Below are positions 1 to 64,000 of a stretch of DNA of 64,000 nt, piece by piece; position 1 is the stretch's first letter, and each line of letters starts with the position of its first letter. The notes beneath the pieces are model-generated. The model made no database searches. It was not told the DNA's origin and saw only the letters and a program-made list of their open reading frames with translations. The stretch lies in NCBI GenBank assembly GCA_965199495.1, contig CBDASK010000003.1, positions 1,664,001-1,728,000 on the forward strand, read 5' to 3'. The position numbers and the translations under genes are program-made. This DNA is from Abditibacterium sp. (GTDB lineage: Bacteria > Armatimonadota > Abditibacteriia > Abditibacteriales > Abditibacteriaceae).

Positions 1-656
1 ACCACGCGCGCCGGGATGCCCGCCGCGCGACAGGCGTTGACCAACAAAATCGAAAGCCCCGAACACGACGCCAGACCGCTTGCCAAACTCATCGAAACGC
101 ACTGGTCGGGGCGTTGCCGTTCGGTCGAATATTTGACGCCGACGGCGGGAAATAATTGTTTATTGAGCGCCAGCGCCGCCGCGCCCGGAGTTTGGGCGCC
201 CGCGACGATGGGTTTGATTTTGGCTTCCAACAACGCGTCGTAATCTTCGCGCTTTTCGTTGAGGCTGGCGTAGGGCAAAACGTCGTTGAAGAAAATTTGC
301 TGCGGAATCTGAGCTTTCCACGGCGTCGCGTTAAACGTTCGGTAAACGCTCGCGACGTGATCGAGCAGAAATTTTGCGCTGAGCGTTTGCAAATCGGGCG
401 CGGGCATATTGGAGATTAAAAACTCCATGCCCGCGCGTTGCGCTGGCGGCACCTGCGCTAACGCCAAAGCGATTTGTGCGCGATTGGCGCCCGCCGTAGC
501 GAGCGCATTGTCCAGATTAATTTTGGGCGTCATGGCGGAAGTCGCGACCTTTGAATTGGCGGGCGCCGCCACGGAAACACGCGCTAAACCGGGGGCAATC
601 AGGATCAAAGCGGCCAGCGAGAATGGTAAAATTGGACGAGAGAAGGAGAGTTGCAT
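1..656 (-). CDS. Secreted transglutaminase-like domain protein (partial, runs off the window start)
   Basis: Manual minus-strand translation from ATG 656: MQLSFSRPILPFSLAALILIAPG (signal-like)...FFNDVLPYASLNEKRE...GLASCSGLSILLVNACRAAGIPARV, a transglutaminase core motif with catalytic Cys. Not in the ORF track because it has no stop in the window. Confidence 0.75.
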   Translation of the reverse strand, partial: MQLSFSRPILPFSLAALILIAPGLARVSVAAPANSKVATSAMTPKINLDNALATAGANRAQIALALAQVPPAQRAGMEFLISNMPAPDLQTLSAKFLLDHVASVYRTFNATPWKAQIPQQIFFNDVLPYASLNEKREDYDALLEAKIKPIVAGAQTPGAAALALNKQLFPAVGVKYSTERQRPDQCVSMSLASGLASCSGLSILLVNACRAAGIPARV

Positions 657-716
657 GATGTTGAGCGAAACGGATTTAATAGAGTGAAAGTATGCCCGGC
701 GCGCCCTAATGATGCA

Positions 717-790
717 GAATTTTATGCAGTTTGTGGACTAAAGTAATCCGACGGATTACAGAGAATAATGGAGTCAACTGCGTAACTCCA
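717..790. repeat. Degenerate copy of the AGGAGTTACGCAGTT-ended MITE-like element
   Basis: AACTGCGTAACTCC at 776-789 matches the right end of the 32217-32398 element. The left end is decayed (GAATTTTATGCAGTT) and there is an internal hairpin GTAATCCG-A-CGGATTAC. Confidence 0.4.
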
Positions 791-799
791 AAACTGAGT

Positions 800-2125
800 T
801 TACGCGTGGCTCTTTGAAACCTGATTTACGGGCGCGTGGATTACAGAGGGATGGCCCGATGGCTCGACCGCGAGCAACGCGTTGGCTTCGAGCGGCGCTT
901 TTTCGACGGGCGTTATTTCCTGAACCGGCTGTTTTTCGCCATCGGAGTCGCCAGTCATCAAAATCTTCAAAATCGGTGGCGCGATGATCGAAGTCAACAA
1001 ACTCATCGCGATAATCAGCGCGTAAACCTCTTTATCGAAAACGCCCTGTTGCAAACCCAACGTCGCCACGATGATACCGACTTCGCCGCGCGGCACCATG
1101 CCGACGCCGACGATAAGCGCGCTCTTTTTGCCCAAGGCGCGCGCGCCAAATCCGCCGCCGATGATTTTGCCAATCGCCGCCATAAACGTGATAAAAACCA
1201 GCGTGCCGATGGCGCCCCACGAAGCGAGTTGGCTCAACTCGATCTGCATGCCGGTGACGACGAAAAAGAACGGCGTGATGAACGCCATAATCACCTGAAT
1301 GCGCTTTTCCAGATGTTCGCGGTGCGGCGTTTCGGCCATCGCCATGCCCGCCAAAAACGAACCGATAATCGGCGCCAACCCGATTTTTGAACCCAACGCC
1401 GCGAACCCCAGACACGCCACGAGGGACAAAATGAGCGGCGAGTGCGGCGAAAGCGGCGCGTCCAAGACCGCCGACCGCTTGCGCATCAGACTGCCGCCGC
1501 CGACCGCGACGATGCCAACAAACAAGAGCGCCGCCACCAGGGAAAACACCAGGTTGCCGACCGAAACGCCGCCCGCGCGGCCCAGCGAACCGACCACGCC
1601 CAGCAACAGCATCGCCAGAATATCGTCAATGACGGCGGCGCCCAAAATCACGCGCGATTCGACGCGGCCCAAAACGCCCAACTCGCTTAAAACCCGCGCC
1701 GTTATGCCCGCGCTCGTGGCGACAAATGCCGCCGCGATAAACAAAGAGCGCGGCGTGTCGTGCCCGGAAAAGTGCGCCCACGCCGCGCCCATGATAAATG
1801 GCACCATCAAACCGATGGTGCCGACTTGAAACGCGCTCGAACCGACTTTGCGCAGGTCTCCCAGTCGCGTTTCCAGACCGACCGAAAACAACAGCAAAAC
1901 CGCGCCGACTTCGCTCAGCATCAGCAACGGCTGCGCGATTTCGTTGGTATAGCCGCCGATAACTGGCGCCACGCTGACCAATCCCAAAACCGAGGGGCCG
2001 ATGATGATGCCCGCCGAGATTTCGCCCACGACCGAGGGCAAGCGGAAACGTTGCGCGATTTCGGCGCCGATTTGCGCCGCCACGAAAGCATACAGCAGCG
2101 CGAATAAAATTCCTGTGTGATCCAT
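800..2125 (-). CDS. Cation:proton antiporter (CPA2/KefB-NapA family)
   Basis: Multi-TM protein with LPSVVGEISAGIIIGP, LLFSVGLET, ATSAGITARVL, GAAVIDDI and GMVPRGEV motifs. Start placed at MDHTG. Confidence 0.9.
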   Translation of the reverse strand: MDHTGILFALLYAFVAAQIGAEIAQRFRLPSVVGEISAGIIIGPSVLGLVSVAPVIGGYTNEIAQPLLMLSEVGAVLLLFSVGLETRLGDLRKVGSSAFQVGTIGLMVPFIMGAAWAHFSGHDTPRSLFIAAAFVATSAGITARVLSELGVLGRVESRVILGAAVIDDILAMLLLGVVGSLGRAGGVSVGNLVFSLVAALLFVGIVAVGGGSLMRKRSAVLDAPLSPHSPLILSLVACLGFAALGSKIGLAPIIGSFLAGMAMAETPHREHLEKRIQVIMAFITPFFFVVTGMQIELSQLASWGAIGTLVFITFMAAIGKIIGGGFGARALGKKSALIVGVGMVPRGEVGIIVATLGLQQGVFDKEVYALIIAMSLLTSIIAPPILKILMTGDSDGEKQPVQEITPVEKAPLEANALLAVEPSGHPSVIHAPVNQVSKSHA

Positions 2126-2340
2126 GAAAATTAACCCGGCAACGGAAAAATGCGCGGTTGGCGCGCAAGTTTGCCATATCAACAGCAATAGAGTTGTTTA
2201 TCTTTCGACACGTTGTAATGAGTTGAATAAGCCGCGAAATACTTTGGAAATAAGCGGAAATCTATCGGAAACAATTGCGCTGTTATATTCGTTGATTCGC
2301 TGCGCGCGCCCACTATTGTGGGCATCGTAAACTCTCTTTC

Positions 2341-3561
2341 GTGCTTTCCGATGCGTCACAAAACTTTGCGCGGGCGCGCGCCCAAATCGAGAAGCGCGCG
2401 AAAATAGCGCGCGTTTTGACGCGGCCCGGCGTGGGCGGCGCGGCCAAGCACGTCGCGCTTTTGATGCGCGGATTAGAATCCGATTTCGAGGCGCGCTTGT
2501 ATTGCGGGCCGCCCGCCGCGCGCGAGGGCAATTATTTCGCCCTCCACGATTTGCCGATTACTCCGCACTGGATTGGCAGTCTGCGCCGCGACGCCGCGCC
2601 CGCGCGCGATGGACGCGCATTGCGCGATTTGGTGCGCCATTTTCGCGCGTTTTCCCCGCAGATTTGCGATACGCATTTGTCCAAAGCGGGCGTGCTGGGC
2701 CGCGTGGCTGCTCGCGTGGCGGGCGTGCCGATTCGGATTCATACCTTTCACGTCAACATCTTCGAGGGCTACGATTGGCGCCCGTTCGAGCGCCCGCTTT
2801 ACCTCGGCTTGGAACGTTTCGCCGCACGCGGCAGCGACCGATTGATCTGTTTATCGGAAGAATTATGCGCGCAATTACTGGATTTAGGCATCGGCGAACG
2901 AGGGCAATTTCGCGCGATAACGTTGGGCGTTGATCTGGCGCCATTTCAGGCCAATCAAGCGCAAATCGCTCAAGCGCGCGCCCAAATTCGCGCCGAACTC
3001 CAGCTCGCGCCCGACGCGCCAATCGTCGGCGTCGTCGCGCGGTTGGCACCGGTCAAAAGCATCAAAACCGCGCTCGAATGCGCGGCATTCATTGGCAAAA
3101 CGCGTCCCGATGTGCATTTCGCTTTCGTCGGCGAAGGCCCGTCATACGCGCGTTTGCAAGCGCAAGCGGCGCAATTGGGCGTGACGGATCGCGTTCATTT
3201 TCTGGGACTTCGCCGCGACATCGCGCGCCTCAACTGGAGTTTCGATTGCGTGTTACTGACTTCGCTGCAAGAGGGCACGCCGATTTCGATTATCGAAAGT
3301 CTGGCGGCTTCGCGTCCCGTCGTTGCGACTGATGTCGGCGGCGTCAAACGTTTGGTCGAACATGAAAAAACCGGATTGCTCATTCCGCCGCGAGACAGCC
3401 ACGCCGCCGCGCACGCCGTTTTGCGCGTTTTGAACGAACCGCAAATCGCCGCAGTCTGGAGCCAAAACGGGCGCGAAAGGGTGCAGCGCGAGTGGAGTTT
3501 GGAACACATGTTGGCGCAACATCGCGCTTTATATCGCGAAGTTTTGGAGGAGAAGGGTTAG
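2341..3561 (+). CDS. Glycosyltransferase family 4
   Basis: GGAAKH N-terminal motif, THLSKAGVLGR, VARLAPVK, EGTPISIIESLA (E-X7-E), VVATDVGG. Confidence 0.9.
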   Translation: MLSDASQNFARARAQIEKRAKIARVLTRPGVGGAAKHVALLMRGLESDFEARLYCGPPAAREGNYFALHDLPITPHWIGSLRRDAAPARDGRALRDLVRHFRAFSPQICDTHLSKAGVLGRVAARVAGVPIRIHTFHVNIFEGYDWRPFERPLYLGLERFAARGSDRLICLSEELCAQLLDLGIGERGQFRAITLGVDLAPFQANQAQIAQARAQIRAELQLAPDAPIVGVVARLAPVKSIKTALECAAFIGKTRPDVHFAFVGEGPSYARLQAQAAQLGVTDRVHFLGLRRDIARLNWSFDCVLLTSLQEGTPISIIESLAASRPVVATDVGGVKRLVEHEKTGLLIPPRDSHAAAHAVLRVLNEPQIAAVWSQNGRERVQREWSLEHMLAQHRALYREVLEEKG

Positions 3562-3622
3562 TTTTTGCGGATTAAGGCAGTTGCATTTGTAGGGTCAAAA
3601 CAAGTTTTGACCGCATCACACA

Positions 3623-4912
3623 ATGGCGACAACGCACGAGAAAACAACTTCCATGACAATCATCTTTTGCGCCGACCAATTACAACTCAACGCGCCCGAC
3701 CGCGCTTACGATGCCGAAGTCGAAGCCGCGCAAGCCGCCGGTTTAAATTATGAAATCGTCAATTTCGAGCGACTAACGCGCGACGAAAACGCCGAATTAG
3801 CGACGCGGCGCGTGCGGTCGCGCGAAACGCCCGAACTCGCGATTTATCGCGGTTGGATGTTGCGGCCTCAACATTACGCGGCGCTTTATGACGCGTTGCA
3901 AGCGCGCAATTTATTGTTGATTAACGCGTCCGACGCTTACCAGCATTGTCACTTTTTGCCGGAATCTTACGAAGAAATTAAAGAACATACGCCGCGCTCG
4001 ATTTGGTTGCCGTTATCCGATTGTTTGGACTCGGCGAAAATATCAGCGGCACTACAAACCTTTGGCGACAAACCGGTAATCGTCAAAGATTACGTCAATT
4101 CGCGCAAACACGAATGGGACGAAGCGTGCTTTATTCTCGACGCCTCGGACGGCGTGGCTGCATCGCGCGTCGTGACGCGATTTCTGGAGTTGCAGGGCAA
4201 CGATTTGAGCGGCGGCTTGGTATTTCGCGAGTTCGTCGCACTGAAAACCATCGGCGCGCACGCGCAAAGCGCGATGCCTTTGGCACGCGAGTTTCGATTA
4301 TTTTTCTTGAATGGCCGTCTGCTCCATCAGTCGAATTACTGGACGCAGGGCGATTATCGGGGCGATGCGCCGCCGCTCGCCATGTTTAGGAAAATCGCCC
4401 AAAATGTGCGCAGCCGATTTTTCACGATGGATGTCGCGCAACGAACCAACGGCGATTGGGTTATCGTCGAGCTGGGCGATGGCCAAGTCGCCGGTTTGCC
4501 GGACAAAAGCGAGGCGCCGGAGTTTTATCGTCAGCTCGCGGCGATGCCCAAATTTTATCTTTATTCCAATGGAGAACCGATGGGTTGGTCATCGCTCGAA
4601 ACTGCCGATCCGCCGATGGGATGCGTAACGGGCGTTTTTTATCCGAACCAGAATTACGCGCGCATCCGAGAGATTATTTTCAGAGGTCAGCGCGAATTGG
4701 GGCTTGATGCGACGGAAGCGAGCCGAAAAGCGAAATGGGAAGAGCTTTCCGTGTTAAACCTCACAGTTCGCGCGGAAGATGGCGCCGAATTTCAGCCCCT
4801 CGGCGGCATTTCAGTGGAAGACTACGCGGATGAATTGGAAGATAAAACCGCGCGGGAATTGAACGTTTTTGGTTTGTCGTCCGAAATTTTTCAACGTTAT
4901 TTTGGCAAATAA
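3623..4912 (+). CDS. ATP-grasp protein (R2K/DUF4343-like) with an extra ~120-aa C-terminal domain
   Basis: IYRGWML, IVKDYVNSRKH, EFRLFFLNG and FFTMDVA...WVIVELGDGQVAGL are ATP-grasp motifs. Start may be 3653. Confidence 0.75.
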   Translation: MATTHEKTTSMTIIFCADQLQLNAPDRAYDAEVEAAQAAGLNYEIVNFERLTRDENAELATRRVRSRETPELAIYRGWMLRPQHYAALYDALQARNLLLINASDAYQHCHFLPESYEEIKEHTPRSIWLPLSDCLDSAKISAALQTFGDKPVIVKDYVNSRKHEWDEACFILDASDGVAASRVVTRFLELQGNDLSGGLVFREFVALKTIGAHAQSAMPLAREFRLFFLNGRLLHQSNYWTQGDYRGDAPPLAMFRKIAQNVRSRFFTMDVAQRTNGDWVIVELGDGQVAGLPDKSEAPEFYRQLAAMPKFYLYSNGEPMGWSSLETADPPMGCVTGVFYPNQNYARIREIIFRGQRELGLDATEASRKAKWEELSVLNLTVRAEDGAEFQPLGGISVEDYADELEDKTARELNVFGLSSEIFQRYFGK

Positions 4913-4985
4913 TCGGCGAATTCGCTCTGAACGCAAGATTTCGATGGAAGCGGCGCGAGTTTCATTCTAAGCTCAAAGTCAGACT

Positions 4986-6062
4986 ATGAAAATTCCATTC
5001 GATTCCCCCACTTTCGCCGACGATTCCGCGCGCTGGCAAGCCGTGTTGGCGCGCGACGAACGCGCCGATGGCGCCTTTGTTTATGGCGTGGGTTCGACGC
5101 ATATTTATTGTCGCGCGTCGTGTCCGTCGCGGCGGCCACGGCGCGAGAACGCGCGCTTTTTCGAGACGCCCGAAAATGCAGAACAGGCTGGGTTTCGCGC
5201 GTGCAAACGCTGTCGGCCCGCGAATTTTGCCAACGATCAAATCGCGCGCGCGCGCCGGGCGTGCCGCATCATCGAAGCCAACGAAGGCGCGGCGATTTCG
5301 CTCGAAGAATTGGGAAAACGCGTGGGCACCAGCCCGTTTCATCTGCAACGCAGTTTCAAGCGCGCCATCGGCGTTTCGCCGCGCGAATACGCGCAGTCGC
5401 TGCGGCTGGGGCAACTCAAAGCGGCGTTGCAGCGCGGCGAAACAGTTTTAAACGCTGCGCTGGATGCGGGTTACAATTCAACGGGCAGTTTCTATCAAAA
5501 CGCGACGGCGCAACTGGGCATGACGCCCGCGACTTATGGGCGCGGCGGCAAAAACGCGCGCATCTGGTTTGGCATCGCGACGTGCAAATTGGATTTGATT
5601 TTGGTCGCGAAAACCGCAACTGGCGTTTGCTCGGTCGCGCTTGGCGATGATGAAAGCGCGCTCGAAACGGCGTTGCGCGCCGAATTTTTCGCTGCCACAA
5701 TCGAGCGCGATGACGCGCGATTAAACGAATATCTAAAAGCGGTAATCCAACTTTGTAAAGGTCAGCAACCGCATCAAGCGTTGCCACTCGATGTGCGCGC
5801 GACGGCGTTTCAATGGCGCGTCTGGCGCGAGTTGCGCGCGATTCCTCTCGGCCAAACGCGCACTTACGCCCAGGTCGCGCAATCGTTGGAAATGCCCACG
5901 GCCTCGCGCGCCGTCGCGCGCGCGTGCGCGACTAATTCGGTCGCGTTGGTTGTGCCGTGTCATCGCGTCGTGCGCAGCGACGGCAATTTGGCCGGTTATC
6001 GCTGGGGCATCGAACGCAAAGCGCGCTTATTGGAATTGGAGAAGATGAAGGAAGTTCTTTAA
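4986..6062 (+). CDS. ada: Bifunctional transcriptional activator / O6-methylguanine-DNA methyltransferase Ada
   Basis: Zn-binding YCRASCPSR...FRACKRC, AraC HTH, PCHRV active site. Confidence 0.95.
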   Translation: MKIPFDSPTFADDSARWQAVLARDERADGAFVYGVGSTHIYCRASCPSRRPRRENARFFETPENAEQAGFRACKRCRPANFANDQIARARRACRIIEANEGAAISLEELGKRVGTSPFHLQRSFKRAIGVSPREYAQSLRLGQLKAALQRGETVLNAALDAGYNSTGSFYQNATAQLGMTPATYGRGGKNARIWFGIATCKLDLILVAKTATGVCSVALGDDESALETALRAEFFAATIERDDARLNEYLKAVIQLCKGQQPHQALPLDVRATAFQWRVWRELRAIPLGQTRTYAQVAQSLEMPTASRAVARACATNSVALVVPCHRVVRSDGNLAGYRWGIERKARLLELEKMKEVL

Positions 6063-6181
6063 TCACAAAGGGCACAAATGGCACAAAAAATTCAAAAATA
6101 AAATATCGAACTTGCTTCATCAAAGCAGTGTTGCTCAAACCTTTTGTGCCCTTTGTGCCCTTTGTGATTTTTGTGGTTAAA
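6058..6181. repeat. Palindromic element family A (9-bp CACAAAnnn tandem arms), copy 1
   Basis: AATCACAAAGGGCACAAATGGCACAAAA ... TTTTGTGCCCTTTGTGCCCTTTGTGATT between convergent genes. The loop is homologous, in reverse orientation, to the copies at 32110 and 62759. Confidence 0.8.
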
Positions 6182-6199
6182 ATCCCCTACCCGATTGCT

Positions 6200-6535
6200 T
6201 CAAATTTGCGGACGCAATGTCGCGCGTTCCAGCGATTCGATTTCGCGTTTGACCGAGGCGTCGAAGAAGAACGGGCCGAGCGGCACAACCGAACTGACGA
6301 CGCCCAAAAAGATGCGCGTCCATTTCCAACGTGAAAGCACGCCGTTGAGAAAAACGAGGCCGACGTAAAGCAGAAAAAGTCCGCCGTGAATCGGGCCAAC
6401 GAGGCGCACGACTTCGGGTTGGTGCGCCAGATATTTGAGTGGCATTCCGACCAAAAGCAACACCAAAAACGAGGTGCCTTCAGCCAAGCCAAACGCATAA
6501 AGCGCGCGCAGAGCGGTTAATCGCGGAGTTTTCAT
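6200..6535 (-). CDS. DUF3817-like small membrane protein
   Basis: AEGTSFLVLLLVGMPLKY...GPIHGGLFLLYV...SVVPLGPF pattern. Confidence 0.8.
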   Translation of the reverse strand: MKTPRLTALRALYAFGLAEGTSFLVLLLVGMPLKYLAHQPEVVRLVGPIHGGLFLLYVGLVFLNGVLSRWKWTRIFLGVVSSVVPLGPFFFDASVKREIESLERATLRPQI

Positions 6536-6549
6536 GGGTATAATTGCAG

Positions 6550-6569
6550 CAGCCACGGCGCCGTGGCTG
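6550..6569. repeat. Perfect 20-bp palindrome made of two inverted CAGCCACG octamers
   Basis: CAGCCACGGCGCCGTGGCTG between divergent genes. Confidence 0.85.
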
Positions 6570-6651
6570 TTAGCAAGACGCCGGTATAAAATTTGGTTTA
6601 CTCGCGTCTGCTAATGAGCGCAAAACGCCAAAGCGTTAGGCGCGCTTCGCT

Positions 6652-7530
6652 ATGAATACTCACAAAATCTGGCTCGATACCGACATCGGCTCCGACATTG
6701 ACGACGCCCTCGCGCTCGCCTTTTTGCTCAACCGGCCTGACTGCGAACTGCTCGGCATTTCGACCGTTACCGAAATCGAAAATCAACGCGCGAAATTGGC
6801 GTCGGTTTTGTGTCGCATCGCCGATAAAGACGTGCCGATTTATCCGGGCACGCAGCATTCTCTCCTCGTCGAGGCGCCGCAAAAAACGGTGCCACAAGCC
6901 GTCGCTTTGCCGCAATTCACGCATGAAACGCGGTTTGCCGCGCCCGCTTTCGCCGCCATCGCCGCGATGCGCGCGGCGATTTACGCGCATCCCGGCGAAG
7001 TGATGTTGCTGGGCATCGGGCCGATGACGAACCTCGCGCTTTTATTCGCGATTGACCCGCAAATTCCGCGTCTGCTCAAACAATTGGTTTTGATGTGTGG
7101 GCACTTTATGGCGGGCGATAAACACTGCGAATGGAACGCTTTGAACGACCCGCATGCGACTGCGATGGTTTACGCGGCGCCGGTCGCGCGACACGTTTCG
7201 ATTGGATTGGATGTCACATTACAAGTGACGATGAAGCGCGCCGAATTCGAGGAGAAATTGCGCCAATCTCGCTATGGCGCGCCGATTCTCGCGATGGGCG
7301 GCGCGTGGTTTGAACAAAAAGACGAAGTGACTTTTCACGACCCGTTGGCCGCCGCCACGATTTTTGAGCCTGAAATTTGCGAGTATCAACGCGGACAAGT
7401 CGCCATCGAAAGCGCCGATGCGCAAAGTTTCGGCTTTACTGATTGGAAAGCGGGCGCTTCTCAGCCGCATCAAATTGCGACATCGGTTGACGCTGCGCAG
7501 TTTTTCCAACTCTACTTTGCGACCATTTAA
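6652..7530 (+). CDS. Nucleoside hydrolase (IU-NH family)
   Basis: LDTDIGSDIDDALAL, GIGPMTNLA, EWNALNDP, HDPLA. Confidence 0.92.
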   Translation: MNTHKIWLDTDIGSDIDDALALAFLLNRPDCELLGISTVTEIENQRAKLASVLCRIADKDVPIYPGTQHSLLVEAPQKTVPQAVALPQFTHETRFAAPAFAAIAAMRAAIYAHPGEVMLLGIGPMTNLALLFAIDPQIPRLLKQLVLMCGHFMAGDKHCEWNALNDPHATAMVYAAPVARHVSIGLDVTLQVTMKRAEFEEKLRQSRYGAPILAMGGAWFEQKDEVTFHDPLAAATIFEPEICEYQRGQVAIESADAQSFGFTDWKAGASQPHQIATSVDAAQFFQLYFATI

Positions 7531-7537
7531 TTTCACT

Positions 7538-8629
7538 ATGAACACACCCGTTTCCCCGCCCATTCCTTCGGGATTTGCCGCCGTTTTTCTCGATTTTGAA
7601 AATGTTTATTATTTCTTAAAAAACACTTTTTTCGATCCGCCAGAACTCAACGATCATATTTTGGAATTATTGCGCAATCTACGTCAGAAATTAAGCGCCG
7701 ATTATAGTTTAGATAGCATTGTATTAAACGCCTACGCCGATTTTGAACGCTTGGATTCGTCGCCGCAAAGCGCGCTTTATTTGTTGGGCGTGGATACCAA
7801 AAACGTGTTGGGCACCGATCACAAAAACGCCGCCGATATGCGGCTGTGCATTGACGTTTTGGAAGTGCTTTACACGCGCGCCGAAATTTCGACGTTTGTT
7901 TTGGTGGCGGGCGACCGTGATTATATTCCGGTCATCCAACATTTGCGGCGCCAAGCGCGGCGCGTTCTGGGCGTCGGTTTTCGCGAAAGCGTTTCGGGCG
8001 ATTTGTTGCAAAATCTGGGCGAAAATCAATTTTTGGATGCGCGCGAATTGCTCAATCCCGCCACGCTCGAACGCTTGGAAACGCGGCGCCAAGAGCAGCA
8101 AAAATTGCACGACGAACGCGAAAAACGTTTCGCTGACCAAGCCCGCGAAATCGGCGAACGCGTGCGCAATGCGCAAAATCAAGCGGCGCCCGTGGCTGAT
8201 AAAAACAGCGTCAAACCCGTCGCGACAAATCAGCAAAGTTCGGGAGTAAATAAAGTTCAGAACGATTCGTGGTCGGGAGGCTATGAAGAGAAAGCCCTGC
8301 GCGCCGCGCCTCTGCCCGCGCTTCCGCCGCAGTTCGCCGAAGTCTCGCGCATTCACGACAAAAACGCGTTGGATTGCCTTAATATTATTTTGCAGCGCAT
8401 TCATCAGCTCGAACAAAACTATGGCACACGCGAATTGTGGCTCGGCCCGTTTTTGCGCCAACTCACCGACGAAATGCCGATGTTGGCCGAATTCGAGCGC
8501 CGCAATGCGCTCGACGATCTGGCGCGCGCCGGAGCGACTTTGGTCGAAAAACGCGAGGGCGATCCGCATCCATTTTCGGTTTTGCTGGTGAATTATCAGC
8601 ATCCCGACGTGTGGGAGTTGAACCCGTGA
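7538..8629 (+). CDS. NYN (LabA/DUF88, PIN-like) domain protein with C-terminal extension
   Basis: VFLDFENV, KNAADMRLCID and LVAGDRDYIPVIQHLR acidic motifs. Start ATG 7538 avoids overlap with the upstream gene. Confidence 0.85.
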   Translation: MNTPVSPPIPSGFAAVFLDFENVYYFLKNTFFDPPELNDHILELLRNLRQKLSADYSLDSIVLNAYADFERLDSSPQSALYLLGVDTKNVLGTDHKNAADMRLCIDVLEVLYTRAEISTFVLVAGDRDYIPVIQHLRRQARRVLGVGFRESVSGDLLQNLGENQFLDARELLNPATLERLETRRQEQQKLHDEREKRFADQAREIGERVRNAQNQAAPVADKNSVKPVATNQQSSGVNKVQNDSWSGGYEEKALRAAPLPALPPQFAEVSRIHDKNALDCLNIILQRIHQLEQNYGTRELWLGPFLRQLTDEMPMLAEFERRNALDDLARAGATLVEKREGDPHPFSVLLVNYQHPDVWELNP

Positions 8630-8646
8630 ACGAACAGCGTCGCGGC

Positions 8647-9252
8647 TCAGAAACTTCCGCGACGCTGTTCGATTTCCATCGCGTTAATGCTGCCTTCGTG
8701 CAGAATAAAACAAAATCGAACGCGATTGGTTTGCGCTTCTCGCAACCGGTCGCGCATCTTTTGCAAATCTTTCACAACGGCGCTCGCTTCTTCCAGCGCA
8801 GTGAGATTGGCGCGCAAATAGTGAATTAAGGCAGTTGCGATTTCCAAACCTGCTTCTGGTGCGTGCCAAGTCATCGCTTTCCCACTTTGCTCGTCGGTGA
8901 AGCCGAACGAAGTGAACGCCTCGATTCCCAATTGTTCGCAGAGTTGATCGAGGCCAACGCAATTGCGCGAGAGCGGCGCGCTCCAAACCCAACTGCCGGG
9001 CACTTTCGCTTCAAAATAGAGGACGAGTTTAGGTTTGGATATGACGGAAATGCAGAACACCAGCAGCAAATAGAGAAAGAACCCGCCAACCCACGAGGCC
9101 AAACCAATCGGCGCATTGGAATAGATAACGTTGTAAGACAACCAGAAAAAGACGACGCCAACGACGAAAAAGAACGGCAGAAAGCGAGCGATTCCTCGTT
9201 TTAAACCTTGCCAGTAGGCTTGCGGATAACCGCTGTATTTGCCTTTTCGCAT
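8647..9252 (-). CDS. Hypothetical membrane protein (2 TM plus soluble domain)
   Basis: 201-aa ORF with two N-terminal hydrophobic segments; TAAAAT 8 nt before the ATG. Confidence 0.65.
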   Translation of the reverse strand: MRKGKYSGYPQAYWQGLKRGIARFLPFFFVVGVVFFWLSYNVIYSNAPIGLASWVGGFFLYLLLVFCISVISKPKLVLYFEAKVPGSWVWSAPLSRNCVGLDQLCEQLGIEAFTSFGFTDEQSGKAMTWHAPEAGLEIATALIHYLRANLTALEEASAVVKDLQKMRDRLREAQTNRVRFCFILHEGSINAMEIEQRRGSF

Positions 9253-9293
9253 AACTACTAATTTTAGTAGGTTTTAGTAATTGTTAGTAGTTA

Positions 9294-9522
9294 ACCCCGT
9301 GTGCAAGTTGTTTTTAGCTCCTCGCCTTGTCATTCTGAGCGCGGGCGCCCTCTGGGCAGCAGGAACGAACGCAGTCGAAGAATCCATAATGTTGAACTCG
9401 CGACGAACGTCAAACTCCGTTACAACCTGTGGATTCTTCGACTGCGTTCGTTCCTGCTGCCCAGAGGGCGCCCGCGCTCAGAATGACAAGGCGAGGAGCT
9501 AAAAACAACTTGCACACGGGGT
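9294..9522. mobile_element. MITE-like palindromic element carrying a GTCATTCTGAGCG...GAAGAATCC REP-like doublet, with 6-bp TSD TAGTTA
   Basis: Perfect 95-bp inverted arms 9292-9386 and 9430-9524 with a 43-nt loop; TAGTTA at 9288-9293 and 9523-9528. Confidence 0.8.
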
Positions 9523-9546
9523 TAGTTAGCCGCGCCGATTAAATTT

Positions 9547-10350
9547 TCAGGCGCCGTGGTGCGCGCGCAGCAGCGAAATCATTAAGCCAGAACACTCGTT
9601 TTCTCCGGCGTGATGATAAGCCACGGCCAAGTTGCGCAGCACGCGGGCGACGACATCGCGCGCCGTGGCTGCATCGGACATCTCGGCGGGCGCGGCCTTT
9701 TGCAGCGTGGCGACTTCGCGCGCCGACAACACTCTGCCACCGTTGAACGGATCGAAAACGGTGCGACGACGACTGTCGCGCGCCAGAAAATGACCGGGAA
9801 AATTGCAGCCTTCGATATGTAAGCCGACACGCGCGCCGACCAGCATGAAAATGCACGCCAACGTGATTGGCAAACCGCCGCCGTTTTCCAAAACGTGGGT
9901 CAAATTCGAGTTGAGCGGATTGTAATAATGGTCTGCGCTGGCACCGCGCAGGCCGTTTTGATCGAACAAAAACGTCGCCAGTGCGACCGAATCGGGGCAC
10001 GATTCCAACGTCAAAAACGTGTCTGCCAAATCGTCTAACATTGCGGCGGCACGCGCGGCATCGCTTTCGCCGCGTTGCCAGCGGCCCAGCGCGCGCAGAC
10101 TGCTTTCCAGATAAAGTGCTTCGTCGGTTTCGTCTTGCAATTGCGCCCATTGCGCGCGTAGAGAGGACTCGTCGTGCGCGGAGAAAATCTCGGTTAAAAT
10201 CGCGTGTTGCGCGGGCGAAACCGGCAATTGGTCGGTTTGGATAATCGGCCAAATCTCGGCGCCCAAATCGCGAATTTTGACGGTGACGCGCTCGCGCACA
10301 ACAGGCGACGGGTCGTCGAGCAAGCGCAAAAGAAAAGGGAGATCGGTCAT
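9547..10350 (-). CDS. SirB1 / transglutaminase-like (Transglut_core2) family protein
   Basis: LLRLLDDPS, YYNPLNSNL..VL..GGLPITLA, GCNFPGHFL, FDPFNGG, RVLRNL. Confidence 0.85.
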   Translation of the reverse strand: MTDLPFLLRLLDDPSPVVRERVTVKIRDLGAEIWPIIQTDQLPVSPAQHAILTEIFSAHDESSLRAQWAQLQDETDEALYLESSLRALGRWQRGESDAARAAAMLDDLADTFLTLESCPDSVALATFLFDQNGLRGASADHYYNPLNSNLTHVLENGGGLPITLACIFMLVGARVGLHIEGCNFPGHFLARDSRRRTVFDPFNGGRVLSAREVATLQKAAPAEMSDAATARDVVARVLRNLAVAYHHAGENECSGLMISLLRAHHGA

Positions 10351-10400
10351 GAGCGACAAAGCAAATCGCGTCAAGTTTAAACGATTTTTGCGACCTGAAT

Positions 10401-12224
10401 TTACACGCGTCCAAGCGTCGCCTGCAAGGTCAGAATAGCGCCGATTAACGTGATAATCGCGGCGCTCGCCAGCGGCAAATAGCGCACGAGCGCGCTATCC
10501 TCGTTCAGCGCGCTGAGGCGCGACATACGATTGCGCGCCGAAACAACCAACAATCCGATGGCGATCAGCGCCGCCGCCAGACCGATGCTAAACGCCACAA
10601 TCAAAATCATGCCATAGCCGATGCGGTGCATTTTGACCGCCGCCAACAAAACCACAATCGCTTCGGGACAGGGCACGATACCGCCCGAAACGCCCAGCGC
10701 CACCAGAGTTTTCGTGGTAATCGGCCCATCGGGCACCGCGTGAGAATGCGCCTTGCCGCCATGCGAATGAACGTGCGCGCCGTGTGAATGTCCATGATCG
10801 TGTGAATGTGGATGTGAATCGTGAACGTGCGCGTGATCATGTTCATCGTGCGAATGAGAATGCGATTCGTGAACGTGCGTATGTTCTTCGTCATCATGCG
10901 CATGAATATGTTCGTCTTCGTCATGCGCGTGAATATGAGAATGCGCGCCATGCGAATGTGGGTGTCCTTCGTTGTCGTGCGCGTGCGCGTGAGTGTGTTC
11001 TTCGTCATGCGAATGCGCGTGTTCCTCATCATCGTGAGTATGAGAATGCGCGCCATGCGAATGCGCGTGTCCTTCGTCGTGAGCATGAGAATGATCATGT
11101 TCGTCATGCGAATGTTCGCCGTGATCGTGCGTGTGACTGTCGTGCGAATGCGCGTGACCGTTTTGCAAACCTTGATAACGCGACATGAACAGCCATAGGC
11201 CGACGCCGAAAATCATCAGGCCGCTCAATGCGCTCAAGACTGGATACAATTTTTCGGCGACAAAGTAGCGAGACGCCAATAAGAGCGCGAAACCCAGCGC
11301 GAAAACGCCGAATGTGTGCGTTATCGTCACGATGAGGCCGAGCGTTACGGCGTGACGTGGCGTTCCGCGCGAACCGACGAGATAGGCCGCGACCATCGTT
11401 TTGCCGTGGCCCGGCGCCAACGCATGAACCGCGCCAAAAGCGAGCGCAATTAATAATCCCCAGATGATAACGGTCGGCGTCAGAGTCTTTTCGGCGATGC
11501 TCTGGGTGAAGCGATTTTGCGGCGTATTGCGGTTGGAATTCCCATCGGGCGCGGGCGTTTGCGCGTTATTCGCTTCGGTTGGCGCGGGCGATGCGCCCTG
11601 CGCGCCCGCCGCGACGACGGAAAAGTGGGCGCTGTCCTGACGCGGCGGCACAACTCCGGCGTCAATCGGGAAAACCGTTAGTCCGCGACTCTGGTCTGTG
11701 GTCGCCGCATCGGAGTTGGCGAGGGCCAGACTTTTATCAGCCACGGCGATAATCTCTTTCCAGCCGGTGCGATCCGCGAAGTTGGAATCACGATAAACAA
11801 CGCTTGTGTTCGCGCCTTCGGCCAGCGGCGTGGCTGTATCGATCTTGACCAATAAAGTCGCCAAATTGCCCGCGCCAAATATCACTTGAAGGTCAGACGC
11901 GCGCGCGTTTAATGCGACTTTTTTGCCGTCAATTTGCAATGACAAATTGCTCAACAACTGCGGCACGACACTTTGCAAATAAGCGTTTTTTTCCGCCACG
12001 CTCACCACATCGTTGCGGTTGGCGTCCAATTTCGCCATTTGGTCAATGGTAGGAATTTCGGCGAAATCGAGAATGTAATGCAACCGCAGTTCGCCCTGTT
12101 GCGCCTCGAAACGCGCGTAATGGTTGATGGAAAAGTTGCCCATCGGATGCGCGTTCGCCGAGCGCATCGGAGCGAATAATGCGGCAACCAAACAAACCGT
12201 AAACCAGAGCCGGAATAATTTCAT
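10401..12224 (-). CDS. Ni/Co transporter-like protein (NicO/RcnA/HoxN family) with an exported N-terminal domain and a very long His-rich loop
   Basis: Signal peptide followed by AHPMGNFSINHY; HALAPGHGKT and GGIVPCPEA NicO motifs; ~140-aa His/Asp/Glu tract. Confidence 0.85.
   Translation of the reverse strand: MKLFRLWFTVCLVAALFAPMRSANAHPMGNFSINHYARFEAQQGELRLHYILDFAEIPTIDQMAKLDANRNDVVSVAEKNAYLQSVVPQLLSNLSLQIDGKKVALNARASDLQVIFGAGNLATLLVKIDTATPLAEGANTSVVYRDSNFADRTGWKEIIAVADKSLALANSDAATTDQSRGLTVFPIDAGVVPPRQDSAHFSVVAAGAQGASPAPTEANNAQTPAPDGNSNRNTPQNRFTQSIAEKTLTPTVIIWGLLIALAFGAVHALAPGHGKTMVAAYLVGSRGTPRHAVTLGLIVTITHTFGVFALGFALLLASRYFVAEKLYPVLSALSGLMIFGVGLWLFMSRYQGLQNGHAHSHDSHTHDHGEHSHDEHDHSHAHDEGHAHSHGAHSHTHDDEEHAHSHDEEHTHAHAHDNEGHPHSHGAHSHIHAHDEDEHIHAHDDEEHTHVHESHSHSHDEHDHAHVHDSHPHSHDHGHSHGAHVHSHGGKAHSHAVPDGPITTKTLVALGVSGGIVPCPEAIVVLLAAVKMHRIGYGMILIVAFSIGLAAALIAIGLLVVSARNRMSRLSALNEDSALVRYLPLASAAIITLIGAILTLQATLGRV
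10740..11158. repeat. Imperfect coding tandem repeat encoding the His-rich loop
   Basis: Recurrent units such as ATGAGAATGCGCGCCATGCGAATG and TGTTCTTCGTCATG, encoding HSHGAHSH / HDEEH. Confidence 0.85.
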
Positions 12225-12238
12225 AGGAGAGATAAAAT

Positions 12239-13573
12239 CTACTTCGCGCCCAGACGCTTCAAAGCGTCGCGCGCGATTTGCGGTTGCGACGGATCGAATT
12301 GCGGATTAATTTTCAAAGCCAACTCCAAATCACGGCGCGCTTCGTCGTTTTGGTGGAGCGCCGCCGCGATCATTCCGGCGTGAAACCACAGCATCGCATC
12401 GCGCGTATTCCATTTTAACGCGTGCTTCATGTTCGCCGCCGCTTCGTCCAATTGCCCGGCTTTGAACAGCGTCCACGCCAAAGTATCGTAGGCATAAATA
12501 TCCTGACGCACTTTTAGTTCGCCGCGCGCCAGAGCGACGGCTTTTTGCGGTTGCAAATTGTGATCGGCGTAATAAATCGCGCGCTGCCGGTCGTATAATG
12601 CGCCCTGCGCTTCCGATAAATCGCCGATTTTTTCGACGAGAGCAAACTGCGCCGCCGCCTTTTGCGGCTGGCCCAACGCTTTATAATCGTCGCCCAACAG
12701 CGCCAACGCGTCGGGCGTCGGCACAATCGCTGTCGCTTTGTCGCCCCACGCAATCGCCTTCTTCCAATTGTGACGCGCCGCTTCCAAACGGGCCAGCGCC
12801 GCCATCGTGCGATAATCGCGCGGGAAAACTTGCAGCGCGCGCTCATATTCGCGCGCGGCTTCGTCGAGTTGGCCGTTCATAAACAACGCGCGCCCGCGCC
12901 GTTCGTGAAACCACGAGATGCTCTGCACTTCGGCGTCAATGCTCGAATCGGCTTGCGCCGTGGCTTTGGTCAGCAAATCGAGCTGGCTTTTTGTCTCGCC
13001 CTTGAGTTCGCTATAACGCGACATCAACGCGTAAAACGAGGGATCGTCGCCTTCGGGCGGCGACTGTTTGGCGTATTTTTCGGATTGCGCGTAATCGCCC
13101 AATTCGTAAGAAATATCGGCGGCCAAACGGTAGCCACCGGGATTGACTGGCGCCGCGCGCAGGGCGATGTGACGCGCCTCCGTAAAACGATGTTGGTTGA
13201 GCAAGGCGCGCGACAGTTGCAAAAGCGCGCTATCGGTCGGGCGAATTTTGAGCGACGCGCGCGCGGCCTGTTCGGCGCGCGTAATATCGGCGCCGTCGCC
13301 GGTTTCGCGATAACTTTCCAGATACCAGTGCGCCAACTGTGCGCGCGAAATCGCGTCAATCGAATCGAGCTTGGTTTGCGCGGCCCAGAACTTCAGGTTT
13401 TTCTGCACCAACTGCGGATCGTAAGGCGCGCGTAGCGCCGAAGCGTCCGCACCAATATCGCGAGTGTGCGGATAAACCGGTCGTGGCGCGCGCGCCGATT
13501 TGGTTAGCGCCAGAGCGCCCGCGCCAATGGCTCCGACAGCGCAAAAAGAAATCAACCAGCGACGCAAATTCAT
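12239..13573 (-). CDS. Exported TPR-repeat protein
   Basis: N-terminal signal/TM followed by TPR-like repeats (AYDTLAWTLFKAG, WFHAGMI, LELALKINPQF). Start MNLRR. Confidence 0.85.
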   Translation of the reverse strand: MNLRRWLISFCAVGAIGAGALALTKSARAPRPVYPHTRDIGADASALRAPYDPQLVQKNLKFWAAQTKLDSIDAISRAQLAHWYLESYRETGDGADITRAEQAARASLKIRPTDSALLQLSRALLNQHRFTEARHIALRAAPVNPGGYRLAADISYELGDYAQSEKYAKQSPPEGDDPSFYALMSRYSELKGETKSQLDLLTKATAQADSSIDAEVQSISWFHERRGRALFMNGQLDEAAREYERALQVFPRDYRTMAALARLEAARHNWKKAIAWGDKATAIVPTPDALALLGDDYKALGQPQKAAAQFALVEKIGDLSEAQGALYDRQRAIYYADHNLQPQKAVALARGELKVRQDIYAYDTLAWTLFKAGQLDEAAANMKHALKWNTRDAMLWFHAGMIAAALHQNDEARRDLELALKINPQFDPSQPQIARDALKRLGAK

Positions 13574-13685
13574 GGGAAAACAAAGTGTGCGCGAACGCGC
13601 CACAAACTTCACGCGCGAGGCGCAACAAATCACGGCGAGCGACAAGAAACGGAACGACAAACCGCGAGTTTTTCGCGTTTAAATC

Positions 13686-13729
13686 AAAAATAGCGGCGAA
13701 AGTCGTGAGACCTTCGCCGCTACTATTTT
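13686..13729 (-). terminator. Hairpin downstream of the DUF4331 pair
   Basis: TAGCGGCGAA...TTCGCCGCTA, followed by a U-tract on the minus strand. Confidence 0.55.
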
Positions 13730-13741
13730 CGCAAGCGTCGT

Positions 13742-14332
13742 TCAGTTGGGCGCTTGCAGATAGGGGAAGCTGGCAGAGTATTGGTGTCCGCTCGAATCCA
13801 CGTTGTCGGTCGTCAGAGTCGGAATCTCTTTGCCGTCGTCGGGCGCGAGGCCCAACGCGGGCACCGTATTGCCAAAGACAACGCCCAAGGACGTGTCAAC
13901 GACATCGTCCTGCAATTTGCGACCGCCGAACTTGCCGCCAGTCGCGCCGCCGGTTTCGACGCCCAAATAGGCCGCCGGGCCGGACTGCGACAGATCGGCT
14001 TTCATCACGTCGGGCACCAAAACCGAAGCCACGACATTAGTGATAGCATCCGAGCGGCCCGCCGGGAACTTCATAAAGCCTTTGATGTCAGTGGCCAATT
14101 GGCCGGGGTCATCGGTCGGGTTGTCAATGTTGTTGACGCGATGGCGACGCTCGGCGACAGTCGCCAGAACTTCGTTGACGACGGGACGAGCCAGACGCTC
14201 TTGCTGTTCGTAAAGTGCGGGGGTGTTGGGGCCAGTGGGGATACCGCTGCCATTGCCATTGCCGCCGCCGCAACCCGCCAATCCGACCGCGACGACGCTC
14301 AGAGCGCCGCTTAATTTCCAGATGTGTTTCAT
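13742..14332 (-). CDS. DUF4331-family lipoprotein (C-terminal-half type)
   Basis: Lipobox LAGC; QERLARPVVNE, LVPDVM, GGRKLQDDVVD, TDNV, FPYLQAP. Confidence 0.8.
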   Translation of the reverse strand: MKHIWKLSGALSVVAVGLAGCGGGNGNGSGIPTGPNTPALYEQQERLARPVVNEVLATVAERRHRVNNIDNPTDDPGQLATDIKGFMKFPAGRSDAITNVVASVLVPDVMKADLSQSGPAAYLGVETGGATGGKFGGRKLQDDVVDTSLGVVFGNTVPALGLAPDDGKEIPTLTTDNVDSSGHQYSASFPYLQAPN

Positions 14333-14356
14333 GATTTTAAGGAAAGAGCGAGGCTC

Positions 14357-15103
14357 TTATTTTTTGAGGGTGCTGGCGGTCTCCCACACGCCGATTTTGC
14401 CGCCGCCCAATTTCGCCTTGGGCACTTCGACGACAATCGCCAACAGGTTCAGGTTGTCAAAGAAATCTTGGGCCTGACCTTTGGGACGGAAAGTCGTGGT
14501 CTGCGGAGTGTTGGCTTCCATGATGGTGTTCTTCTTTTTGGAAGGATCGAGAGCCGACAAACGGTCGGGCAAAATGGCGCCCAACTGGTTCAAATCGAGG
14601 AAGAACGAATCGGCACGCGCTCCGGCGAAAACTTTCATGCCAGCGGTCGGCGTAAACGGCTGGTTAATGGTGCCAGTTATCGAATAGGGCGTCTCGAACT
14701 GTGTGGTCGTGCCGATGCGCGAAGGCTTAGCCGGGCCAGAAATAAAGACTTTCTGGTTGGGGCCAGTGCCCTCGAAGCGCGCCTGAATCACCAAATCTTC
14801 GACGGCGTCGCCGGTCGTGTCAATTTTGAACTGATACAAGACGTCGGGATCGAAAGAGAAGTTGGCGGCCTGGCCCGCTGGAATGAGCGGATGAACGCTC
14901 ATGGCGAGAACCACGTTGTTGGGGTCTTGGCCGGGGAAGATATGCAGATCGGTGAAGTCGATGCCGGGTTTGTTGACCGATTCGACGGTGTCGGCGTGAT
15001 CGGAGCCGATGGCGAACTGCGCGGTGCCCAGCGAGACGGCGGCAACAACGGCCAACGCTCCGGCACCGAGCAGCAATTTGCCGCGTTTAGTGGGGATTTT
15101 CAT
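14357..15103 (-). CDS. DUF4331-family secreted protein (N-terminal-half type)
   Basis: Signal peptide; SDHAD, DFTDLHIF, FDPDVLYQFKID, VFAGARADSFFLDL, NLLAIVVEVP. Confidence 0.82.
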   Translation of the reverse strand: MKIPTKRGKLLLGAGALAVVAAVSLGTAQFAIGSDHADTVESVNKPGIDFTDLHIFPGQDPNNVVLAMSVHPLIPAGQAANFSFDPDVLYQFKIDTTGDAVEDLVIQARFEGTGPNQKVFISGPAKPSRIGTTTQFETPYSITGTINQPFTPTAGMKVFAGARADSFFLDLNQLGAILPDRLSALDPSKKKNTIMEANTPQTTTFRPKGQAQDFFDNLNLLAIVVEVPKAKLGGGKIGVWETASTLKK

Positions 15104-15341
15104 GTTTGTCTCTGAAGTGTTCGGACTTTGAATTTAAGCAGCGAACTGGCTAAACCAAAATACGTCCTCAAAATACCTGAGCAATCTCACTCTCAGCAAC
15201 TCTGAACTTTGAGATTCTACTTAAAGACAAGCATAACTAAATTCGTGTCAAGTTGCAACAAAAATATATGAAATTTCTTCACTTGTTACGTTTTAAAAAT
15301 AGGGTAACACGAATGTTTTATTTGAATTTTCAAAATGATAT

Positions 15342-16124
15342 TTAATTTTGGAAAAATGATCCATCCGAGGGCGCGTGCGCACGTTCCCAAGCGCGCTGTT
15401 TGATGTCGCGATTGCGAAACAGGCAAACCAGCAATAATCCGGCGACGGCGCCGCCGACGTGCGCCCAATAAGCCACGCCGCCGCCGTCGCGCGTTTGCAC
15501 CGTGATATTGACGATTTCGCCGACGCCCGAAAACAGTTGCATCGCCATCCAAGCGCCGATGACAAGAAACGCGGGGAGGGCCACAATGCCGAACCAGCCG
15601 ATGAGAACGCGCACGCTTTTGCGCGGATACAAAACCAGATAGCCGCCCAAAACTCCGGCGATGGCGCCGCTCGCGCCCAACGACGGAATGATCAAACTCG
15701 TCCCGCCCGACATTTGCGCCGCGACAACGTGCGCCACGCTCGCCAGAACGCCGCATAAAATGTAGAAAACGGCGTATTTGAAATGGCCCAGCGCGTCTTC
15801 GACGTTGTCGCCGAAAATCCACAGAAATAACATATTGCCGCCCAGATGCGCCCAGCCACCGTGCATAAACATCGCGCTTAAAATCGTGAGATAAATCGGC
15901 GTCGGGCCGGGCGCCTGCGGAATCACGCCGCCGCGCGTTGAGATGTTTTGCACGATGTCGCGCCCGCTTGTAATTTCGGCGGGCACGACCGAGTAACCGT
16001 AGGTAAACGCGTCGTTTGGCAACTGCAACAACACGAAAACCGCGATGTTAAGCGCGATCAAAGCGTAAGTGACATAAGGCGTGATATGGCGGTCGGAGTT
16101 GTCGTCACCGATGGGGAAAAGCAT
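15342..16124 (-). CDS. Rhomboid family intramembrane serine protease
   Basis: MFMHGGWAHLGGNMLFLWIFGDNVED, GASG, AHVGG. Confidence 0.95.
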   Translation of the reverse strand: MLFPIGDDNSDRHITPYVTYALIALNIAVFVLLQLPNDAFTYGYSVVPAEITSGRDIVQNISTRGGVIPQAPGPTPIYLTILSAMFMHGGWAHLGGNMLFLWIFGDNVEDALGHFKYAVFYILCGVLASVAHVVAAQMSGGTSLIIPSLGASGAIAGVLGGYLVLYPRKSVRVLIGWFGIVALPAFLVIGAWMAMQLFSGVGEIVNITVQTRDGGGVAYWAHVGGAVAGLLLVCLFRNRDIKQRAWERAHAPSDGSFFQN

Positions 16125-16192
16125 GGTTAGCATAATGAAAACGCGCGCTGAGACAAACTCAGCGCGCGCGATTTAGTAAGTTTGCCACCGTT

Positions 16193-16681
16193 TTATTTGA
16201 CTTTGACGAACGTCATCGCGCCCGCCGCGCCCGGCGTGGCTCCTGCGGGCGGCACCATCGAAAGCGTTTTGTTGTCGGCGCTGATTTGCATCACCATCGG
16301 CTTGCGCGCCTGAGCGTTGGCATTGGGCATTTTGCTCAAATCCACCGTGCCCATTTTGGTCATGTTGAGCGTGACCGTATTGGCCGCTTCGTCTATTTTC
16401 CAGTCGCCACTAAATTCCATCATCATATTCATGGCGAAGGTTTTGTCTTGCTTCAAGTCGAGCGTGACGTTTTCCAACATTTTCTTGGCCATGTCCATGC
16501 CCATCTGTTCTTGAGGCGTTTTGCCCTTGGGCATATTGGCGGCGAACTTGGTGGAATCCATTTTCCACTGGCCGACGAGTTGCGCCTCACGGTTGCCCGC
16601 GCAACCGCTCATCATCGTGACGGCGATAATCGTCAGCAGCAGATAGGCGCGCAGTTGCAGCATTTTTTGAATTTGGAGCAT
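16193..16681 (-). CDS. Hypothetical lipoprotein (possibly lipocalin-like)
   Basis: Hydrophobic leader ending MMSGC; LVGQWK motif; Met-rich. Confidence 0.7.
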   Translation of the reverse strand: MLQIQKMLQLRAYLLLTIIAVTMMSGCAGNREAQLVGQWKMDSTKFAANMPKGKTPQEQMGMDMAKKMLENVTLDLKQDKTFAMNMMMEFSGDWKIDEAANTVTLNMTKMGTVDLSKMPNANAQARKPMVMQISADNKTLSMVPPAGATPGAAGAMTFVKVK

Positions 16682-16864
16682 AGTTTTGTTTATCGTTGAA
16701 GTGCTTCGGAAATAGCAACGAAAGATTGCGCGATAGTGTAGCTGTTATAAATTGTATTGGCGCGCTTCTATTAATCACAGGGAACAAGGGGGTTTTCGGG
16801 TTGACCGCCAATTTTGTGCGGTGTAGAATAGTAGCGCCCCTAAAAATTTGGTCAGTGTTTTCCA

Positions 16865-17440
16865 ATGCAAGGTCGTCCCGAAGAGCCACCCAAAGCTCCG
16901 AAAAGGTTCAATCCTTTTATGGCGCGCACGCGCGCGATGAGTTCGAGCGGCGCTTCGGGCTGGGAATCGTATACCATCGGTTTCACGCTCGTCGGCTGCA
17001 TCGTGGCGGGCGCGGGTTTGGGTTACTTGCTCGATAATCATTTCGGCACGAGTTACTGGTTGCCGATTTTGTTTTTGGTGGGCGTCGTGGCTGGCTTTCG
17101 CGAGATGATGCTGGTTCTCAAACGCGTCAACGAGCAGCAAACCGAAGAGCGTGCGCGCCGGGAAACCGAGCGCCGCGAGCGCGAAGTGACGGTGAAACCG
17201 ACGGACGATCCGACGCCTTCTCAAATGGAAGCGCGCAAACGAATGTTCGAGGTGCCGCCGCCGCCGTTTGAGCAAGCCGCGCAAACGGTGCATCAGCAAA
17301 GCGCGCCCGATGAGCGGGTGGAAGTCGAGAACGTGTTGGAACAGATGCTCGCGCAGGGCGACTTGAGCGAGGAAGATTTGCAAGAATTGGGCTTCGAGAT
17401 CGAAGGAACAAGGGACAAGGAGCAGGGGACAAGGGAGTAG
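16865..17440 (+). CDS. AtpZ/AtpI (ATPase gene 1) family protein with an acidic C-terminal extension
   Basis: IGFTLVGCIVAGAGLGYLLDNHFGT pattern; first gene of the atp operon. Confidence 0.8.
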   Translation: MQGRPEEPPKAPKRFNPFMARTRAMSSSGASGWESYTIGFTLVGCIVAGAGLGYLLDNHFGTSYWLPILFLVGVVAGFREMMLVLKRVNEQQTEERARRETERREREVTVKPTDDPTPSQMEARKRMFEVPPPPFEQAAQTVHQQSAPDERVEVENVLEQMLAQGDLSEEDLQELGFEIEGTRDKEQGTRE

Positions 17441-17502
17441 GTTATTCTAACGAACGGTTGGATTTGCGCCCTCTTGTTCCTTGTTCCCTCGTAAGATAAT
17501 TA

Positions 17503-18009
17503 ATGAAGAACCTCACGATTCCGCCCGCGCCGGTTGATGCGGCGCGGCCACAAAACGCGCCGCGCCGAGCAGCCACGCCGTCCGCTTCGACGCCTGCGTC
17601 GCCGCTTGATGCGGCGTTTATCGCGCGCGTCTATCGGACGATGTTGTGGTTTGGCATCGTTTGCACGTTAATGGCGGCATTCGCGTTCAAAACGGGGCCA
17701 GCCGTTGCCAGTTTCGTGGGCGGATTGGTTTTGGCGGCGGTGTTGTTGCGCGGCCAGGAAGTCGCGGTGCGTTCGATGTTGCAGCCCAAAGAAAAGATGA
17801 TGGGCATGGATGCGCGACTGGCGATGGTGCTGTTATTACCGCTTAAGTTCGTCGCAGTGGTGGCGGTTCTGGTAGCCTTTAACGCGTTGGGTTGGCTGCG
17901 GCCCGCGCCACTCGCGCTCGGATTTTTCGCCGCGAACTTGGTTTTAATCGCCAAATTCGCTGGTTGGATGCTGACGCGATTTAACGCGAACAAAACACAA
18001 TCCAAATGA
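17503..18009 (+). CDS. atpI: ATP synthase subunit I-like membrane protein
   Basis: Four TM segments, directly before atpB. Confidence 0.65.
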   Translation: MKNLTIPPAPVDAARPQNAPRRAATPSASTPASPLDAAFIARVYRTMLWFGIVCTLMAAFAFKTGPAVASFVGGLVLAAVLLRGQEVAVRSMLQPKEKMMGMDARLAMVLLLPLKFVAVVAVLVAFNALGWLRPAPLALGFFAANLVLIAKFAGWMLTRFNANKTQSK

Positions 18010-19055
18010 CAACGATGCGATTTTCTTTTGCCAAAATCTGGTTGCCGCTGACTTTGCTGGTGCTGCTCGTCATGGGCGGCGCGGGACGTGGCTACGCGCA
18101 GGACGATCATTCGGTCGCGCCCAGCGTTTCGCACGTTGAGGACGCCGCCGAATCTGCCGCCGGGCACGACGAAGCCGCGCAAGGCGCACAAGGCGAAGAG
18201 CCACGTCCGGTTTTCGAGCCGGAACACGGCACTTGGTTTAACGGTTTGACGCGCACCCTCTTCGGCGTGGCTCCTGCTGCGCCCGGACATCATCCAATCG
18301 TCAAATACGACTTTTTAGTTGTCACCGCATTATTGTGGATTGCGTTAGCGATTGCTTTAACCAGCGTCGCGCGCAAAGCCAAAGTGCGGCCCACAGGCAA
18401 AGCGGCGTCGTTTGGCAATACGGTTGAGGCCGCCGTTGAAGCGTTTCAGGATTACCTGATTGGCGTGATGGGAGAGCCGCTCGGACGCAAATACACCGCG
18501 TTCATTGCGACCTTCTTTTTCACCATTTTGGTTTCTAACTGGCTCGGTTTAATCCCCGGCATGTTGGCGCCGTCCTCGATTCCCGCGATTCCAATCGCGC
18601 TGGCGATTGTCGGCTTCGTGATGGTTCACGTTTTCGCGATTAAAGAAGCCGGATTGAAATCGTGGTTCATGCACTTCGTCGGCGAACCGATTTGGCTGGC
18701 GCCGCTCAACTTCCCGCTTCACATCGTCGGCGAGCTTATTAAGCCGTTGTCGCTGTCGTTGCGTTTGTTGTGTAACGTCTTTGGCGAAGAGCAGGTCGTG
18801 GCGACGTTGACGTTAATGGCGGTCACGCTGTTGCCGATTTGGTTGCCGATTCCCCTTCAGTTCCCAATGCTGATTTTGGGCACGTTCTTCGGATTTTTGC
18901 AGGCGTTGGTTTTCTCGACGTTGCTGGCGATTTACATTTCGATTTTCGCCACGCATCACGAAGATGGTCACGGCCATCCCGAAACCGAACACGCCGTTGA
19001 CAACAACGGCCATCACAAAACTGTCGGGCATCCGGCGGAAATGATGGTTGGTTAA
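18006..19055 (+). CDS. atpB: ATP synthase Fo subunit a
   Basis: SNWLGLIPG, KPLSLSLRLLCN, LQALVFSTL; N-terminal signal-like extension. Confidence 0.93.
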   Translation: MTTMRFSFAKIWLPLTLLVLLVMGGAGRGYAQDDHSVAPSVSHVEDAAESAAGHDEAAQGAQGEEPRPVFEPEHGTWFNGLTRTLFGVAPAAPGHHPIVKYDFLVVTALLWIALAIALTSVARKAKVRPTGKAASFGNTVEAAVEAFQDYLIGVMGEPLGRKYTAFIATFFFTILVSNWLGLIPGMLAPSSIPAIPIALAIVGFVMVHVFAIKEAGLKSWFMHFVGEPIWLAPLNFPLHIVGELIKPLSLSLRLLCNVFGEEQVVATLTLMAVTLLPIWLPIPLQFPMLILGTFFGFLQALVFSTLLAIYISIFATHHEDGHGHPETEHAVDNNGHHKTVGHPAEMMVG

Positions 19056-19149
19056 GCCAGTTCAGGCTGTGCAAGCAGCCCTTAAATTTTTAACTTCCTT
19101 CGGCCCTGTGCCGGAGTAAGCATTTCTCCATCAGGAGCACACACACACC

Positions 19150-19419
19150 ATGAGTTACTTTGGAATGTTAGCATTAGCCACCGGCCTGGGCCTTCCCATT
19201 GCCGTCGTTGGCGCCGGACTGGGACAGGGTATCGCCGTTTACGGCGCGGTTCAGGGCATGGCCCGCCAACCCGAAGCTGCGGGCACGATTCAGACCGCCA
19301 TGATCATCGGTCTGGCTCTGATCGAGTCGCTGGTTATCTACGCGCTGTTGATGTTCTTCATCTTGCAGACGAAATTGCCCGCCACCGCCGACGTTTTGGC
19401 TAAAATCGCCACTGGCTAA
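19150..19419 (+). CDS. atpE: ATP synthase Fo subunit c
   Basis: GAGLGQG, ARQPEA, LALIES. Confidence 0.97.
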
Positions 19420-19435
19420 TCACCGCAATTTTTAA

Positions 19436-19467
19436 GGGCGACGGGAAAACTAAATTTCCTGTCGCCC
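19436..19467 (+). other. Intergenic stem-loop after atpE (possible mRNA stabiliser or partial terminator)
   Basis: GGGCGACGGGAAA...TTTCCTGTCGCCC. Confidence 0.5.
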
Positions 19468-19502
19468 CAATTTGAACTTTTCTCTCCCTATCGAGAGCAA
19501 TT

Positions 19503-20084
19503 ATGGGATCACTTTTAGAAACGCTGGGCATCGATCCACGCTTTATTCTCGTCGCCATCGTCGGCTTTATCGCCCTGCTATGGGTCTTGCAGAAGTTCGC
19601 GTTCGGCCCGCTCGTCACCGTTTTGCAGGCGCGCAAAGATAAAATCGTCGGCGACTTGGACGAAGCGCAGCAACGCCGCGACGAAATGGTGGCTTTACAG
19701 CGCGATTACGAAAATCGTCTGGCTTCCATCGAAGACGAAGCGCGCGATAAAATCCAAGCCGCCGTCAAAGAGGCGCAGGCCGCGCGCGACGAAATCATCG
19801 CGCGCGCGCAATCCGACGCGCAGGCGATCATCGTGCGCGGACAGGCCGAAATTGACGCCGAACGCGCCAAATCGCTGACCGAAGCGCGCAACCAAATCGT
19901 AGATTTGGCCACGCTAATGGCGCGCCGCAGTGCGATGGAAAACCTGAGCGCGGCGGGACAATCGAACTTAATTGACGACGCGATTGCGAAATTCGGCAGT
20001 GTCACTTCGACATCGCAAGTTGATATGCAGAAGCAGTCGCAAAACGGGGCGCCGGGTATTAACATCGTGCCCACCAATCAATAA
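19503..20084 (+). CDS. atpF: ATP synthase Fo subunit b
   Basis: N-terminal TM, KFAFGP..VL.ARKDKI, coiled coil. Confidence 0.93.
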   Translation: MGSLLETLGIDPRFILVAIVGFIALLWVLQKFAFGPLVTVLQARKDKIVGDLDEAQQRRDEMVALQRDYENRLASIEDEARDKIQAAVKEAQAARDEIIARAQSDAQAIIVRGQAEIDAERAKSLTEARNQIVDLATLMARRSAMENLSAAGQSNLIDDAIAKFGSVTSTSQVDMQKQSQNGAPGINIVPTNQ

Positions 20085-20635
20085 TGAACAAAGACGCCAG
20101 CGTGGCGCGCCGCTATGCCGACGCGCTTTTTCAAGTCGCCCGCAAACGCAGCGAGGTTGACGAAGTCGCCACCAATCTGCATGAAGTCGTGCAAGCCGTC
20201 GAAGGCTCGCGCGAATTGATGAGCGCGCTTCATCATCCGCTTTTGACGCAGGAGAAAAAGCAATCTATCGTGCGCGGCGTGTTCGGCGCGAATGTTCACG
20301 CTGATGTGGTGCGCTTTTTGTTTCTGGTCATCGAGAAAGATCGCGCGATTCTGTTACCGCAAATCGTCGAAGAATTCGACCGTTTCGTGGACGCTTATCG
20401 CGGCGAGGCCGACGCCGTGGCTACGTCCGCCGTGCCGCTTTCTGCCGCGCAGATCGCGCAGTTGGAAACGGCGTTGAACGCGAAGTTTGGCGTCAAAGTG
20501 CGACTCAAAACGCGCGTGGACGAAAGCATTTTGGGCGGATTGGTCGTGCGCGTCGGCGACAAGTTGATTGACAGCAGCGTGGCGACGCGACTGCAACAGA
20601 TGAACGAACAACTCAAGCGCGTGAAGGTGACTTGA
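20084..20635 (+). CDS. atpH: ATP synthase F1 subunit delta
   Basis: VARRYADALF, VDESILGGLVVRVGDKLIDSSV. Confidence 0.96.
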   Translation: MNKDASVARRYADALFQVARKRSEVDEVATNLHEVVQAVEGSRELMSALHHPLLTQEKKQSIVRGVFGANVHADVVRFLFLVIEKDRAILLPQIVEEFDRFVDAYRGEADAVATSAVPLSAAQIAQLETALNAKFGVKVRLKTRVDESILGGLVVRVGDKLIDSSVATRLQQMNEQLKRVKVT

Positions 20636-20679
20636 GTTTTTGGGTTGAATGAAAAATTGTTAGGTTGAAGAAGTTGCCA

Positions 20680-20874
20680 ACGTTGGCCCCCTCCCCAACC
20701 CTCCCCCGTGCCGGGAGAGGGAGCCACGCCGAAGCCGCCGAAAAGTATCGAGCTATCTTGAAACATCTTGGGCGACGCCGTTCTTTAACCGCAAAGTAAG
20801 TTGCGCGACATAACGGCGCCCGAAAAGTAGCTCCCTCTCCCGGCACGGGGGAGGGTTGGGGAGGGGGCCAACGT
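20680..20874. repeat. Palindromic element family B (CCCTCCCCAACCCTCCCC...GGGAGAGGG), copy 1
   Basis: Perfect 45-bp arms 20680-20724 and 20830-20874 between atpH and atpA. Confidence 0.85.
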
Positions 20875-20949
20875 AGAGGCGCTCTTCAAAAGCAAAAATT
20901 GCGTCGAAGCAAAAAGTAGAAAATCGCGGCCCACAGCCGCACAAACATC

Positions 20950-22509
20950 ATGGCAATTAGACCGGAAGAAATCACCTCTGTTCTCCAGCGCGAGCTGGAA
21001 GGCGGCATGGAAACCGACCTCAAAATGGTTGATGTCGGCACCGTCCTCGAAGTCGGCGACGGCATCGCGCGCGTTTACGGATTGCAGGGCGCCAAATCGG
21101 GCGAGTTGCTCGAATTTCCGCCCTCGCCCGAAACTGGACTCCCGACGATGGGACTCGCGCTCAACCTCGAAGAAGACAACGTCGGCGTCGTTATCGCGGG
21201 CGATTACAACCACATCGAAGAGGGCACGCAGGTCAAAACGACCGGTCGCATCGCCGATGTTCCCGTCGGCGAAGCCCTGCTGGGCCGCGTCGTCAACGCG
21301 TTGGGCGAGCCGATTGACGGCAAAGGCCCGATTGTCACCGACCAACGCGCTCTAATCGAAGTCAAGGCGCCCGGCGTGATGCAGCGCGAGGGCGTCAAAG
21401 AGCCGATGCAGACCGGCATCAAAGCGATTGACGCGATGATTCCCGTCGGACGCGGTCAGCGCGAACTGATTATCGGCGACCGTCAGACCGGTAAAACCAC
21501 AGTCGCCATTGACGCGATTATCAATCAGCGCGATACCGGCGTCAAATGTATTTACGTCGCTATCGGCCAGAAGCAGGGCACTATCGCCGCTTTGGTGGCG
21601 CAGTTGGAAAAAGCGGGCGCTTTGGATTACACCATCGTCGTCGTCGCTTCGGCCAACGATTCGGCGCCGCTGCAATACATCGCGCCGTTCGCCGGAACCG
21701 CGATGGGCGAATACTTCCGCGATAAAGGCGAACACGCGCTCATCGTTTATGATGATTTGAGCAAGCACGCCGTGGCTTATCGCTCGATGTCGCTTTTGCT
21801 GCGCCGTCCGCCGGGCCGCGAGGCGTATCCGGGTGACGTGTTCAATTTGCACTCGCGTTTGCTGGAACGTAGCGCCAAAATGAGCAGCGAATTGGGCGGC
21901 GGTTCTCTGACGGCGTTGCCGATTATCGAAACGCAGGCCAACGACATTTCGGCTTATATTCCGACCAACGTTATTTCGATTACCGACGGCCAAATCTTCT
22001 TGGAAACCGACTTGTTCAACGCGGGCGTGCGTCCAGCCATCAACGCCGGTTTGAGCGTTTCGCGCGTGGGAAGCGCGGCCCAGACTAAAGCGATCAAAAG
22101 CGTGGCGGGTAAGTTGAAACTGGAATTGGCGCAATATCGCAACCTCGCGGCATTCGCACAGTTCGCCTCGGATTTGGACAAGTCCACGCAGATGCAATTG
22201 CAGCGCGGCGAGCGTTTGACCGAACTAATGAAGCAGGTCAACTACAAGCCGTTTTCGGTCACTGACCAAGTCATGTCGATTTACGCGGCGATTAACGGTT
22301 ACATGGACGAGATTCCCGTCGCCGATGTCAACCGCTACGAGACCGAACTTTTGGCGTTCATGCCGGAGCGTTATCCCGATGTCGTCGAAGCGATTCGCAA
22401 CGAAAAGGCGATCTCGAAAGAGATGGAGCCACGTCTCAAAGGCGCGGTCGAAGATTTCACCGCGCAGTTCAAACCGGCGCATCACGACGGCATGGTTCCG
22501 GGCGAATAA
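20950..22509 (+). CDS. atpA: ATP synthase F1 subunit alpha
   Basis: [28 protein letters not shown]. Confidence 0.99.
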
Positions 22510-22514
22510 ACGTA

Positions 22515-22790
22515 ATGCCAAAAGCTCCCGATGTCCCAGAAGGTCTTCATATTGCCGAATTCGGCTTCAAAGTGATGCGATGGGGCACGGGAGATGCGTC
22601 AGCACGGGAGCGCATGAGCGTTCTGACTCGTAGTGAATTAGTCGAAGCGGGTGTGACGATTGAAATAGCCCGTTCGTGGCGCGACTTCTATTTGAGCGAA
22701 GTTGCTCGCGTTTCGAGAAACCCCAGCGCACGCGGGCGCGCTGATTTAATGCAGCGCGCCCTCGAACTTTTGGAGGAAAACAATGACTAA
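22515..22790 (+). CDS. Small protein resembling DUF4951
   Basis: EFGFKVMRWGTGDASARERM...WRDFY...NPSARGRADLM; family recalled from memory, not searched. Confidence 0.55.
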   Translation: MPKAPDVPEGLHIAEFGFKVMRWGTGDASARERMSVLTRSELVEAGVTIEIARSWRDFYLSEVARVSRNPSARGRADLMQRALELLEENND

Positions 22791-23082
22791 TTTTTCAAAG
22801 ATGCGAGTCACCAACGCGCAAGATCACGAGGTTTCGCTCGTCGTGGAACCTTGGGGCGAAATTTACCCAATGGCATCAGGCGAAACGTTCGAGGTTCGCT
22901 TTGAAATCGCCGGTGAGCAATCCAGAGAGTTGCCCGAAATCGTCTGGGAAAGCGAACAAATTCTGATTTATGCTGGCGTTGGCGGCGACATCGCACTTTT
23001 CCGAAATGGCATCAACCTGCGTGAACCGTCGTTTAACGGCGTTATGCAACCAACGACACAACAATTGACTTCGGTTGCATAG
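22783..23082 (+). CDS. Hypothetical small acidic beta-rich protein overlapping the upstream ORF
   Basis: GGAGG RBS; 8-nt overlap with 22515-22790; VEPWG motif. Confidence 0.6.
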   Translation: MTNFSKMRVTNAQDHEVSLVVEPWGEIYPMASGETFEVRFEIAGEQSRELPEIVWESEQILIYAGVGGDIALFRNGINLREPSFNGVMQPTTQQLTSVA

Positions 23083-23127
23083 TGTCGTTTGCGACTTCTA
23101 TCTCCTGACTTCCAACTTCTAAAGAAA

Positions 23128-24009
23128 ATGGCTTCACTTCGCGACATCAAACGCAAAATCCGCGTTGTTAAAAATATCGCCCAGATCACGCAGGCGATGA
23201 AAATGGTGGCGGCGGCCAAACTGCGCCGCGTCCAAGACCGCGTGCAAAAGGGCAAACCCTACGCGCAGACGATGGCCGAACTCGTCGGCACTCTCGCGCC
23301 CAGCGTCAAAGATTTTTCGCATCCTTTGCTGGAAGTGCGCGATGTGCAGCGCGTCACCGTCGTAGTTATCGCGGGCGACAAAGGATTGTGCGGCGCTTAT
23401 AACTCGAATATCTTGCGCTTGGGCCAGCGTTTCGTGGACGAAAAGTTCGCGCAATATGGCCGCGAGAATGTGCGTCTGCTCACGGTTGGCAAAAAAGCGG
23501 GCGAATATTTTCGCAAGCGCGGTTACGAGCCAGCGCGTCACTTCGCGGGCATTGGGCCGGACACGGCTTACGAAGAGATTCGCGCGATTTCCAATGAACT
23601 GACGGGCACGTTTAGCAGTGGCGCGACCGACGAAGTTTTCATCTGTTACACCGAATTCGTGACGGCTTTGACGCAGCGCCCCGAAACCATCAAGTTTCTG
23701 CCCATCGAGCCGCCCTCGGCGGGCGTTGAAGAAACGGAATCGGCGGGCACGACCGATTTCATTTTCGAGCCGAAGATTGACGAATTGTTGTCCAAGCTGT
23801 TGCCGCGCTATGTCGAAACGCGGATTTACCAGTTGCTCATGGAAGCCACGGCGTCCGAGTTCGGCGCGCGCATGACGGCGATGAGCAACGCAACCAAGAA
23901 CGCCAACGAACAGATCGACAGCCTGACGCTAATTTATAATCGCACGCGTCAGGCGAATATCACCAAGGAACTGCTTGATATTATCGGCGGCGCGGAAGCG
24001 TTGAATTAG
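23128..24009 (+). CDS. atpG: ATP synthase F1 subunit gamma
   Basis: QITQAMKMVAAAKL, DKGLCGAYN, ARMTAM, RQANITKELLDIIGGAEAL. Confidence 0.98.
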   Translation: MASLRDIKRKIRVVKNIAQITQAMKMVAAAKLRRVQDRVQKGKPYAQTMAELVGTLAPSVKDFSHPLLEVRDVQRVTVVVIAGDKGLCGAYNSNILRLGQRFVDEKFAQYGRENVRLLTVGKKAGEYFRKRGYEPARHFAGIGPDTAYEEIRAISNELTGTFSSGATDEVFICYTEFVTALTQRPETIKFLPIEPPSAGVEETESAGTTDFIFEPKIDELLSKLLPRYVETRIYQLLMEATASEFGARMTAMSNATKNANEQIDSLTLIYNRTRQANITKELLDIIGGAEALN

Positions 24010-24021
24010 CGATTCAGAAAA

Positions 24022-24060
24022 CGAAAAGGGCATCAGAAAAATTATCTGATGCCCTTTTCG
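24022..24060 (+). terminator. Intrinsic terminator-like hairpin ending the atp operon
   Basis: CGAAAAGGGCATCAGA...TCTGATGCCCTTTTCG. Confidence 0.75.
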
Positions 24061-24298
24061 CGTTGGAGACTGGTAAGACTTGGGCAACGCCGTTTGCTTA
24101 CACGCCCAAGAAATGTGCAAAAATTGCTCTCTAATGTGATTTAGGCAAAAATATGAAGGCAACTCAATTATTCATTAAAAAAATGGTGTTTTTTGGAGAT
24201 TTCTAAAAATTGGCAAAGTCCCTGTTCGCTTAAATGAATTCAATTAATTAATGGTAGGCTAACGATAAAACTTCTAAACTGGCACAAAGCGCCGCTAT

Positions 24299-27200
24299 GT
24301 GCCGTATCGGGAGGTAAGCCAAATTAATCTATCCGAAAAACCGTTACAACAAAATTTGGCGCGTCGCACGCGTCAAATCGGCGCGTTGCGTCGTGTTAGC
24401 GAGGCGTTGTTTTCGGGTTACGGCGCCAATTCAATCGCGCAGACACTGGAAGTCGCCGTCGAAATTGTGGACGCGAACGCGGGCGCGATCTTGTTTTATG
24501 AAGCGCCCACCGATGCGCTGATTTTCCGTTGCGCTGTCGGGCCGCGCGCCGACGCGCTCACCGGCACCACGATAGCCGCCGCGCAGGGCGTCGCCGGACA
24601 GGTTTTGCGCACCGCGTTGCCCGAACTGACTCGCCGCGCAGGAGAAGATGAAAACGCGTTGGTTGATCGCTTTCTGGGCGAAGAGCAAAACGCCGAAGAT
24701 GATATAACTCTGTTGACGTTGCCGCTCAAACGCGCATCGGGCGAGGCGCTGGGATTGATGCAATTGCTGTGGGTTGGGCAAAGCGAAATTCCCGGCCAAT
24801 GCGATGTCGAAGTTCTCCAAATTTTGTGCGCGGCGCTTTCGTCGGCGCTGGAAACCGAGCGTTTGAAGCAAGAGGCGCAACGCGCGGAAATCGTCTCGAT
24901 TATCGGCGATATTTCGCATGACATTAAAAATATGCTGACCCCGATTCAGTCGGGCGTGTGGACGTTGGAGCCACTGTTAGACCAGCTTTTTGAGGGATTG
25001 AGCGAAGTTCAGTTGGGTTTGAATGGGCGTGCGGCACAAAATCAGATCACCGAAGTCGCGGAGGCGGTGCGGGGCAATTACAGTTGGATTTTGCAGAACG
25101 TTGACGCTTCGTGCGAGCAACTCATGGCGCGCACGCGCGAAATCGCCGACGCGGTCAAGGGCGAATTGGCAGCGCCCGTGTTCGAAGTCACCGATCTCAA
25201 CGAGGTCGTTTCCCATGTCGCGCGCCCTTTATTTTTGTTGGCCGAGAAAACTAACGTCCAGTTGCATTTGGAGTTAGACCGCGATTTGCCGCACGCCGAA
25301 TTCGACCGCAAACAGCTTTATAACGCGATTTATAATCTGGTCAACAACGCGATTCCCGAAACGCCAGAGGGCGGTAGCGTGACGATTCGCACGCTCGCGC
25401 CCGCACCCGGCGAAGAGACTTTGATGCTCGAAGTCGAGGACACCGGCGGCGGAATGCCCGAAAATGTGCGCGCGCGTTTGTTCACCGACCAAGCGATTTC
25501 GACCAAAGAGGGCGGCACCGGTCTGGGCACGCGCATCGTGGCGGGCGTGGTCAAACGGCATCAGGGACAAATTACGGTTCACAGCGAAAGCGGGCGCGGC
25601 ACGCGCTTTTCGATTCGGTTGCCGTTGCGCCAAATGCCGGTGTTCGATGCAGCCACGGCGGCGTTGCCGGTGCGACTGCACAATTTGCCCGCGCCTTCCA
25701 CGTCGTTCGTCGGGCGCGGGTTGGAGCGCGCGCGGGCGCGCGAACTGTTGCAAAATGGGCGTTTGGTTTCGCTGATCGGCATCGGCGGGACGGGCAAAAC
25801 GCGGTTGGCGTTGCAGGTCGCGGCGGAAGTTTTGCCGCAATTCGAGGGCGGCGTGTGGTTGGTTTCGCTCGCCGCCCTCAACGAGGCACCGCGCGTGGCT
25901 GCTGCCATCGCCGCCGCTCTGGGCGTGAGCGACGCGGCGGGGCGCAACTTGGAAGCGATTTTGTGCGACTTTTTGCGCCCCAAACAATTGCTGTTGGTGC
26001 TGGACAATTTCGAGCAAGTTCTGGAAGCCTCGCCCTTAGTCGCACGCTTACTCGAAGAGTGCGAGAATTTGAAAATTCTCGTCACCAGCCGCGCGCCCCT
26101 CGGCGTGCGCGGCGAACACGAATTGCCCGTCGAGCCTTTGGGGTTGCCCGCGCTGGAACATCTGGCCGCCACGCCCCTGCCCGCGCAACTTCACGCCCTC
26201 GCCGACTGCGAGGCGGTCGCGCTGTTTTGCCAGCGCGCCAGTCAGGTGCGGCCCGACTTCGAGTTGTGCGCCGAAAACGCGCGCGATGTGGCGCGGCTTT
26301 GCACGCGGCTCGACGGTTTGCCTTTGGCGATTGAACTGGCGGCGGCGCGCGTCAAAATGTTGGCGCCGCACGCGATTTTGTCTCATCTGGAAAAGCACCT
26401 GGCGCTACCGGGCAAAGGCCCGCAGGACGCGCCGCGCCGTCACCAGAGTTTGCAGGCCGCGCTCGATTGGAGCACCGATTTGTTGGCGCCCGCCGAGCAA
26501 ATTTTGCTGCGGCGCGCGATGATTTTTGAAGGCGGCTTTGGCGCGGAAGCCGCCCGCGTCGTGGCCGCAACCGACGAGTTAGGGTTGGATGTCTGGCACG
26601 GTTTGGAATTGCTGTGCGAGAAAAGTCTGCTGCGCGCGGCGCCCCAAAGCGACGGCTCGATGTGGTTTTTCGCGCTGCAAACCGTGCGCGATTACGGGCA
26701 GGAAAAGCTGGCCGAAGCGGGCGAACTCGAAACGATGGGAGCGCGACACGCCGCGCATTATTCGGCAGTCGCGCAGGCCGCGCAAAGGCTTTTGACCACA
26801 GAAACCGACGCGCCCACGCCCTTTGATTTGCCGCTCGCGAGCGCGTCGAAGGCGCAGTGGCACGTCTGGCGCGAACGCGAATACGAGAATTTGCGCGCTG
26901 CTCTCGATTGGTTTTTGGAACATGAAAATCAGGGACAGCACGAAGCGTTGCGCATGGCGGTGGCTCTGCGCGACGTGTGGCTTGGCCGATTGTGGACGGA
27001 GCGGCGCGAGGCGTTGCAACGCGCGCTCGCCCAAAGCGCGGACGCGCCCGACGAACTGCGGCTCCAGGCGATGTTATTCGCCGGGGATTTAGCCGTTTTG
27101 CAAAGCGATTTGCCGCGCGCGCAAGAGTTCGGGCAACAGGGTTTGGCTTTGAGCGAAAAATTGGAATCGGGCTGGGCACAGGCGCGCGCGCTGGGAATTT

Positions 27201-27997
27201 TGGCGAATGTGGCGCTGGAAAACGACGATTTCGCGCGGGCGCGCGCGCTGCACGAACAGAGTCTGAATCTGCACCGCGAAGAGGAAAATAACGGCGCGAT
27301 TCCCTGGAGTTTGTTTTTTCTGGGCGAAGTCGCCAGACGCGAAGGCGACCCCGAACGCGCGCGCGATTGTTACGAGCAAAGCCTGACTCACTTCCGCGCA
27401 ATCGAGGACAGAGAAGGCATTGCGACCGCGCTTTATCAATTGAGCCGCGCGATTTATGACGCCCAACAGCCCGCGCCCGCACGCGAAATGTTGGAAGAAA
27501 GTCTGGCGATTTTCAGCGAATTGGCGCATCACAGCGGCATCGCGTGGACGCGCGGTTTTCTGGGACAGATGGCGGCGGACGCGGGCGATTTCGAGCTGGC
27601 GCGCGAGCAAATCGAGCGAAGTCTGGAAATGTGGCGCGCGCTGGGCAGTCGCGCGGAGGTTCACGCGGCCTTGCGCGCGCTGGGCGAAATCGCGCTTCGG
27701 ACGAGCGATTGGAGCGCGATGCGCGAATTATTAGGCGAACTGTTGGACGATTTGTCGGCGCCCGAACACGGCGCGATGGCGCGCGAAATTTTGGACGAAT
27801 TCGCACGTTTGGCGATGGAGCAGGGCGAGGCCGAACACGCCGCCTGTTTATTGGGCGCCGCGTGGGGCGCCCAGCCCGCCGACTCCGCGCTCGCCCGACA
27901 AGTTCGCGGCGCTTTAGATGAAGAAAATTGGCAGCAATTGTTGCAGCGCGGCATCCGAGCCACGCCGACGTTGCGCGGGCGGGAGGAGCGGGAATGA
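24299..27997 (+). CDS. GAF-histidine kinase fused to a STAND (NB-ARC-like) NTPase and TPR repeats
   Basis: H-box [14 protein letters not shown]-box NLVNNAI, DTGGG, GTGLG; then HNLP..SFVGR, Walker A GIGGTGKT, Walker [25 protein letters not shown]; TPRs. Confidence 0.88.
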
Positions 27998-28854
27998 AGA
28001 GTTATCGCGTGCGATTTAGGCGAATAAATTCGCAGCCACGATTAAGTGTCGGCCTTCGCCGACACGAACATTTACTTTGTCGGCGAAGGCCGACACTTAA
28101 TCGTGGCTGCGAATTTATTCGCCTAACTCCCGTCCACACCCCAAAAAGCGCGTTCACCCTGATCGAAATTTTGGTCGTCATCGCAATTATCGCCATCCTC
28201 GCGGCGATCCTGTTTCCGGTTTTCGCGCGCGCAAGGGAAAACGCGCGCCGCACGTCGTGCCTGAGCAATCTGCGCCAAATCGGGCTGGGATTGATGCAAT
28301 ACACGCAGGATTATGACGAACAAAATTCGCGCAGTTGGTATGTTTCGTCGGGCGCCTCCAGCGCGAGCGGCAGTTACAAATGGATGGACGCGATTTATCC
28401 CTACGTCAAAAGCGAGCAAATTTTCAATTGTCCCAGCCACACTTTGCCGGTCAACATTGCGCCCAGCACCAGCACTTTCGATAGTTACAAATTCCGCGAC
28501 GGCACGCGCTGGGGCAGTTACGCCGCCAACGTGACTTATTTTGGCGACGGCAATCTCAATCCGTTCCTCTCGCGCAACGTAGCGTCGTGGGAATCGCCTT
28601 CGACGACGGTTTATGTCGTAGACGGCGTCGGGCGCTACGAAATCGCGTGGGAAACCGGCAATCCGCCCATCAGCACGACGAACCCGCGTTATATCAGCGT
28701 CGGCGGTTTCCCGACCGTCTTCGAGCGCCATCTGGAAACCAGCGTGGTTTTGTTTTGCGACGGTCACGCCAAAGCTCAGAAGTTGGAAAAGCTCACCGTT
28801 GTCGGCGAGGATGGTCGCTACGCGCCTTTCACCGTGGGCGCCGATCCCGATTGA
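27994..28854 (+). CDS. DUF1559 / prepilin-type N-terminal cleavage-methylation protein with H-X9-DG motif
   Basis: [64 protein letters not shown] overlap with the upstream stop. Confidence 0.92.
28016..28126. repeat. 111-bp palindromic REP-like element inside the coding leader
   Basis: Perfect 49-bp arms 28016-28064 and 28078-28126 containing GCGAATAAATTCGCAGCCACG. Confidence 0.88.
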
Positions 28855-28889
28855 AAATATAGGATTGAAAGCGACCTAAATCAAAAATC

Positions 28890-29699
28890 ATGCAATCCCA
28901 TTTTGCCCTCGTTTTTCTCGCCCTTATTCTCTGCGCCGCGCGCGCAAACTGTGATGAAATCGCGCCCTTCGTCGGCGATTTCGAGAGCGGCGATTTGTCG
29001 CAGTGGGCGAGTAAAGAAGCCGCGCGCGACGATTCGATTCAAATCGTCACCGACCCGGTGCGAAGCGGAAATTACGCCGCGAAATTCACCGTGCGCGCGG
29101 GCGAGCGCGTGAGCAATGGCAATCGCGCCGAAATTATTCATGATAACGGCGACCGCGCGGGCAGCGAAGTTTGGGTTCGCTGGAGTTTTCTGATTCCCCG
29201 TGATTTCGTGGATGTCGAATGGAAACCGAAATTTTGGCAGTGCATCGGCCAATGGCACGACCAACCTGACGAAAAACTCGGCGAAACGTGGGCTGATTTC
29301 CCCGCGCATTCGCCTTCGATTGCGGTTTATTACACCTCAAAAAACGGCGCGCCAGCGATTGAAATTTGGAGCGGCACTTACGCCAAAGACGAAATTCAAA
29401 AAGTCGTAGCACGCGCGCCCATCGTCAAGGGCCAGTGGCAAGACGTAATGTTTCACATTCGCTGGTCGCAGGGCGACGATGGTTTTGTCGAACCATTTTT
29501 AAACGGCGCGCCTTTGATCGCGCCCGACACAACGGAACATCGCGCGTGCGGGCCGAATATGTGGAATGGCGCGTCGCATTATCTCAAAATCGGGCTTTAT
29601 CGCAATAGCGAAATCCTCGATACCAACAGCGTTTATTTCGATGAAGTTCGCAGTGGCCCAACGCGCGATTCGGTCGCGCCCAGCGAGGCGCGACCATGA
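28890..29699 (+). CDS. Secreted polysaccharide lyase-like protein (Polysacc_lyase / heparin lyase I-like)
   Basis: Signal peptide; DFESG, NRAEI, IGQWH, YLKIGLYR, VYFDEVR. Confidence 0.78.
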   Translation: MQSHFALVFLALILCAARANCDEIAPFVGDFESGDLSQWASKEAARDDSIQIVTDPVRSGNYAAKFTVRAGERVSNGNRAEIIHDNGDRAGSEVWVRWSFLIPRDFVDVEWKPKFWQCIGQWHDQPDEKLGETWADFPAHSPSIAVYYTSKNGAPAIEIWSGTYAKDEIQKVVARAPIVKGQWQDVMFHIRWSQGDDGFVEPFLNGAPLIAPDTTEHRACGPNMWNGASHYLKIGLYRNSEILDTNSVYFDEVRSGPTRDSVAPSEARP

Positions 29700-30805
29700 A
29701 TCGTCCGGTTAATTTTGGCGTGATCGGCGTCGGCGGCATGGGCGCGGCGCACGCGCATTTCGTCCATGAATTGGAAGAAACGCGTTTAATCGCCGTCGCC
29801 GACTGCGACGTGGCTGCTGCCGGGCGCGTGGCACGCGAGAGAAATTGCCGCGCGTTTACCGACGGCGCCGAATTAATTGATAGCGGCGATATTGACGCGG
29901 TAATAATTGCCACGCCGCACCCGCTTCATGTCGAGCTGACGCGTTATGCCGCCGCGCGCGGCATTCACGTTTTGTGCGAAAAACCGCTCGCCGCGTCGGT
30001 CGCCGATGCCGATTTGATGATTCAAAGTTGCCGCGAAAACGGCGTTTTGCTGGGCACGGTTTTTCAACAACGCACCGAGCCGTTGCGCCGCACCATGAAA
30101 CGTCTGGTCGGCGAATTGGGCGCAATCTATCGCGTTTCGCTGTCGGTCTGTTACTATCGCCCGCAATCCTATTATGATTCGGCAGAGTGGCGCGGCACTT
30201 GGCGCGGCGAGGGCGGCGGCATTTTGATGCAGGCCGCGCACGCCTTAGATCAGTTGGCGTGGCTGGCCGGACTGCCGGAGCGCGTCCAGACGTTGTCGTT
30301 GACGCGTTTACACCAAATCGCAACCGAGAACACCTCCGTTTCAATATTGGATTATGGCGGCGGCAAAGCCGGTTGGTTTTACATTTCGACGGCGGACACG
30401 TTGGAAGACGAGCGCATCGAAATTAGCGGCGAACGCGGCGCGTTGGTGTGGCAGGCGGGTCAGTTGCGCCAGTTGCAATTGCCACAACCGCTTTCGCGGC
30501 ATCTGCACAGCGCGCCCACAATGTTCGAGCCGTTGCGCGGAAATTGGCGCGATGTGGAAATTGACGCGGATTTGCGAAACGAACCGCAAGGCCACCGCGA
30601 AATCGTGCGCGCCTTCGCGCGGGCCGTGCGCCATAACGACGCCAGTTTAATGTTCGCGTCGGGCGAAGATGGTTTGCGTTCGCTCGAATTAGCCAACGCG
30701 ATGATGCTCGCCGGACAATGCAGCCACGCCGTCGAGTTGCCGCTGGATCGCGCGTGTTATCAAGCGATGTTGGACGAATTATGCGCGCGAGAGTTTGATT
30801 TATGA
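29696..30805 (+). CDS. Gfo/Idh/MocA family oxidoreductase
   Basis: GVIGVGGMG, IATPHPLH, HVLCEKP, GGGIL. Confidence 0.93.
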   Translation: MNRPVNFGVIGVGGMGAAHAHFVHELEETRLIAVADCDVAAAGRVARERNCRAFTDGAELIDSGDIDAVIIATPHPLHVELTRYAAARGIHVLCEKPLAASVADADLMIQSCRENGVLLGTVFQQRTEPLRRTMKRLVGELGAIYRVSLSVCYYRPQSYYDSAEWRGTWRGEGGGILMQAAHALDQLAWLAGLPERVQTLSLTRLHQIATENTSVSILDYGGGKAGWFYISTADTLEDERIEISGERGALVWQAGQLRQLQLPQPLSRHLHSAPTMFEPLRGNWRDVEIDADLRNEPQGHREIVRAFARAVRHNDASLMFASGEDGLRSLELANAMMLAGQCSHAVELPLDRACYQAMLDELCAREFDL

Positions 30806-30884
30806 TGGCGCGTGTCGGGCAAATATAGCGTTGAAAATTTGCTCGATTTTAAAGGAGGCACTGAAGCGTTGAATTAAGAATATA

Positions 30885-30931
30885 AACACAAAAAGAACGC
30901 GAGGTTTTTGACTTCGCGCTCTTTTTGTGTT
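30885..30931. terminator. Bidirectional intrinsic terminator-like hairpin
   Basis: AACACAAAAAGAACGCGAG...TTCGCGCTCTTTTTGTGTT. Confidence 0.65.
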
Positions 30932-30970
30932 AAATAGAGAAGAGTAATTGTGATTCTAAAGGAGATTTAA

Positions 30971-31210
30971 ATGTTATTGCGCTTTCTCAAAAAGAAGAGC
31001 TTTTCAAACACAACCGGCGATAGTTACGTTTTTGGTTCGATCATGATGAGCTTTTGCATCTTCATGTTTCTGAGCGATTACGTAGACAAAGGAACGGCCA
31101 TTTGTCTCGCTTTGACTTTTGGGGATATTCTATTTACTTTGATTGGCCTTCCATTTTTGCTCATCCGAATTTATCGAGAAAAACGAGAAAAAGAAGCGCG
31201 AAAATTATAG
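30971..31210 (+). CDS. Small hypothetical membrane protein (AT-rich)
   Basis: AAGGAG RBS, two hydrophobic segments, basic C-terminus. Confidence 0.55.
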   Translation: MLLRFLKKKSFSNTTGDSYVFGSIMMSFCIFMFLSDYVDKGTAICLALTFGDILFTLIGLPFLLIRIYREKREKEARKL

Positions 31211-32068
31211 TCGTTTTTTCGCCGCTTCGACCGTATTTTGCAGCAGCATCGCGACCGTCATCGGGCCGACGCCGCCGACGCGGGGCGTCATCCATTTGGC
31301 GACGCTCGCGACTTCGTCGTCTACGTCCGAGATAATTTTTTTGCCTTCGCCGCGCGTCAAGCCACCGCCAACGACGGCGGCGCCGGGTTTGATCATATCG
31401 GCTTTGATGAAGTTGGGCGCGCCCGCCGCCGCGACCACAATATCGCCTTGGCGCGTGTAATCGGCCAAGTTTTTCACGCCGGTATGCACGACAGTCACCG
31501 CCGCGTTGCAGCCGGGACGCTTGAGCGCCAATAACAGCGCGAGCGGGCGGCCAATCGTCAGGCCGCGCCCGACGATGACGACGTGGCTGCCTTCGACGGG
31601 CACATCGAATTCGTGCAACAATTCGACGATGCCGTGCGGAGTGCAGGGCAACGCGCCCGGCGCGCCCATGACCAGACGGCCCAAATTCACCGGATGCAAA
31701 CCGTCGGCGTCTTTAGCCGGGTCAATCGCCAACAATGCGGCTTCTTCGTCCAAACCTTTGGGCAGCGGCAACTGAACGATGTAAGCCGAAACTTGCGGAT
31801 CGGCGTTGAACTTTTCGATTTGCGCGATGACTTGCTCCTGCGTGGCATCGGCGGGTAAGAGCGCGTGAATCGAGGCGATGCCCGCTTCTTCGCAGGCTTT
31901 GATTTTGGCGCCGACATAAGTCGCCGAAGCCGGATCGTCGCCGACTAAAATCGTGCCCAGTCCGGGATTAATACCGCGTTGTTTCAGTTCGGTAACTTCG
32001 GTTTTCAATCGGTCGCGAATTTTTTGAGCGGTCGCTTTGCCGTCGAGCCAAATCGGTGAATTTTCCAT
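31205..32068 (-). CDS. folD: Bifunctional methylenetetrahydrofolate dehydrogenase/cyclohydrolase
   Basis: LVGDDPASATYV, VQLPLP, KDADGLHP, PCTP, GGVGPMT. Start MENSP. Confidence 0.97.
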   Translation of the reverse strand: MENSPIWLDGKATAQKIRDRLKTEVTELKQRGINPGLGTILVGDDPASATYVGAKIKACEEAGIASIHALLPADATQEQVIAQIEKFNADPQVSAYIVQLPLPKGLDEEAALLAIDPAKDADGLHPVNLGRLVMGAPGALPCTPHGIVELLHEFDVPVEGSHVVIVGRGLTIGRPLALLLALKRPGCNAAVTVVHTGVKNLADYTRQGDIVVAAAGAPNFIKADMIKPGAAVVGGGLTRGEGKKIISDVDDEVASVAKWMTPRVGGVGPMTVAMLLQNTVEAAKKRL

Positions 32069-32109
32069 CGGTGCGAGTTTAGCAAGCGCGCGTGTTGATT
32101 TGGCCGAAT

Positions 32110-32447
32110 GGTTTTTTGACCACAAAAACACAGAAATCACAAAGGTCACAAAAAAGACAAAAGGTTTTGATGAACCGTTTCTGAATGAAGAAAGTTCGAC
32201 GAACTCTTTTGTCTTTAGGAGTTACGCAGTTTCCTGCGCCTGTCATTTCGAGCGAAGCCGAGAAATCTTTCGGCCCCGCGCCAGCGGAAGTCATAGACAA
32301 CTTTGAACGCGAAAACCGCTTGAACGGCGCTGCCGCGCGGGTGCAAGATTTCTCGGCTCCGCTCGAAATGACAAATTGGAGCCAACTGCGTAACTCCTGT
32401 CTTTTTTGTGACCTTTGTGATTTCTGTGTTTTTGTGGTCAAAAAACC
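32110..32447. repeat. Palindromic element family A, copy 2 (interrupted by a nested MITE)
   Basis: Perfect 50-bp arms 32110-32159 and 32398-32447. Confidence 0.85.
32217..32398. mobile_element. MITE-like element with 15-bp TIRs, 6-bp TSD GTCTTT and an internal GTCATTTCGAGCG REP-like doublet
   Basis: AGGAGTTACGCAGTT...AACTGCGTAACTCCT flanked by GTCTTT on both sides; inner TGTCATTTCGAGCGAAGCCGAGAAATCT / AGATTTCTCGGCTCCGCTCGAAATGACA. Confidence 0.82.
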
Positions 32448-32461
32448 GTCTAATCAGACCG

Positions 32462-33844
32462 TCAATATCCGCGCCCGTCTTTTTTGCGCCGATTGCGTTC
32501 GTTGATAAGCGCCTTGAGATTCTCTTTTTCCAAATCGGTAAACGCGCGTCGAATGCGGTTCGAACTCCATTTGGGGTTGGGGCGATACCACGGTTTGTCC
32601 TCGAACTGCGCCTGATAATTTTTGTCGCCGAAAGTTTGGCCGTAGCGCGCGAACATTTCGTTGGTCATGTAGCGCAAGTCGTCGTCGGACAAGCGAGTCA
32701 AACCGTCGGGCGAGAGTTGGCGCGTGCGCGTTTGCGCGAAACGCTCGCCCGGCAAACGGTCGGGTGAATCGTCGCGAATGGGAGCGTCCGCGTCCGATGG
32801 CGTCGGTTCGGGCGTAACGTTGGAATTTGAATCGGAGTCATCGGGCGCGGTTTGCGATTCATCCGTCGGTTCGGGAATCGGCGTTGGCTCCGGCGTGGCT
32901 GTGGGTTCGGGCGTGGGCGTGGGTTGCGCTTCGGGCAACGGCGGCGCGGTGAATTCGGTGGCGGGCGGCGCGTCGGGGCCGGGATTGAGCGGCGCGTCGG
33001 GTTGTGCGTTGGGGTCGGACGTCGCGATGTTGTAGCGCCGCTTTTTCGATTGCAACGCGTCGAGAACGTCGCGCGGCGGCGCCCATTGCGGATACAAGCG
33101 CGGTTCGGCGGCGATCCAATTATCAATGGCTATGCTGGCGGCGGTGAGCTTGCGCGCCATCTCTTCGCGCGCCGTTTTATATTTGCGAAACGCCGCGCCC
33201 GCCTCGCGCGCAACTTCCACGCTCTGGCCGACGAACTCGTCGCCCGACGGCGGCACATAAGGCGAATTCAAACCCGCATCGTTGGCTGCGGCGATCTCTT
33301 CGAGGGCGTCGTGGCGGCTGGCGACTTCCAATTTTTGGCGCGTAACGGCTTCTTCGGCGCGCACGTATTCGTTCTCGATTTCCATCAATTGCACCAGATT
33401 GTCAACGTCACTTTGATAATCTGGGGCAACCATCGTGCGCAACTTGCGCACGAGCGTGTCGCGGTCGCTTTTGTTTTTGGCGGTGCGATTGAAAAATTCG
33501 GCGTAAGTGATATTTTGTGAACCGTCGGCGCCCAAAATCTCCAGCACGAGCGCGTTATCGTTGCGCACAATGGCGCCGATGCGCTCGCGCAAGTCGGCCA
33601 GTCGCGCGTTTTCGGCGCGTTTGCCCGACCAGATTCCACCGCCGATCATCACTAAAATCAAAACGATGGCGCCGAACGCGGGCCAAAACCAACGCGGCAA
33701 CGCGCGCGCTGGCGATTGTGGCTCGTCCTCGTCCGCGTTGTCTTCCAAATTTTCGGTGGGCGCATCGAATTCTGCCGGATCGAAATCGTCGTCGAATTCA
33801 TCGGGCGACTCGTCCATCGGTTCGTCAAAGGGCGTGCGTTCCAT
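32462..33844 (-). CDS. Membrane-anchored YARHG-domain protein with Pro-rich linker
   Basis: Acidic N-terminus, TM, helical region, PTPEPT linker, LRYMTNEMFARYGQTF...WYRP. Confidence 0.8.
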   Translation of the reverse strand: MERTPFDEPMDESPDEFDDDFDPAEFDAPTENLEDNADEDEPQSPARALPRWFWPAFGAIVLILVMIGGGIWSGKRAENARLADLRERIGAIVRNDNALVLEILGADGSQNITYAEFFNRTAKNKSDRDTLVRKLRTMVAPDYQSDVDNLVQLMEIENEYVRAEEAVTRQKLEVASRHDALEEIAAANDAGLNSPYVPPSGDEFVGQSVEVAREAGAAFRKYKTAREEMARKLTAASIAIDNWIAAEPRLYPQWAPPRDVLDALQSKKRRYNIATSDPNAQPDAPLNPGPDAPPATEFTAPPLPEAQPTPTPEPTATPEPTPIPEPTDESQTAPDDSDSNSNVTPEPTPSDADAPIRDDSPDRLPGERFAQTRTRQLSPDGLTRLSDDDLRYMTNEMFARYGQTFGDKNYQAQFEDKPWYRPNPKWSSNRIRRAFTDLEKENLKALINERNRRKKDGRGY

Positions 33845-33957
33845 TGGGTTAAGTGTGGCAATTCGCGCGCGGTCGCGTGCAAAGATGACGAAACGCAACG
33901 CGCCGCGCCCGACAAACGTTTGGCTGACAGTCGCCATCCAAACGGCGTTTCTTAACT

Positions 33958-34320
33958 ATGAAAATTTATGTTGCTTCCCTTCTTGGCCTTTCGACGATCT
34001 GCGCATCCAGCGCTCTGTTAATCGCCGCGCCCAAAAAGCCCGCCGTCGCCAAAGCGCCGCAAAAAGTGACAATCACTTTGCCGATGGACTACAAAAACGC
34101 GCCCGCCGCCACCGTCAAAGCGGGTCAACCCGTCGCATTGACGTTTTATTTAAAAAGCGAGGCCGATTGCGGCGATACCATTACCCTGCCCGCCGCCAAA
34201 TGGAAGAAAACGCTGAAAGTCGGCGAAAAAGCCACCGTCGTTTACACGCCCACCAAAACCGGCAAACTCACCTTTGCGTGTGGTATGAACATGATGAAAG
34301 GCTCGCTTTTGGTCAAATAA
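33958..34320 (+). CDS. Exported cupredoxin-like protein (Cupredoxin_1/CupA-like)
   Basis: Signal peptide; FACGMNMMKG motif. Confidence 0.82.
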   Translation: MKIYVASLLGLSTICASSALLIAAPKKPAVAKAPQKVTITLPMDYKNAPAATVKAGQPVALTFYLKSEADCGDTITLPAAKWKKTLKVGEKATVVYTPTKTGKLTFACGMNMMKGSLLVK

Positions 34321-34404
34321 AACCATTCTCGTTCCGTGCGGTAAACTTCGACCGTTTCAAATGTCTAACAGTTGGCGCGCTCGGCGCGTTTATCCCACTC
34401 CGCA

Positions 34405-34695
34405 ATGAACGAAGAACTCCGCAAGAAATCGCGCGCGCGCATCAATCGCATTAACGGCCAAGTCACCGGCATCGGCAAAATGATTGACGAAGAGCGTTAT
34501 TGTCTCGACATCCTCAACCAAGTCGCCGCCGCCCGCGCCGCGCTCGACGCGCTGGGCGTCGAAGTGCTGACCAGCCACCTCGAATCGTGTGTCGTTGGCC
34601 ACGGCACCGATTCGCAGCACGAATGCGCCAAAGCCCTGACCCAAGAAGAATTAGTCGAAGAAGTGCGCGCCTCGCTCAAACGTTTTCTGCGCTAA
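34405..34695 (+). CDS. csoR: CsoR/RcnR family metal-sensitive repressor
   Basis: RINRINGQV.GI.KMI..ERYCLDIL.Q, HLESCV. Confidence 0.88.
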   Translation: MNEELRKKSRARINRINGQVTGIGKMIDEERYCLDILNQVAAARAALDALGVEVLTSHLESCVVGHGTDSQHECAKALTQEELVEEVRASLKRFLR

Positions 34696-34744
34696 TAAGC
34701 GCCAAAGGCGGGAACGCGGCGCGCTTTTCGCGCTTCTATTTCAT

Positions 34745-34761
34745 ATACCCCCACAATGTAT
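34745..34761. promoter_or_regulatory. Putative CsoR operator
   Basis: ATAC-CCCCACAAT-GTAT (ATAC/GTAT inverted ends with a C-tract) just upstream of copZ, similar to described CsoR operators. Confidence 0.45.
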
Positions 34762-34776
34762 TTGGTGGATAATTCA

Positions 34777-34983
34777 ATGGAAACTCTCAATTTAAAAATC
34801 AGTGGAATGTCGTGCGCGATGTGCGTTGGTCACGTTACCGGCGCGCTACAAGCCACGCCGGGCGTGACCAACGCTGTCGTTGATCTGGATTCGCACAGCG
34901 CGCGCGTCGAAGGCGAAAATTTGGACATCGAACAGCTCAAAGCCGCCGTCGAAGAAGAAGGCTACGAAGCGGAAGTCGCGTAA
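34777..34983 (+). CDS. copZ: Copper chaperone (HMA domain)
   Basis: GMSCAMC motif. Confidence 0.88.
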   Translation: METLNLKISGMSCAMCVGHVTGALQATPGVTNAVVDLDSHSARVEGENLDIEQLKAAVEEEGYEAEVA

Positions 34984-34986
34984 AAC

Positions 34987-37305
34987 ATGAGCCAGATGCT
35001 GGAAAAGATTTCAACCCAGAGCGCCGATTTGCCGCTGCTGGGAATGCACTGTGCCGCCTGCGCCAATCGTATCGAGAAGGCGCTCAATCGCGCGCCGGGC
35101 GTCGAAAGTTGCAACGTCAACTACGCCACCGAGCGCGCGACGGTCGCTTACGATCCGGCGCGAACCGACGCGCACAAGTTGCGCGAAGCCGTCAAAAAAG
35201 CCGGTTACGACGCGATTGTGCCCGATGAACAGAGCGGCGACGAAGCGAATTCACATCACGAGGCGGGCGCCGTGGCTGATGCCGAGAGCGAGGCGCGCGC
35301 GCAGGAATATGCGGCGCAAAAACGCAAGTTCACCGGCGCGCTGGCGTTGACGATTCCGGTCGCGATTTTAGGCATGGGCGGGCATTTTTTTCCTTCGCTG
35401 CAAAGTGCGCTCAACTTTCCCGGTCGCGAATGGATCGAGTTGGTTTTGACTTCGGTTGTGCTGTTTTGGGCGGGCGGCGAGTTTTTTAGCGGCGCCTTCA
35501 CGGCGGCCAAACATCGCGCCGCCGATATGAACACGCTCGTCGCGATTGGCACTTTTACGGCTTACGCGTTTAGCGTGGTCGCGACGTTCGCGCCCGGTTT
35601 GTTTCACGCGGACGCGGCGATGAAAAGTTCGATGGTTTATTACGAAACCGCCGCCATCGTCGTGACTTTAATTTTGATGGGCCGCTTGCTCGAAGCGCGG
35701 GCGCGCGCCCGCACCGGCGGCGCGATTCGCGCGTTGATGGGACTGCAAGCCAAAACGGCGCGCGTGCAACGCGACGGCGTCGAGCGCGATATTCCCATCG
35801 AACAGGTGCGCGTCGGCGATTTAATTACGGTGCGGCCCGGCGAGAAAATCCCGGTTGACGGAGTGATCGAAGACGGCCAATCGAGCGTGGGCGAATCCAT
35901 GCTGACGGGCGAACCGTCGCCCGTCAAAAAGGCGGCGGGCGACGAAGTTATCGGCGCGACTTTGAACCAAACCGGCAGCTTTCGTTTTCGCGCGACTAAA
36001 GTCGGCAAAGATACGACATTGCAGGGCATCGTGCGTTTGGTGCAACAGGCGCAGGGCAGCAAAGCGCCAATTCAACATTTGGCCGACGCGATTTCGGGCG
36101 TTTTCGTGCCGATTGTGATTTGCATCGCCATCGCGACTTTCGTGATTTGGTTCCTCGCGTCGCCCCTCGAAAACCGTTTACAAATGGCGCTTTTGACCAG
36201 CGTTTCGGTTTTGGTCATCGCCTGTCCGTGCGCGCTGGGATTGGCCACGCCGACCGCAATTATGGTCGGGACGGGGCGCGGCGCGAGCGCGGGCATTTTG
36301 ATCAAAAGCGGGCAAGCCCTCGAAACCGCCTACAAACTCGACACAATTGTGCTGGATAAAACTGGCACAATCACGCAGGGTTCGCCGAGCGTAACGGATA
36401 TAGTGGCGATTTCCGATGAGAACGAATTATTGCGATTGGCGGCATCCGCCGAGCGTGGCAGCGAGCATCCGTTGGGCGAAGCGATGGTGCGCGCGGCGCG
36501 GGAGCGCGAGTTGAAACTTAGCGACGCCAGCGATTTCAACGCGATTGCCGGACAGGGCATCGTGGCGCGCGTTGAGGGGCGCGAACTGTTGATTGGCAAT
36601 TTGAAGTTGATGCAATCGCATCAAATCGCGCCCGACGAAACGCGGGCGCAGGAGTTGGCGCGGCAGGGGAAAACGCCAACGTTTGTGGCAATTGACGGCG
36701 CGTTCGCCGGGATTATCGCCATCGCCGATCCGATTAAAGCGGGTTCGCGCGCGGGCATCGAGAAACTCCGCGCGTTGGGTCTGGAAGTCGCGATGTTGAC
36801 GGGCGACAATGCAGCCACGGCGAACGCCATTGCGCATCAAGTTGGGATTACGCGCGTGTTGGCCGAGGTTGTGCCCGCCGAAAAAGCCGCCGAAATTCAG
36901 CAGTTGCAGGCGCAGGGCAAAATTGTGGCGATGGTTGGCGACGGCATCAACGACGCGCCCGCTTTAGCCCAGGCCCATGTCGGAATCGCGATGGGAACCG
37001 GCACTGACATCGCGCTCGAAGCCGCCGATATTACACTCGTCAAAGGCGATTTGAACGGCGTCGCGGCCAGCATCGGTTTGTCGCGCGCCACGGTTGGGAA
37101 CATCCGGCAAAATTTGTTCTTCGCGTTCGTTTACAACATCATCGGAATCCCGATTGCGGCGGGCGTTTTGTATCCGTTCACCGGCCATTTGCTGTCGCCG
37201 ATTCTGGCGAGTCTGGCGATGGCTTTGTCCAGCGTGAGCGTGATTACTAACGCGTTGCGTCTGCGCGGGTTTAAAGTCGCGCGGGGAGAAACAAACGATG
37301 GATAA
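34987..37305 (+). CDS. copA: Cu(I)-translocating P1B-type ATPase
   Basis: [33 protein letters not shown] and MALSS. Confidence 0.96.
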
Positions 37306-37522
37306 CGCACAAATCAGCGTCTTGGTCGGCGGCGTGGCTGCTATCGCGGGCGTGCTGTGGTTTTTCTTCGGCGCACGCGAAGAAGAAACTGGCGCCGAAA
37401 AAGTGGACGGGCCAATTTACGCGTGCCCGATGCACGCATGGATTACGAGCGATGACGCGGCGGCCAATTGCTCGATTTGCGGGATGAAATTGGTTTTGCA
37501 AGAGCAGCCCAACAAAAAATAG
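37298..37522 (+). CDS. Small membrane-anchored heavy-metal-binding domain protein
   Basis: N-terminal TM followed by YACPMH...CSICGMKLV. Confidence 0.8.
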
Positions 37523-37568
37523 CGGCCCCGCGTTCTCTACATGGACGCTATTTTTTTGTTGGCTCGAT

Positions 37569-39632
37569 TCATCGTCGGAACGGATTCAGAATGCTGACAG
37601 CCGCTAAAACGCTCGACAAAGTCGAAGGCTTATTATTCGCTTCGGGCACATAAACCACGTCGCCCGCGCGTATGGGGAGCGACGAGACCAGCACATCGCC
37701 CTTTTTCTGATTGAGATTGACTTCGGTGCGGTCAACGCCATCGGGCGTCGAGCGGATGATGGCGATTTTGTTCAACTGCGCGCCGGGAACCGGGCCGCCC
37801 GCCAGACTTAAACTTTCGCCCAAAGTCACCGTGCCGATGGCGGGCACCGCGTAATAATCGGAGGTTTTGACGCCGCCGACCACGTAAATCAGATTATCGG
37901 CGCGTGCCACCACGACGTAATCGCCATCGCGCAGCAAGATCGGCGGCGCGGCGGCGCCACGCAACAACGCCTCGCGCACGTTGACGACTTCGCTCGTGCC
38001 GTCGGCGTGACGAATGGTCACGTTGTCCAAACTCGCCTGCGAGGTTTTGCCGTCGGCGCGCGCGATAACGTCCACCAAATTGGTGCCCGGCGCCACTTCA
38101 AAGGCGCCCGGTTTTTTGACTTCGCCCGAAATCGTCACGCGCACCGCGACAATCGCTTCGACTGTCACGCGGTCGCCATCGTAAACGCGTTCGTTCAAAA
38201 CGCGCGCGTCGGTGCCGTTGCCGCCATTGCGCGCGAGGGCAGCAGCCACCGGCAAGCCCGGCGTGGCTATTGCGTTTGTCGAAGTGATGACCGTTTCGCC
38301 CTTGCTCGCGGCGACTTCGCGCATACGGTCGAGCAGCGTTTTTGGCGGCGCGGGCGTGGCTGTTATAGCTTGCGTGGAATTCACCGGAATTCGCGCGGCT
38401 TGATTATTCGCCGCCACGTTTTGTGCCGCGTGTTCGACGCGAATCAGCGATTGCGCGGCGGGCGCGCTCAGGCCACCGGCGGCGATAATCACGTCGGTGA
38501 CGCGCGGGTTGGTCGCGGTTTCGAGCGTATAAGTGCCCGGCTTGACAACGGCTCCGAAAATCGTGACGCCGCGCGCTTCGGGAACGGTGACGACATCGCC
38601 GCTTTGCAAACTCAGGTTTTGGCTGTCGTCGCCCAAAACTGTCAGCGCATACAAATCGAGCGGCACGGTTTGTCCGTTTTTGCGTGTCAAGGTGGCGCGC
38701 GTCAAAGCGGCGCGCGGCGCGGCGCCGCCCGCTTCGGCGAGGGCCTGCGCCAGTTGCAGCGGCTTGGCGGCATCGAGCGCGAAATAACCCGGTTTGGCGA
38801 CGGCGCCCAAAATCGCGATGCGGTCATTCGAGGGTGAAATCACGATCAAATCGCCCGGCTGCACTTTGGTTTCGTTGGTGTTGCCCGGCGCCAGATTCAG
38901 CACGCCCGTCGCGCCGTTTTTGCGCGTCACCGTGACCGCGCGCGAGGCGCCGGGCGCGAAACCGCCCGCCAAAGCGATGGCGTCGCTAATCGAAGCGCCG
39001 CGCGGCGCTTCGATGGCGCCCGGCGCCACGACTTGTCCGGCCACGCGAATCGGAATCGTGCTTTCGATGATGCGCAGATTATCGCCCGCTTGCAATGGAC
39101 GATTTTCGCTCGAACCACTGTTGCGCAAAACGTTGAGCAAATTCAGCATGATAGCGGGACTTCCCTGTCGGCTAAAAGTCGCCGAGGCGGTTTCGGGCGA
39201 AGTCGTCAGACCGCCCGCCGCCGCAATCGCTTCGGAGATGCGCCAGTTGGGGCCGATCTCAAAGAGGCCCGGCGTTTTGACCGCGCCCGAAACCGAGATT
39301 TGGCGGGGCCGCGATTGCACCAGCGTCACCGTCACCGTCGGATCGTTGAGTTGGCGCGACAAGCCGTTGCGCACGATAGCAGTGATTTCGCCCGTCGTTT
39401 TGCCCGATGCCACAACCGAACCCACAAACGGCAGACGAATGCGCCCGCCCGGATCGACTTCGATTTTTTCGGCGCTCAGTTCGGGGTGGCGCAAAACCGC
39501 GACGCTCAAAACGTCGCGCGGCCCCAGCCGATAATCTTGCGCCGCAGCGACCTGATACAAAGAAGCAATCGCGACGAAAAACAACAGCCACGTCGAGGCC
39601 AGAGACTGGCGAAAAGATACAATTTGGGACAT
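37569..39632 (-). CDS. Polysaccharide export protein with multiple SLBB domains (Wza/KpsD-like)
   Basis: DYRLGPRDVL, G.IRLPFVG, repeated V.GAV..PG...AGG SLBB units. Confidence 0.9.
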   Translation of the reverse strand: MSQIVSFRQSLASTWLLFFVAIASLYQVAAAQDYRLGPRDVLSVAVLRHPELSAEKIEVDPGGRIRLPFVGSVVASGKTTGEITAIVRNGLSRQLNDPTVTVTLVQSRPRQISVSGAVKTPGLFEIGPNWRISEAIAAAGGLTTSPETASATFSRQGSPAIMLNLLNVLRNSGSSENRPLQAGDNLRIIESTIPIRVAGQVVAPGAIEAPRGASISDAIALAGGFAPGASRAVTVTRKNGATGVLNLAPGNTNETKVQPGDLIVISPSNDRIAILGAVAKPGYFALDAAKPLQLAQALAEAGGAAPRAALTRATLTRKNGQTVPLDLYALTVLGDDSQNLSLQSGDVVTVPEARGVTIFGAVVKPGTYTLETATNPRVTDVIIAAGGLSAPAAQSLIRVEHAAQNVAANNQAARIPVNSTQAITATPAPPKTLLDRMREVAASKGETVITSTNAIATPGLPVAAALARNGGNGTDARVLNERVYDGDRVTVEAIVAVRVTISGEVKKPGAFEVAPGTNLVDVIARADGKTSQASLDNVTIRHADGTSEVVNVREALLRGAAAPPILLRDGDYVVVARADNLIYVVGGVKTSDYYAVPAIGTVTLGESLSLAGGPVPGAQLNKIAIIRSTPDGVDRTEVNLNQKKGDVLVSSLPIRAGDVVYVPEANNKPSTLSSVLAAVSILNPFRR

Positions 39633-40357
39633 CGTTAAAACAAAACCAATTAAGGATGGCAAACCCACAGCGTGCGTTGCCAGCCATAAATCTCAACTCA
39701 AAGGCGCTACTCCACAGAAACAAACAATTAGCCATTTGAATCAAGCGACGGTCGAACGCTCGTCAAAAAAGAAAGTTTTGCTCAAGCACGTATTTTGACA
39801 TATTATAAGTTTGCTGGCAGCAAACTTCCGGGCGCGTGAATTGCCATTCATTTATCTAATTACAGTTTTCCGCAAAATTAACGGGGAAAATCTTAAAATT
39901 TCATCTCAGTTCTTGGCAATAACATGGCAATCTATAAATCACCGACGCAAAATCGCCAACTCAATCGAATTACCGCGACGAGCAGACACGTTATGCCCAA
40001 CCCGAATTTCAGTTTCCTTAAAAATTCATGGCCGCTTTCCAAGGGGACTCAATCCGCTTCCAATTTTGAGGCGCTCACCGCCGTCGAAGCCGATGCTCTA
40101 CCCGTCGAGTTGAGTTTGGGAACGCCGCACGCCGTGTTCGCATTGGTGCGCGACAGCCTCAACATTTTGGGCGCGTTCGCCTTGGGCAAAGAAGCGCGCC
40201 TGTCGCGCAATCACTCCGCCCAACTCTGCGAATTGATGAATGTCGGATAGCCGGATTTCAGATTTCGGATAAATTCATCACAATTTGTCGCATAAGAAAA
40301 CGCCCGCCTCTTTGTTTGACGGGCGCTTTTTCGTATCCGAAATCCTAAAATCCGACA

Positions 40358-41566
40358 TTACGTCCAATACAAAATTTTGCCGTTGGGAAAACGCGCTTCG
40401 ATTTCGCGGGCGAACCAATTTTTGAGTTCTTTCATCGTTTCGCGCGGATAAACAAATTTCTGGCCGCCGAATTTGTTGCGTTTGATTTCGCGTTTGGCTT
40501 CGTCCAAATCGAGCGAGGTATTGGGATACCATTGCAGCAAAACGTCTTTGGAGCCGGGCGTGAAGCGATGGGTTATCAATTCAAACGTCAAATCGCATTC
40601 GAGATTTAGCGTCGCCGTGGCTTCATCGAGCAGCTTGGTATAGTGCGCCTGCCAATCGTCCATCGGCATAATCGGCGCGATAACCAAACCAATCGGATAA
40701 CCAGCCACGGCGAGCTTGCGCAGCGCGATCAAGCGTGCCGGAACGTTGGCGGTGCCGCCTTCCAATTTGCTCGAAACCGGCTCGGCGTTGACGCTGGCGC
40801 GAAAACGCGTTTGGCCGTTGTGCGGCAAATCGAGCAAATCATCCACGGCGTCGAACTTGGAAACGCTGCGCAAAAACCCGCGCTCGCGCGTCCCGAAGTA
40901 GCGAATGGACTGCGCCAAACTGCCCGTCAAATGTTCGATGCCAAGTGGATCGGTGTAGCACGAAACCTCGAACGAAGTCGAATCTTCGCGCCCACGTTCG
41001 GCAGTCGGCGACACGCCCGCCTTGAAGCCGCGGGGTCGCGCCGCCACGCGTTCCATCGTTTCGTATTGCGGCAAATTGCTCAGAATTTCGTCCAAATTGG
41101 CGAACACTTTCACGACGGGCGGGCCGGATAATGAACCGGCCAAATAGCAATATTGGCAATGCGCCGGGCAACCTTCGGCCAAATGATATTGCCAGTCGGC
41201 GGACGGCGGAATCGGCTGCAATTTCAGGTAAGACGGCGGCGAAACTTTGACGATCAAAGTGCGCTTGGACGCCGCATAAGTTTTGCGCACGTCTTCTTGT
41301 TCCAAACCGCGCACGGCGTTGGCTTTAAGTTTCTCGACGGAGATGCCCAACTTTTCCACGCGCTCCAAAATGCGATTTCCGTGTTCGTGTTCGAGCGCGG
41401 CGCGCGTGAAAATCGCGCGCTGAGGCATCCACAATGGCGCCGAGCGCGGCGGCGTGGCTGCATGCGGGTCGCGGGTCTGTTTTTCGGCTTGGTTGACCGC
41501 ATCGAGTGGCAACGAGACACCGCCAAGATGCGGCACGGGCAAAGACGAAGGCGATTCGTGAATCAT
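40358..41566 (-). CDS. Spore photoproduct lyase family radical SAM protein
   Basis: GCPAHCQYCYL (CxxxCxxC), SCYTDPL, ELITHRFT, K..K.G..KFVYP, C-terminal YWT. Confidence 0.88.
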   Translation of the reverse strand: MIHESPSSLPVPHLGGVSLPLDAVNQAEKQTRDPHAATPPRSAPLWMPQRAIFTRAALEHEHGNRILERVEKLGISVEKLKANAVRGLEQEDVRKTYAASKRTLIVKVSPPSYLKLQPIPPSADWQYHLAEGCPAHCQYCYLAGSLSGPPVVKVFANLDEILSNLPQYETMERVAARPRGFKAGVSPTAERGREDSTSFEVSCYTDPLGIEHLTGSLAQSIRYFGTRERGFLRSVSKFDAVDDLLDLPHNGQTRFRASVNAEPVSSKLEGGTANVPARLIALRKLAVAGYPIGLVIAPIMPMDDWQAHYTKLLDEATATLNLECDLTFELITHRFTPGSKDVLLQWYPNTSLDLDEAKREIKRNKFGGQKFVYPRETMKELKNWFAREIEARFPNGKILYWT

Positions 41567-41646
41567 GCGCGGGCGTTATGCAAGCCGCGCGCCCTAAATG
41601 GGACGCGCGCTACACTTTGGGCGCACGTTATCAACGACTTTATTCT

Positions 41647-42840
41647 ATGAAAACCGCGCATCTTTATCCGTTTCTGGGCCGCGACAAAGGCGGCATCGCC
41701 GCCTGTTTGCCGCCGATGCTGACCGCGCTCGAACAGGAAGGCATCGCGTGCCAATTAATATCGCAGCGCTTTCGCGGCGACGGCGATTTGACGGCGTTGG
41801 GATTGGAAAACACCGCGTTTGAAATCAAGCGCGCGCCGACGCGCGACCGTTCGGGATTAGGGCTTTCGCCGCAATTCAGTTCAATGGTTTGGCGTAGCGA
41901 AGCCGACGTTATTCATTCGCACGGTTTGTGGATGTGGAGCGACCGCGTGGCAAGTGCGGCGGCGCGCGGGTTGGGCAAACCGCACGTCATTTCGCCACAC
42001 GGAATGCTGGAACCGTGGGCGATGGCGAACTCGGCGCGCAAAAAACAGATGATGTGGCGCTTATTTCAAGGCCGCGCCCTCCATGACGCGCGCTGTTTGC
42101 ACGCGCTGTGCGAAGCCGAACGCGTTTCGATGCGCGCGCTGGGTTTGACCAATGCTATCGCCGTCGTGCCCAACGGCGTGAATCTAACGGAGTTCGACGA
42201 TTTGCCAGCGCGCGGTGAATTTGAAAGCGCGTTTCCCGCCGTCAAAGACCGGCGAGTTTTGTTGTTTATGGCGCGCTTGCATCCCAAAAAAGGCTTGGTG
42301 CCTTTACTTGGCGCGTGGCAAAAATTGGCGCGCCAATTTCCCGATTGGGTTCTGGTTATCGCTGGCCCCGACGAAAACGGGCATCGCGCCGAACTGGAAG
42401 CGATTATCGCGGCGGAAAAGCTGGAAATTTCGGTAATTTTCGCCGGAATGTTGAACGGCGAACTGAAACGCGCGGCGTTGGTGCGCGCCGATGCGTTTGT
42501 TTTGCCGTCGTTTAGCGAAGGTTTCAGCATCGCGATTTTAGAAGCGATGGCGTGCGCCCTGCCGGTTTTGCTGACGCCCGAATGTCATTTTCCCGACGCC
42601 GTCGAATGCGGCGCGGCCATCGAATGCGCGCCCCAAGAGGATTCGCTCGAAATGGGTTTGCGCGAATTGTTGGAAAAAAGCGAGGCCGAACGCGCCACGA
42701 TGGGCGCGCGCGGGCGCGATTTGGTCGCGCAGAAATATACATGGAAAAGCGTCGCGCAGGATTGGAAGCAACTTTACCAATGGTGCGAAGGCGAAAGTTC
42801 GGCGCCATCATTTGTTGAAATTGGGATGCCAGAGCGGTAG
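41647..42840 (+). CDS. Glycosyltransferase family 4
   Basis: IHSHGLW, SPHGMLEPW, RLHPKKG, LPSFSEGFSIAILEAMA. Confidence 0.92.
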   Translation: MKTAHLYPFLGRDKGGIAACLPPMLTALEQEGIACQLISQRFRGDGDLTALGLENTAFEIKRAPTRDRSGLGLSPQFSSMVWRSEADVIHSHGLWMWSDRVASAAARGLGKPHVISPHGMLEPWAMANSARKKQMMWRLFQGRALHDARCLHALCEAERVSMRALGLTNAIAVVPNGVNLTEFDDLPARGEFESAFPAVKDRRVLLFMARLHPKKGLVPLLGAWQKLARQFPDWVLVIAGPDENGHRAELEAIIAAEKLEISVIFAGMLNGELKRAALVRADAFVLPSFSEGFSIAILEAMACALPVLLTPECHFPDAVECGAAIECAPQEDSLEMGLRELLEKSEAERATMGARGRDLVAQKYTWKSVAQDWKQLYQWCEGESSAPSFVEIGMPER

Positions 42841-43175
42841 AAAAATTACAGCACTATTTTAAACGTGCAAAACGTGGGATTAATATTGGCACTCTTTAAT
42901 TGCAGATGCACATTTATTGCGTTAAAATGAGCGCTGTCCGCAGGAAATTCAGCGTATAGAACTACAAATTTAAAACGAAATTATGACGGCAAAATGCAGC
43001 CTTTCATTTGGAACGAGAGAATTTACGCTAATTTTGCAGCGTGTTGACAAGACAAATTAGATTTAGGCAATTTTCTTGATAGAGTATCTATAGGAATCGG
43101 TGAACTTTCGATGAAATCCGGCGCAATAGAAGGGCTTTTCGAGAGGTATCACCAATTATAAAGCGAGGAAACCAA

Positions 43176-44519
43176 ATGCGAATTTGTTTGATTAGCGAGT
43201 ATTTTTATCCCGACAGTGGCGGAGGCACCGGAACGGTGCTTTCCAATTTGACGCGCCACCTGAAGGATGCCCACGGCGATGTCGAAATTGATGTGATCAC
43301 CAGTCGTCATCTTTATCGTGCCACGCCGGGCGCTGAAAATTCGCTTTCCTCGCGGGATAATTGGGACGGTATCGAAATCGAGCGCCTCAACACGCCGCGC
43401 CCGCACGCTTCCAATATCAAAAAACGTTTGTTGGCCAATTTGCGATTTAGCGGAGCCGCTCTGCGCGCCGTTATCGGGCGGCGGCGCTATGACTTAGTGC
43501 TGGTTTCGACCGCGCCACCGACCGCGCCGATGGCGGCCAAAGCGCTGTTGGGCATGACCAAAACGCCCTACGCCTATATCGTTTACGACTTGTTCCCCGA
43601 CGTGGCTGTTGCCCTCGGCGTGCTGGATAAGGAATCGAAACCCGCGAAGATTTTACATAAATCCCAGCGCGGCTGGCTGCACGGCGCCGAAAAAACTATC
43701 GTTTTGGGCCGCTGCATGGCCGATCATCTGGTCAAGGCTTACGAGTTGCCGCGCCAGAAAATCGAGGTTATCGCTGTGGGCGCCGACGCGCAGCAAATCG
43801 AGCCGTTGTCGAACCAAACCAAGTTTCGCGAAAACAACAATTTGAAAGATTTCGTGGTTTTGTGGGCGGGTAATTTCGGCCATCACCAAAACTTCGACGC
43901 GATTTTGGACGCCGCGCTCGAACTGAAAAAGAGCGGGCGCAAAATCACGTTCGCGTTCGTGGGCGATGGCGCCAAACGCGAATATATCGCCAAACGCATT
44001 TGCGAAGAAAATATCAGCAACGCGCGTATGTTTCCTTTTGTGCCGGTCGCGCAGTTTTCCGATATGTTAGCTTCGGCGGACGTTTCCTTGGTGGCGTTGG
44101 AGCCGGGCGCCGAAGGTTTGGGCGTGCCCTCGAAGTTCTATAACATTTTGGCTTCGGGGCGCCCGACGGTGGCTTTGGTGGCGCCCGGTTCGGAAGTCGC
44201 GCACGTTTTGGCCGAGAACGATTGCGGCGTGCGCATTGATCAAGACGGCGCGCAGTTGGCGCACGTCATCGGCGAACTGGCCGACGATCCGCAGCGCGCC
44301 GCGCGCATGGGCATCAACGCGCGCCGCGCGCTCGAAGAGAAATATTCGATGAAGCAAGTCGCGCAGCAGTTCTATGACGTGTTAAAAGAGGTGGCGACCA
44401 AATCGCCGCACGCGCGCCAGTTCGCAGCAGCCACGTCGCCCGTCAAACGCTCCGATTCCAAGTTATCCGATGAAGACGCGGGCTTGACTTTCGATATTTC
44501 CAGTAAATCGCGCGCTTGA
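43176..44519 (+). CDS. Glycosyltransferase family 4 (WcaI/WbuB-like)
   Basis: SEYFYPD, YDLFPD, AGNFG, VPSKFYNILASGRP. Confidence 0.9.
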   Translation: MRICLISEYFYPDSGGGTGTVLSNLTRHLKDAHGDVEIDVITSRHLYRATPGAENSLSSRDNWDGIEIERLNTPRPHASNIKKRLLANLRFSGAALRAVIGRRRYDLVLVSTAPPTAPMAAKALLGMTKTPYAYIVYDLFPDVAVALGVLDKESKPAKILHKSQRGWLHGAEKTIVLGRCMADHLVKAYELPRQKIEVIAVGADAQQIEPLSNQTKFRENNNLKDFVVLWAGNFGHHQNFDAILDAALELKKSGRKITFAFVGDGAKREYIAKRICEENISNARMFPFVPVAQFSDMLASADVSLVALEPGAEGLGVPSKFYNILASGRPTVALVAPGSEVAHVLAENDCGVRIDQDGAQLAHVIGELADDPQRAARMGINARRALEEKYSMKQVAQQFYDVLKEVATKSPHARQFAAATSPVKRSDSKLSDEDAGLTFDISSKSRA

Positions 44520-44661
44520 TTCTTTCCCTCCACAAGTAACGCGATGGGCAACAGGAAACCTTTGCCCGTTTCGGCCTTCAATTCTTGATGGACGCGGCTC
44601 ACAACTCGCCCGTTTTGATTTAAGCTCTTACTCTGTTTTTCGGCTGGTGCCGCTCACGTTC

Positions 44662-45669
44662 ATGGAAGCCCTCAAAAGTTCGCCCCTCGCCGCGTTTGTC
44701 GCCGCGCTTGTGGTCACCTTAATCGCGACGCCCTGGGTCAAGCGTTTGGGCTGGCGCTTCGGCGCCGTGGCTGTGCCCGACGCGCGCCGCAAACATCCCG
44801 AACCCATCGCGATGTGGGGCGGCTTGGCCGTGTTTTTGGGCGTTGTCGTGGCGGCATTCATCTGGCGCCCGGCCTCAACCGACGATTTGCGATTGCTGGC
44901 GCCGTCGAGCAATCCCGCCGATATTAGCGCGACCGTTCAAACCGTGCGCTTGACCAGCACGTTTTTACTGACCGGCTTTCTGATGGTCGTGCTGGGCATG
45001 ATTGACGACCGCTGGGAACTCTCGCCACTGCGCAAAATGGGCGGGCAAGTTTTGATCGTGGCTTTGCTATGGTATCTGGGCGTGCGCATTCGTTCGATTC
45101 CCTTCACCGGCGGCGAGCAGCAGTTCGCCGATTGGGCCTCGTTTTTGGTGACGCTGGTGTGGATTATCGGCTTGGTCAACGCGGTCAATTTCATTGATGG
45201 CGTAGACGGTTTGGCGGCGGGCGTGTGCGCGATTGCGGCGGGCAGTTTGTGCCTGATGTTGCTTTCGACCGCGAGTTGGGCCGCCGCCGCCAGCGCCGCA
45301 CTTTGCGGGGCTTGCATCGGTTTTCTGCGCTACAATTTTCATCCGGCCAAGATATTTTTGGGCGATACCGGCTCGATGCTATTGGGTTTTTGGCTGGCCA
45401 CAATCGCCATCGCTTCCAACGCCAAAGCCGCCGCCGCCACGACTTTAATTTTGCCGCTCATCGTGATGGGCGTGCCAGTCTTCGATACGCTGTGGGCGAT
45501 TGTGCGGCGTTCTCTGGCGCGTCAAGCGCCGTGGAAAGCGGATCGTGGTCACATTCATCATCGCTTGTTGGCGCGTGGTTTTACGCCAGTTAAAACAGTG
45601 CTGGTCTTGTATTCGATTTCGTTTGTCCTGGGCGCGAGCGCGGTGCTTTATACATGGTTGAAATCGTGA
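44662..45669 (+). CDS. Undecaprenyl-phosphate GlcNAc-1-phosphate transferase (WecA/TagO, MraY family)
   Basis: GMIDD, NAVNFIDGVDGL, YNFHPAKIFLGDTG, DRGHIHHRL. Confidence 0.93.
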   Translation: MEALKSSPLAAFVAALVVTLIATPWVKRLGWRFGAVAVPDARRKHPEPIAMWGGLAVFLGVVVAAFIWRPASTDDLRLLAPSSNPADISATVQTVRLTSTFLLTGFLMVVLGMIDDRWELSPLRKMGGQVLIVALLWYLGVRIRSIPFTGGEQQFADWASFLVTLVWIIGLVNAVNFIDGVDGLAAGVCAIAAGSLCLMLLSTASWAAAASAALCGACIGFLRYNFHPAKIFLGDTGSMLLGFWLATIAIASNAKAAAATTLILPLIVMGVPVFDTLWAIVRRSLARQAPWKADRGHIHHRLLARGFTPVKTVLVLYSISFVLGASAVLYTWLKS

Positions 45670-45695
45670 GCAGTCATCTTTGAAATTTGAATTTT

Positions 45696-46946
45696 ATGAA
45701 CAACAAGAAAATTCCTAAAGCCGTAGTGGCTTATTCTGGCGCGCGCGATCATTATCAATTGCCCCTCGCGCTGAGCGAGGCGAATTTGCTCGAAGCGTTC
45801 GTGACCGAAATGTATTGGCCCGCCGACAGGAAAATTTTTACGCGCGGCATCGGCAAAATAATGCCCGATTCGTTTGTGAAAGCGCGCTTTCATCCCGATT
45901 TGCCCAGCCGCCGCGTGCGCGTGCCCGCCCGCGCGTTCGTTGCCGAAGCGCTAAGACAAGTTTTGCCTCAGTTGCCGTTACACGCGCCCAAAGATGTCGC
46001 TTTAAGCGAGCGGTCGCGCCAGATCGCGATTCGCACGGGCGCCGCGATTTTCACTTATAGTTACTACGGTTTCGAGGCTTTTCGCGAAGGCGCCGACCGC
46101 CCGCCGTTTCGTTTTTTGTTTCAAGTTCATCCGCACCCGCAATCCATTCGCGATATTTTGCGGCAGGAGTTGGAACTCACGCCGCAAGGGAGTTTTTCGT
46201 TGCGCGCGGAACATGAATTGTCATGGCCGCAAGAACAATTCGATCGCTTGAGCCAAGAACCCAATTTAGCCAATGGTTGGGTCGTCGCCAGTAATTATAC
46301 CGCTCAAACATTATCCGAAAATGGCATTCCTCGCGATAAAATACACGTTGTCCCTTATGGAGTAGACACCAGCGCCTTTGCAAAACGAGATAAACATCCC
46401 GATTCAAAAGAACCATTTCGCGTTATTTTTATCGGTAGCTTGGTTCAACGCAAAGGACTCTCTTATTTATTAGATGCCGTTCGCCAATTAAAATCGCGCG
46501 ACATCGAAGTATTTTTATGTGGTCGCGATTCCGTTGATCACGATTTAATCAATTATTATCAAGACCTAAACGTCGAAGTTAAAATTGGTTTACCGCGTTC
46601 TGAATTAATTCAATTGCTCCAGAGTTGCGATGTCTTTGTGTTGCCTTCGTTAGTGGAAGGTTTCGCCCACGTTATCGTCGAAGCGATGGCGTGCGGATTA
46701 CCGATTATCACCACCGATCATACCTGTGGCCCCGACGTGATGACCGAGGGCGAACATGGGTTTATCGTGCCGATTCGCGACGCGACGGCGATTGCGCAAA
46801 AGTTGGAATGGGGCATGGACAATCGCGAAGAGTTGGCCGCTATGGGCGACAACGCGGCGGCACAGGCACAATTGTTTACGTGGGAAAGATTTCGCGCCGG
46901 TGCGCGCGCGGCCTATTTCGCGATGCTGAACGATGTCGAGCATTAG
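45696..46946 (+). CDS. Glycosyltransferase family 4
   Basis: GARDHY, PYGVD, QRKG, LPSLVEGFAHVIVEAMACG. Confidence 0.9.
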   Translation: MNNKKIPKAVVAYSGARDHYQLPLALSEANLLEAFVTEMYWPADRKIFTRGIGKIMPDSFVKARFHPDLPSRRVRVPARAFVAEALRQVLPQLPLHAPKDVALSERSRQIAIRTGAAIFTYSYYGFEAFREGADRPPFRFLFQVHPHPQSIRDILRQELELTPQGSFSLRAEHELSWPQEQFDRLSQEPNLANGWVVASNYTAQTLSENGIPRDKIHVVPYGVDTSAFAKRDKHPDSKEPFRVIFIGSLVQRKGLSYLLDAVRQLKSRDIEVFLCGRDSVDHDLINYYQDLNVEVKIGLPRSELIQLLQSCDVFVLPSLVEGFAHVIVEAMACGLPIITTDHTCGPDVMTEGEHGFIVPIRDATAIAQKLEWGMDNREELAAMGDNAAAQAQLFTWERFRAGARAAYFAMLNDVEH

Positions 46947-46981
46947 CGCATGATTGGGAAGATGGCGAGTCCCAGCGCGAC

Positions 46982-47956
46982 TTAGCCACGGGTTGAACTG
47001 GCGGACGAAACCTTCAATGCGGTCTCTTCCAAATTGTTCTGCTTGATAATTTTCGCCAGTCGGCTTTCGATTTCGGCCAGTGGCATATACCCGCGCGCTT
47101 TGAGTTCGCGGCTCAACTTGTAGCATTCGAGCGAAACGGGTTCGCGGCGATTCCACTCGTGTAACACGGCCAGCCAACCTTTGAGCAGACCGTGCGCGCC
47201 GTGGTTGGTATGGCCCAAACTGGCGACATGAAGCGCCGAGCGCGTGCCGCTCCCCAAAATCTGCGGAATGAAATCGGGCATCGGCACGTTATACCACGCA
47301 TAAAGCGTGTGGTTGCGCGGCCCCAGTTGGTTGAGCCGCTTGGAAGCGCGAATCGGCGATTCGTGATGATCAATCGGCGGCGCGGTGCCCCACTTCACGA
47401 TATATCCGGCGTTGAGCAGACGCAACGCATAATCGCCTTCTTCGATGTGCATGAAATAATAGGGACGATAACCGCCCAATTCCAAAAATAAATCGCGGCG
47501 AAACGCGATCATGCCGCCGAAATACTCCAAACCGATATAAATCTGCTGCTTGTCGGGCGCAACCGTTTTCACCAGATTGGGGTCTTTGTTGACATTGATA
47601 AACGGAATCGTGACGGCGCCTACGCGCTCCTCGTCGAACTCGGCGATGGTATGCGCGAAAGTATCGGCGTGAGGGAAAGTGCAATCGTCGTCAATGGTGA
47701 ACAGAAACTCGCCTTTGGCCATGCGCGCGCCCTGATTGCGCCGGTAAGATGGCCCGCGCGAACGCCGGAAACTCTCGACACGCACCTGCGGAAATTTCCT
47801 GCGCACGACATCCGAAGTGCCGTCGGTCGAGCCGTCATCTAACACGATAATCTCGAGCGGCTCGTCTTGCTGGAGAATCGAGGCGATGGTTTCGCAGAGA
47901 ATATCGCGACGATTCTTCGTCGGAATTATAACTGACGCGCGCAAAGGTTTTGACAT
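46982..47956 (-). CDS. Glycosyltransferase family 2
   Basis: SVIIPTKNR, DDGSTDGT, IDDD, EEGD. Confidence 0.92.
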   Translation of the reverse strand: MSKPLRASVIIPTKNRRDILCETIASILQQDEPLEIIVLDDGSTDGTSDVVRRKFPQVRVESFRRSRGPSYRRNQGARMAKGEFLFTIDDDCTFPHADTFAHTIAEFDEERVGAVTIPFINVNKDPNLVKTVAPDKQQIYIGLEYFGGMIAFRRDLFLELGGYRPYYFMHIEEGDYALRLLNAGYIVKWGTAPPIDHHESPIRASKRLNQLGPRNHTLYAWYNVPMPDFIPQILGSGTRSALHVASLGHTNHGAHGLLKGWLAVLHEWNRREPVSLECYKLSRELKARGYMPLAEIESRLAKIIKQNNLEETALKVSSASSTRG

Positions 47957-48031
47957 AAGATGAGAATATTTCGTGGACGCTCGAACCGTTCGAGCGCCAA
48001 ATAGAGACGGGATTTGAATAAGGTTACAGCA

Positions 48032-48844
48032 TTATTTTTTCCAAAACATCCAGCCGGGCGTTTTAGCCGCCTCCACCATCGGCGCCCTGACGCGCTCGCC
48101 GTTCAATAAACGGCGCGGATTATCCACGAATATCTGGCGCGCGGCCTCTTCGCCGACGATAGATTTGACTTTCTCAACGCACTCCAGCGGCAGACTATTT
48201 TTGGTCGAGTGCGCGTCCGAAGCCACGAGGGAAACCTGTCCATCGCGCAGCAGACGAAAACAACAATCGCGCATCGGTTTTGTCATGCCACCCAAAATCG
48301 CGTCGGCGGTGATTTGAATCACACCGCCCGCGCTGATGGTCTGCTCCATAATTTTCGGGTCTTTCTGCACATCCATATAACGCTCCGGGTGCGCGATAAC
48401 CGGCGTAATGCCCTGCCCGCTCATGTTTTGCACGACCTGCCAGCCAAACGGTGGCCAGTTGGGAAACGGCGATTCGATCAAAGCGAACTTGCCTTTGTGC
48501 CCATAAGTCAATTCTAATTCGCCGGGCAAACGCTCCTGCACATCCACCGAACCCAACAAAATTTCAGCGCCCGGCAAAACTTGAAGCGCGATGCCGCGTT
48601 CGTTGATGGCGTTTTGCAAACTCAGCACGCCCTGCGCGATGACATCGGCGGGACGTTTTTGTTTGCGGCGCCGAAAATCGCGCCCGACGTGCGGCGTGGC
48701 GAACACGATTTTCATGCCCGCATCGGCGAATTTCTGCGCCATCGCCAGCGATTCGTCGAGCGTGTCCGGCCCATCGTCCCATTCGGGCAGAATGTGGCAG
48801 TGCAAATCAATTTCGGGCACCCAATCGGGAGTAACATTTTCCAT
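48032..48844 (-). CDS. CpsB/CapC family (PHP) tyrosine-protein phosphatase
   Basis: DLHCHILP..DDG, ATPH, IAHPER, ASDAH. Confidence 0.93.
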   Translation of the reverse strand: MENVTPDWVPEIDLHCHILPEWDDGPDTLDESLAMAQKFADAGMKIVFATPHVGRDFRRRKQKRPADVIAQGVLSLQNAINERGIALQVLPGAEILLGSVDVQERLPGELELTYGHKGKFALIESPFPNWPPFGWQVVQNMSGQGITPVIAHPERYMDVQKDPKIMEQTISAGGVIQITADAILGGMTKPMRDCCFRLLRDGQVSLVASDAHSTKNSLPLECVEKVKSIVGEEAARQIFVDNPRRLLNGERVRAPMVEAAKTPGWMFWKK

Positions 48845-48850
48845 CTGTAG

Positions 48851-49333
48851 TTAAACCTTCTCACCAATTCCGCCAATTTGAACCAACAAATCGGCCATTT
48901 CCAATGCGGCGTCCATCGCCTCGCTCCCTTTGTTGCCGACTTTGGCGCCCGCTCGGTCAAACGCTTGTTCGAGCGTGTCAACGGTGAGAACGCCGAAAAT
49001 CGTCGGCACGCCGGTTTGCAGCGCGACATGAGAAATGCCTGACGCCGCCTGTCCGCACACGTAATCGTAATGCGAAGTCGCGCCACGAATCACGCAACCG
49101 ATGCAGATAATCGCGGCGAATCGCTCGGTTTGCGCCATCTTCAGAGCAGCCACCGGCAGTTCGTAGGCGCCGGGCACGCGCGCGATTTCGACGTGTTTCT
49201 CGTCGCCGCCGTGCCGCGCGAACGACCACAGCGCGCCTTCGAGCAAGCGATTGGTAATCAGTTCATTAAAGCGCCCGACAACAATGCCAATTTTGCGTTC
49301 GGGCACGACGAGGCGGCCTTCGTGAGTAATCAT
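48851..49333 (-). CDS. ribH: 6,7-dimethyl-8-ribityllumazine synthase
   Basis: RFNELIT, VPGAYELP, IRGATSHYDYV, GNKG. Confidence 0.97.
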   Translation of the reverse strand: MITHEGRLVVPERKIGIVVGRFNELITNRLLEGALWSFARHGGDEKHVEIARVPGAYELPVAALKMAQTERFAAIICIGCVIRGATSHYDYVCGQAASGISHVALQTGVPTIFGVLTVDTLEQAFDRAGAKVGNKGSEAMDAALEMADLLVQIGGIGEKV

Positions 49334-49441
49334 GTGAGAAAAGGATAAAGGATGAGGGCGAAAGGATAAAGGTTTGCGGCGTTATGAAGTGGGGTTGTTT
49401 GTTGTCTTGCGCCAGTTTGAGTTAAGCGATAAGATTGGTTT

Positions 49442-49948
49442 ATGTTCGATAGATTCAGTATGAATAAACGGAAATTAGGCAAATCCGAAAAGTTTCTCGC
49501 AGTGACACTCTCACTATGTATGATTCCATTACTCATAGCATCTCAAACTCCGCATATCGACCCAGATATAGCTACTCCTGAGGTGACTTGTCAGAACATC
49601 GTCCGAGCTTTGGCAATTGGAAATGACAAGGGATTAGAGAAACTAACAACACCTCAAGGATTCGCTGCTCTCCAAAAAGCGCGCTCAGATGAAAGGTTCG
49701 GATCGCAACCTAAAGTCGCTCAGAGAATTTTCAATGAGTGGGGCACTTCGATTTATTGGTATGGCGTAACTCCAGACAGAGAAGGGAAATTTAGCATGGC
49801 GGGAGTCGCAAAATACGGGAAAACAGATGGTGCTATTTCTTTCCAACAAACCCGAAATGGATGGAAATTAGATGGATATGAACCTCGTTCCGGTAAAAAT
49901 ATCAGAGGCACACGTAGTAGCGTTGGAAGCATGTGGAATTTGAAGTAG
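49442..49948 (+). CDS. Hypothetical exported protein (AT-rich, antisense to the rib operon)
   Basis: 168-aa ORF with a signal-like segment and atypical AT-rich codons; start may be 49460. Confidence 0.6.
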   Translation: MFDRFSMNKRKLGKSEKFLAVTLSLCMIPLLIASQTPHIDPDIATPEVTCQNIVRALAIGNDKGLEKLTTPQGFAALQKARSDERFGSQPKVAQRIFNEWGTSIYWYGVTPDREGKFSMAGVAKYGKTDGAISFQQTRNGWKLDGYEPRSGKNIRGTRSSVGSMWNLK

Positions 49949-49995
49949 GAGATTACGCAATTGAGCTAATGCAATGATTATCCATTTTGCTTCAA

Positions 49996-51240
49996 TCATT
50001 CGATTTCCGGTTTCAATTCCAAGCCGTCGAACAAGCCGACGTGGCCCATCTTCTGTTGTTTAGTGCGCAAATAAAACTCGTTTTCGGCGTGAACCGTCGG
50101 GCGCAAAGCGATGCGTTCGACGATCTGCAAACCGTAACCTTCCAAACCGACGCGTTTGCCGGGATTGTTGGTGAGCAAACGCATTTTGCGCACGCCCAAA
50201 TCATATAAAACCTGCGCACCGGTGCCGTATTCGCGACTGTCGGATGCAAAGCCGAGGGCGTGATTGGCCTGTTCGGTATCGGCACCTTTGTCCTGCAAGG
50301 CATAGGCGCGCAGTTTGTTGATGATGCCGATGCCGCGCCCTTCGTGATGGCCGATATAAAGCAAAATGCCGCTTCCGGCGTCGTTAATCGCGTTCATCGC
50401 CGAATGCAATTGTTCGCCGCAATCGCAGCGCAAACTGAGCAAAGCGTCGCCGGTCAAGCAACCCGAATGCACGCGCACCAAAGTCGGTTCTTCGGGCCGA
50501 ATTTCGCCTTTGACGAGCGCGATGTAGGGCGTTTGATCGATGACCGATTCGTAGGCGACGGCTTTGAATTCACCGAAGGCCGTCGGCAAGCGCGCCTCGG
50601 TGACACGTTGCACGAGTTTTTCGTGTTGGCGGCGATAGCGAATCAGTTCTTCGACCGAAATCATTTTCAAGTCGTGCTTTTTGGCGAGTTCAGTCAATTC
50701 GGGCAAATTGGACGCTTCGCCTTCGTCATTGAGAATTTCGCAAATGACCGCCGCCGGATAAAGCCCGGCCAAGTGGCACAAATCCACGCCTGCTTCGGTG
50801 TGTCCGGCGCGCGCCAACACGCCGCCATCGCTGGCGCGGAGGGGAAAAATATGGCCGGGCTGCGTGAAATCGTTCAGCGAGGCGCTGGGATGGATCAACG
50901 TTTGGACGGTGCGCGCGCGGTCGGACGCCGAAATGCCGGTCGTCGTGCCGTTACGCGCATCCACGCTAATGGTGAACGCGGTGCCGTGACGGTCGGTGTT
51001 GCGCGGCGTCATCGAATCGAGTTTGAGTTCATCAATGCGTTTGCCTTCCATCGGCACGCAGATCAGGCCGCGCGCTTCGCGGGCCATCAAGTTAATCGCG
51101 GCACGGTCGGCGAACTCGGCGGCGACGATTAAATCGCCTTCGTTCTCGCGCGATTCGTCGTCGGTCACAATCAAAAATTTGCCCGCGCGAAAATCGGCAA
51201 CGGCCTCTTCGATGGGCGAAAATGGGGTTTCGGAATTCAT
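49996..51240 (-). CDS. ribBA: Bifunctional DHBP synthase / GTP cyclohydrolase II
   Basis: DDESRENEGDL, PGHIFPL, GHTE, VRVHSGCLTGD, RCDCG, TNNP. Confidence 0.98.
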   Translation of the reverse strand: MNSETPFSPIEEAVADFRAGKFLIVTDDESRENEGDLIVAAEFADRAAINLMAREARGLICVPMEGKRIDELKLDSMTPRNTDRHGTAFTISVDARNGTTTGISASDRARTVQTLIHPSASLNDFTQPGHIFPLRASDGGVLARAGHTEAGVDLCHLAGLYPAAVICEILNDEGEASNLPELTELAKKHDLKMISVEELIRYRRQHEKLVQRVTEARLPTAFGEFKAVAYESVIDQTPYIALVKGEIRPEEPTLVRVHSGCLTGDALLSLRCDCGEQLHSAMNAINDAGSGILLYIGHHEGRGIGIINKLRAYALQDKGADTEQANHALGFASDSREYGTGAQVLYDLGVRKMRLLTNNPGKRVGLEGYGLQIVERIALRPTVHAENEFYLRTKQQKMGHVGLFDGLELKPEIE

Positions 51241-51256
51241 TGGTAAGCGTCCTATC

Positions 51257-51877
51257 TTATTCTTCGTCGCGCGATCCGCCGTGCGTGTAATTCGTCAATC
51301 GCTCGACATATTTCGCGATAATATCAACTTCGACGTTGACGCGACTTCCCGGCGTCCATGCGCTCGACGCGGTTTTTTCCTGCGAGTGCGGAATGAGGGC
51401 AATCGAGAATTTATTGTAGGCGACGTTGGCGACTGTCAGCGAGACGCCATCCAAACAAATCGAGCCTTTTTCGACGATGTAGCGCATCAACTGAAACGGT
51501 GGCTGAAAGGTAATCCACAAACTCTCGCCTTCGGGCCGCGCGCCAACGACATCAGCCACGCCGTCCACATGGCCTTGCACGATGTGTCCGCCCAAACGCG
51601 CATCGGCGCGTAGTGCCCGTTCGAGATTAACGCGGTCGCCGATTGCGCGCTTGCCCAGAGTTGTGCGCCGCAGCGTTTCTTCGACGGCGGTGACGGCGAA
51701 AGTTTGCGCATCAAAATCGGTGGCGGTCAGACAGACGCCCGAAACCGCAATGGAATCGCCGATGTGAGCGTCGGCGAGAAATTCGGCATCGTCCAACTTA
51801 ACGGTAAATTTGCGTGCGCCCTCGGTTTGCGCGATGTCAGAGATCGTGCCGGTGGCTTCGATAAGTCCGGTGAACAT
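51257..51877 (-). CDS. ribE: Riboflavin synthase
   Basis: MFTGLIE, GDSIAVSGVCLT, VNLERA, GGHIVQGHVD. Confidence 0.97.
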   Translation of the reverse strand: MFTGLIEATGTISDIAQTEGARKFTVKLDDAEFLADAHIGDSIAVSGVCLTATDFDAQTFAVTAVEETLRRTTLGKRAIGDRVNLERALRADARLGGHIVQGHVDGVADVVGARPEGESLWITFQPPFQLMRYIVEKGSICLDGVSLTVANVAYNKFSIALIPHSQEKTASSAWTPGSRVNVEVDIIAKYVERLTNYTHGGSRDEE

Positions 51878-51948
51878 ATTTGAGTTTGGTGAATACGCTA
51901 ACGACGGACGGGCGCCCAAGGCTCCGATTGAGGCGGATGAGAGTTGTG

Positions 51949-52112
51949 GGTTTTGACCCCCTCCCTAACCCTCCCCCGTTCCGGGAGAGGGGACACCTGT
52001 TCGGCAATATTGCTCGCAAGAACTGACTTAAAAGAAAGTTGCAGCAGGTTTTATTCGCAAGCGAGTGTCCCCTCTCCCGGAACGGGGGAGGGCTAGGGAG
52101 GGGGCCAAAACC
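51949..52112. repeat. Palindromic element family B, copy 2
   Basis: Near-perfect 48-bp arms 51949-51996 and 52065-52112 between ribD and ribE. Confidence 0.85.
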
Positions 52113-52128
52113 TACACTCTCCTCAAAT

Positions 52129-53223
52129 TCACGGCTCGCGCAAATAACCTTCGATGAGGGTATCAACACCGAACCGCGAAACACAGACACGCTCCAAGCG
52201 TGACACATTGTTCATCGCATCGAACTTGATGCCCGACAATAATCGTTGACCGTCGCCCATCAAAATCGGCGCGATAAATAATGCGACTTTATCAATCACG
52301 CCTGCCTCGAACGCGCTGGCAGCCACGCGCGCGCCGCCTTCGATTAAAACCGAATAAATTCCGTCGCGCCACAGTTGTTGCATCAGCGCGTCCCAATTGT
52401 CGGCGAGCGGCCATACTTTCGCGCCACGCGCTTCCAATGGTTTCAGGTTTTCGGCGGGCGCATCGGCGCGGCAAACGATGATGACAGCGGGCGCCTCGTC
52501 CCAAAGTTTCGCGTTCAAAGGCGTGCGCGCGCCGCCGTCCAAAACGATGCGAGTTGGCTGTTTCGCTTCGCCATCCAAGCGCACCGATAATTTTGGATCG
52601 TCGGATAAAACCGTTCCGATGCCGACTAATATCGCGTCGTGAAAATGCCGCAATTGGTGCGCGCGGGCGCGCGCCAGCGAACCGGTAATCCATTTCGATG
52701 CGCCGTTATCTAATGCGATATTTCCATCCAACGAAAGCGCGCTTTTGAGCGTGACGAATGGACGTTTGCCGACGACGGAATACAAAAATTCGTCCAACGA
52801 CGCGAAACATTCATCGGTCAAGACGCCGACTTCGATTTCCAAACCGGCTTCGCTCATGCGCTTGAGGCCGCGGCCAGCCACGCGCGGATCGGGGTCAACG
52901 ACGCCCACGACAACGCGCGTAATTCCTTCGCGAATCAGCAAATCGCAGCACGGCGGCGTTGTGCCCCAATGCGCGCACGGTTCGAGCGTGGTATAGGCCG
53001 TCGCGCCGCGCGTGCCACGCACATTGTCGCGCCGCCAACTTTCGCGAATCGCCATAACTTCGGCGTGCGGATGGCCGTCGCCGGGTTGCGTATGGCCCGC
53101 GCCGATGATTTCGTCATCGCGCACCAAAACGCAGCCGACGCTGGGGCGCGGACTCGTCCAACCTTTGCCCTGCAACGCCACTTCGATGGCGGCGCGCATC
53201 CATTTTTCGTCGTTTAAATTCAT
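52129..53223 (-). CDS. ribD: Riboflavin biosynthesis deaminase/reductase
   Basis: HAE, TLEPCAH.G.TPPC, SLDG, SKWIT, IEGG. Confidence 0.97.
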   Translation of the reverse strand: MNLNDEKWMRAAIEVALQGKGWTSPRPSVGCVLVRDDEIIGAGHTQPGDGHPHAEVMAIRESWRRDNVRGTRGATAYTTLEPCAHWGTTPPCCDLLIREGITRVVVGVVDPDPRVAGRGLKRMSEAGLEIEVGVLTDECFASLDEFLYSVVGKRPFVTLKSALSLDGNIALDNGASKWITGSLARARAHQLRHFHDAILVGIGTVLSDDPKLSVRLDGEAKQPTRIVLDGGARTPLNAKLWDEAPAVIIVCRADAPAENLKPLEARGAKVWPLADNWDALMQQLWRDGIYSVLIEGGARVAASAFEAGVIDKVALFIAPILMGDGQRLLSGIKFDAMNNVSRLERVCVSRFGVDTLIEGYLREP

Positions 53224-53666
53224 TCTTTGGGTCGCTCTGGCGAGGGCGTTTTGGGATGCTCGGCTTGAATCCGCTCGATTTCGGCGCGCGCCAATTTGCC
53301 CGCGTCGCGCTCAAATTTCTCGCGTTGCAACTGCGCGCCTTTGATCGTCAAAAACGCGTCGAACGCCGTGATGAGCAAGGCGATAACCAACAGCCCCATC
53401 GCGCCCATCACGACGGCGGCGAATCGTTTGCCGGTGATTCCGTCCGCCGGGCCGGACGGCCACAGGAAAAACGTGGCATAGGCCAAACTGCCCAAAACCA
53501 GCAGCCACAGGCAACCGCCCAAAACGCGCCAACGCATCTGGCGCGGCGATAACACCGAGTTGCCGCGCTTGAGGCGTCCGAACTCGAAGAAAATTCCGGC
53601 GCCGATGGCGACCATTCCGGCCACGCAAAGCGCGCCGAAGATCAAGCGAAGGGTTTGGGCGGGCAT
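53220..53666 (-). CDS. Hypothetical 3-TM membrane protein, first gene of the rib operon
   Basis: Three hydrophobic segments; ATGA overlap with ribD. Confidence 0.75.
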   Translation of the reverse strand: MPAQTLRLIFGALCVAGMVAIGAGIFFEFGRLKRGNSVLSPRQMRWRVLGGCLWLLVLGSLAYATFFLWPSGPADGITGKRFAAVVMGAMGLLVIALLITAFDAFLTIKGAQLQREKFERDAGKLARAEIERIQAEHPKTPSPERPKE

Positions 53667-53822
53667 GAGAAGGGAGAGTTTAATCTTGCGCGCTCGTAGA
53701 GACGCAGATTTATCGCGTCTAAAATGTTTTAATTGCCGTTTCCTTAAAGCAAGTTCGACGTTTTAGACGCGATAAATCTGCGTCTCTACGAGCGCGCAAG
53801 ATTAAACTCTCCCTTCTCATGC
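53663..53822. repeat. GTAG-type REP doublet palindrome whose arms include both divergent start codons
   Basis: Perfect 62-bp arms 53663-53724 and 53761-53822 containing GTAGAGACGCAGATTTATCGCGTCT. Confidence 0.9.
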
Positions 53823-55465
53823 TTCCGCTTTTGCCCCTCGATTTATCTACGCTGCCGATTCAAGACTTCGATTTTCTGATTATTGGCTCCGGCGTGGCTG
53901 GACTTTCGTGCGCCATCGAATTGGCGCCGCACGGACAGGTCGGCGTTTTGACCAAAGAAGACATCACGCAAGGCTCGACCAAATGGGCGCAGGGCGGCAT
54001 CGCGGCGGTTTTGGCGCCCGAACCGGTTGATTCGCCCGCGCTGCACCAATCTGATACCGAAACGGCGGGCGCCGGTTTGTCCGATCCGTCCGCCGTGGCT
54101 GTGTTGGTGGGCGACGGGCCGCAACGCATTCGCGAACTCATCGCGCGCGGCGCGCACTTCGATACCGAACCCAACGGCGACCTCAAACTCACGCGCGAGG
54201 CCGCGCATCGCGCGCGCCGCATCGTTCACGCGCAGGGCGATTCGACGGGCCGCGAAGTGCAGCGCAGTCTGGGCCAAGTCGCGCACGACGACGCGCGCAT
54301 TTCGGTGTTGGAAAACGTTCTGACGGTTGATTTATGGATCGAGCGCGGCAGATGTCGCGGCGCCGTCGGTTTGAACGCTGATGGCGAATTAGTTTTGTTT
54401 CGCGCTAAAGCCACGATTGTCGCGACGGGCGGCGTCGGCGCGTTGTATAAAGTCACGACCAACCCGGCGGTTCTCACGGGCGATGGCATGGCGATGGCGT
54501 TTCGCGCGGGCGCGCCATTGATGGACATGGAATTCGTGCAATTTCACCCGACGGCTTTTGCCAAAGGCCCGTCGAATCCGCGCTTTTTAATCAGCGAAGC
54601 CGTGCGCGGTGAGGGCGCGCATTTGGTGGACGACCGAGGCGTGCGTTTCATGCCCAACTATCATCCCGACGCCGAACTGGCGCCGCGCGATGTCGTGGCG
54701 CGCGCGATTGCGTCCGAAATGTTGGCGAGCGGCGCCGAACACGTTTTTCTCGATTTGACCGCCAACAGCGCGCAAGAAATCGCCGCCCGTTTTCCGACGA
54801 TTTATTCGACGTGCGTCGCTTACGGCATTGACCCGGCGACCGAGCCGATTCCGGTCGCGCCCGCCGAGCATTACATGATGGGCGGCATTCGCACCGATTT
54901 GGACGGCGCGACTTCGATTCCCGGCTTGTTGGCGGCGGGCGAGTGCGCCTGCACCGGCGTTCACGGCGCCAACCGATTGGCGAGTAATTCGATGCTCGAA
55001 GGTTTGGTTTTCGGCATCCGCACCGTGCGCGCTGCAATGAAATGCGCCACCGATTCCGACGCCGAACCCGGCTCGCCCGTCGCGCCGCGCACTTTTCAGG
55101 CGAACTCGATTCCGTCCGATAATTTTTCCGATGACGAATTAAACCAAGCCAAAACGCAGTTGCAAGCCGCGATGTGGCGCGGCGTCGGTCTGGTGCGCGA
55201 TGCAGCCACGTTGGGCCACACCTTGACAACAATCAACGATTTATACGCGAAATTCGGCCATCCCGGCCCGCGCCGCAACGCCATCGAACTCGCCAACATG
55301 ATCGAGTGCGCGTGGCTCATCACGCGCGCCGCCCTCGAACGCCACGAAAGTCGCGGCGCCCATTTTCGCCGCGATTTCCCCGCCACGCGCGAAGAATGGA
55401 AACATCATTTATTATTGAGCGGCGACCGCGATAGTCTGGTCATTAGCGAAATCGAGGTGAAATAA
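53819..55465 (+). CDS. nadB: L-aspartate oxidase
   Basis: IGSGVAG, WAQGGIAA, VQFHPT, LISEAVRGEG, ELAPRDVVARAI, HGANRLASNS. Confidence 0.95.
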   Translation: MLPLLPLDLSTLPIQDFDFLIIGSGVAGLSCAIELAPHGQVGVLTKEDITQGSTKWAQGGIAAVLAPEPVDSPALHQSDTETAGAGLSDPSAVAVLVGDGPQRIRELIARGAHFDTEPNGDLKLTREAAHRARRIVHAQGDSTGREVQRSLGQVAHDDARISVLENVLTVDLWIERGRCRGAVGLNADGELVLFRAKATIVATGGVGALYKVTTNPAVLTGDGMAMAFRAGAPLMDMEFVQFHPTAFAKGPSNPRFLISEAVRGEGAHLVDDRGVRFMPNYHPDAELAPRDVVARAIASEMLASGAEHVFLDLTANSAQEIAARFPTIYSTCVAYGIDPATEPIPVAPAEHYMMGGIRTDLDGATSIPGLLAAGECACTGVHGANRLASNSMLEGLVFGIRTVRAAMKCATDSDAEPGSPVAPRTFQANSIPSDNFSDDELNQAKTQLQAAMWRGVGLVRDAATLGHTLTTINDLYAKFGHPGPRRNAIELANMIECAWLITRAALERHESRGAHFRRDFPATREEWKHHLLLSGDRDSLVISEIEVK

Positions 55466-55878
55466 TGCCCGAACTGCAATGGGACGAATTCGATTTCTTT
55501 TACTGTTTGGAAGTCGAGCCGCAATTCTATGACGAATACAAATTGCGTTATATTTACAAAGTCGAGAAAGAAGGATTGGCTTTGACTGTCGTTGTTCGTC
55601 CGTTGGATGGTGCTATTTTTCTTTCGTTGGGCCAGCGGGGAAGCGAACTTTCTCTCGTTGAATTCGCGGTTTTGGTTCGCGGCAAAATTCGTTATATCCG
55701 CGACAAACGCGGCGAATATTTAGAATTCGACGATTGTCTGCTCATGCCAACAACGATGTCACACTATCGGTTGATGCGTCCTCCAGCAAAACAGGCGGAT
55801 GCGATGGACGCGTTTCAACCCGGTTGGACTGTTCAACTTTCCATCAAACCGCAAATCCAAATTCGCTATCTTGATTAG
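55465..55878 (+). CDS. Hypothetical protein coupled to nadB
   Basis: TAATG overlap; 137 aa; WDEFDFFYCLEVEP N-terminus. Confidence 0.65.
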   Translation: MPELQWDEFDFFYCLEVEPQFYDEYKLRYIYKVEKEGLALTVVVRPLDGAIFLSLGQRGSELSLVEFAVLVRGKIRYIRDKRGEYLEFDDCLLMPTTMSHYRLMRPPAKQADAMDAFQPGWTVQLSIKPQIQIRYLD

Positions 55879-55894
55879 ATTTCCGCGCCAAAAG

Positions 55895-55931
55895 AAAAAG
55901 GCAAAAGTGCACGATGCACTTTTGCCTTTTT
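55895..55931. terminator. Bidirectional intrinsic terminator between convergent genes
   Basis: AAAAAGGCAAAAGTGCA-CGA-TGCACTTTTGCCTTTTT. Confidence 0.8.
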
Positions 55932-55945
55932 TGCTTTTGTGAAAA

Positions 55946-57136
55946 TTAATTCTCGCGTTCGTTCAACTTCGCCGTCAATTCTTCGACCTGTTTTTCCAAG
56001 CGCCGCAGTTGTTTCGCCATATCGGGCAGTTTGCGCGAAGCGGCGTGAACGCGCAGATATTCGCGTTGCGGCAACGAGGGCGAACCCATCACGAATTCGC
56101 CGGGCGGAATGTCGGCCATAATGCCCGCTTTGGCGCCCAAAATCGCGCCTTTGCCGATGCGCACATGATCGCGCAAACCGACTTGACCGGCCATGCTCAC
56201 GTTATCTTCGATAATCACCGACCCGCTTAAACCGACTTGGCCGCAAATCACGCAATTTTTGCCGACTTGAACGTTGTGCGCGATTTGCGTCAGGTTGTCC
56301 ACTTTGGTGCCTTCGCCCACGCGCGTGGCTCCCATTGTGGCGCGGTCAATGCACACGTTGGCGCCGATTTCCACGTCGTCTTCGATAATGACGGTGCCGA
56401 TTTGCGGGACTTTCTGGTGGCGCTCGCCGTCGAAAACATAGCCGAAACCGTCGCTGCCCAAAACGCTGCCCGAATGAATGCGCACGCGTTTGCCGATGTG
56501 AACCTGACGATAAATCACGACCGACGGATAAATAATCGTGCCCCTGCCGATTTGCGCGCCGTCGCCGACGGTGACGTGCGGATACAAAACCGCGCCATCG
56601 TCAATGCGCGCGTGATGGCCGACGTAACAGCCCTCGCGAATGGTGACATTTTTGCCGATGATCGCGTCCGATTCGATGACGGCGGTGCGATGCACGCCTT
56701 TTTCCGGCAGCGCGGCGGGCTGCATCCATTCCAAAACTTTGGCGAACGCCAGACGCGGATTGCCCGCGAAAACAATCGGTTTTTCGTGGGTTTGGCGGTC
56801 TTTGGCGCGCTTGTTTTCGGCGCTTTTGCGTTGCAAACGGCGCGCTTCTTCGAGAGTTTCGCGCAATGCTTCGGGCGCGATGATAGCCGCCGCGTTCGAT
56901 TGGAGCGCCTCAACAATCAGCTTGTCCGAATCTATGAAAGAAATCGCGCCGGGCGCGGCGCTTTCGAGACCAGCCACGCCGGTGATGGGCGTGGATTCGT
57001 CGCCGACCCATTGCGCGCCCAAAAGCTGCGCGATTTCGCCCACGGTCGTAGTGCGAATCTCATTAGCGCGGATTTCTCCCGTGCGATTCTCGCCGTTGCG
57101 AGTTGGGCCGTTCGAGGCCACATTAGCGGTCGCCAT
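55946..57136 (-). CDS. lpxD: UDP-3-O-(3-hydroxyacyl)glucosamine N-acyltransferase
   Basis: NPRLAFA, hexapeptide repeats, GSDGFGY, DDVEIGAN.CIDR, KVDNLTQIAHNV. Confidence 0.96.
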   Translation of the reverse strand: MATANVASNGPTRNGENRTGEIRANEIRTTTVGEIAQLLGAQWVGDESTPITGVAGLESAAPGAISFIDSDKLIVEALQSNAAAIIAPEALRETLEEARRLQRKSAENKRAKDRQTHEKPIVFAGNPRLAFAKVLEWMQPAALPEKGVHRTAVIESDAIIGKNVTIREGCYVGHHARIDDGAVLYPHVTVGDGAQIGRGTIIYPSVVIYRQVHIGKRVRIHSGSVLGSDGFGYVFDGERHQKVPQIGTVIIEDDVEIGANVCIDRATMGATRVGEGTKVDNLTQIAHNVQVGKNCVICGQVGLSGSVIIEDNVSMAGQVGLRDHVRIGKGAILGAKAGIMADIPPGEFVMGSPSLPQREYLRVHAASRKLPDMAKQLRRLEKQVEELTAKLNEREN

Positions 57137-57416
57137 AAAAATTTGACTCCTGAATTGCGTTGTTCCCTATGCGCTCCAATAGTTATAGAGTGCGCCCAGA
57201 AAAAATAACGGTAACGATGAATTGCGGTGATGTTCAGGAAAGCGGCGCGCAAAAAAATGCACGTTCGTTGACAGTTCCGCCCTATTTTACCACGTTAAAG
57301 AAACTCTCACCCGTTTCAAGTTGCGCGATAAGTTCATCGCGTTCACAACAATTGCTTAATACAAGTTTTTTAACGGCTCCCTGAACCAAAATAGGCGCGC
57401 TTGACAATCGCGGTTT

Positions 57417-58778
57417 TTAGCCCGCTGAAATCGCGAACAATTTCTGCAACGCCAACGCCGTGCGGTCGGGCGCGTCGTCTTCATCCGACAACTGCGCGCC
57501 CCAACTCAGCGCCAATTGCTGCGCCCACTGTTTCGCATCGCGGCGCGCCTGAGCGCGCAATTGCGCGATATTTTCGCTTTTGGTTCGAGCCGTCTGGCTT
57601 AACGAACGATTGTCGCGAGCAATCAACAAATCACCATCGTTTCTGTCCGACGCAGACGCGTTACCGCGCGCGTTTGTTGGAAAAGAACTGTTGTCGTTCA
57701 CGCTCAAATTGGTGTCAGCGAGGCGCGTTGGTGGGAGCAACAAACGCAAAATTTGAGTGTCGCTGGCGCCGGGCGCGTTGCTGTTCAAGCGGTTTTCGAC
57801 GAGTTGGCGCAGTTCTAAGCGCGCGTAATAACGCTCCGATTCGCGCTTGGTCGCGGCGGCGTCCAGCGCAGCGAGGCCTTCGCGGCGCAATCGCGCGGGC
57901 AGTTCTTCGAAAGCCGCGCGCAATCGCGCGTTTTGCTGCGCGGTTTGGCGCGCCCAAACCTCGTTGAGCCGTTTTTCGATGACTTCGATTTTGGCGGCGG
58001 CGGCGGCTTTTTGCGCGACCGGCACGCTGAGTTGCTCTAACAATTGCAAACGCAAGTTAGAAAGTTCGAGCGCAGTTTCGGGCGAAACCGGAGTCAGAGA
58101 AATCGCCTCGACCGCGCCGCGCGTGGCCGCTCGAATGCGGCCTTCCAGCGCGCGCCGCGCCAAATCCGATTCGGCGACTTCCAAATCGTTCTGGCGGGTG
58201 CGCAGGTCGGACAGAAAATCGTCGAGCGTGGCGCGACTGGCCGCAATCGCCGGGCGCTGATTCAGCGTCGCCGTCACGCTACGCGCCGCGCGCGTTGGCA
58301 AAGCGTTGATGTCGGGAATCGCCAATTCGCCTGCCACATTTTTAGTGGGATTAACCGGCGCCAACGACGGCACGCGAACGCCAATTTGGCGCGCATCGGT
58401 GGGCGCAATCGTTTCGCGTTGCAGCGCGTCGGCGAGCAGCCACGCCGCATGGCGACGCGCCAGAGCATCAATATCAATGCGAATCGCGCGCGGCCCGGCT
58501 TTCGCCGTGGCTGCTCCGGCGGGCGCGGAGTAACGATTAATCCACGCGGTCACAGTTTTGGCGTTGATGCCCGCGACCGCCCGTTCCAGCGAACGCGAGC
58601 GCGCCGCCGCCGCTTTGTCGTTGGCCGCGATTTCCACTGTCGTCGGCGGTTGCGGAATTGGCGGTATGACTTGCGGCAATGCCGAACAACCGCCTAAAAA
58701 TCCCGCGCCCAAAAGCACGCCCGCCCACGCGATGCGCGATGAGCGCAGTGCGTTGGAGCGAGCGGGAATTTTGGGCAT
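57417..58778 (-). CDS. Hypothetical lipoprotein with coiled-coil regions
   Basis: Lipobox-like LGGC; Ala/Arg-rich helices; lies between the OmpH-like gene and lpxD. Confidence 0.65.
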   Translation of the reverse strand: MPKIPARSNALRSSRIAWAGVLLGAGFLGGCSALPQVIPPIPQPPTTVEIAANDKAAAARSRSLERAVAGINAKTVTAWINRYSAPAGAATAKAGPRAIRIDIDALARRHAAWLLADALQRETIAPTDARQIGVRVPSLAPVNPTKNVAGELAIPDINALPTRAARSVTATLNQRPAIAASRATLDDFLSDLRTRQNDLEVAESDLARRALEGRIRAATRGAVEAISLTPVSPETALELSNLRLQLLEQLSVPVAQKAAAAAKIEVIEKRLNEVWARQTAQQNARLRAAFEELPARLRREGLAALDAAATKRESERYYARLELRQLVENRLNSNAPGASDTQILRLLLPPTRLADTNLSVNDNSSFPTNARGNASASDRNDGDLLIARDNRSLSQTARTKSENIAQLRAQARRDAKQWAQQLALSWGAQLSDEDDAPDRTALALQKLFAISAG

Positions 58779-58794
58779 TGGGTTGAGGGCGAGC

Positions 58795-58869
58795 CAACAG
58801 AACCCGGAGCGGAAGCGACGCGGCTAATTCAGCACTCAAGCCGCGTCGCTTCCGCTCCGGGTTCTGTTG
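58795..58869. repeat. Palindromic element (AGAACCCGGAGCGGAAGCGAC type)
   Basis: Perfect 31-bp arms 58795-58825 and 58839-58869 with a 13-nt loop. Confidence 0.82.
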
Positions 58870-58875
58870 CGCGAT

Positions 58876-59625
58876 TTAATTCAAGCGCTTCAAAACTTCA
58901 TCGGTGATGTCGATATTATCCGCCGACCACACCAACGCTTTTTTGCGAATCACGGCATTTAATTTCTTTTCGGTCGCGACTTGAATGACGACCGAGTTCG
59001 CTTTGTCGGTGTAGCTTTTGTCCACGTCGTCCTGCTGCTTGCGGATCGCTTCGAGCAGATTTTGCGAGAGAGCCTGCAAACCGGGGCCATTTTTCGAGGC
59101 CATATCCTGCAACTCTTTGAGGCGGGTTTCATCGGCGGGCGTGCGGTTGGCTTTGCCGATGAGACCGAGAAATTCGGCTTTGCGGTCGGTACCGGTTTTG
59201 ACCAAGCCATCGAGTTGCGTCTGTTGCGCCCCAGAGAGCGTGGGCAAAACGATCACGCTATCGAAGGCTTTGCCTTCGGTGTCGTTGAGATACTCGCGCG
59301 CCGGGATTTTGGAATCCAAACCCTGCGCGCGCTTGTCGAGATCGCCGATGGCGGTTTGATAGAGTTTGTAACCGTCGGCGAGTTTTTCTTCATCAACAAC
59401 GCCAACAGTGGACGCGGGTTGCGCGTGCGCCACGCGCGCGGCGGGCACAAAAGCCAGCGTCGAGGCCAACCCAAAAGCGGCCAACAAGGGAAACGCGCGC
59501 AAACGCGAAGCAAGGGAAAAGGAACGAAAATTGGTTTTCAAGGGGAAACTCCAGAAGAAACTCGCGCGCGTGCAAAAGCGCGCAGCAGGCAAATATTTTA
59601 TCTGACGCTCGCGATTAGCGCCCAA
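58876..59625 (-). CDS. OmpH/Skp-like periplasmic chaperone (start uncertain)
   Basis: Signal peptide ending AHA; VGVVD..K; coiled coil; VA.EKKL..V; IDITDEVLKRLN. Confidence 0.8.
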   Translation of the reverse strand: MGANRERQIKYLPAARFCTRASFFWSFPLKTNFRSFSLASRLRAFPLLAAFGLASTLAFVPAARVAHAQPASTVGVVDEEKLADGYKLYQTAIGDLDKRAQGLDSKIPAREYLNDTEGKAFDSVIVLPTLSGAQQTQLDGLVKTGTDRKAEFLGLIGKANRTPADETRLKELQDMASKNGPGLQALSQNLLEAIRKQQDDVDKSYTDKANSVVIQVATEKKLNAVIRKKALVWSADNIDITDEVLKRLN

Positions 59626-59740
59626 AGCAGTGCGGGCGAGTCGTCAGAAGCCAAAAGAAACGGCGTTGCCAGAGGGCAACGCCGGAAAAATTAGACGCCG
59701 TTTCAAAAGCAAGGTTTTGCTTTGAAAGCAATAAAGCTCT

Positions 59741-59771
59741 GCGCCGTGGCTGTATGTTGCAGCCACGGCGC
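59741..59771. terminator. Hairpin formed by two inverted CAGCCACG octamers just downstream of moeB
   Basis: GCGCCGTGGCTG-TATGTTG-CAGCCACGGCGC, 6 nt past the moeB stop. Confidence 0.6.
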
Positions 59772-59777
59772 CCGAAC

Positions 59778-60929
59778 TTAATAACGCGGCACGCTTTCGT
59801 CCACGTTTTTCGACCACGCATCAATGCCGCCCGCCATGTTCTTCAATTTCTTGAAGCCCAACTTTTGCAGACCGGCAATGGCGCGCGCCGAGCTGTCGCC
59901 GACGTGACAGAACACCACGTAATCCTGCGCCGAATCCAACTCTTTGACGCGGCCCAGCAAATCGGCGTAGGGAATGTGAACCGAATTGGGCAAAACCGTG
60001 ATTTGCACCTCTTCGTCGCTGCGCACATCCAAAAACTTGGCGTCGCTTTCGTCCATGAACGCCTTGGCCTGTTTCGCCGAAATCTGCTCGATAGATTTCG
60101 GATCGGCGCCCAACGATTCCTCGGAAATGCCGCACAAAAACCGATAATCGGCGGCGGGCAGCAAATTCGTAATCGTCGGATGCTCACCGCAAATCGGACA
60201 ATCCGGGTCTTTGCGGATTTTCAGCGTGCGGAAAGTCATCGCGAGGGCGTCATAAATCAGCAAGCGCCCGATGAGCGGATTGCCCACGCCCATCAAAATT
60301 TTGAGCGCCTCGGTCGCCTGAATCGTGCCGACGATGCCGGGCAAAATGCCCAGCACGCCGCCTTCGGCGCACGACGGCACCATGCCGGGGGGCGGCGGTT
60401 CGGGATACAGACAGCGATAGCACGGGCCGTTGGGGTCGGCGAAAACGGTGGATTGGCCGTCGAAACGGAAAATCGAGCCGTAAACATTGAGCGTTTTGGT
60501 CAAAACGCAGGCGTCGTTGACGATGTAGCGCGTCTCGAAATTGTCGGTGCCGTCCACGACGATATCGTGGCTCGAAACCAATTCCATGACGTTTTCGGTC
60601 GAAACGGCGTCTTGAATCGCGTTGACTTTGACGAACGGATTGATTTCGGCGATGCGGTTTTTGGCCGATTCGACTTTGGGAATTCCGACGCTGGAAGAGT
60701 CGTGCAGAATTTGGCGTTGCAGGTTGGAAACGTCCACGACATCGGGGTCGAGAATGGTGATTTCGCCGACGCCCGAAGCGGCCAAATAAAGACCGGCGGG
60801 CGAGCCTAAACCGCCCGCTCCGACCATCAAAAGTTTGGACGCCTTGAGCTTTTCCTGACCATCAACGCCGACTTCCGGCATAATCAAGTGGCGCCCATAG
60901 CGCATGATTTCGGGGTTAGTCAGCTTCAT
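59778..60929 (-). CDS. moeB: MoeB/ThiF adenylyltransferase with C-terminal rhodanese domain (MoeZ type)
   Basis: RYGRH, GAGGLG, SNLQRQ, PCYRC, CAEGGVLG, CPIC, rhodanese FCHVG. Confidence 0.92.
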   Translation of the reverse strand: MKLTNPEIMRYGRHLIMPEVGVDGQEKLKASKLLMVGAGGLGSPAGLYLAASGVGEITILDPDVVDVSNLQRQILHDSSSVGIPKVESAKNRIAEINPFVKVNAIQDAVSTENVMELVSSHDIVVDGTDNFETRYIVNDACVLTKTLNVYGSIFRFDGQSTVFADPNGPCYRCLYPEPPPPGMVPSCAEGGVLGILPGIVGTIQATEALKILMGVGNPLIGRLLIYDALAMTFRTLKIRKDPDCPICGEHPTITNLLPAADYRFLCGISEESLGADPKSIEQISAKQAKAFMDESDAKFLDVRSDEEVQITVLPNSVHIPYADLLGRVKELDSAQDYVVFCHVGDSSARAIAGLQKLGFKKLKNMAGGIDAWSKNVDESVPRY

Positions 60930-61222
60930 AATGTTTCTTGAACGGATTCGATATTTTGCATCCATTGCTCGCAACTTTTAGGGACGTGCGCCGATTGGAA
61001 GGAGGCGTTCAGCCCCGCTTGAAGCGAAGCGCGTTTCAAAACGGACGTTACAAAATATCTCTTCGTGAATCGGTGAGTTTAACTTCTAAACTCACGCACT
61101 GGCTAATTCGGTGGATAGAGCCAGTCAGGCTTGCCAAACGCGCGCCCGCCCGTTCGCGTTTCCCTTATTTTCCGATTTCGCCCGCATTTCCCACCCGCGA
61201 CATAGGAAAACCAATTTTTCCG

Positions 61223-62746
61223 ATGGCCTCCGCTTCTACTCGCCCCACCAAGCAGCCACGCGCACAGGCTGGCGCCAACGTTTCGCCCAACGAAACGCGC
61301 GTCGCGTTGATTTTTCTGGCGTTGGCGCTGGTTACAGGCGGCGCGGTGCGTTTGTATTCCCTCGTCCAAATGCCGTTTGCCTTTGGCGATGGCGGTATGT
61401 TTTGGGTCGCGACGCGCGCGATTGCGGGCGCCAATTTCGCCTTGCCAGCGACGTTAGCTTATCCGGCGCCCGATGCCAATTTGCCGTTTTGCTATCCGCC
61501 GATGGGCTTTTACGCGGCGGCGGTTTTGGCAAAAGTGGGCGTGCCGATGGCGCAGATTTTTCGATGGCTCCCGTGGGCGTGGAGCATGGCAACGATTTGG
61601 GCGTTCTGGCGCTTGGCTCGCACATTTTGGAAGAACGAGCCGGACGGCGAATGGGCGGCGGGCGCGGCGACTTTGTGTTGGGCGCTGTTGCCGTGGAGCT
61701 TTTTTTGGATGGTTATGGGCGGCGGCCTGACGCGCGCGCTGGGACTTGGGTGCGCGTTTCTGGCGATTGACGCCGCGATCAAATTATGGCGCGACGGCGA
61801 AACCCGACAATGGATTTGGTTGACGATTTTTTTGGCGATGACGTTGGCTTCGCACCTCGAACGCGCGCGCTTCGCCGTCGTGGCTGTTGGTCTGATCTGG
61901 CTGTTTTACGGAATATCTTCGCGCGGCGCGCTTCAATTGGCGGGTGCCTATTTCGGCGCGGCGCTCTTCACCGCGCCGTGGTGGGGCTTGTGTCTGATGC
62001 GCTTTGGACTCGCGCCGTTCAGGGCTGCGGCGAGTAGCGGCGGCAGCGGTTGGAGCGAATCGTCGGGCGCCTCAGCTTTGGTCAAAGCGGTTTTATTCAC
62101 CATCAACGGCGAAGCGATTTTGCCGTTCGCGCATATTTTGGGCGCGTTGGGTTTGATTTGGTGTTTGTCGCGCCGCCAATATTTTTTGCCGGTCTGGGCG
62201 CTGGCAATTTTGCTCATCGAAGTGCGTTCGGGTCGCATCTTTATCATCGCGCCGCTTGCGCTGGGCGTCGGCATCTTGCTCGCCAACGCGCCGCGCGCGC
62301 GCTTTATTACGATGGGCTTGTTGACTTTCTGGCTCTGTTTTTTGTCAGTGGAAGTGCAATTAAACCTCATCGGCCTGACGCGCGGCGATTTGGCGGCGAT
62401 TGATTGGGCAAAAACAAACGCGCCTGCCGATGCAAAATTTTTGGTGATCCCGACCAACGATTGGGCGATGGACGAAACCGCCGAATGGTTTCCGGCGCTG
62501 GCGAACCGTGCGAGCGTGACGACGGTGCAGGGCGCCGAATGGTTACCCGATGGCGAGTTTCGACGGCGCATCGAGCGCCATGAAAAATTGCGTGGTGCCC
62601 AAAGCTGGCCAGCAGCCACGGCGACTGGATTGCCGCCTTTCGATTGGGTTTGGCGTCCCGACAACGCACCGCAATGGGAGCCGGACGCACGCTGGCGAAA
62701 AGTTTGGTCGAACGGCAATAACGCGATTTGGAAACGCGTGGAATAA
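61223..62746 (+). CDS. Polytopic membrane protein, probable GT-C (PMT/ArnT-like) glycosyltransferase
   Basis: GDGGMF after TM1, PFCYPP.GFY, GGGLTRALG, EWFPAL, TTVQGAEW; many TMs. Confidence 0.6.
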   Translation: MASASTRPTKQPRAQAGANVSPNETRVALIFLALALVTGGAVRLYSLVQMPFAFGDGGMFWVATRAIAGANFALPATLAYPAPDANLPFCYPPMGFYAAAVLAKVGVPMAQIFRWLPWAWSMATIWAFWRLARTFWKNEPDGEWAAGAATLCWALLPWSFFWMVMGGGLTRALGLGCAFLAIDAAIKLWRDGETRQWIWLTIFLAMTLASHLERARFAVVAVGLIWLFYGISSRGALQLAGAYFGAALFTAPWWGLCLMRFGLAPFRAAASSGGSGWSESSGASALVKAVLFTINGEAILPFAHILGALGLIWCLSRRQYFLPVWALAILLIEVRSGRIFIIAPLALGVGILLANAPRARFITMGLLTFWLCFLSVEVQLNLIGLTRGDLAAIDWAKTNAPADAKFLVIPTNDWAMDETAEWFPALANRASVTTVQGAEWLPDGEFRRRIERHEKLRGAQSWPAATATGLPPFDWVWRPDNAPQWEPDARWRKVWSNGNNAIWKRVE

Positions 62747-62758
62747 GCGAACGAATTT

Positions 62759-62899
62759 ATTTCCCACAAAAACGCAAAAATCACAAAAGGCACAAAAAAT
62801 TCAAAAGGTTTTGAAGAACAATTTTCCGATAAAGAAAGTTCGACCAGCTATTTTTGAATTTTTTGTGCCTTTTGTGATTTTTGCGTTTTTGTGGGAAAT
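62759..62899. repeat. Palindromic element family A, copy 3
   Basis: Perfect 48-bp arms 62759-62806 and 62852-62899 between convergent genes. Confidence 0.88.
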
Positions 62900-62918
62900 T
62901 GAACTTCTTGAAATGGAT

Positions 62919-64000
62919 TTAAGCCTTCGCCTTTTCCGCGACTTTGCCGCTATCGTGGCCCGAACCGCGCAGACGAAACGCCAGAAAAAACGCGCCCATC
63001 ATGATAATGCCGCCCGCGATAAACGGCGCGCCCGCCGCGATGGTGCCGAACAAAACGCCGCCCAAGTTCGGGCCAACGATGCGGCCCAGACTTTGGGTGG
63101 ATTGATAAATGCCCAGCAGTTCGCCGCGCTCGTTTTCGGGCGCGTATTGCGAAACCAGCGAAGTCAAAACCGGCGTCGAAATGCCGTTGCCCAGCGTCAA
63201 AATGCCGCACGCCAGATATTGGCCCCAGATCACACCCGGCAAAATGCCCTCGACAATCGCGACGCTGACCAAGCCACATGCCATGATTAATGTGCCCGCC
63301 AGCACAAGTGGCACTTCGCCAAACATTTTTTGCAGTGGCCGAATTAACCCGCCCTGCACAATCAGCGACAAAATGCCGATGACGCCGAAAATGTAGCCGA
63401 TCAAACGCGCCGATTCGGGGCGCACGATGAGTTTTTCGACTTCGCGCCAGCTCAAACCGGGCGGCGGCGCGGCGCCTTTAAAAGTGAAATCGCCGCCCAA
63501 CGATTTGGGATAAGGCTGCGTCGCATCGTCGGCACCCGTCGGCGTGGCTGCTTCGCCCGTTGGCGGCATCGGCGCGGTTTCGCGGTCGGCGGAGTGTAAG
63601 GTTTGCGCGCGCACGGCGGCGGCTTGCGGGTTACGGCGAATCTCGCTTTGCACCAAAGGCCGCGTGTAATCCTTGAGAATAAACAGCGCGTAAGTGCCCT
63701 GAATCGTGGCAAACGCCGCCGTTGCCAGAAAACCGATGAGAATAGCTTCGTTGAGATGCGGAATTTTCAAGGCGTGCGCAAATCCCGTGATGAAAGAACG
63801 CTTATTGTTTTTGTTTTCCTCGGCATTTTTGCGCGTGGCTTCGGGCAAAGTCTCGCGCAAGAAATTCAGCGCCAACGCCCAGTTGAGCAAAGCCAGTCCG
63901 CCCGAAAACGCGCCCAAACCCAGATTGCCGCCCCACACGCCGGGCAGATGCGTCAACGCCGAACCGATGAGCGGCCCGATGGCGAAGGCGATGCCGAACG
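62919..64000 (-). CDS. MFS transporter (TetA/DHA1-like), 5' end outside the window
   Basis: FGIAFAIGPLIG at the window edge, LRETL, VQGGLIRPL.K.FGE, ERGELLG...SLGRIVGP. Confidence 0.88.
   Translation of the reverse strand, partial: FGIAFAIGPLIGSALTHLPGVWGGNLGLGAFSGGLALLNWALALNFLRETLPEATRKNAEENKNNKRSFITGFAHALKIPHLNEAILIGFLATAAFATIQGTYALFILKDYTRPLVQSEIRRNPQAAAVRAQTLHSADRETAPMPPTGEAATPTGADDATQPYPKSLGGDFTFKGAAPPPGLSWREVEKLIVRPESARLIGYIFGVIGILSLIVQGGLIRPLQKMFGEVPLVLAGTLIMACGLVSVAIVEGILPGVIWGQYLACGILTLGNGISTPVLTSLVSQYAPENERGELLGIYQSTQSLGRIVGPNLGGVLFGTIAAGAPFIAGGIIMMGAFFLAFRLRGSGHDSGKVAEKAKA

Follow-up and report, generated by a model that had tools for sequence, protein, structure and literature searches.

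The window, a 64,000-nt stretch of the Abditibacterium chromosome, contains exactly 45 copies of an 8-bp core, 20 read as CAGCCACG and 25 as CGTGGCTG on the plus strand (Table 1). The sequence-only reading had put the count at about 45, and every coordinate that it listed was recovered; its rough figure of 3 copies by chance is close to what 100 dinucleotide shuffles of the window yield (mean 2.26, maximum 7). As it had also said, the copies lie mostly within genes (38/45 in called genes here). At 0.70 per kb, the window is representative of a pattern that runs through the whole chromosome. The perfect palindrome and the hairpin following the moeB-like stop, both pointed out beforehand, are present; since the palindrome sits between divergent genes, it is not a terminator. 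An Rfam search of the window gave no match. The motif had been described as an octamer: the 8-bp core is indeed highly enriched, but the complete word spans about 13 bp (consensus WGCAGCCACGSCG) and is matched over its whole length by 14/45 window copies.

Table 1. Core copies and related features in the window.
Feature	Position	Strand	Remarks
Whole core set, 45 copies	2703..63550	both	exact CAGCCACG matches
20 plus-strand cores	range 3396..62620; starts 3396, 6550, 11738, 17570, 25650, 28033, 30721, 36812, 39585, 40702, 44428, 51553, 52320, 52875, 55203, 56971, 58437, 59760, 61253, 62613	+	
25 minus-strand cores	range 2703..63550; starts 2703, 4153, 6562, 8191, 9664, 11829, 17086, 25894, 28102, 29809, 30258, 31582, 32894, 35271, 37333, 38355, 41453, 43601, 44766, 53893, 54094, 58506, 59745, 61879, 63543	-	
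Perfect 20-bp palindrome, two inverted cores fused	6550..6569	one copy per strand	between divergent genes
Inverted pair, 12-bp arms, 7-nt loop	59741..59771	both	directly downstream of the stop (59778, minus strand) of a ThiF/rhodanese (moeB-like) gene
Inverted pair, 69 bp apart	28033..28109	both	intergenic space
Core-free gap, 8,080 bp	17578..25649		spans ATP synthase genes; among the chromosome's 20 largest gaps

Genome-wide, the core occurs 3,091 times compared with 237 or 436 expected under order-3 and order-4 Markov models, respectively, and it ranks first among all 8-mers at orders 3, 4 and 5. The chromosome holds 3,083 of these cores (0.65 per kb, spaced about 1.5 kb apart). In the genes that we called lie 2,831/3,091 copies (92%), where synonymous shuffles leave about 266; core density is 0.70 per kb inside genes and 0.31 outside. 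Two reading frames contain 2,057 of the 2,831 coding copies, and all six frames exceed the synonymous shuffles, with 3- to 24-fold enrichment. The word is thus kept against codon preference in every frame, and neither dicodon usage nor restriction to a single frame, the outcomes that would have spoken against a genome-wide signal, was found. Several of the tripeptides that it encodes are raised (AAT 1.48-fold, VAA 1.53-fold, and SHG, SHA and SHV 1.6- to 1.8-fold), while QPR (1.02) and AWL (1.08) are nearly unraised. Short intergenic spaces also carry an excess, with 160 copies vs 8–10 expected. The intergenic and terminator-pair enrichment anticipated from known uptake sequences did not materialize: density is lower between genes, and only 16 close pairs on the chromosome are wholly intergenic, 5 of them between convergent genes. 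The flanks of the sites show neither covariation nor a conserved hairpin, and their folding energy equals that of mixed flanks.

The word is asymmetric, and its copies divide almost equally between the chromosome strands (1,558 vs 1,525). With respect to replication, 1,592/3,083 (51.6%) lie on the G-rich strand (p=0.07), in agreement with the earlier impression of no clear polarity, and no leading-strand skew was seen; the replichore ends used here are approximate because GC skew is weak, about 0.01. Strand does matter for neighbouring copies. Among pairs 60–500 bp apart, 134 are on the same strand and 423 on opposite strands; in the window, pairs closer than 700 bp number 3 and 12, respectively. 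Same-strand copies avoid each other over ~1–1.5 kb and opposite-strand copies do not; within about 1 kb, each strand reaches saturation on its own. This exclusion is absent from all 212 control 8-mers. Pasteurellaceae USS show it likewise (56 vs 104 for isolated sites, p about 1e-4), over a shorter range of ~0.2–0.5 kb, whereas 120 control 7-mers have same-strand fractions of at least 0.45. Same-strand exclusion, here and in the Pasteurellaceae USS, is a new observation. A signal at the mRNA level was rejected because the exclusion holds by DNA strand even between genes transcribed in opposite directions (17 same-strand vs 46 opposite-strand pairs). A general purge of direct repeats was rejected as well: ordinary 10–13-bp direct repeats at 60–500 bp outnumber inverted ones, and direct repeats are therefore not purged.

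Comparison with relatives reveals how the copies originated. In seven sisters devoid of the motif, the word stands unchanged at 4/179 ungapped orthologous sites, and 18 further sites lie beside gaps. In G011 it is kept at 25/39 sites, and in G004 at 29/141, without clear excess; 13/33 sites in G004 adjoin alignment gaps. The word arose by point changes (substitution) and not by insertion. It fills the resident chromosome rather than incoming DNA. A plasmid contig (2 copies in 24.7 kb) and a phage contig (6 copies in 64.6 kb) are near background, at 0.08–0.09 per kb vs 0.65 on the chromosome; the decile of genes with the least native codon usage has 0.35 per kb vs 0.72–0.82 in deciles 3–10. Depletion in AT-rich islands, proposed beforehand as a check, is evident from five 10-kb segments of <50% GC, which average 1.4 copies vs 6.5. 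Only 6/105 genes longer than 3 kb lack a copy. Viral contigs comprised at least 119 loci and, among those listed with at least 8 kb, one reached 0.4 per kb. A CRISPR repeat was considered as the source of the word and rejected, as its sequence differs.

The presence of such words in related genomes was likewise followed up, and dialects occur in 11/27 genomes of the family; relatives were sampled at 9–400 kb each, and 12 genomes had no word in those samples. The dialects range from related 13–20-mers and an unrelated A-tract word to palindromes of 8–26 bp. CAGCCACG is common to three genomes and AGTAC to seven; the word of G001 is unrelated. Inverted pairs between genes are rare in a terminator-like arrangement in this genome and frequent in G001 and G004; in the latter, 132/290 sampled copies lie close together as inverted pairs, the consensus being 20 bp long. 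G014, G017 and G020 have palindromic words, and some relatives' palindromes carry an AGTACT centre and are very evenly spaced (gap CV 0.54 in G020). The family has gained words repeatedly, and they grade from asymmetric ones through inverted pairs to palindromes.

These features are best read, with a probability of roughly 0.55, as an uptake-sequence-like, species-specific self tag that would be recognized in natural transformation and would saturate on each strand. Word-bearing DNA would be taken up or recombined more often, and mutations creating the word would spread until a nearby copy already served that fragment. Competition is confined to same-strand copies, and one step or more may therefore read the word from one strand, or the entering strand may be judged alone; a duplex reader satisfied by one site would set neighbours in either orientation against each other. 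Both strands could then be supplied from one place by inverted pairs and by the relatives' palindromic dialects. The analogy drawn by the sequence-only reading thus stands on foreign-DNA depletion, dialects and a strand spacing shared with USS, but not on intergenic or terminator-pair enrichment. Against the uptake reading count the 92% genic share, the rarity of terminator pairs, dialects apparently without a single shared core, competence genes and the tip pilin in motif-negative relatives and the mere 29/141 sites kept in G004. Counted against it as well are reports that uptake in H. influenzae is independent of USS orientation (PMC1939737), and that efficient DUS recognition requires duplex DNA, with only a weak single-strand preference (PMC12061091).

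The genome encodes ComEC, ComEA, DprA, PilD and a type IV pilus locus. The suggested co-occurrence of the word with comEC, comEA and pilin genes is seen here; motif-negative relatives, too, possess the competence genes and the ComZ-like tip pilin found in this genome. The ComP profile PF16732 matched 0/5 genomes, and gave no match in the control genomes either. The model of the tip pilin combines a pilin start with a beta-rich body. Its longest alignment is with ComZ (195 residues, Z 4.9, rmsd 3.8), PilA2 scores Z 5.9, and both Z values lie below 8. Atlas leads were PilX_N and DUF4900, and Foldseek and a PDB sequence search returned no match. The ComZ-like tip pilin, itself a weak lead, would be a better receptor candidate than the DUF1559 proteins suggested at first.

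The main rival to the uptake tag is an intracellular maintenance signal for DNA repair or replication, read by direction or strand as Chi is (PMC1939737) and needed on each strand every 1–3 kb; it might act as an unpolarised Chi-like resection stop at two-ended breaks, as a priming or loading site, or as a strand mark for repair. We consider it unlikely, even though same-strand spacing would follow directly if selection acted on the distance to the next site in the right orientation, the exclusion operates at the DNA level across gene borders, GC skew is weak and density peaks in genes rather than spacers. RecC was found in 0/5 genomes (the E. coli control matched), and in this genome, 95% complete, the AddA profile matched only PcrA/UvrD-type proteins (794-aa frame), so that neither RecBCD nor AddAB was found. 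The distribution of AddA-like genes does not follow that of the word, with both missing from three g5 genomes and both present in G001. Twelve relatives have no word in their samples, and such a signal is therefore dispensable; words of 13–26 bp that are replaced within a single genus do not resemble Chi, and real USS show the same spacing. Two related candidates were tried and rejected. Loss of AddA as the cause, predicted beforehand, held in G017, G013 and G015 and failed in G016, G019 and G023, which lack AddA and the word alike, and in G001, which has the word and an AddA-like gene; G021 was left out of account because of its small sample. A 1,421-aa nuclease-helicase is present in 4/24 other family genomes and does not track the word.

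A methylated signal resembling HIP1, in which the word would be marked by a methyltransferase (on a single strand where it is asymmetric) and the mark would promote transformation or repair, appears improbable. It would account for the evenly spaced AGTACT-centred palindromes, and this genome, G004 and G011 each have 6–7 N6/N4-methyltransferase matches. Such matches, however, occur in 5/5 genomes searched, with and without the word; motif-negative G009 and G012 have 2 and 5, and no enzyme is tied to the word. The word of this genome is not palindromic, and at 13, 20 and 26 bp the conserved words are longer than usual methyltransferase sites. Published abstracts describe HIP1 itself as methylated, quasi-periodic and raising transformation, in favour of this alternative.

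Functionless relics of a REP-, MITE- or NTS-type repeat or of gene conversion, with close direct repeats lost by deletion, are already disfavoured and highly improbable. The inverted pairs of G004 and its gap-adjoining sites fit such an origin, but here the copies are single, genic and evenly spread, lack a conserved flanking hairpin or covariation and arise without gaps, traits foreign to REP and NTS; ordinary direct repeats persist, and REP-like and Ssn-linked repeats in this genome differ from the word in sequence. An Ssn-like nuclease was rejected: the gene found here has another hairpin on its flanks, and a search of motif-positive G017 gave no such gene. That codon-pair or amino-acid usage (Val-Ala, Ala-Ala-Thr) produces the word as a side effect has next to no likelihood and was rejected: the concentration of coding copies in two frames agrees with it, and the synonymous shuffles, the intergenic excess and the sister genomes without the word contradict it.

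If the uptake reading is true, uptake-type self tags would extend to a third bacterial family beyond Neisseriaceae and Pasteurellaceae, the only ones in which, according to PMC7811141, sequence-specific self recognition in uptake is established. A wider proposal is tentative, with the odds leaning against it: that in this third family the reader can be re-tuned to unrelated 8–26-bp words within one genus and judges each strand alone, that asymmetric (DUS-like) words and iterated (HIP1-like) palindromes are two solutions to one per-strand demand, and that the same hidden strand-specific step shapes classical USS. Eleven genomes with the word and twelve without it in their samples offer natural contrasts for finding the reader. 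Same-strand exclusion, occurring also in real USS, renders the question of drive versus function testable, the expectation being that two same-strand sites are redundant and two opposite-strand sites additive.

Among known systems, Chi sites (RecBCD/AddAB), 5–8 nt long, are likewise asymmetric, strand-read and species-specific; the word differs in being denser and longer, without leading-strand bias and with RecC and AddA not found. HIP1 of cyanobacteria is, by its abstracts, highly iterated, evenly spread, largely genic and linked to transformation, and has a counterpart in the relatives' palindromic dialects, whereas the word is asymmetric, longer and species-specific rather than phylum-wide. 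NTS repeats are read on a single strand and act on transforming DNA with Ssn nucleases (PMC11893778), but form clustered hairpins near the nuclease gene. Thermus thermophilus ComZ and PilA2 share the pilin start and beta-rich body of the tip pilin, which is over twice as long; the abstract on ComZ describes no sequence specificity. DUS of Neisseriaceae, with eight dialects read by ComP, resemble the word in having lineage dialects and a matching 1.5-kb spacing (PMC2397512), in the intergenic inverted pairs of G004 and G001, and in overlapping dyads as in Simonsiella. All DUS dialects share a CTG core (PMC3630211); those of Abditibacteriaceae seem to have no shared core, span 8–26 bp, include full palindromes and are patchy within one genus, and no ComP match was obtained with a profile whose control was silent. 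The USS of Pasteurellaceae differ in genic share (65%, with 35% for DUS; PMC1939737) from the 92% found here, and the word has few terminator pairs, no sequence likeness to USS and a longer exclusion range. They agree in a density of ~0.7 per kb, in asymmetry, strand equality and birth by point mutation, in scarcity in new DNA, in same-strand exclusion and in raised encoded tripeptides, as PMC2817400 reports for USS and DUS. By analogy, the word would seem most to resemble the self-DNA uptake tags of Neisseria and Haemophilus.

The sequence-only reading counted about 45 copies of an octamer in the window. We recovered 45 exact copies of CAGCCACG there, 20 on the plus and 25 on the minus strand (dinucleotide shuffles average 2.26), and both the palindrome and the hairpin that it described (table). 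The octamer stands as an enriched core, but the word, flanking bases included, is about 13 bp long (WGCAGCCACGSCG). Core positions 2–7 tolerate no change; enriched variants occur at the first and last positions. The window belongs to the 4.72-Mb chromosome C3, one of three contigs of the genome under study (G000), which carries 3,091 copies against 237 and 436 expected from order-3 and order-4 Markov models. With genes from our own hexamer model (3,944 genes, 84% coding), which makes all in-gene and out-of-gene figures approximate, 2,831 copies lie in genes versus about 266 after synonymous shuffling, and all six frames are in excess (3–24-fold); dicodon usage or a single favoured frame thus does not explain the count. 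GTG-GCT makes up 18% of Val-Ala pairs, yet GCT only 10% of Ala codons, and intergenic spaces of up to 400 bp hold 160 copies versus 8–10 expected. The absence of clear polarity was likewise borne out, with 1,592 of 3,083 copies on the G-rich strand (p=0.07; replichores by cumulative GC skew). RecC was not found in any of the five genomes searched, and an AddA profile matched only PcrA/UvrD in G000. The chromosome also carries GTAG-type REP-like hairpins in two variants (~70–90 copies each) and a CRISPR-like repeat (131 copies); 40–80 repeats in G000 are related to the hairpins flanking a GIY-YIG gene (table).

Copies on the same strand repel one another. Orientation switches between neighbours in 1,940 of 3,082 cases, and same-strand pair density relative to expectation is 0.1–0.35 up to 500 bp, 0.54 at 500–750 bp, 0.87 at 1–1.5 kb and 1.0 by 2 kb, whereas opposite-strand pairs stay near 1 (0.7–1.3 over bins) apart from an excess below 30 bp. 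None of 212 control 8-mers fell below 0.98, and repulsion is strongest for this word among 1,542 frequent 8-mers. The median distance to the next same-strand copy is 1,776 bp for better 13-mer matches versus 1,181 bp. Across oppositely transcribed genes there are 17 same-strand and 46 opposite-strand pairs, so the rule tracks the DNA strand. No purge of ordinary direct repeats was seen. From this spacing we infer that whatever benefit or drive a copy has reaches saturation separately on either strand. We put at slightly better than even (about 0.55) the reading that the word biases DNA uptake or recombination in transformation; it would tilt which DNA enters or recombines, and would spread until every fragment of ~1 kb bears a copy on the judged strand. 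Against this weigh the 92% of copies in genes, the rarity of terminator dyads in G000 and the lack of a core common to related words, as well as two sources, in which USS orientation is ignored in uptake (PMC1939737) and DUS recognition favours duplex DNA, single strands being preferred just weakly (PMC12061091). An intracellular signal for repair or replication, read by strand, predicts the same spacing; we consider it a tentative and rather unlikely alternative. Searches of open papers by topic found none on such words in Abditibacteriia or on same-strand exclusion.

Among the 31 genomes of the class (27 in the family), this core is enriched only in G000, G004 and G011. In G004 it sits in a 20-bp consensus, and close inverted pairs hold 132 of 290 sampled copies. 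Other relatives carry other words, also found within genes: an unrelated A-tract word in G001 of the same genus (2,791 copies), RAGTACTY palindromes in G014, G018, G020, G022, G024 and G045 (2,695–4,371 copies), growing to 14–16 bp in G020 and G014 (spacing CV 0.54 in G020), and a 26-bp palindrome in G017 (its 22-letter centre matches 914 and 918 times on the two strands). Such a word occurs in 11 of 27 family genomes; 12 others showed none in samples of 42–160 kb, from which a weak word could escape, and G005, G008, G021 and G044 stand outside the count. RAGTACTY is nearly absent from genera g1 and g5 (0–45 copies versus 60–418 for controls) and reaches thousands in two sister genera. For the non-palindromic word of G000, a methylation-linked signal resembling HIP1, the iterated cyanobacterial palindrome, appears improbable.

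The word marks resident DNA. Its density is 0.65 per kb on the chromosome, against 2 copies in the 24.7 kb of plasmid-like C1 and 6 in the 64.6 kb of phage-like C2, where it is almost absent (labels from reading translated genes). The least native codon decile holds 0.35 copies per kb versus 0.72–0.82 in deciles 3–10, and 6 of 105 genes longer than 3 kb lack the word. Of the viral loci listed, a single long one, a contig with 7 cores over 15.6 kb, comes near host density. In codon alignments, 179 orthologous sites of seven motif-negative sisters are free of gaps and only 4 of them carry the word, so that copies arose by substitution; 18 further sites adjoin gaps. In all seven, amino-acid identity at word sites is below the gene average. 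G011 keeps 25 of 39 sites (75% four-fold identity), G004 just 29 of 141. That the copies are relics of repeats is improbable.

Competence genes are near-universal (ComEC in 40 of 41 genomes, ComEA in 39 of 41, PilD in 38 of 41, DprA in 5 of 5 searched); the proposed check for co-occurrence thus yielded genes that permit the word and do not predict it. In motif-negative G012, frames shorter than those of its sisters (table) may reflect decayed competence. For the second pilin-like gene of the pilus locus, a model of residues 40–760 (pLDDT 82) gave no Foldseek match but aligned weakly with PilA2 (Z 5.9), with ComZ (Z 4.9 over 195 residues) and with ice-binding solenoids. PMC6561018 describes ComZ as a tip pilin that binds DNA. 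At least one tip pilin copy has Lys+Arg of at least 9.2% in four of five motif-positive genomes (exception, G014), against 7.0–7.8% in 10 of 10 motif-negative genomes. A prediction set beforehand held in G011 (9.0), G017 (9.9), G024 (~9.6, two pieces), G007 (7.5) and G003 (~7.6, two pieces); G001 and G018 yielded no copy. Because several motif-positive genomes have somewhat more basic pilins in general, and because the positives represent two or three lineages only, the predicted tie between a basic tip pilin and the word is a lead, not proof.

Coordinates of features in the window, G000 and related genomes
Location	Feature	Remarks
window 6550-6569	palindrome	
window 59741-59771	hairpin	
window 24407-27997	HATPase - NB-ARC - TPR protein	~1,200 aa
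C3:861-881 kb	pilus locus	last two genes pilin-like, ~1,300 residues each
C3:872853-880963	tandemly duplicated large tip pilin (L301)	first copy 1 motif, less native codon use; second copy 6 motifs; likewise duplicated in G004, G011
C3:3607888-3608100	small stand-alone GIY-YIG gene, Ssn-like (L124)	flanked by two long inverted hairpin repeats
C3:4111365-4115630	1,421-aa protein, N-terminal PD-(D/E)XK nuclease domain	patchy over phylum
C3:4.21-4.29 Mb	prophage-like	about half usual motif density; tRNA call with stop anticodon at 4284143
G005:C98:2073-6903	five RAGTACTY sites in 5 kb	G005 total 9; may stem from a motif-positive genus or from a binning error
G012:C1:2735017	ComEA frame	62 aa
G012:C1:1341240	ComEC frame	558 aa

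Same-strand exclusion is shared with the USS of Pasteurellaceae, over a shorter range than in G000. The control pooled 48 non-overlapping Pasteurellaceae loci, left after removal of overlapping, short and non-Pasteurellaceae entries from 79 listed, with 400 kb from a complete genome. In this set, isolated USS 60–500 bp apart formed 56 same-strand versus 104 opposite-strand pairs (734 sites, p about 1e-4), and 22 versus 40 in the complete genome alone; among 120 control 7-mers, same-strand pairs made up a fraction of 0.58 on average and 0.45 at the least. Even spacing of the USS of each strand was reportedly noted by Karlin et al. in 1996, and part of the per-strand result may therefore already be in print. 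Uptake sequences are spaced more evenly than random, according to PMC2817400. We would place the word with uptake sequences in kind and not file it as a DUS or USS, because the enrichment outside genes with frequent terminator dyads that defines these is not seen in G000.
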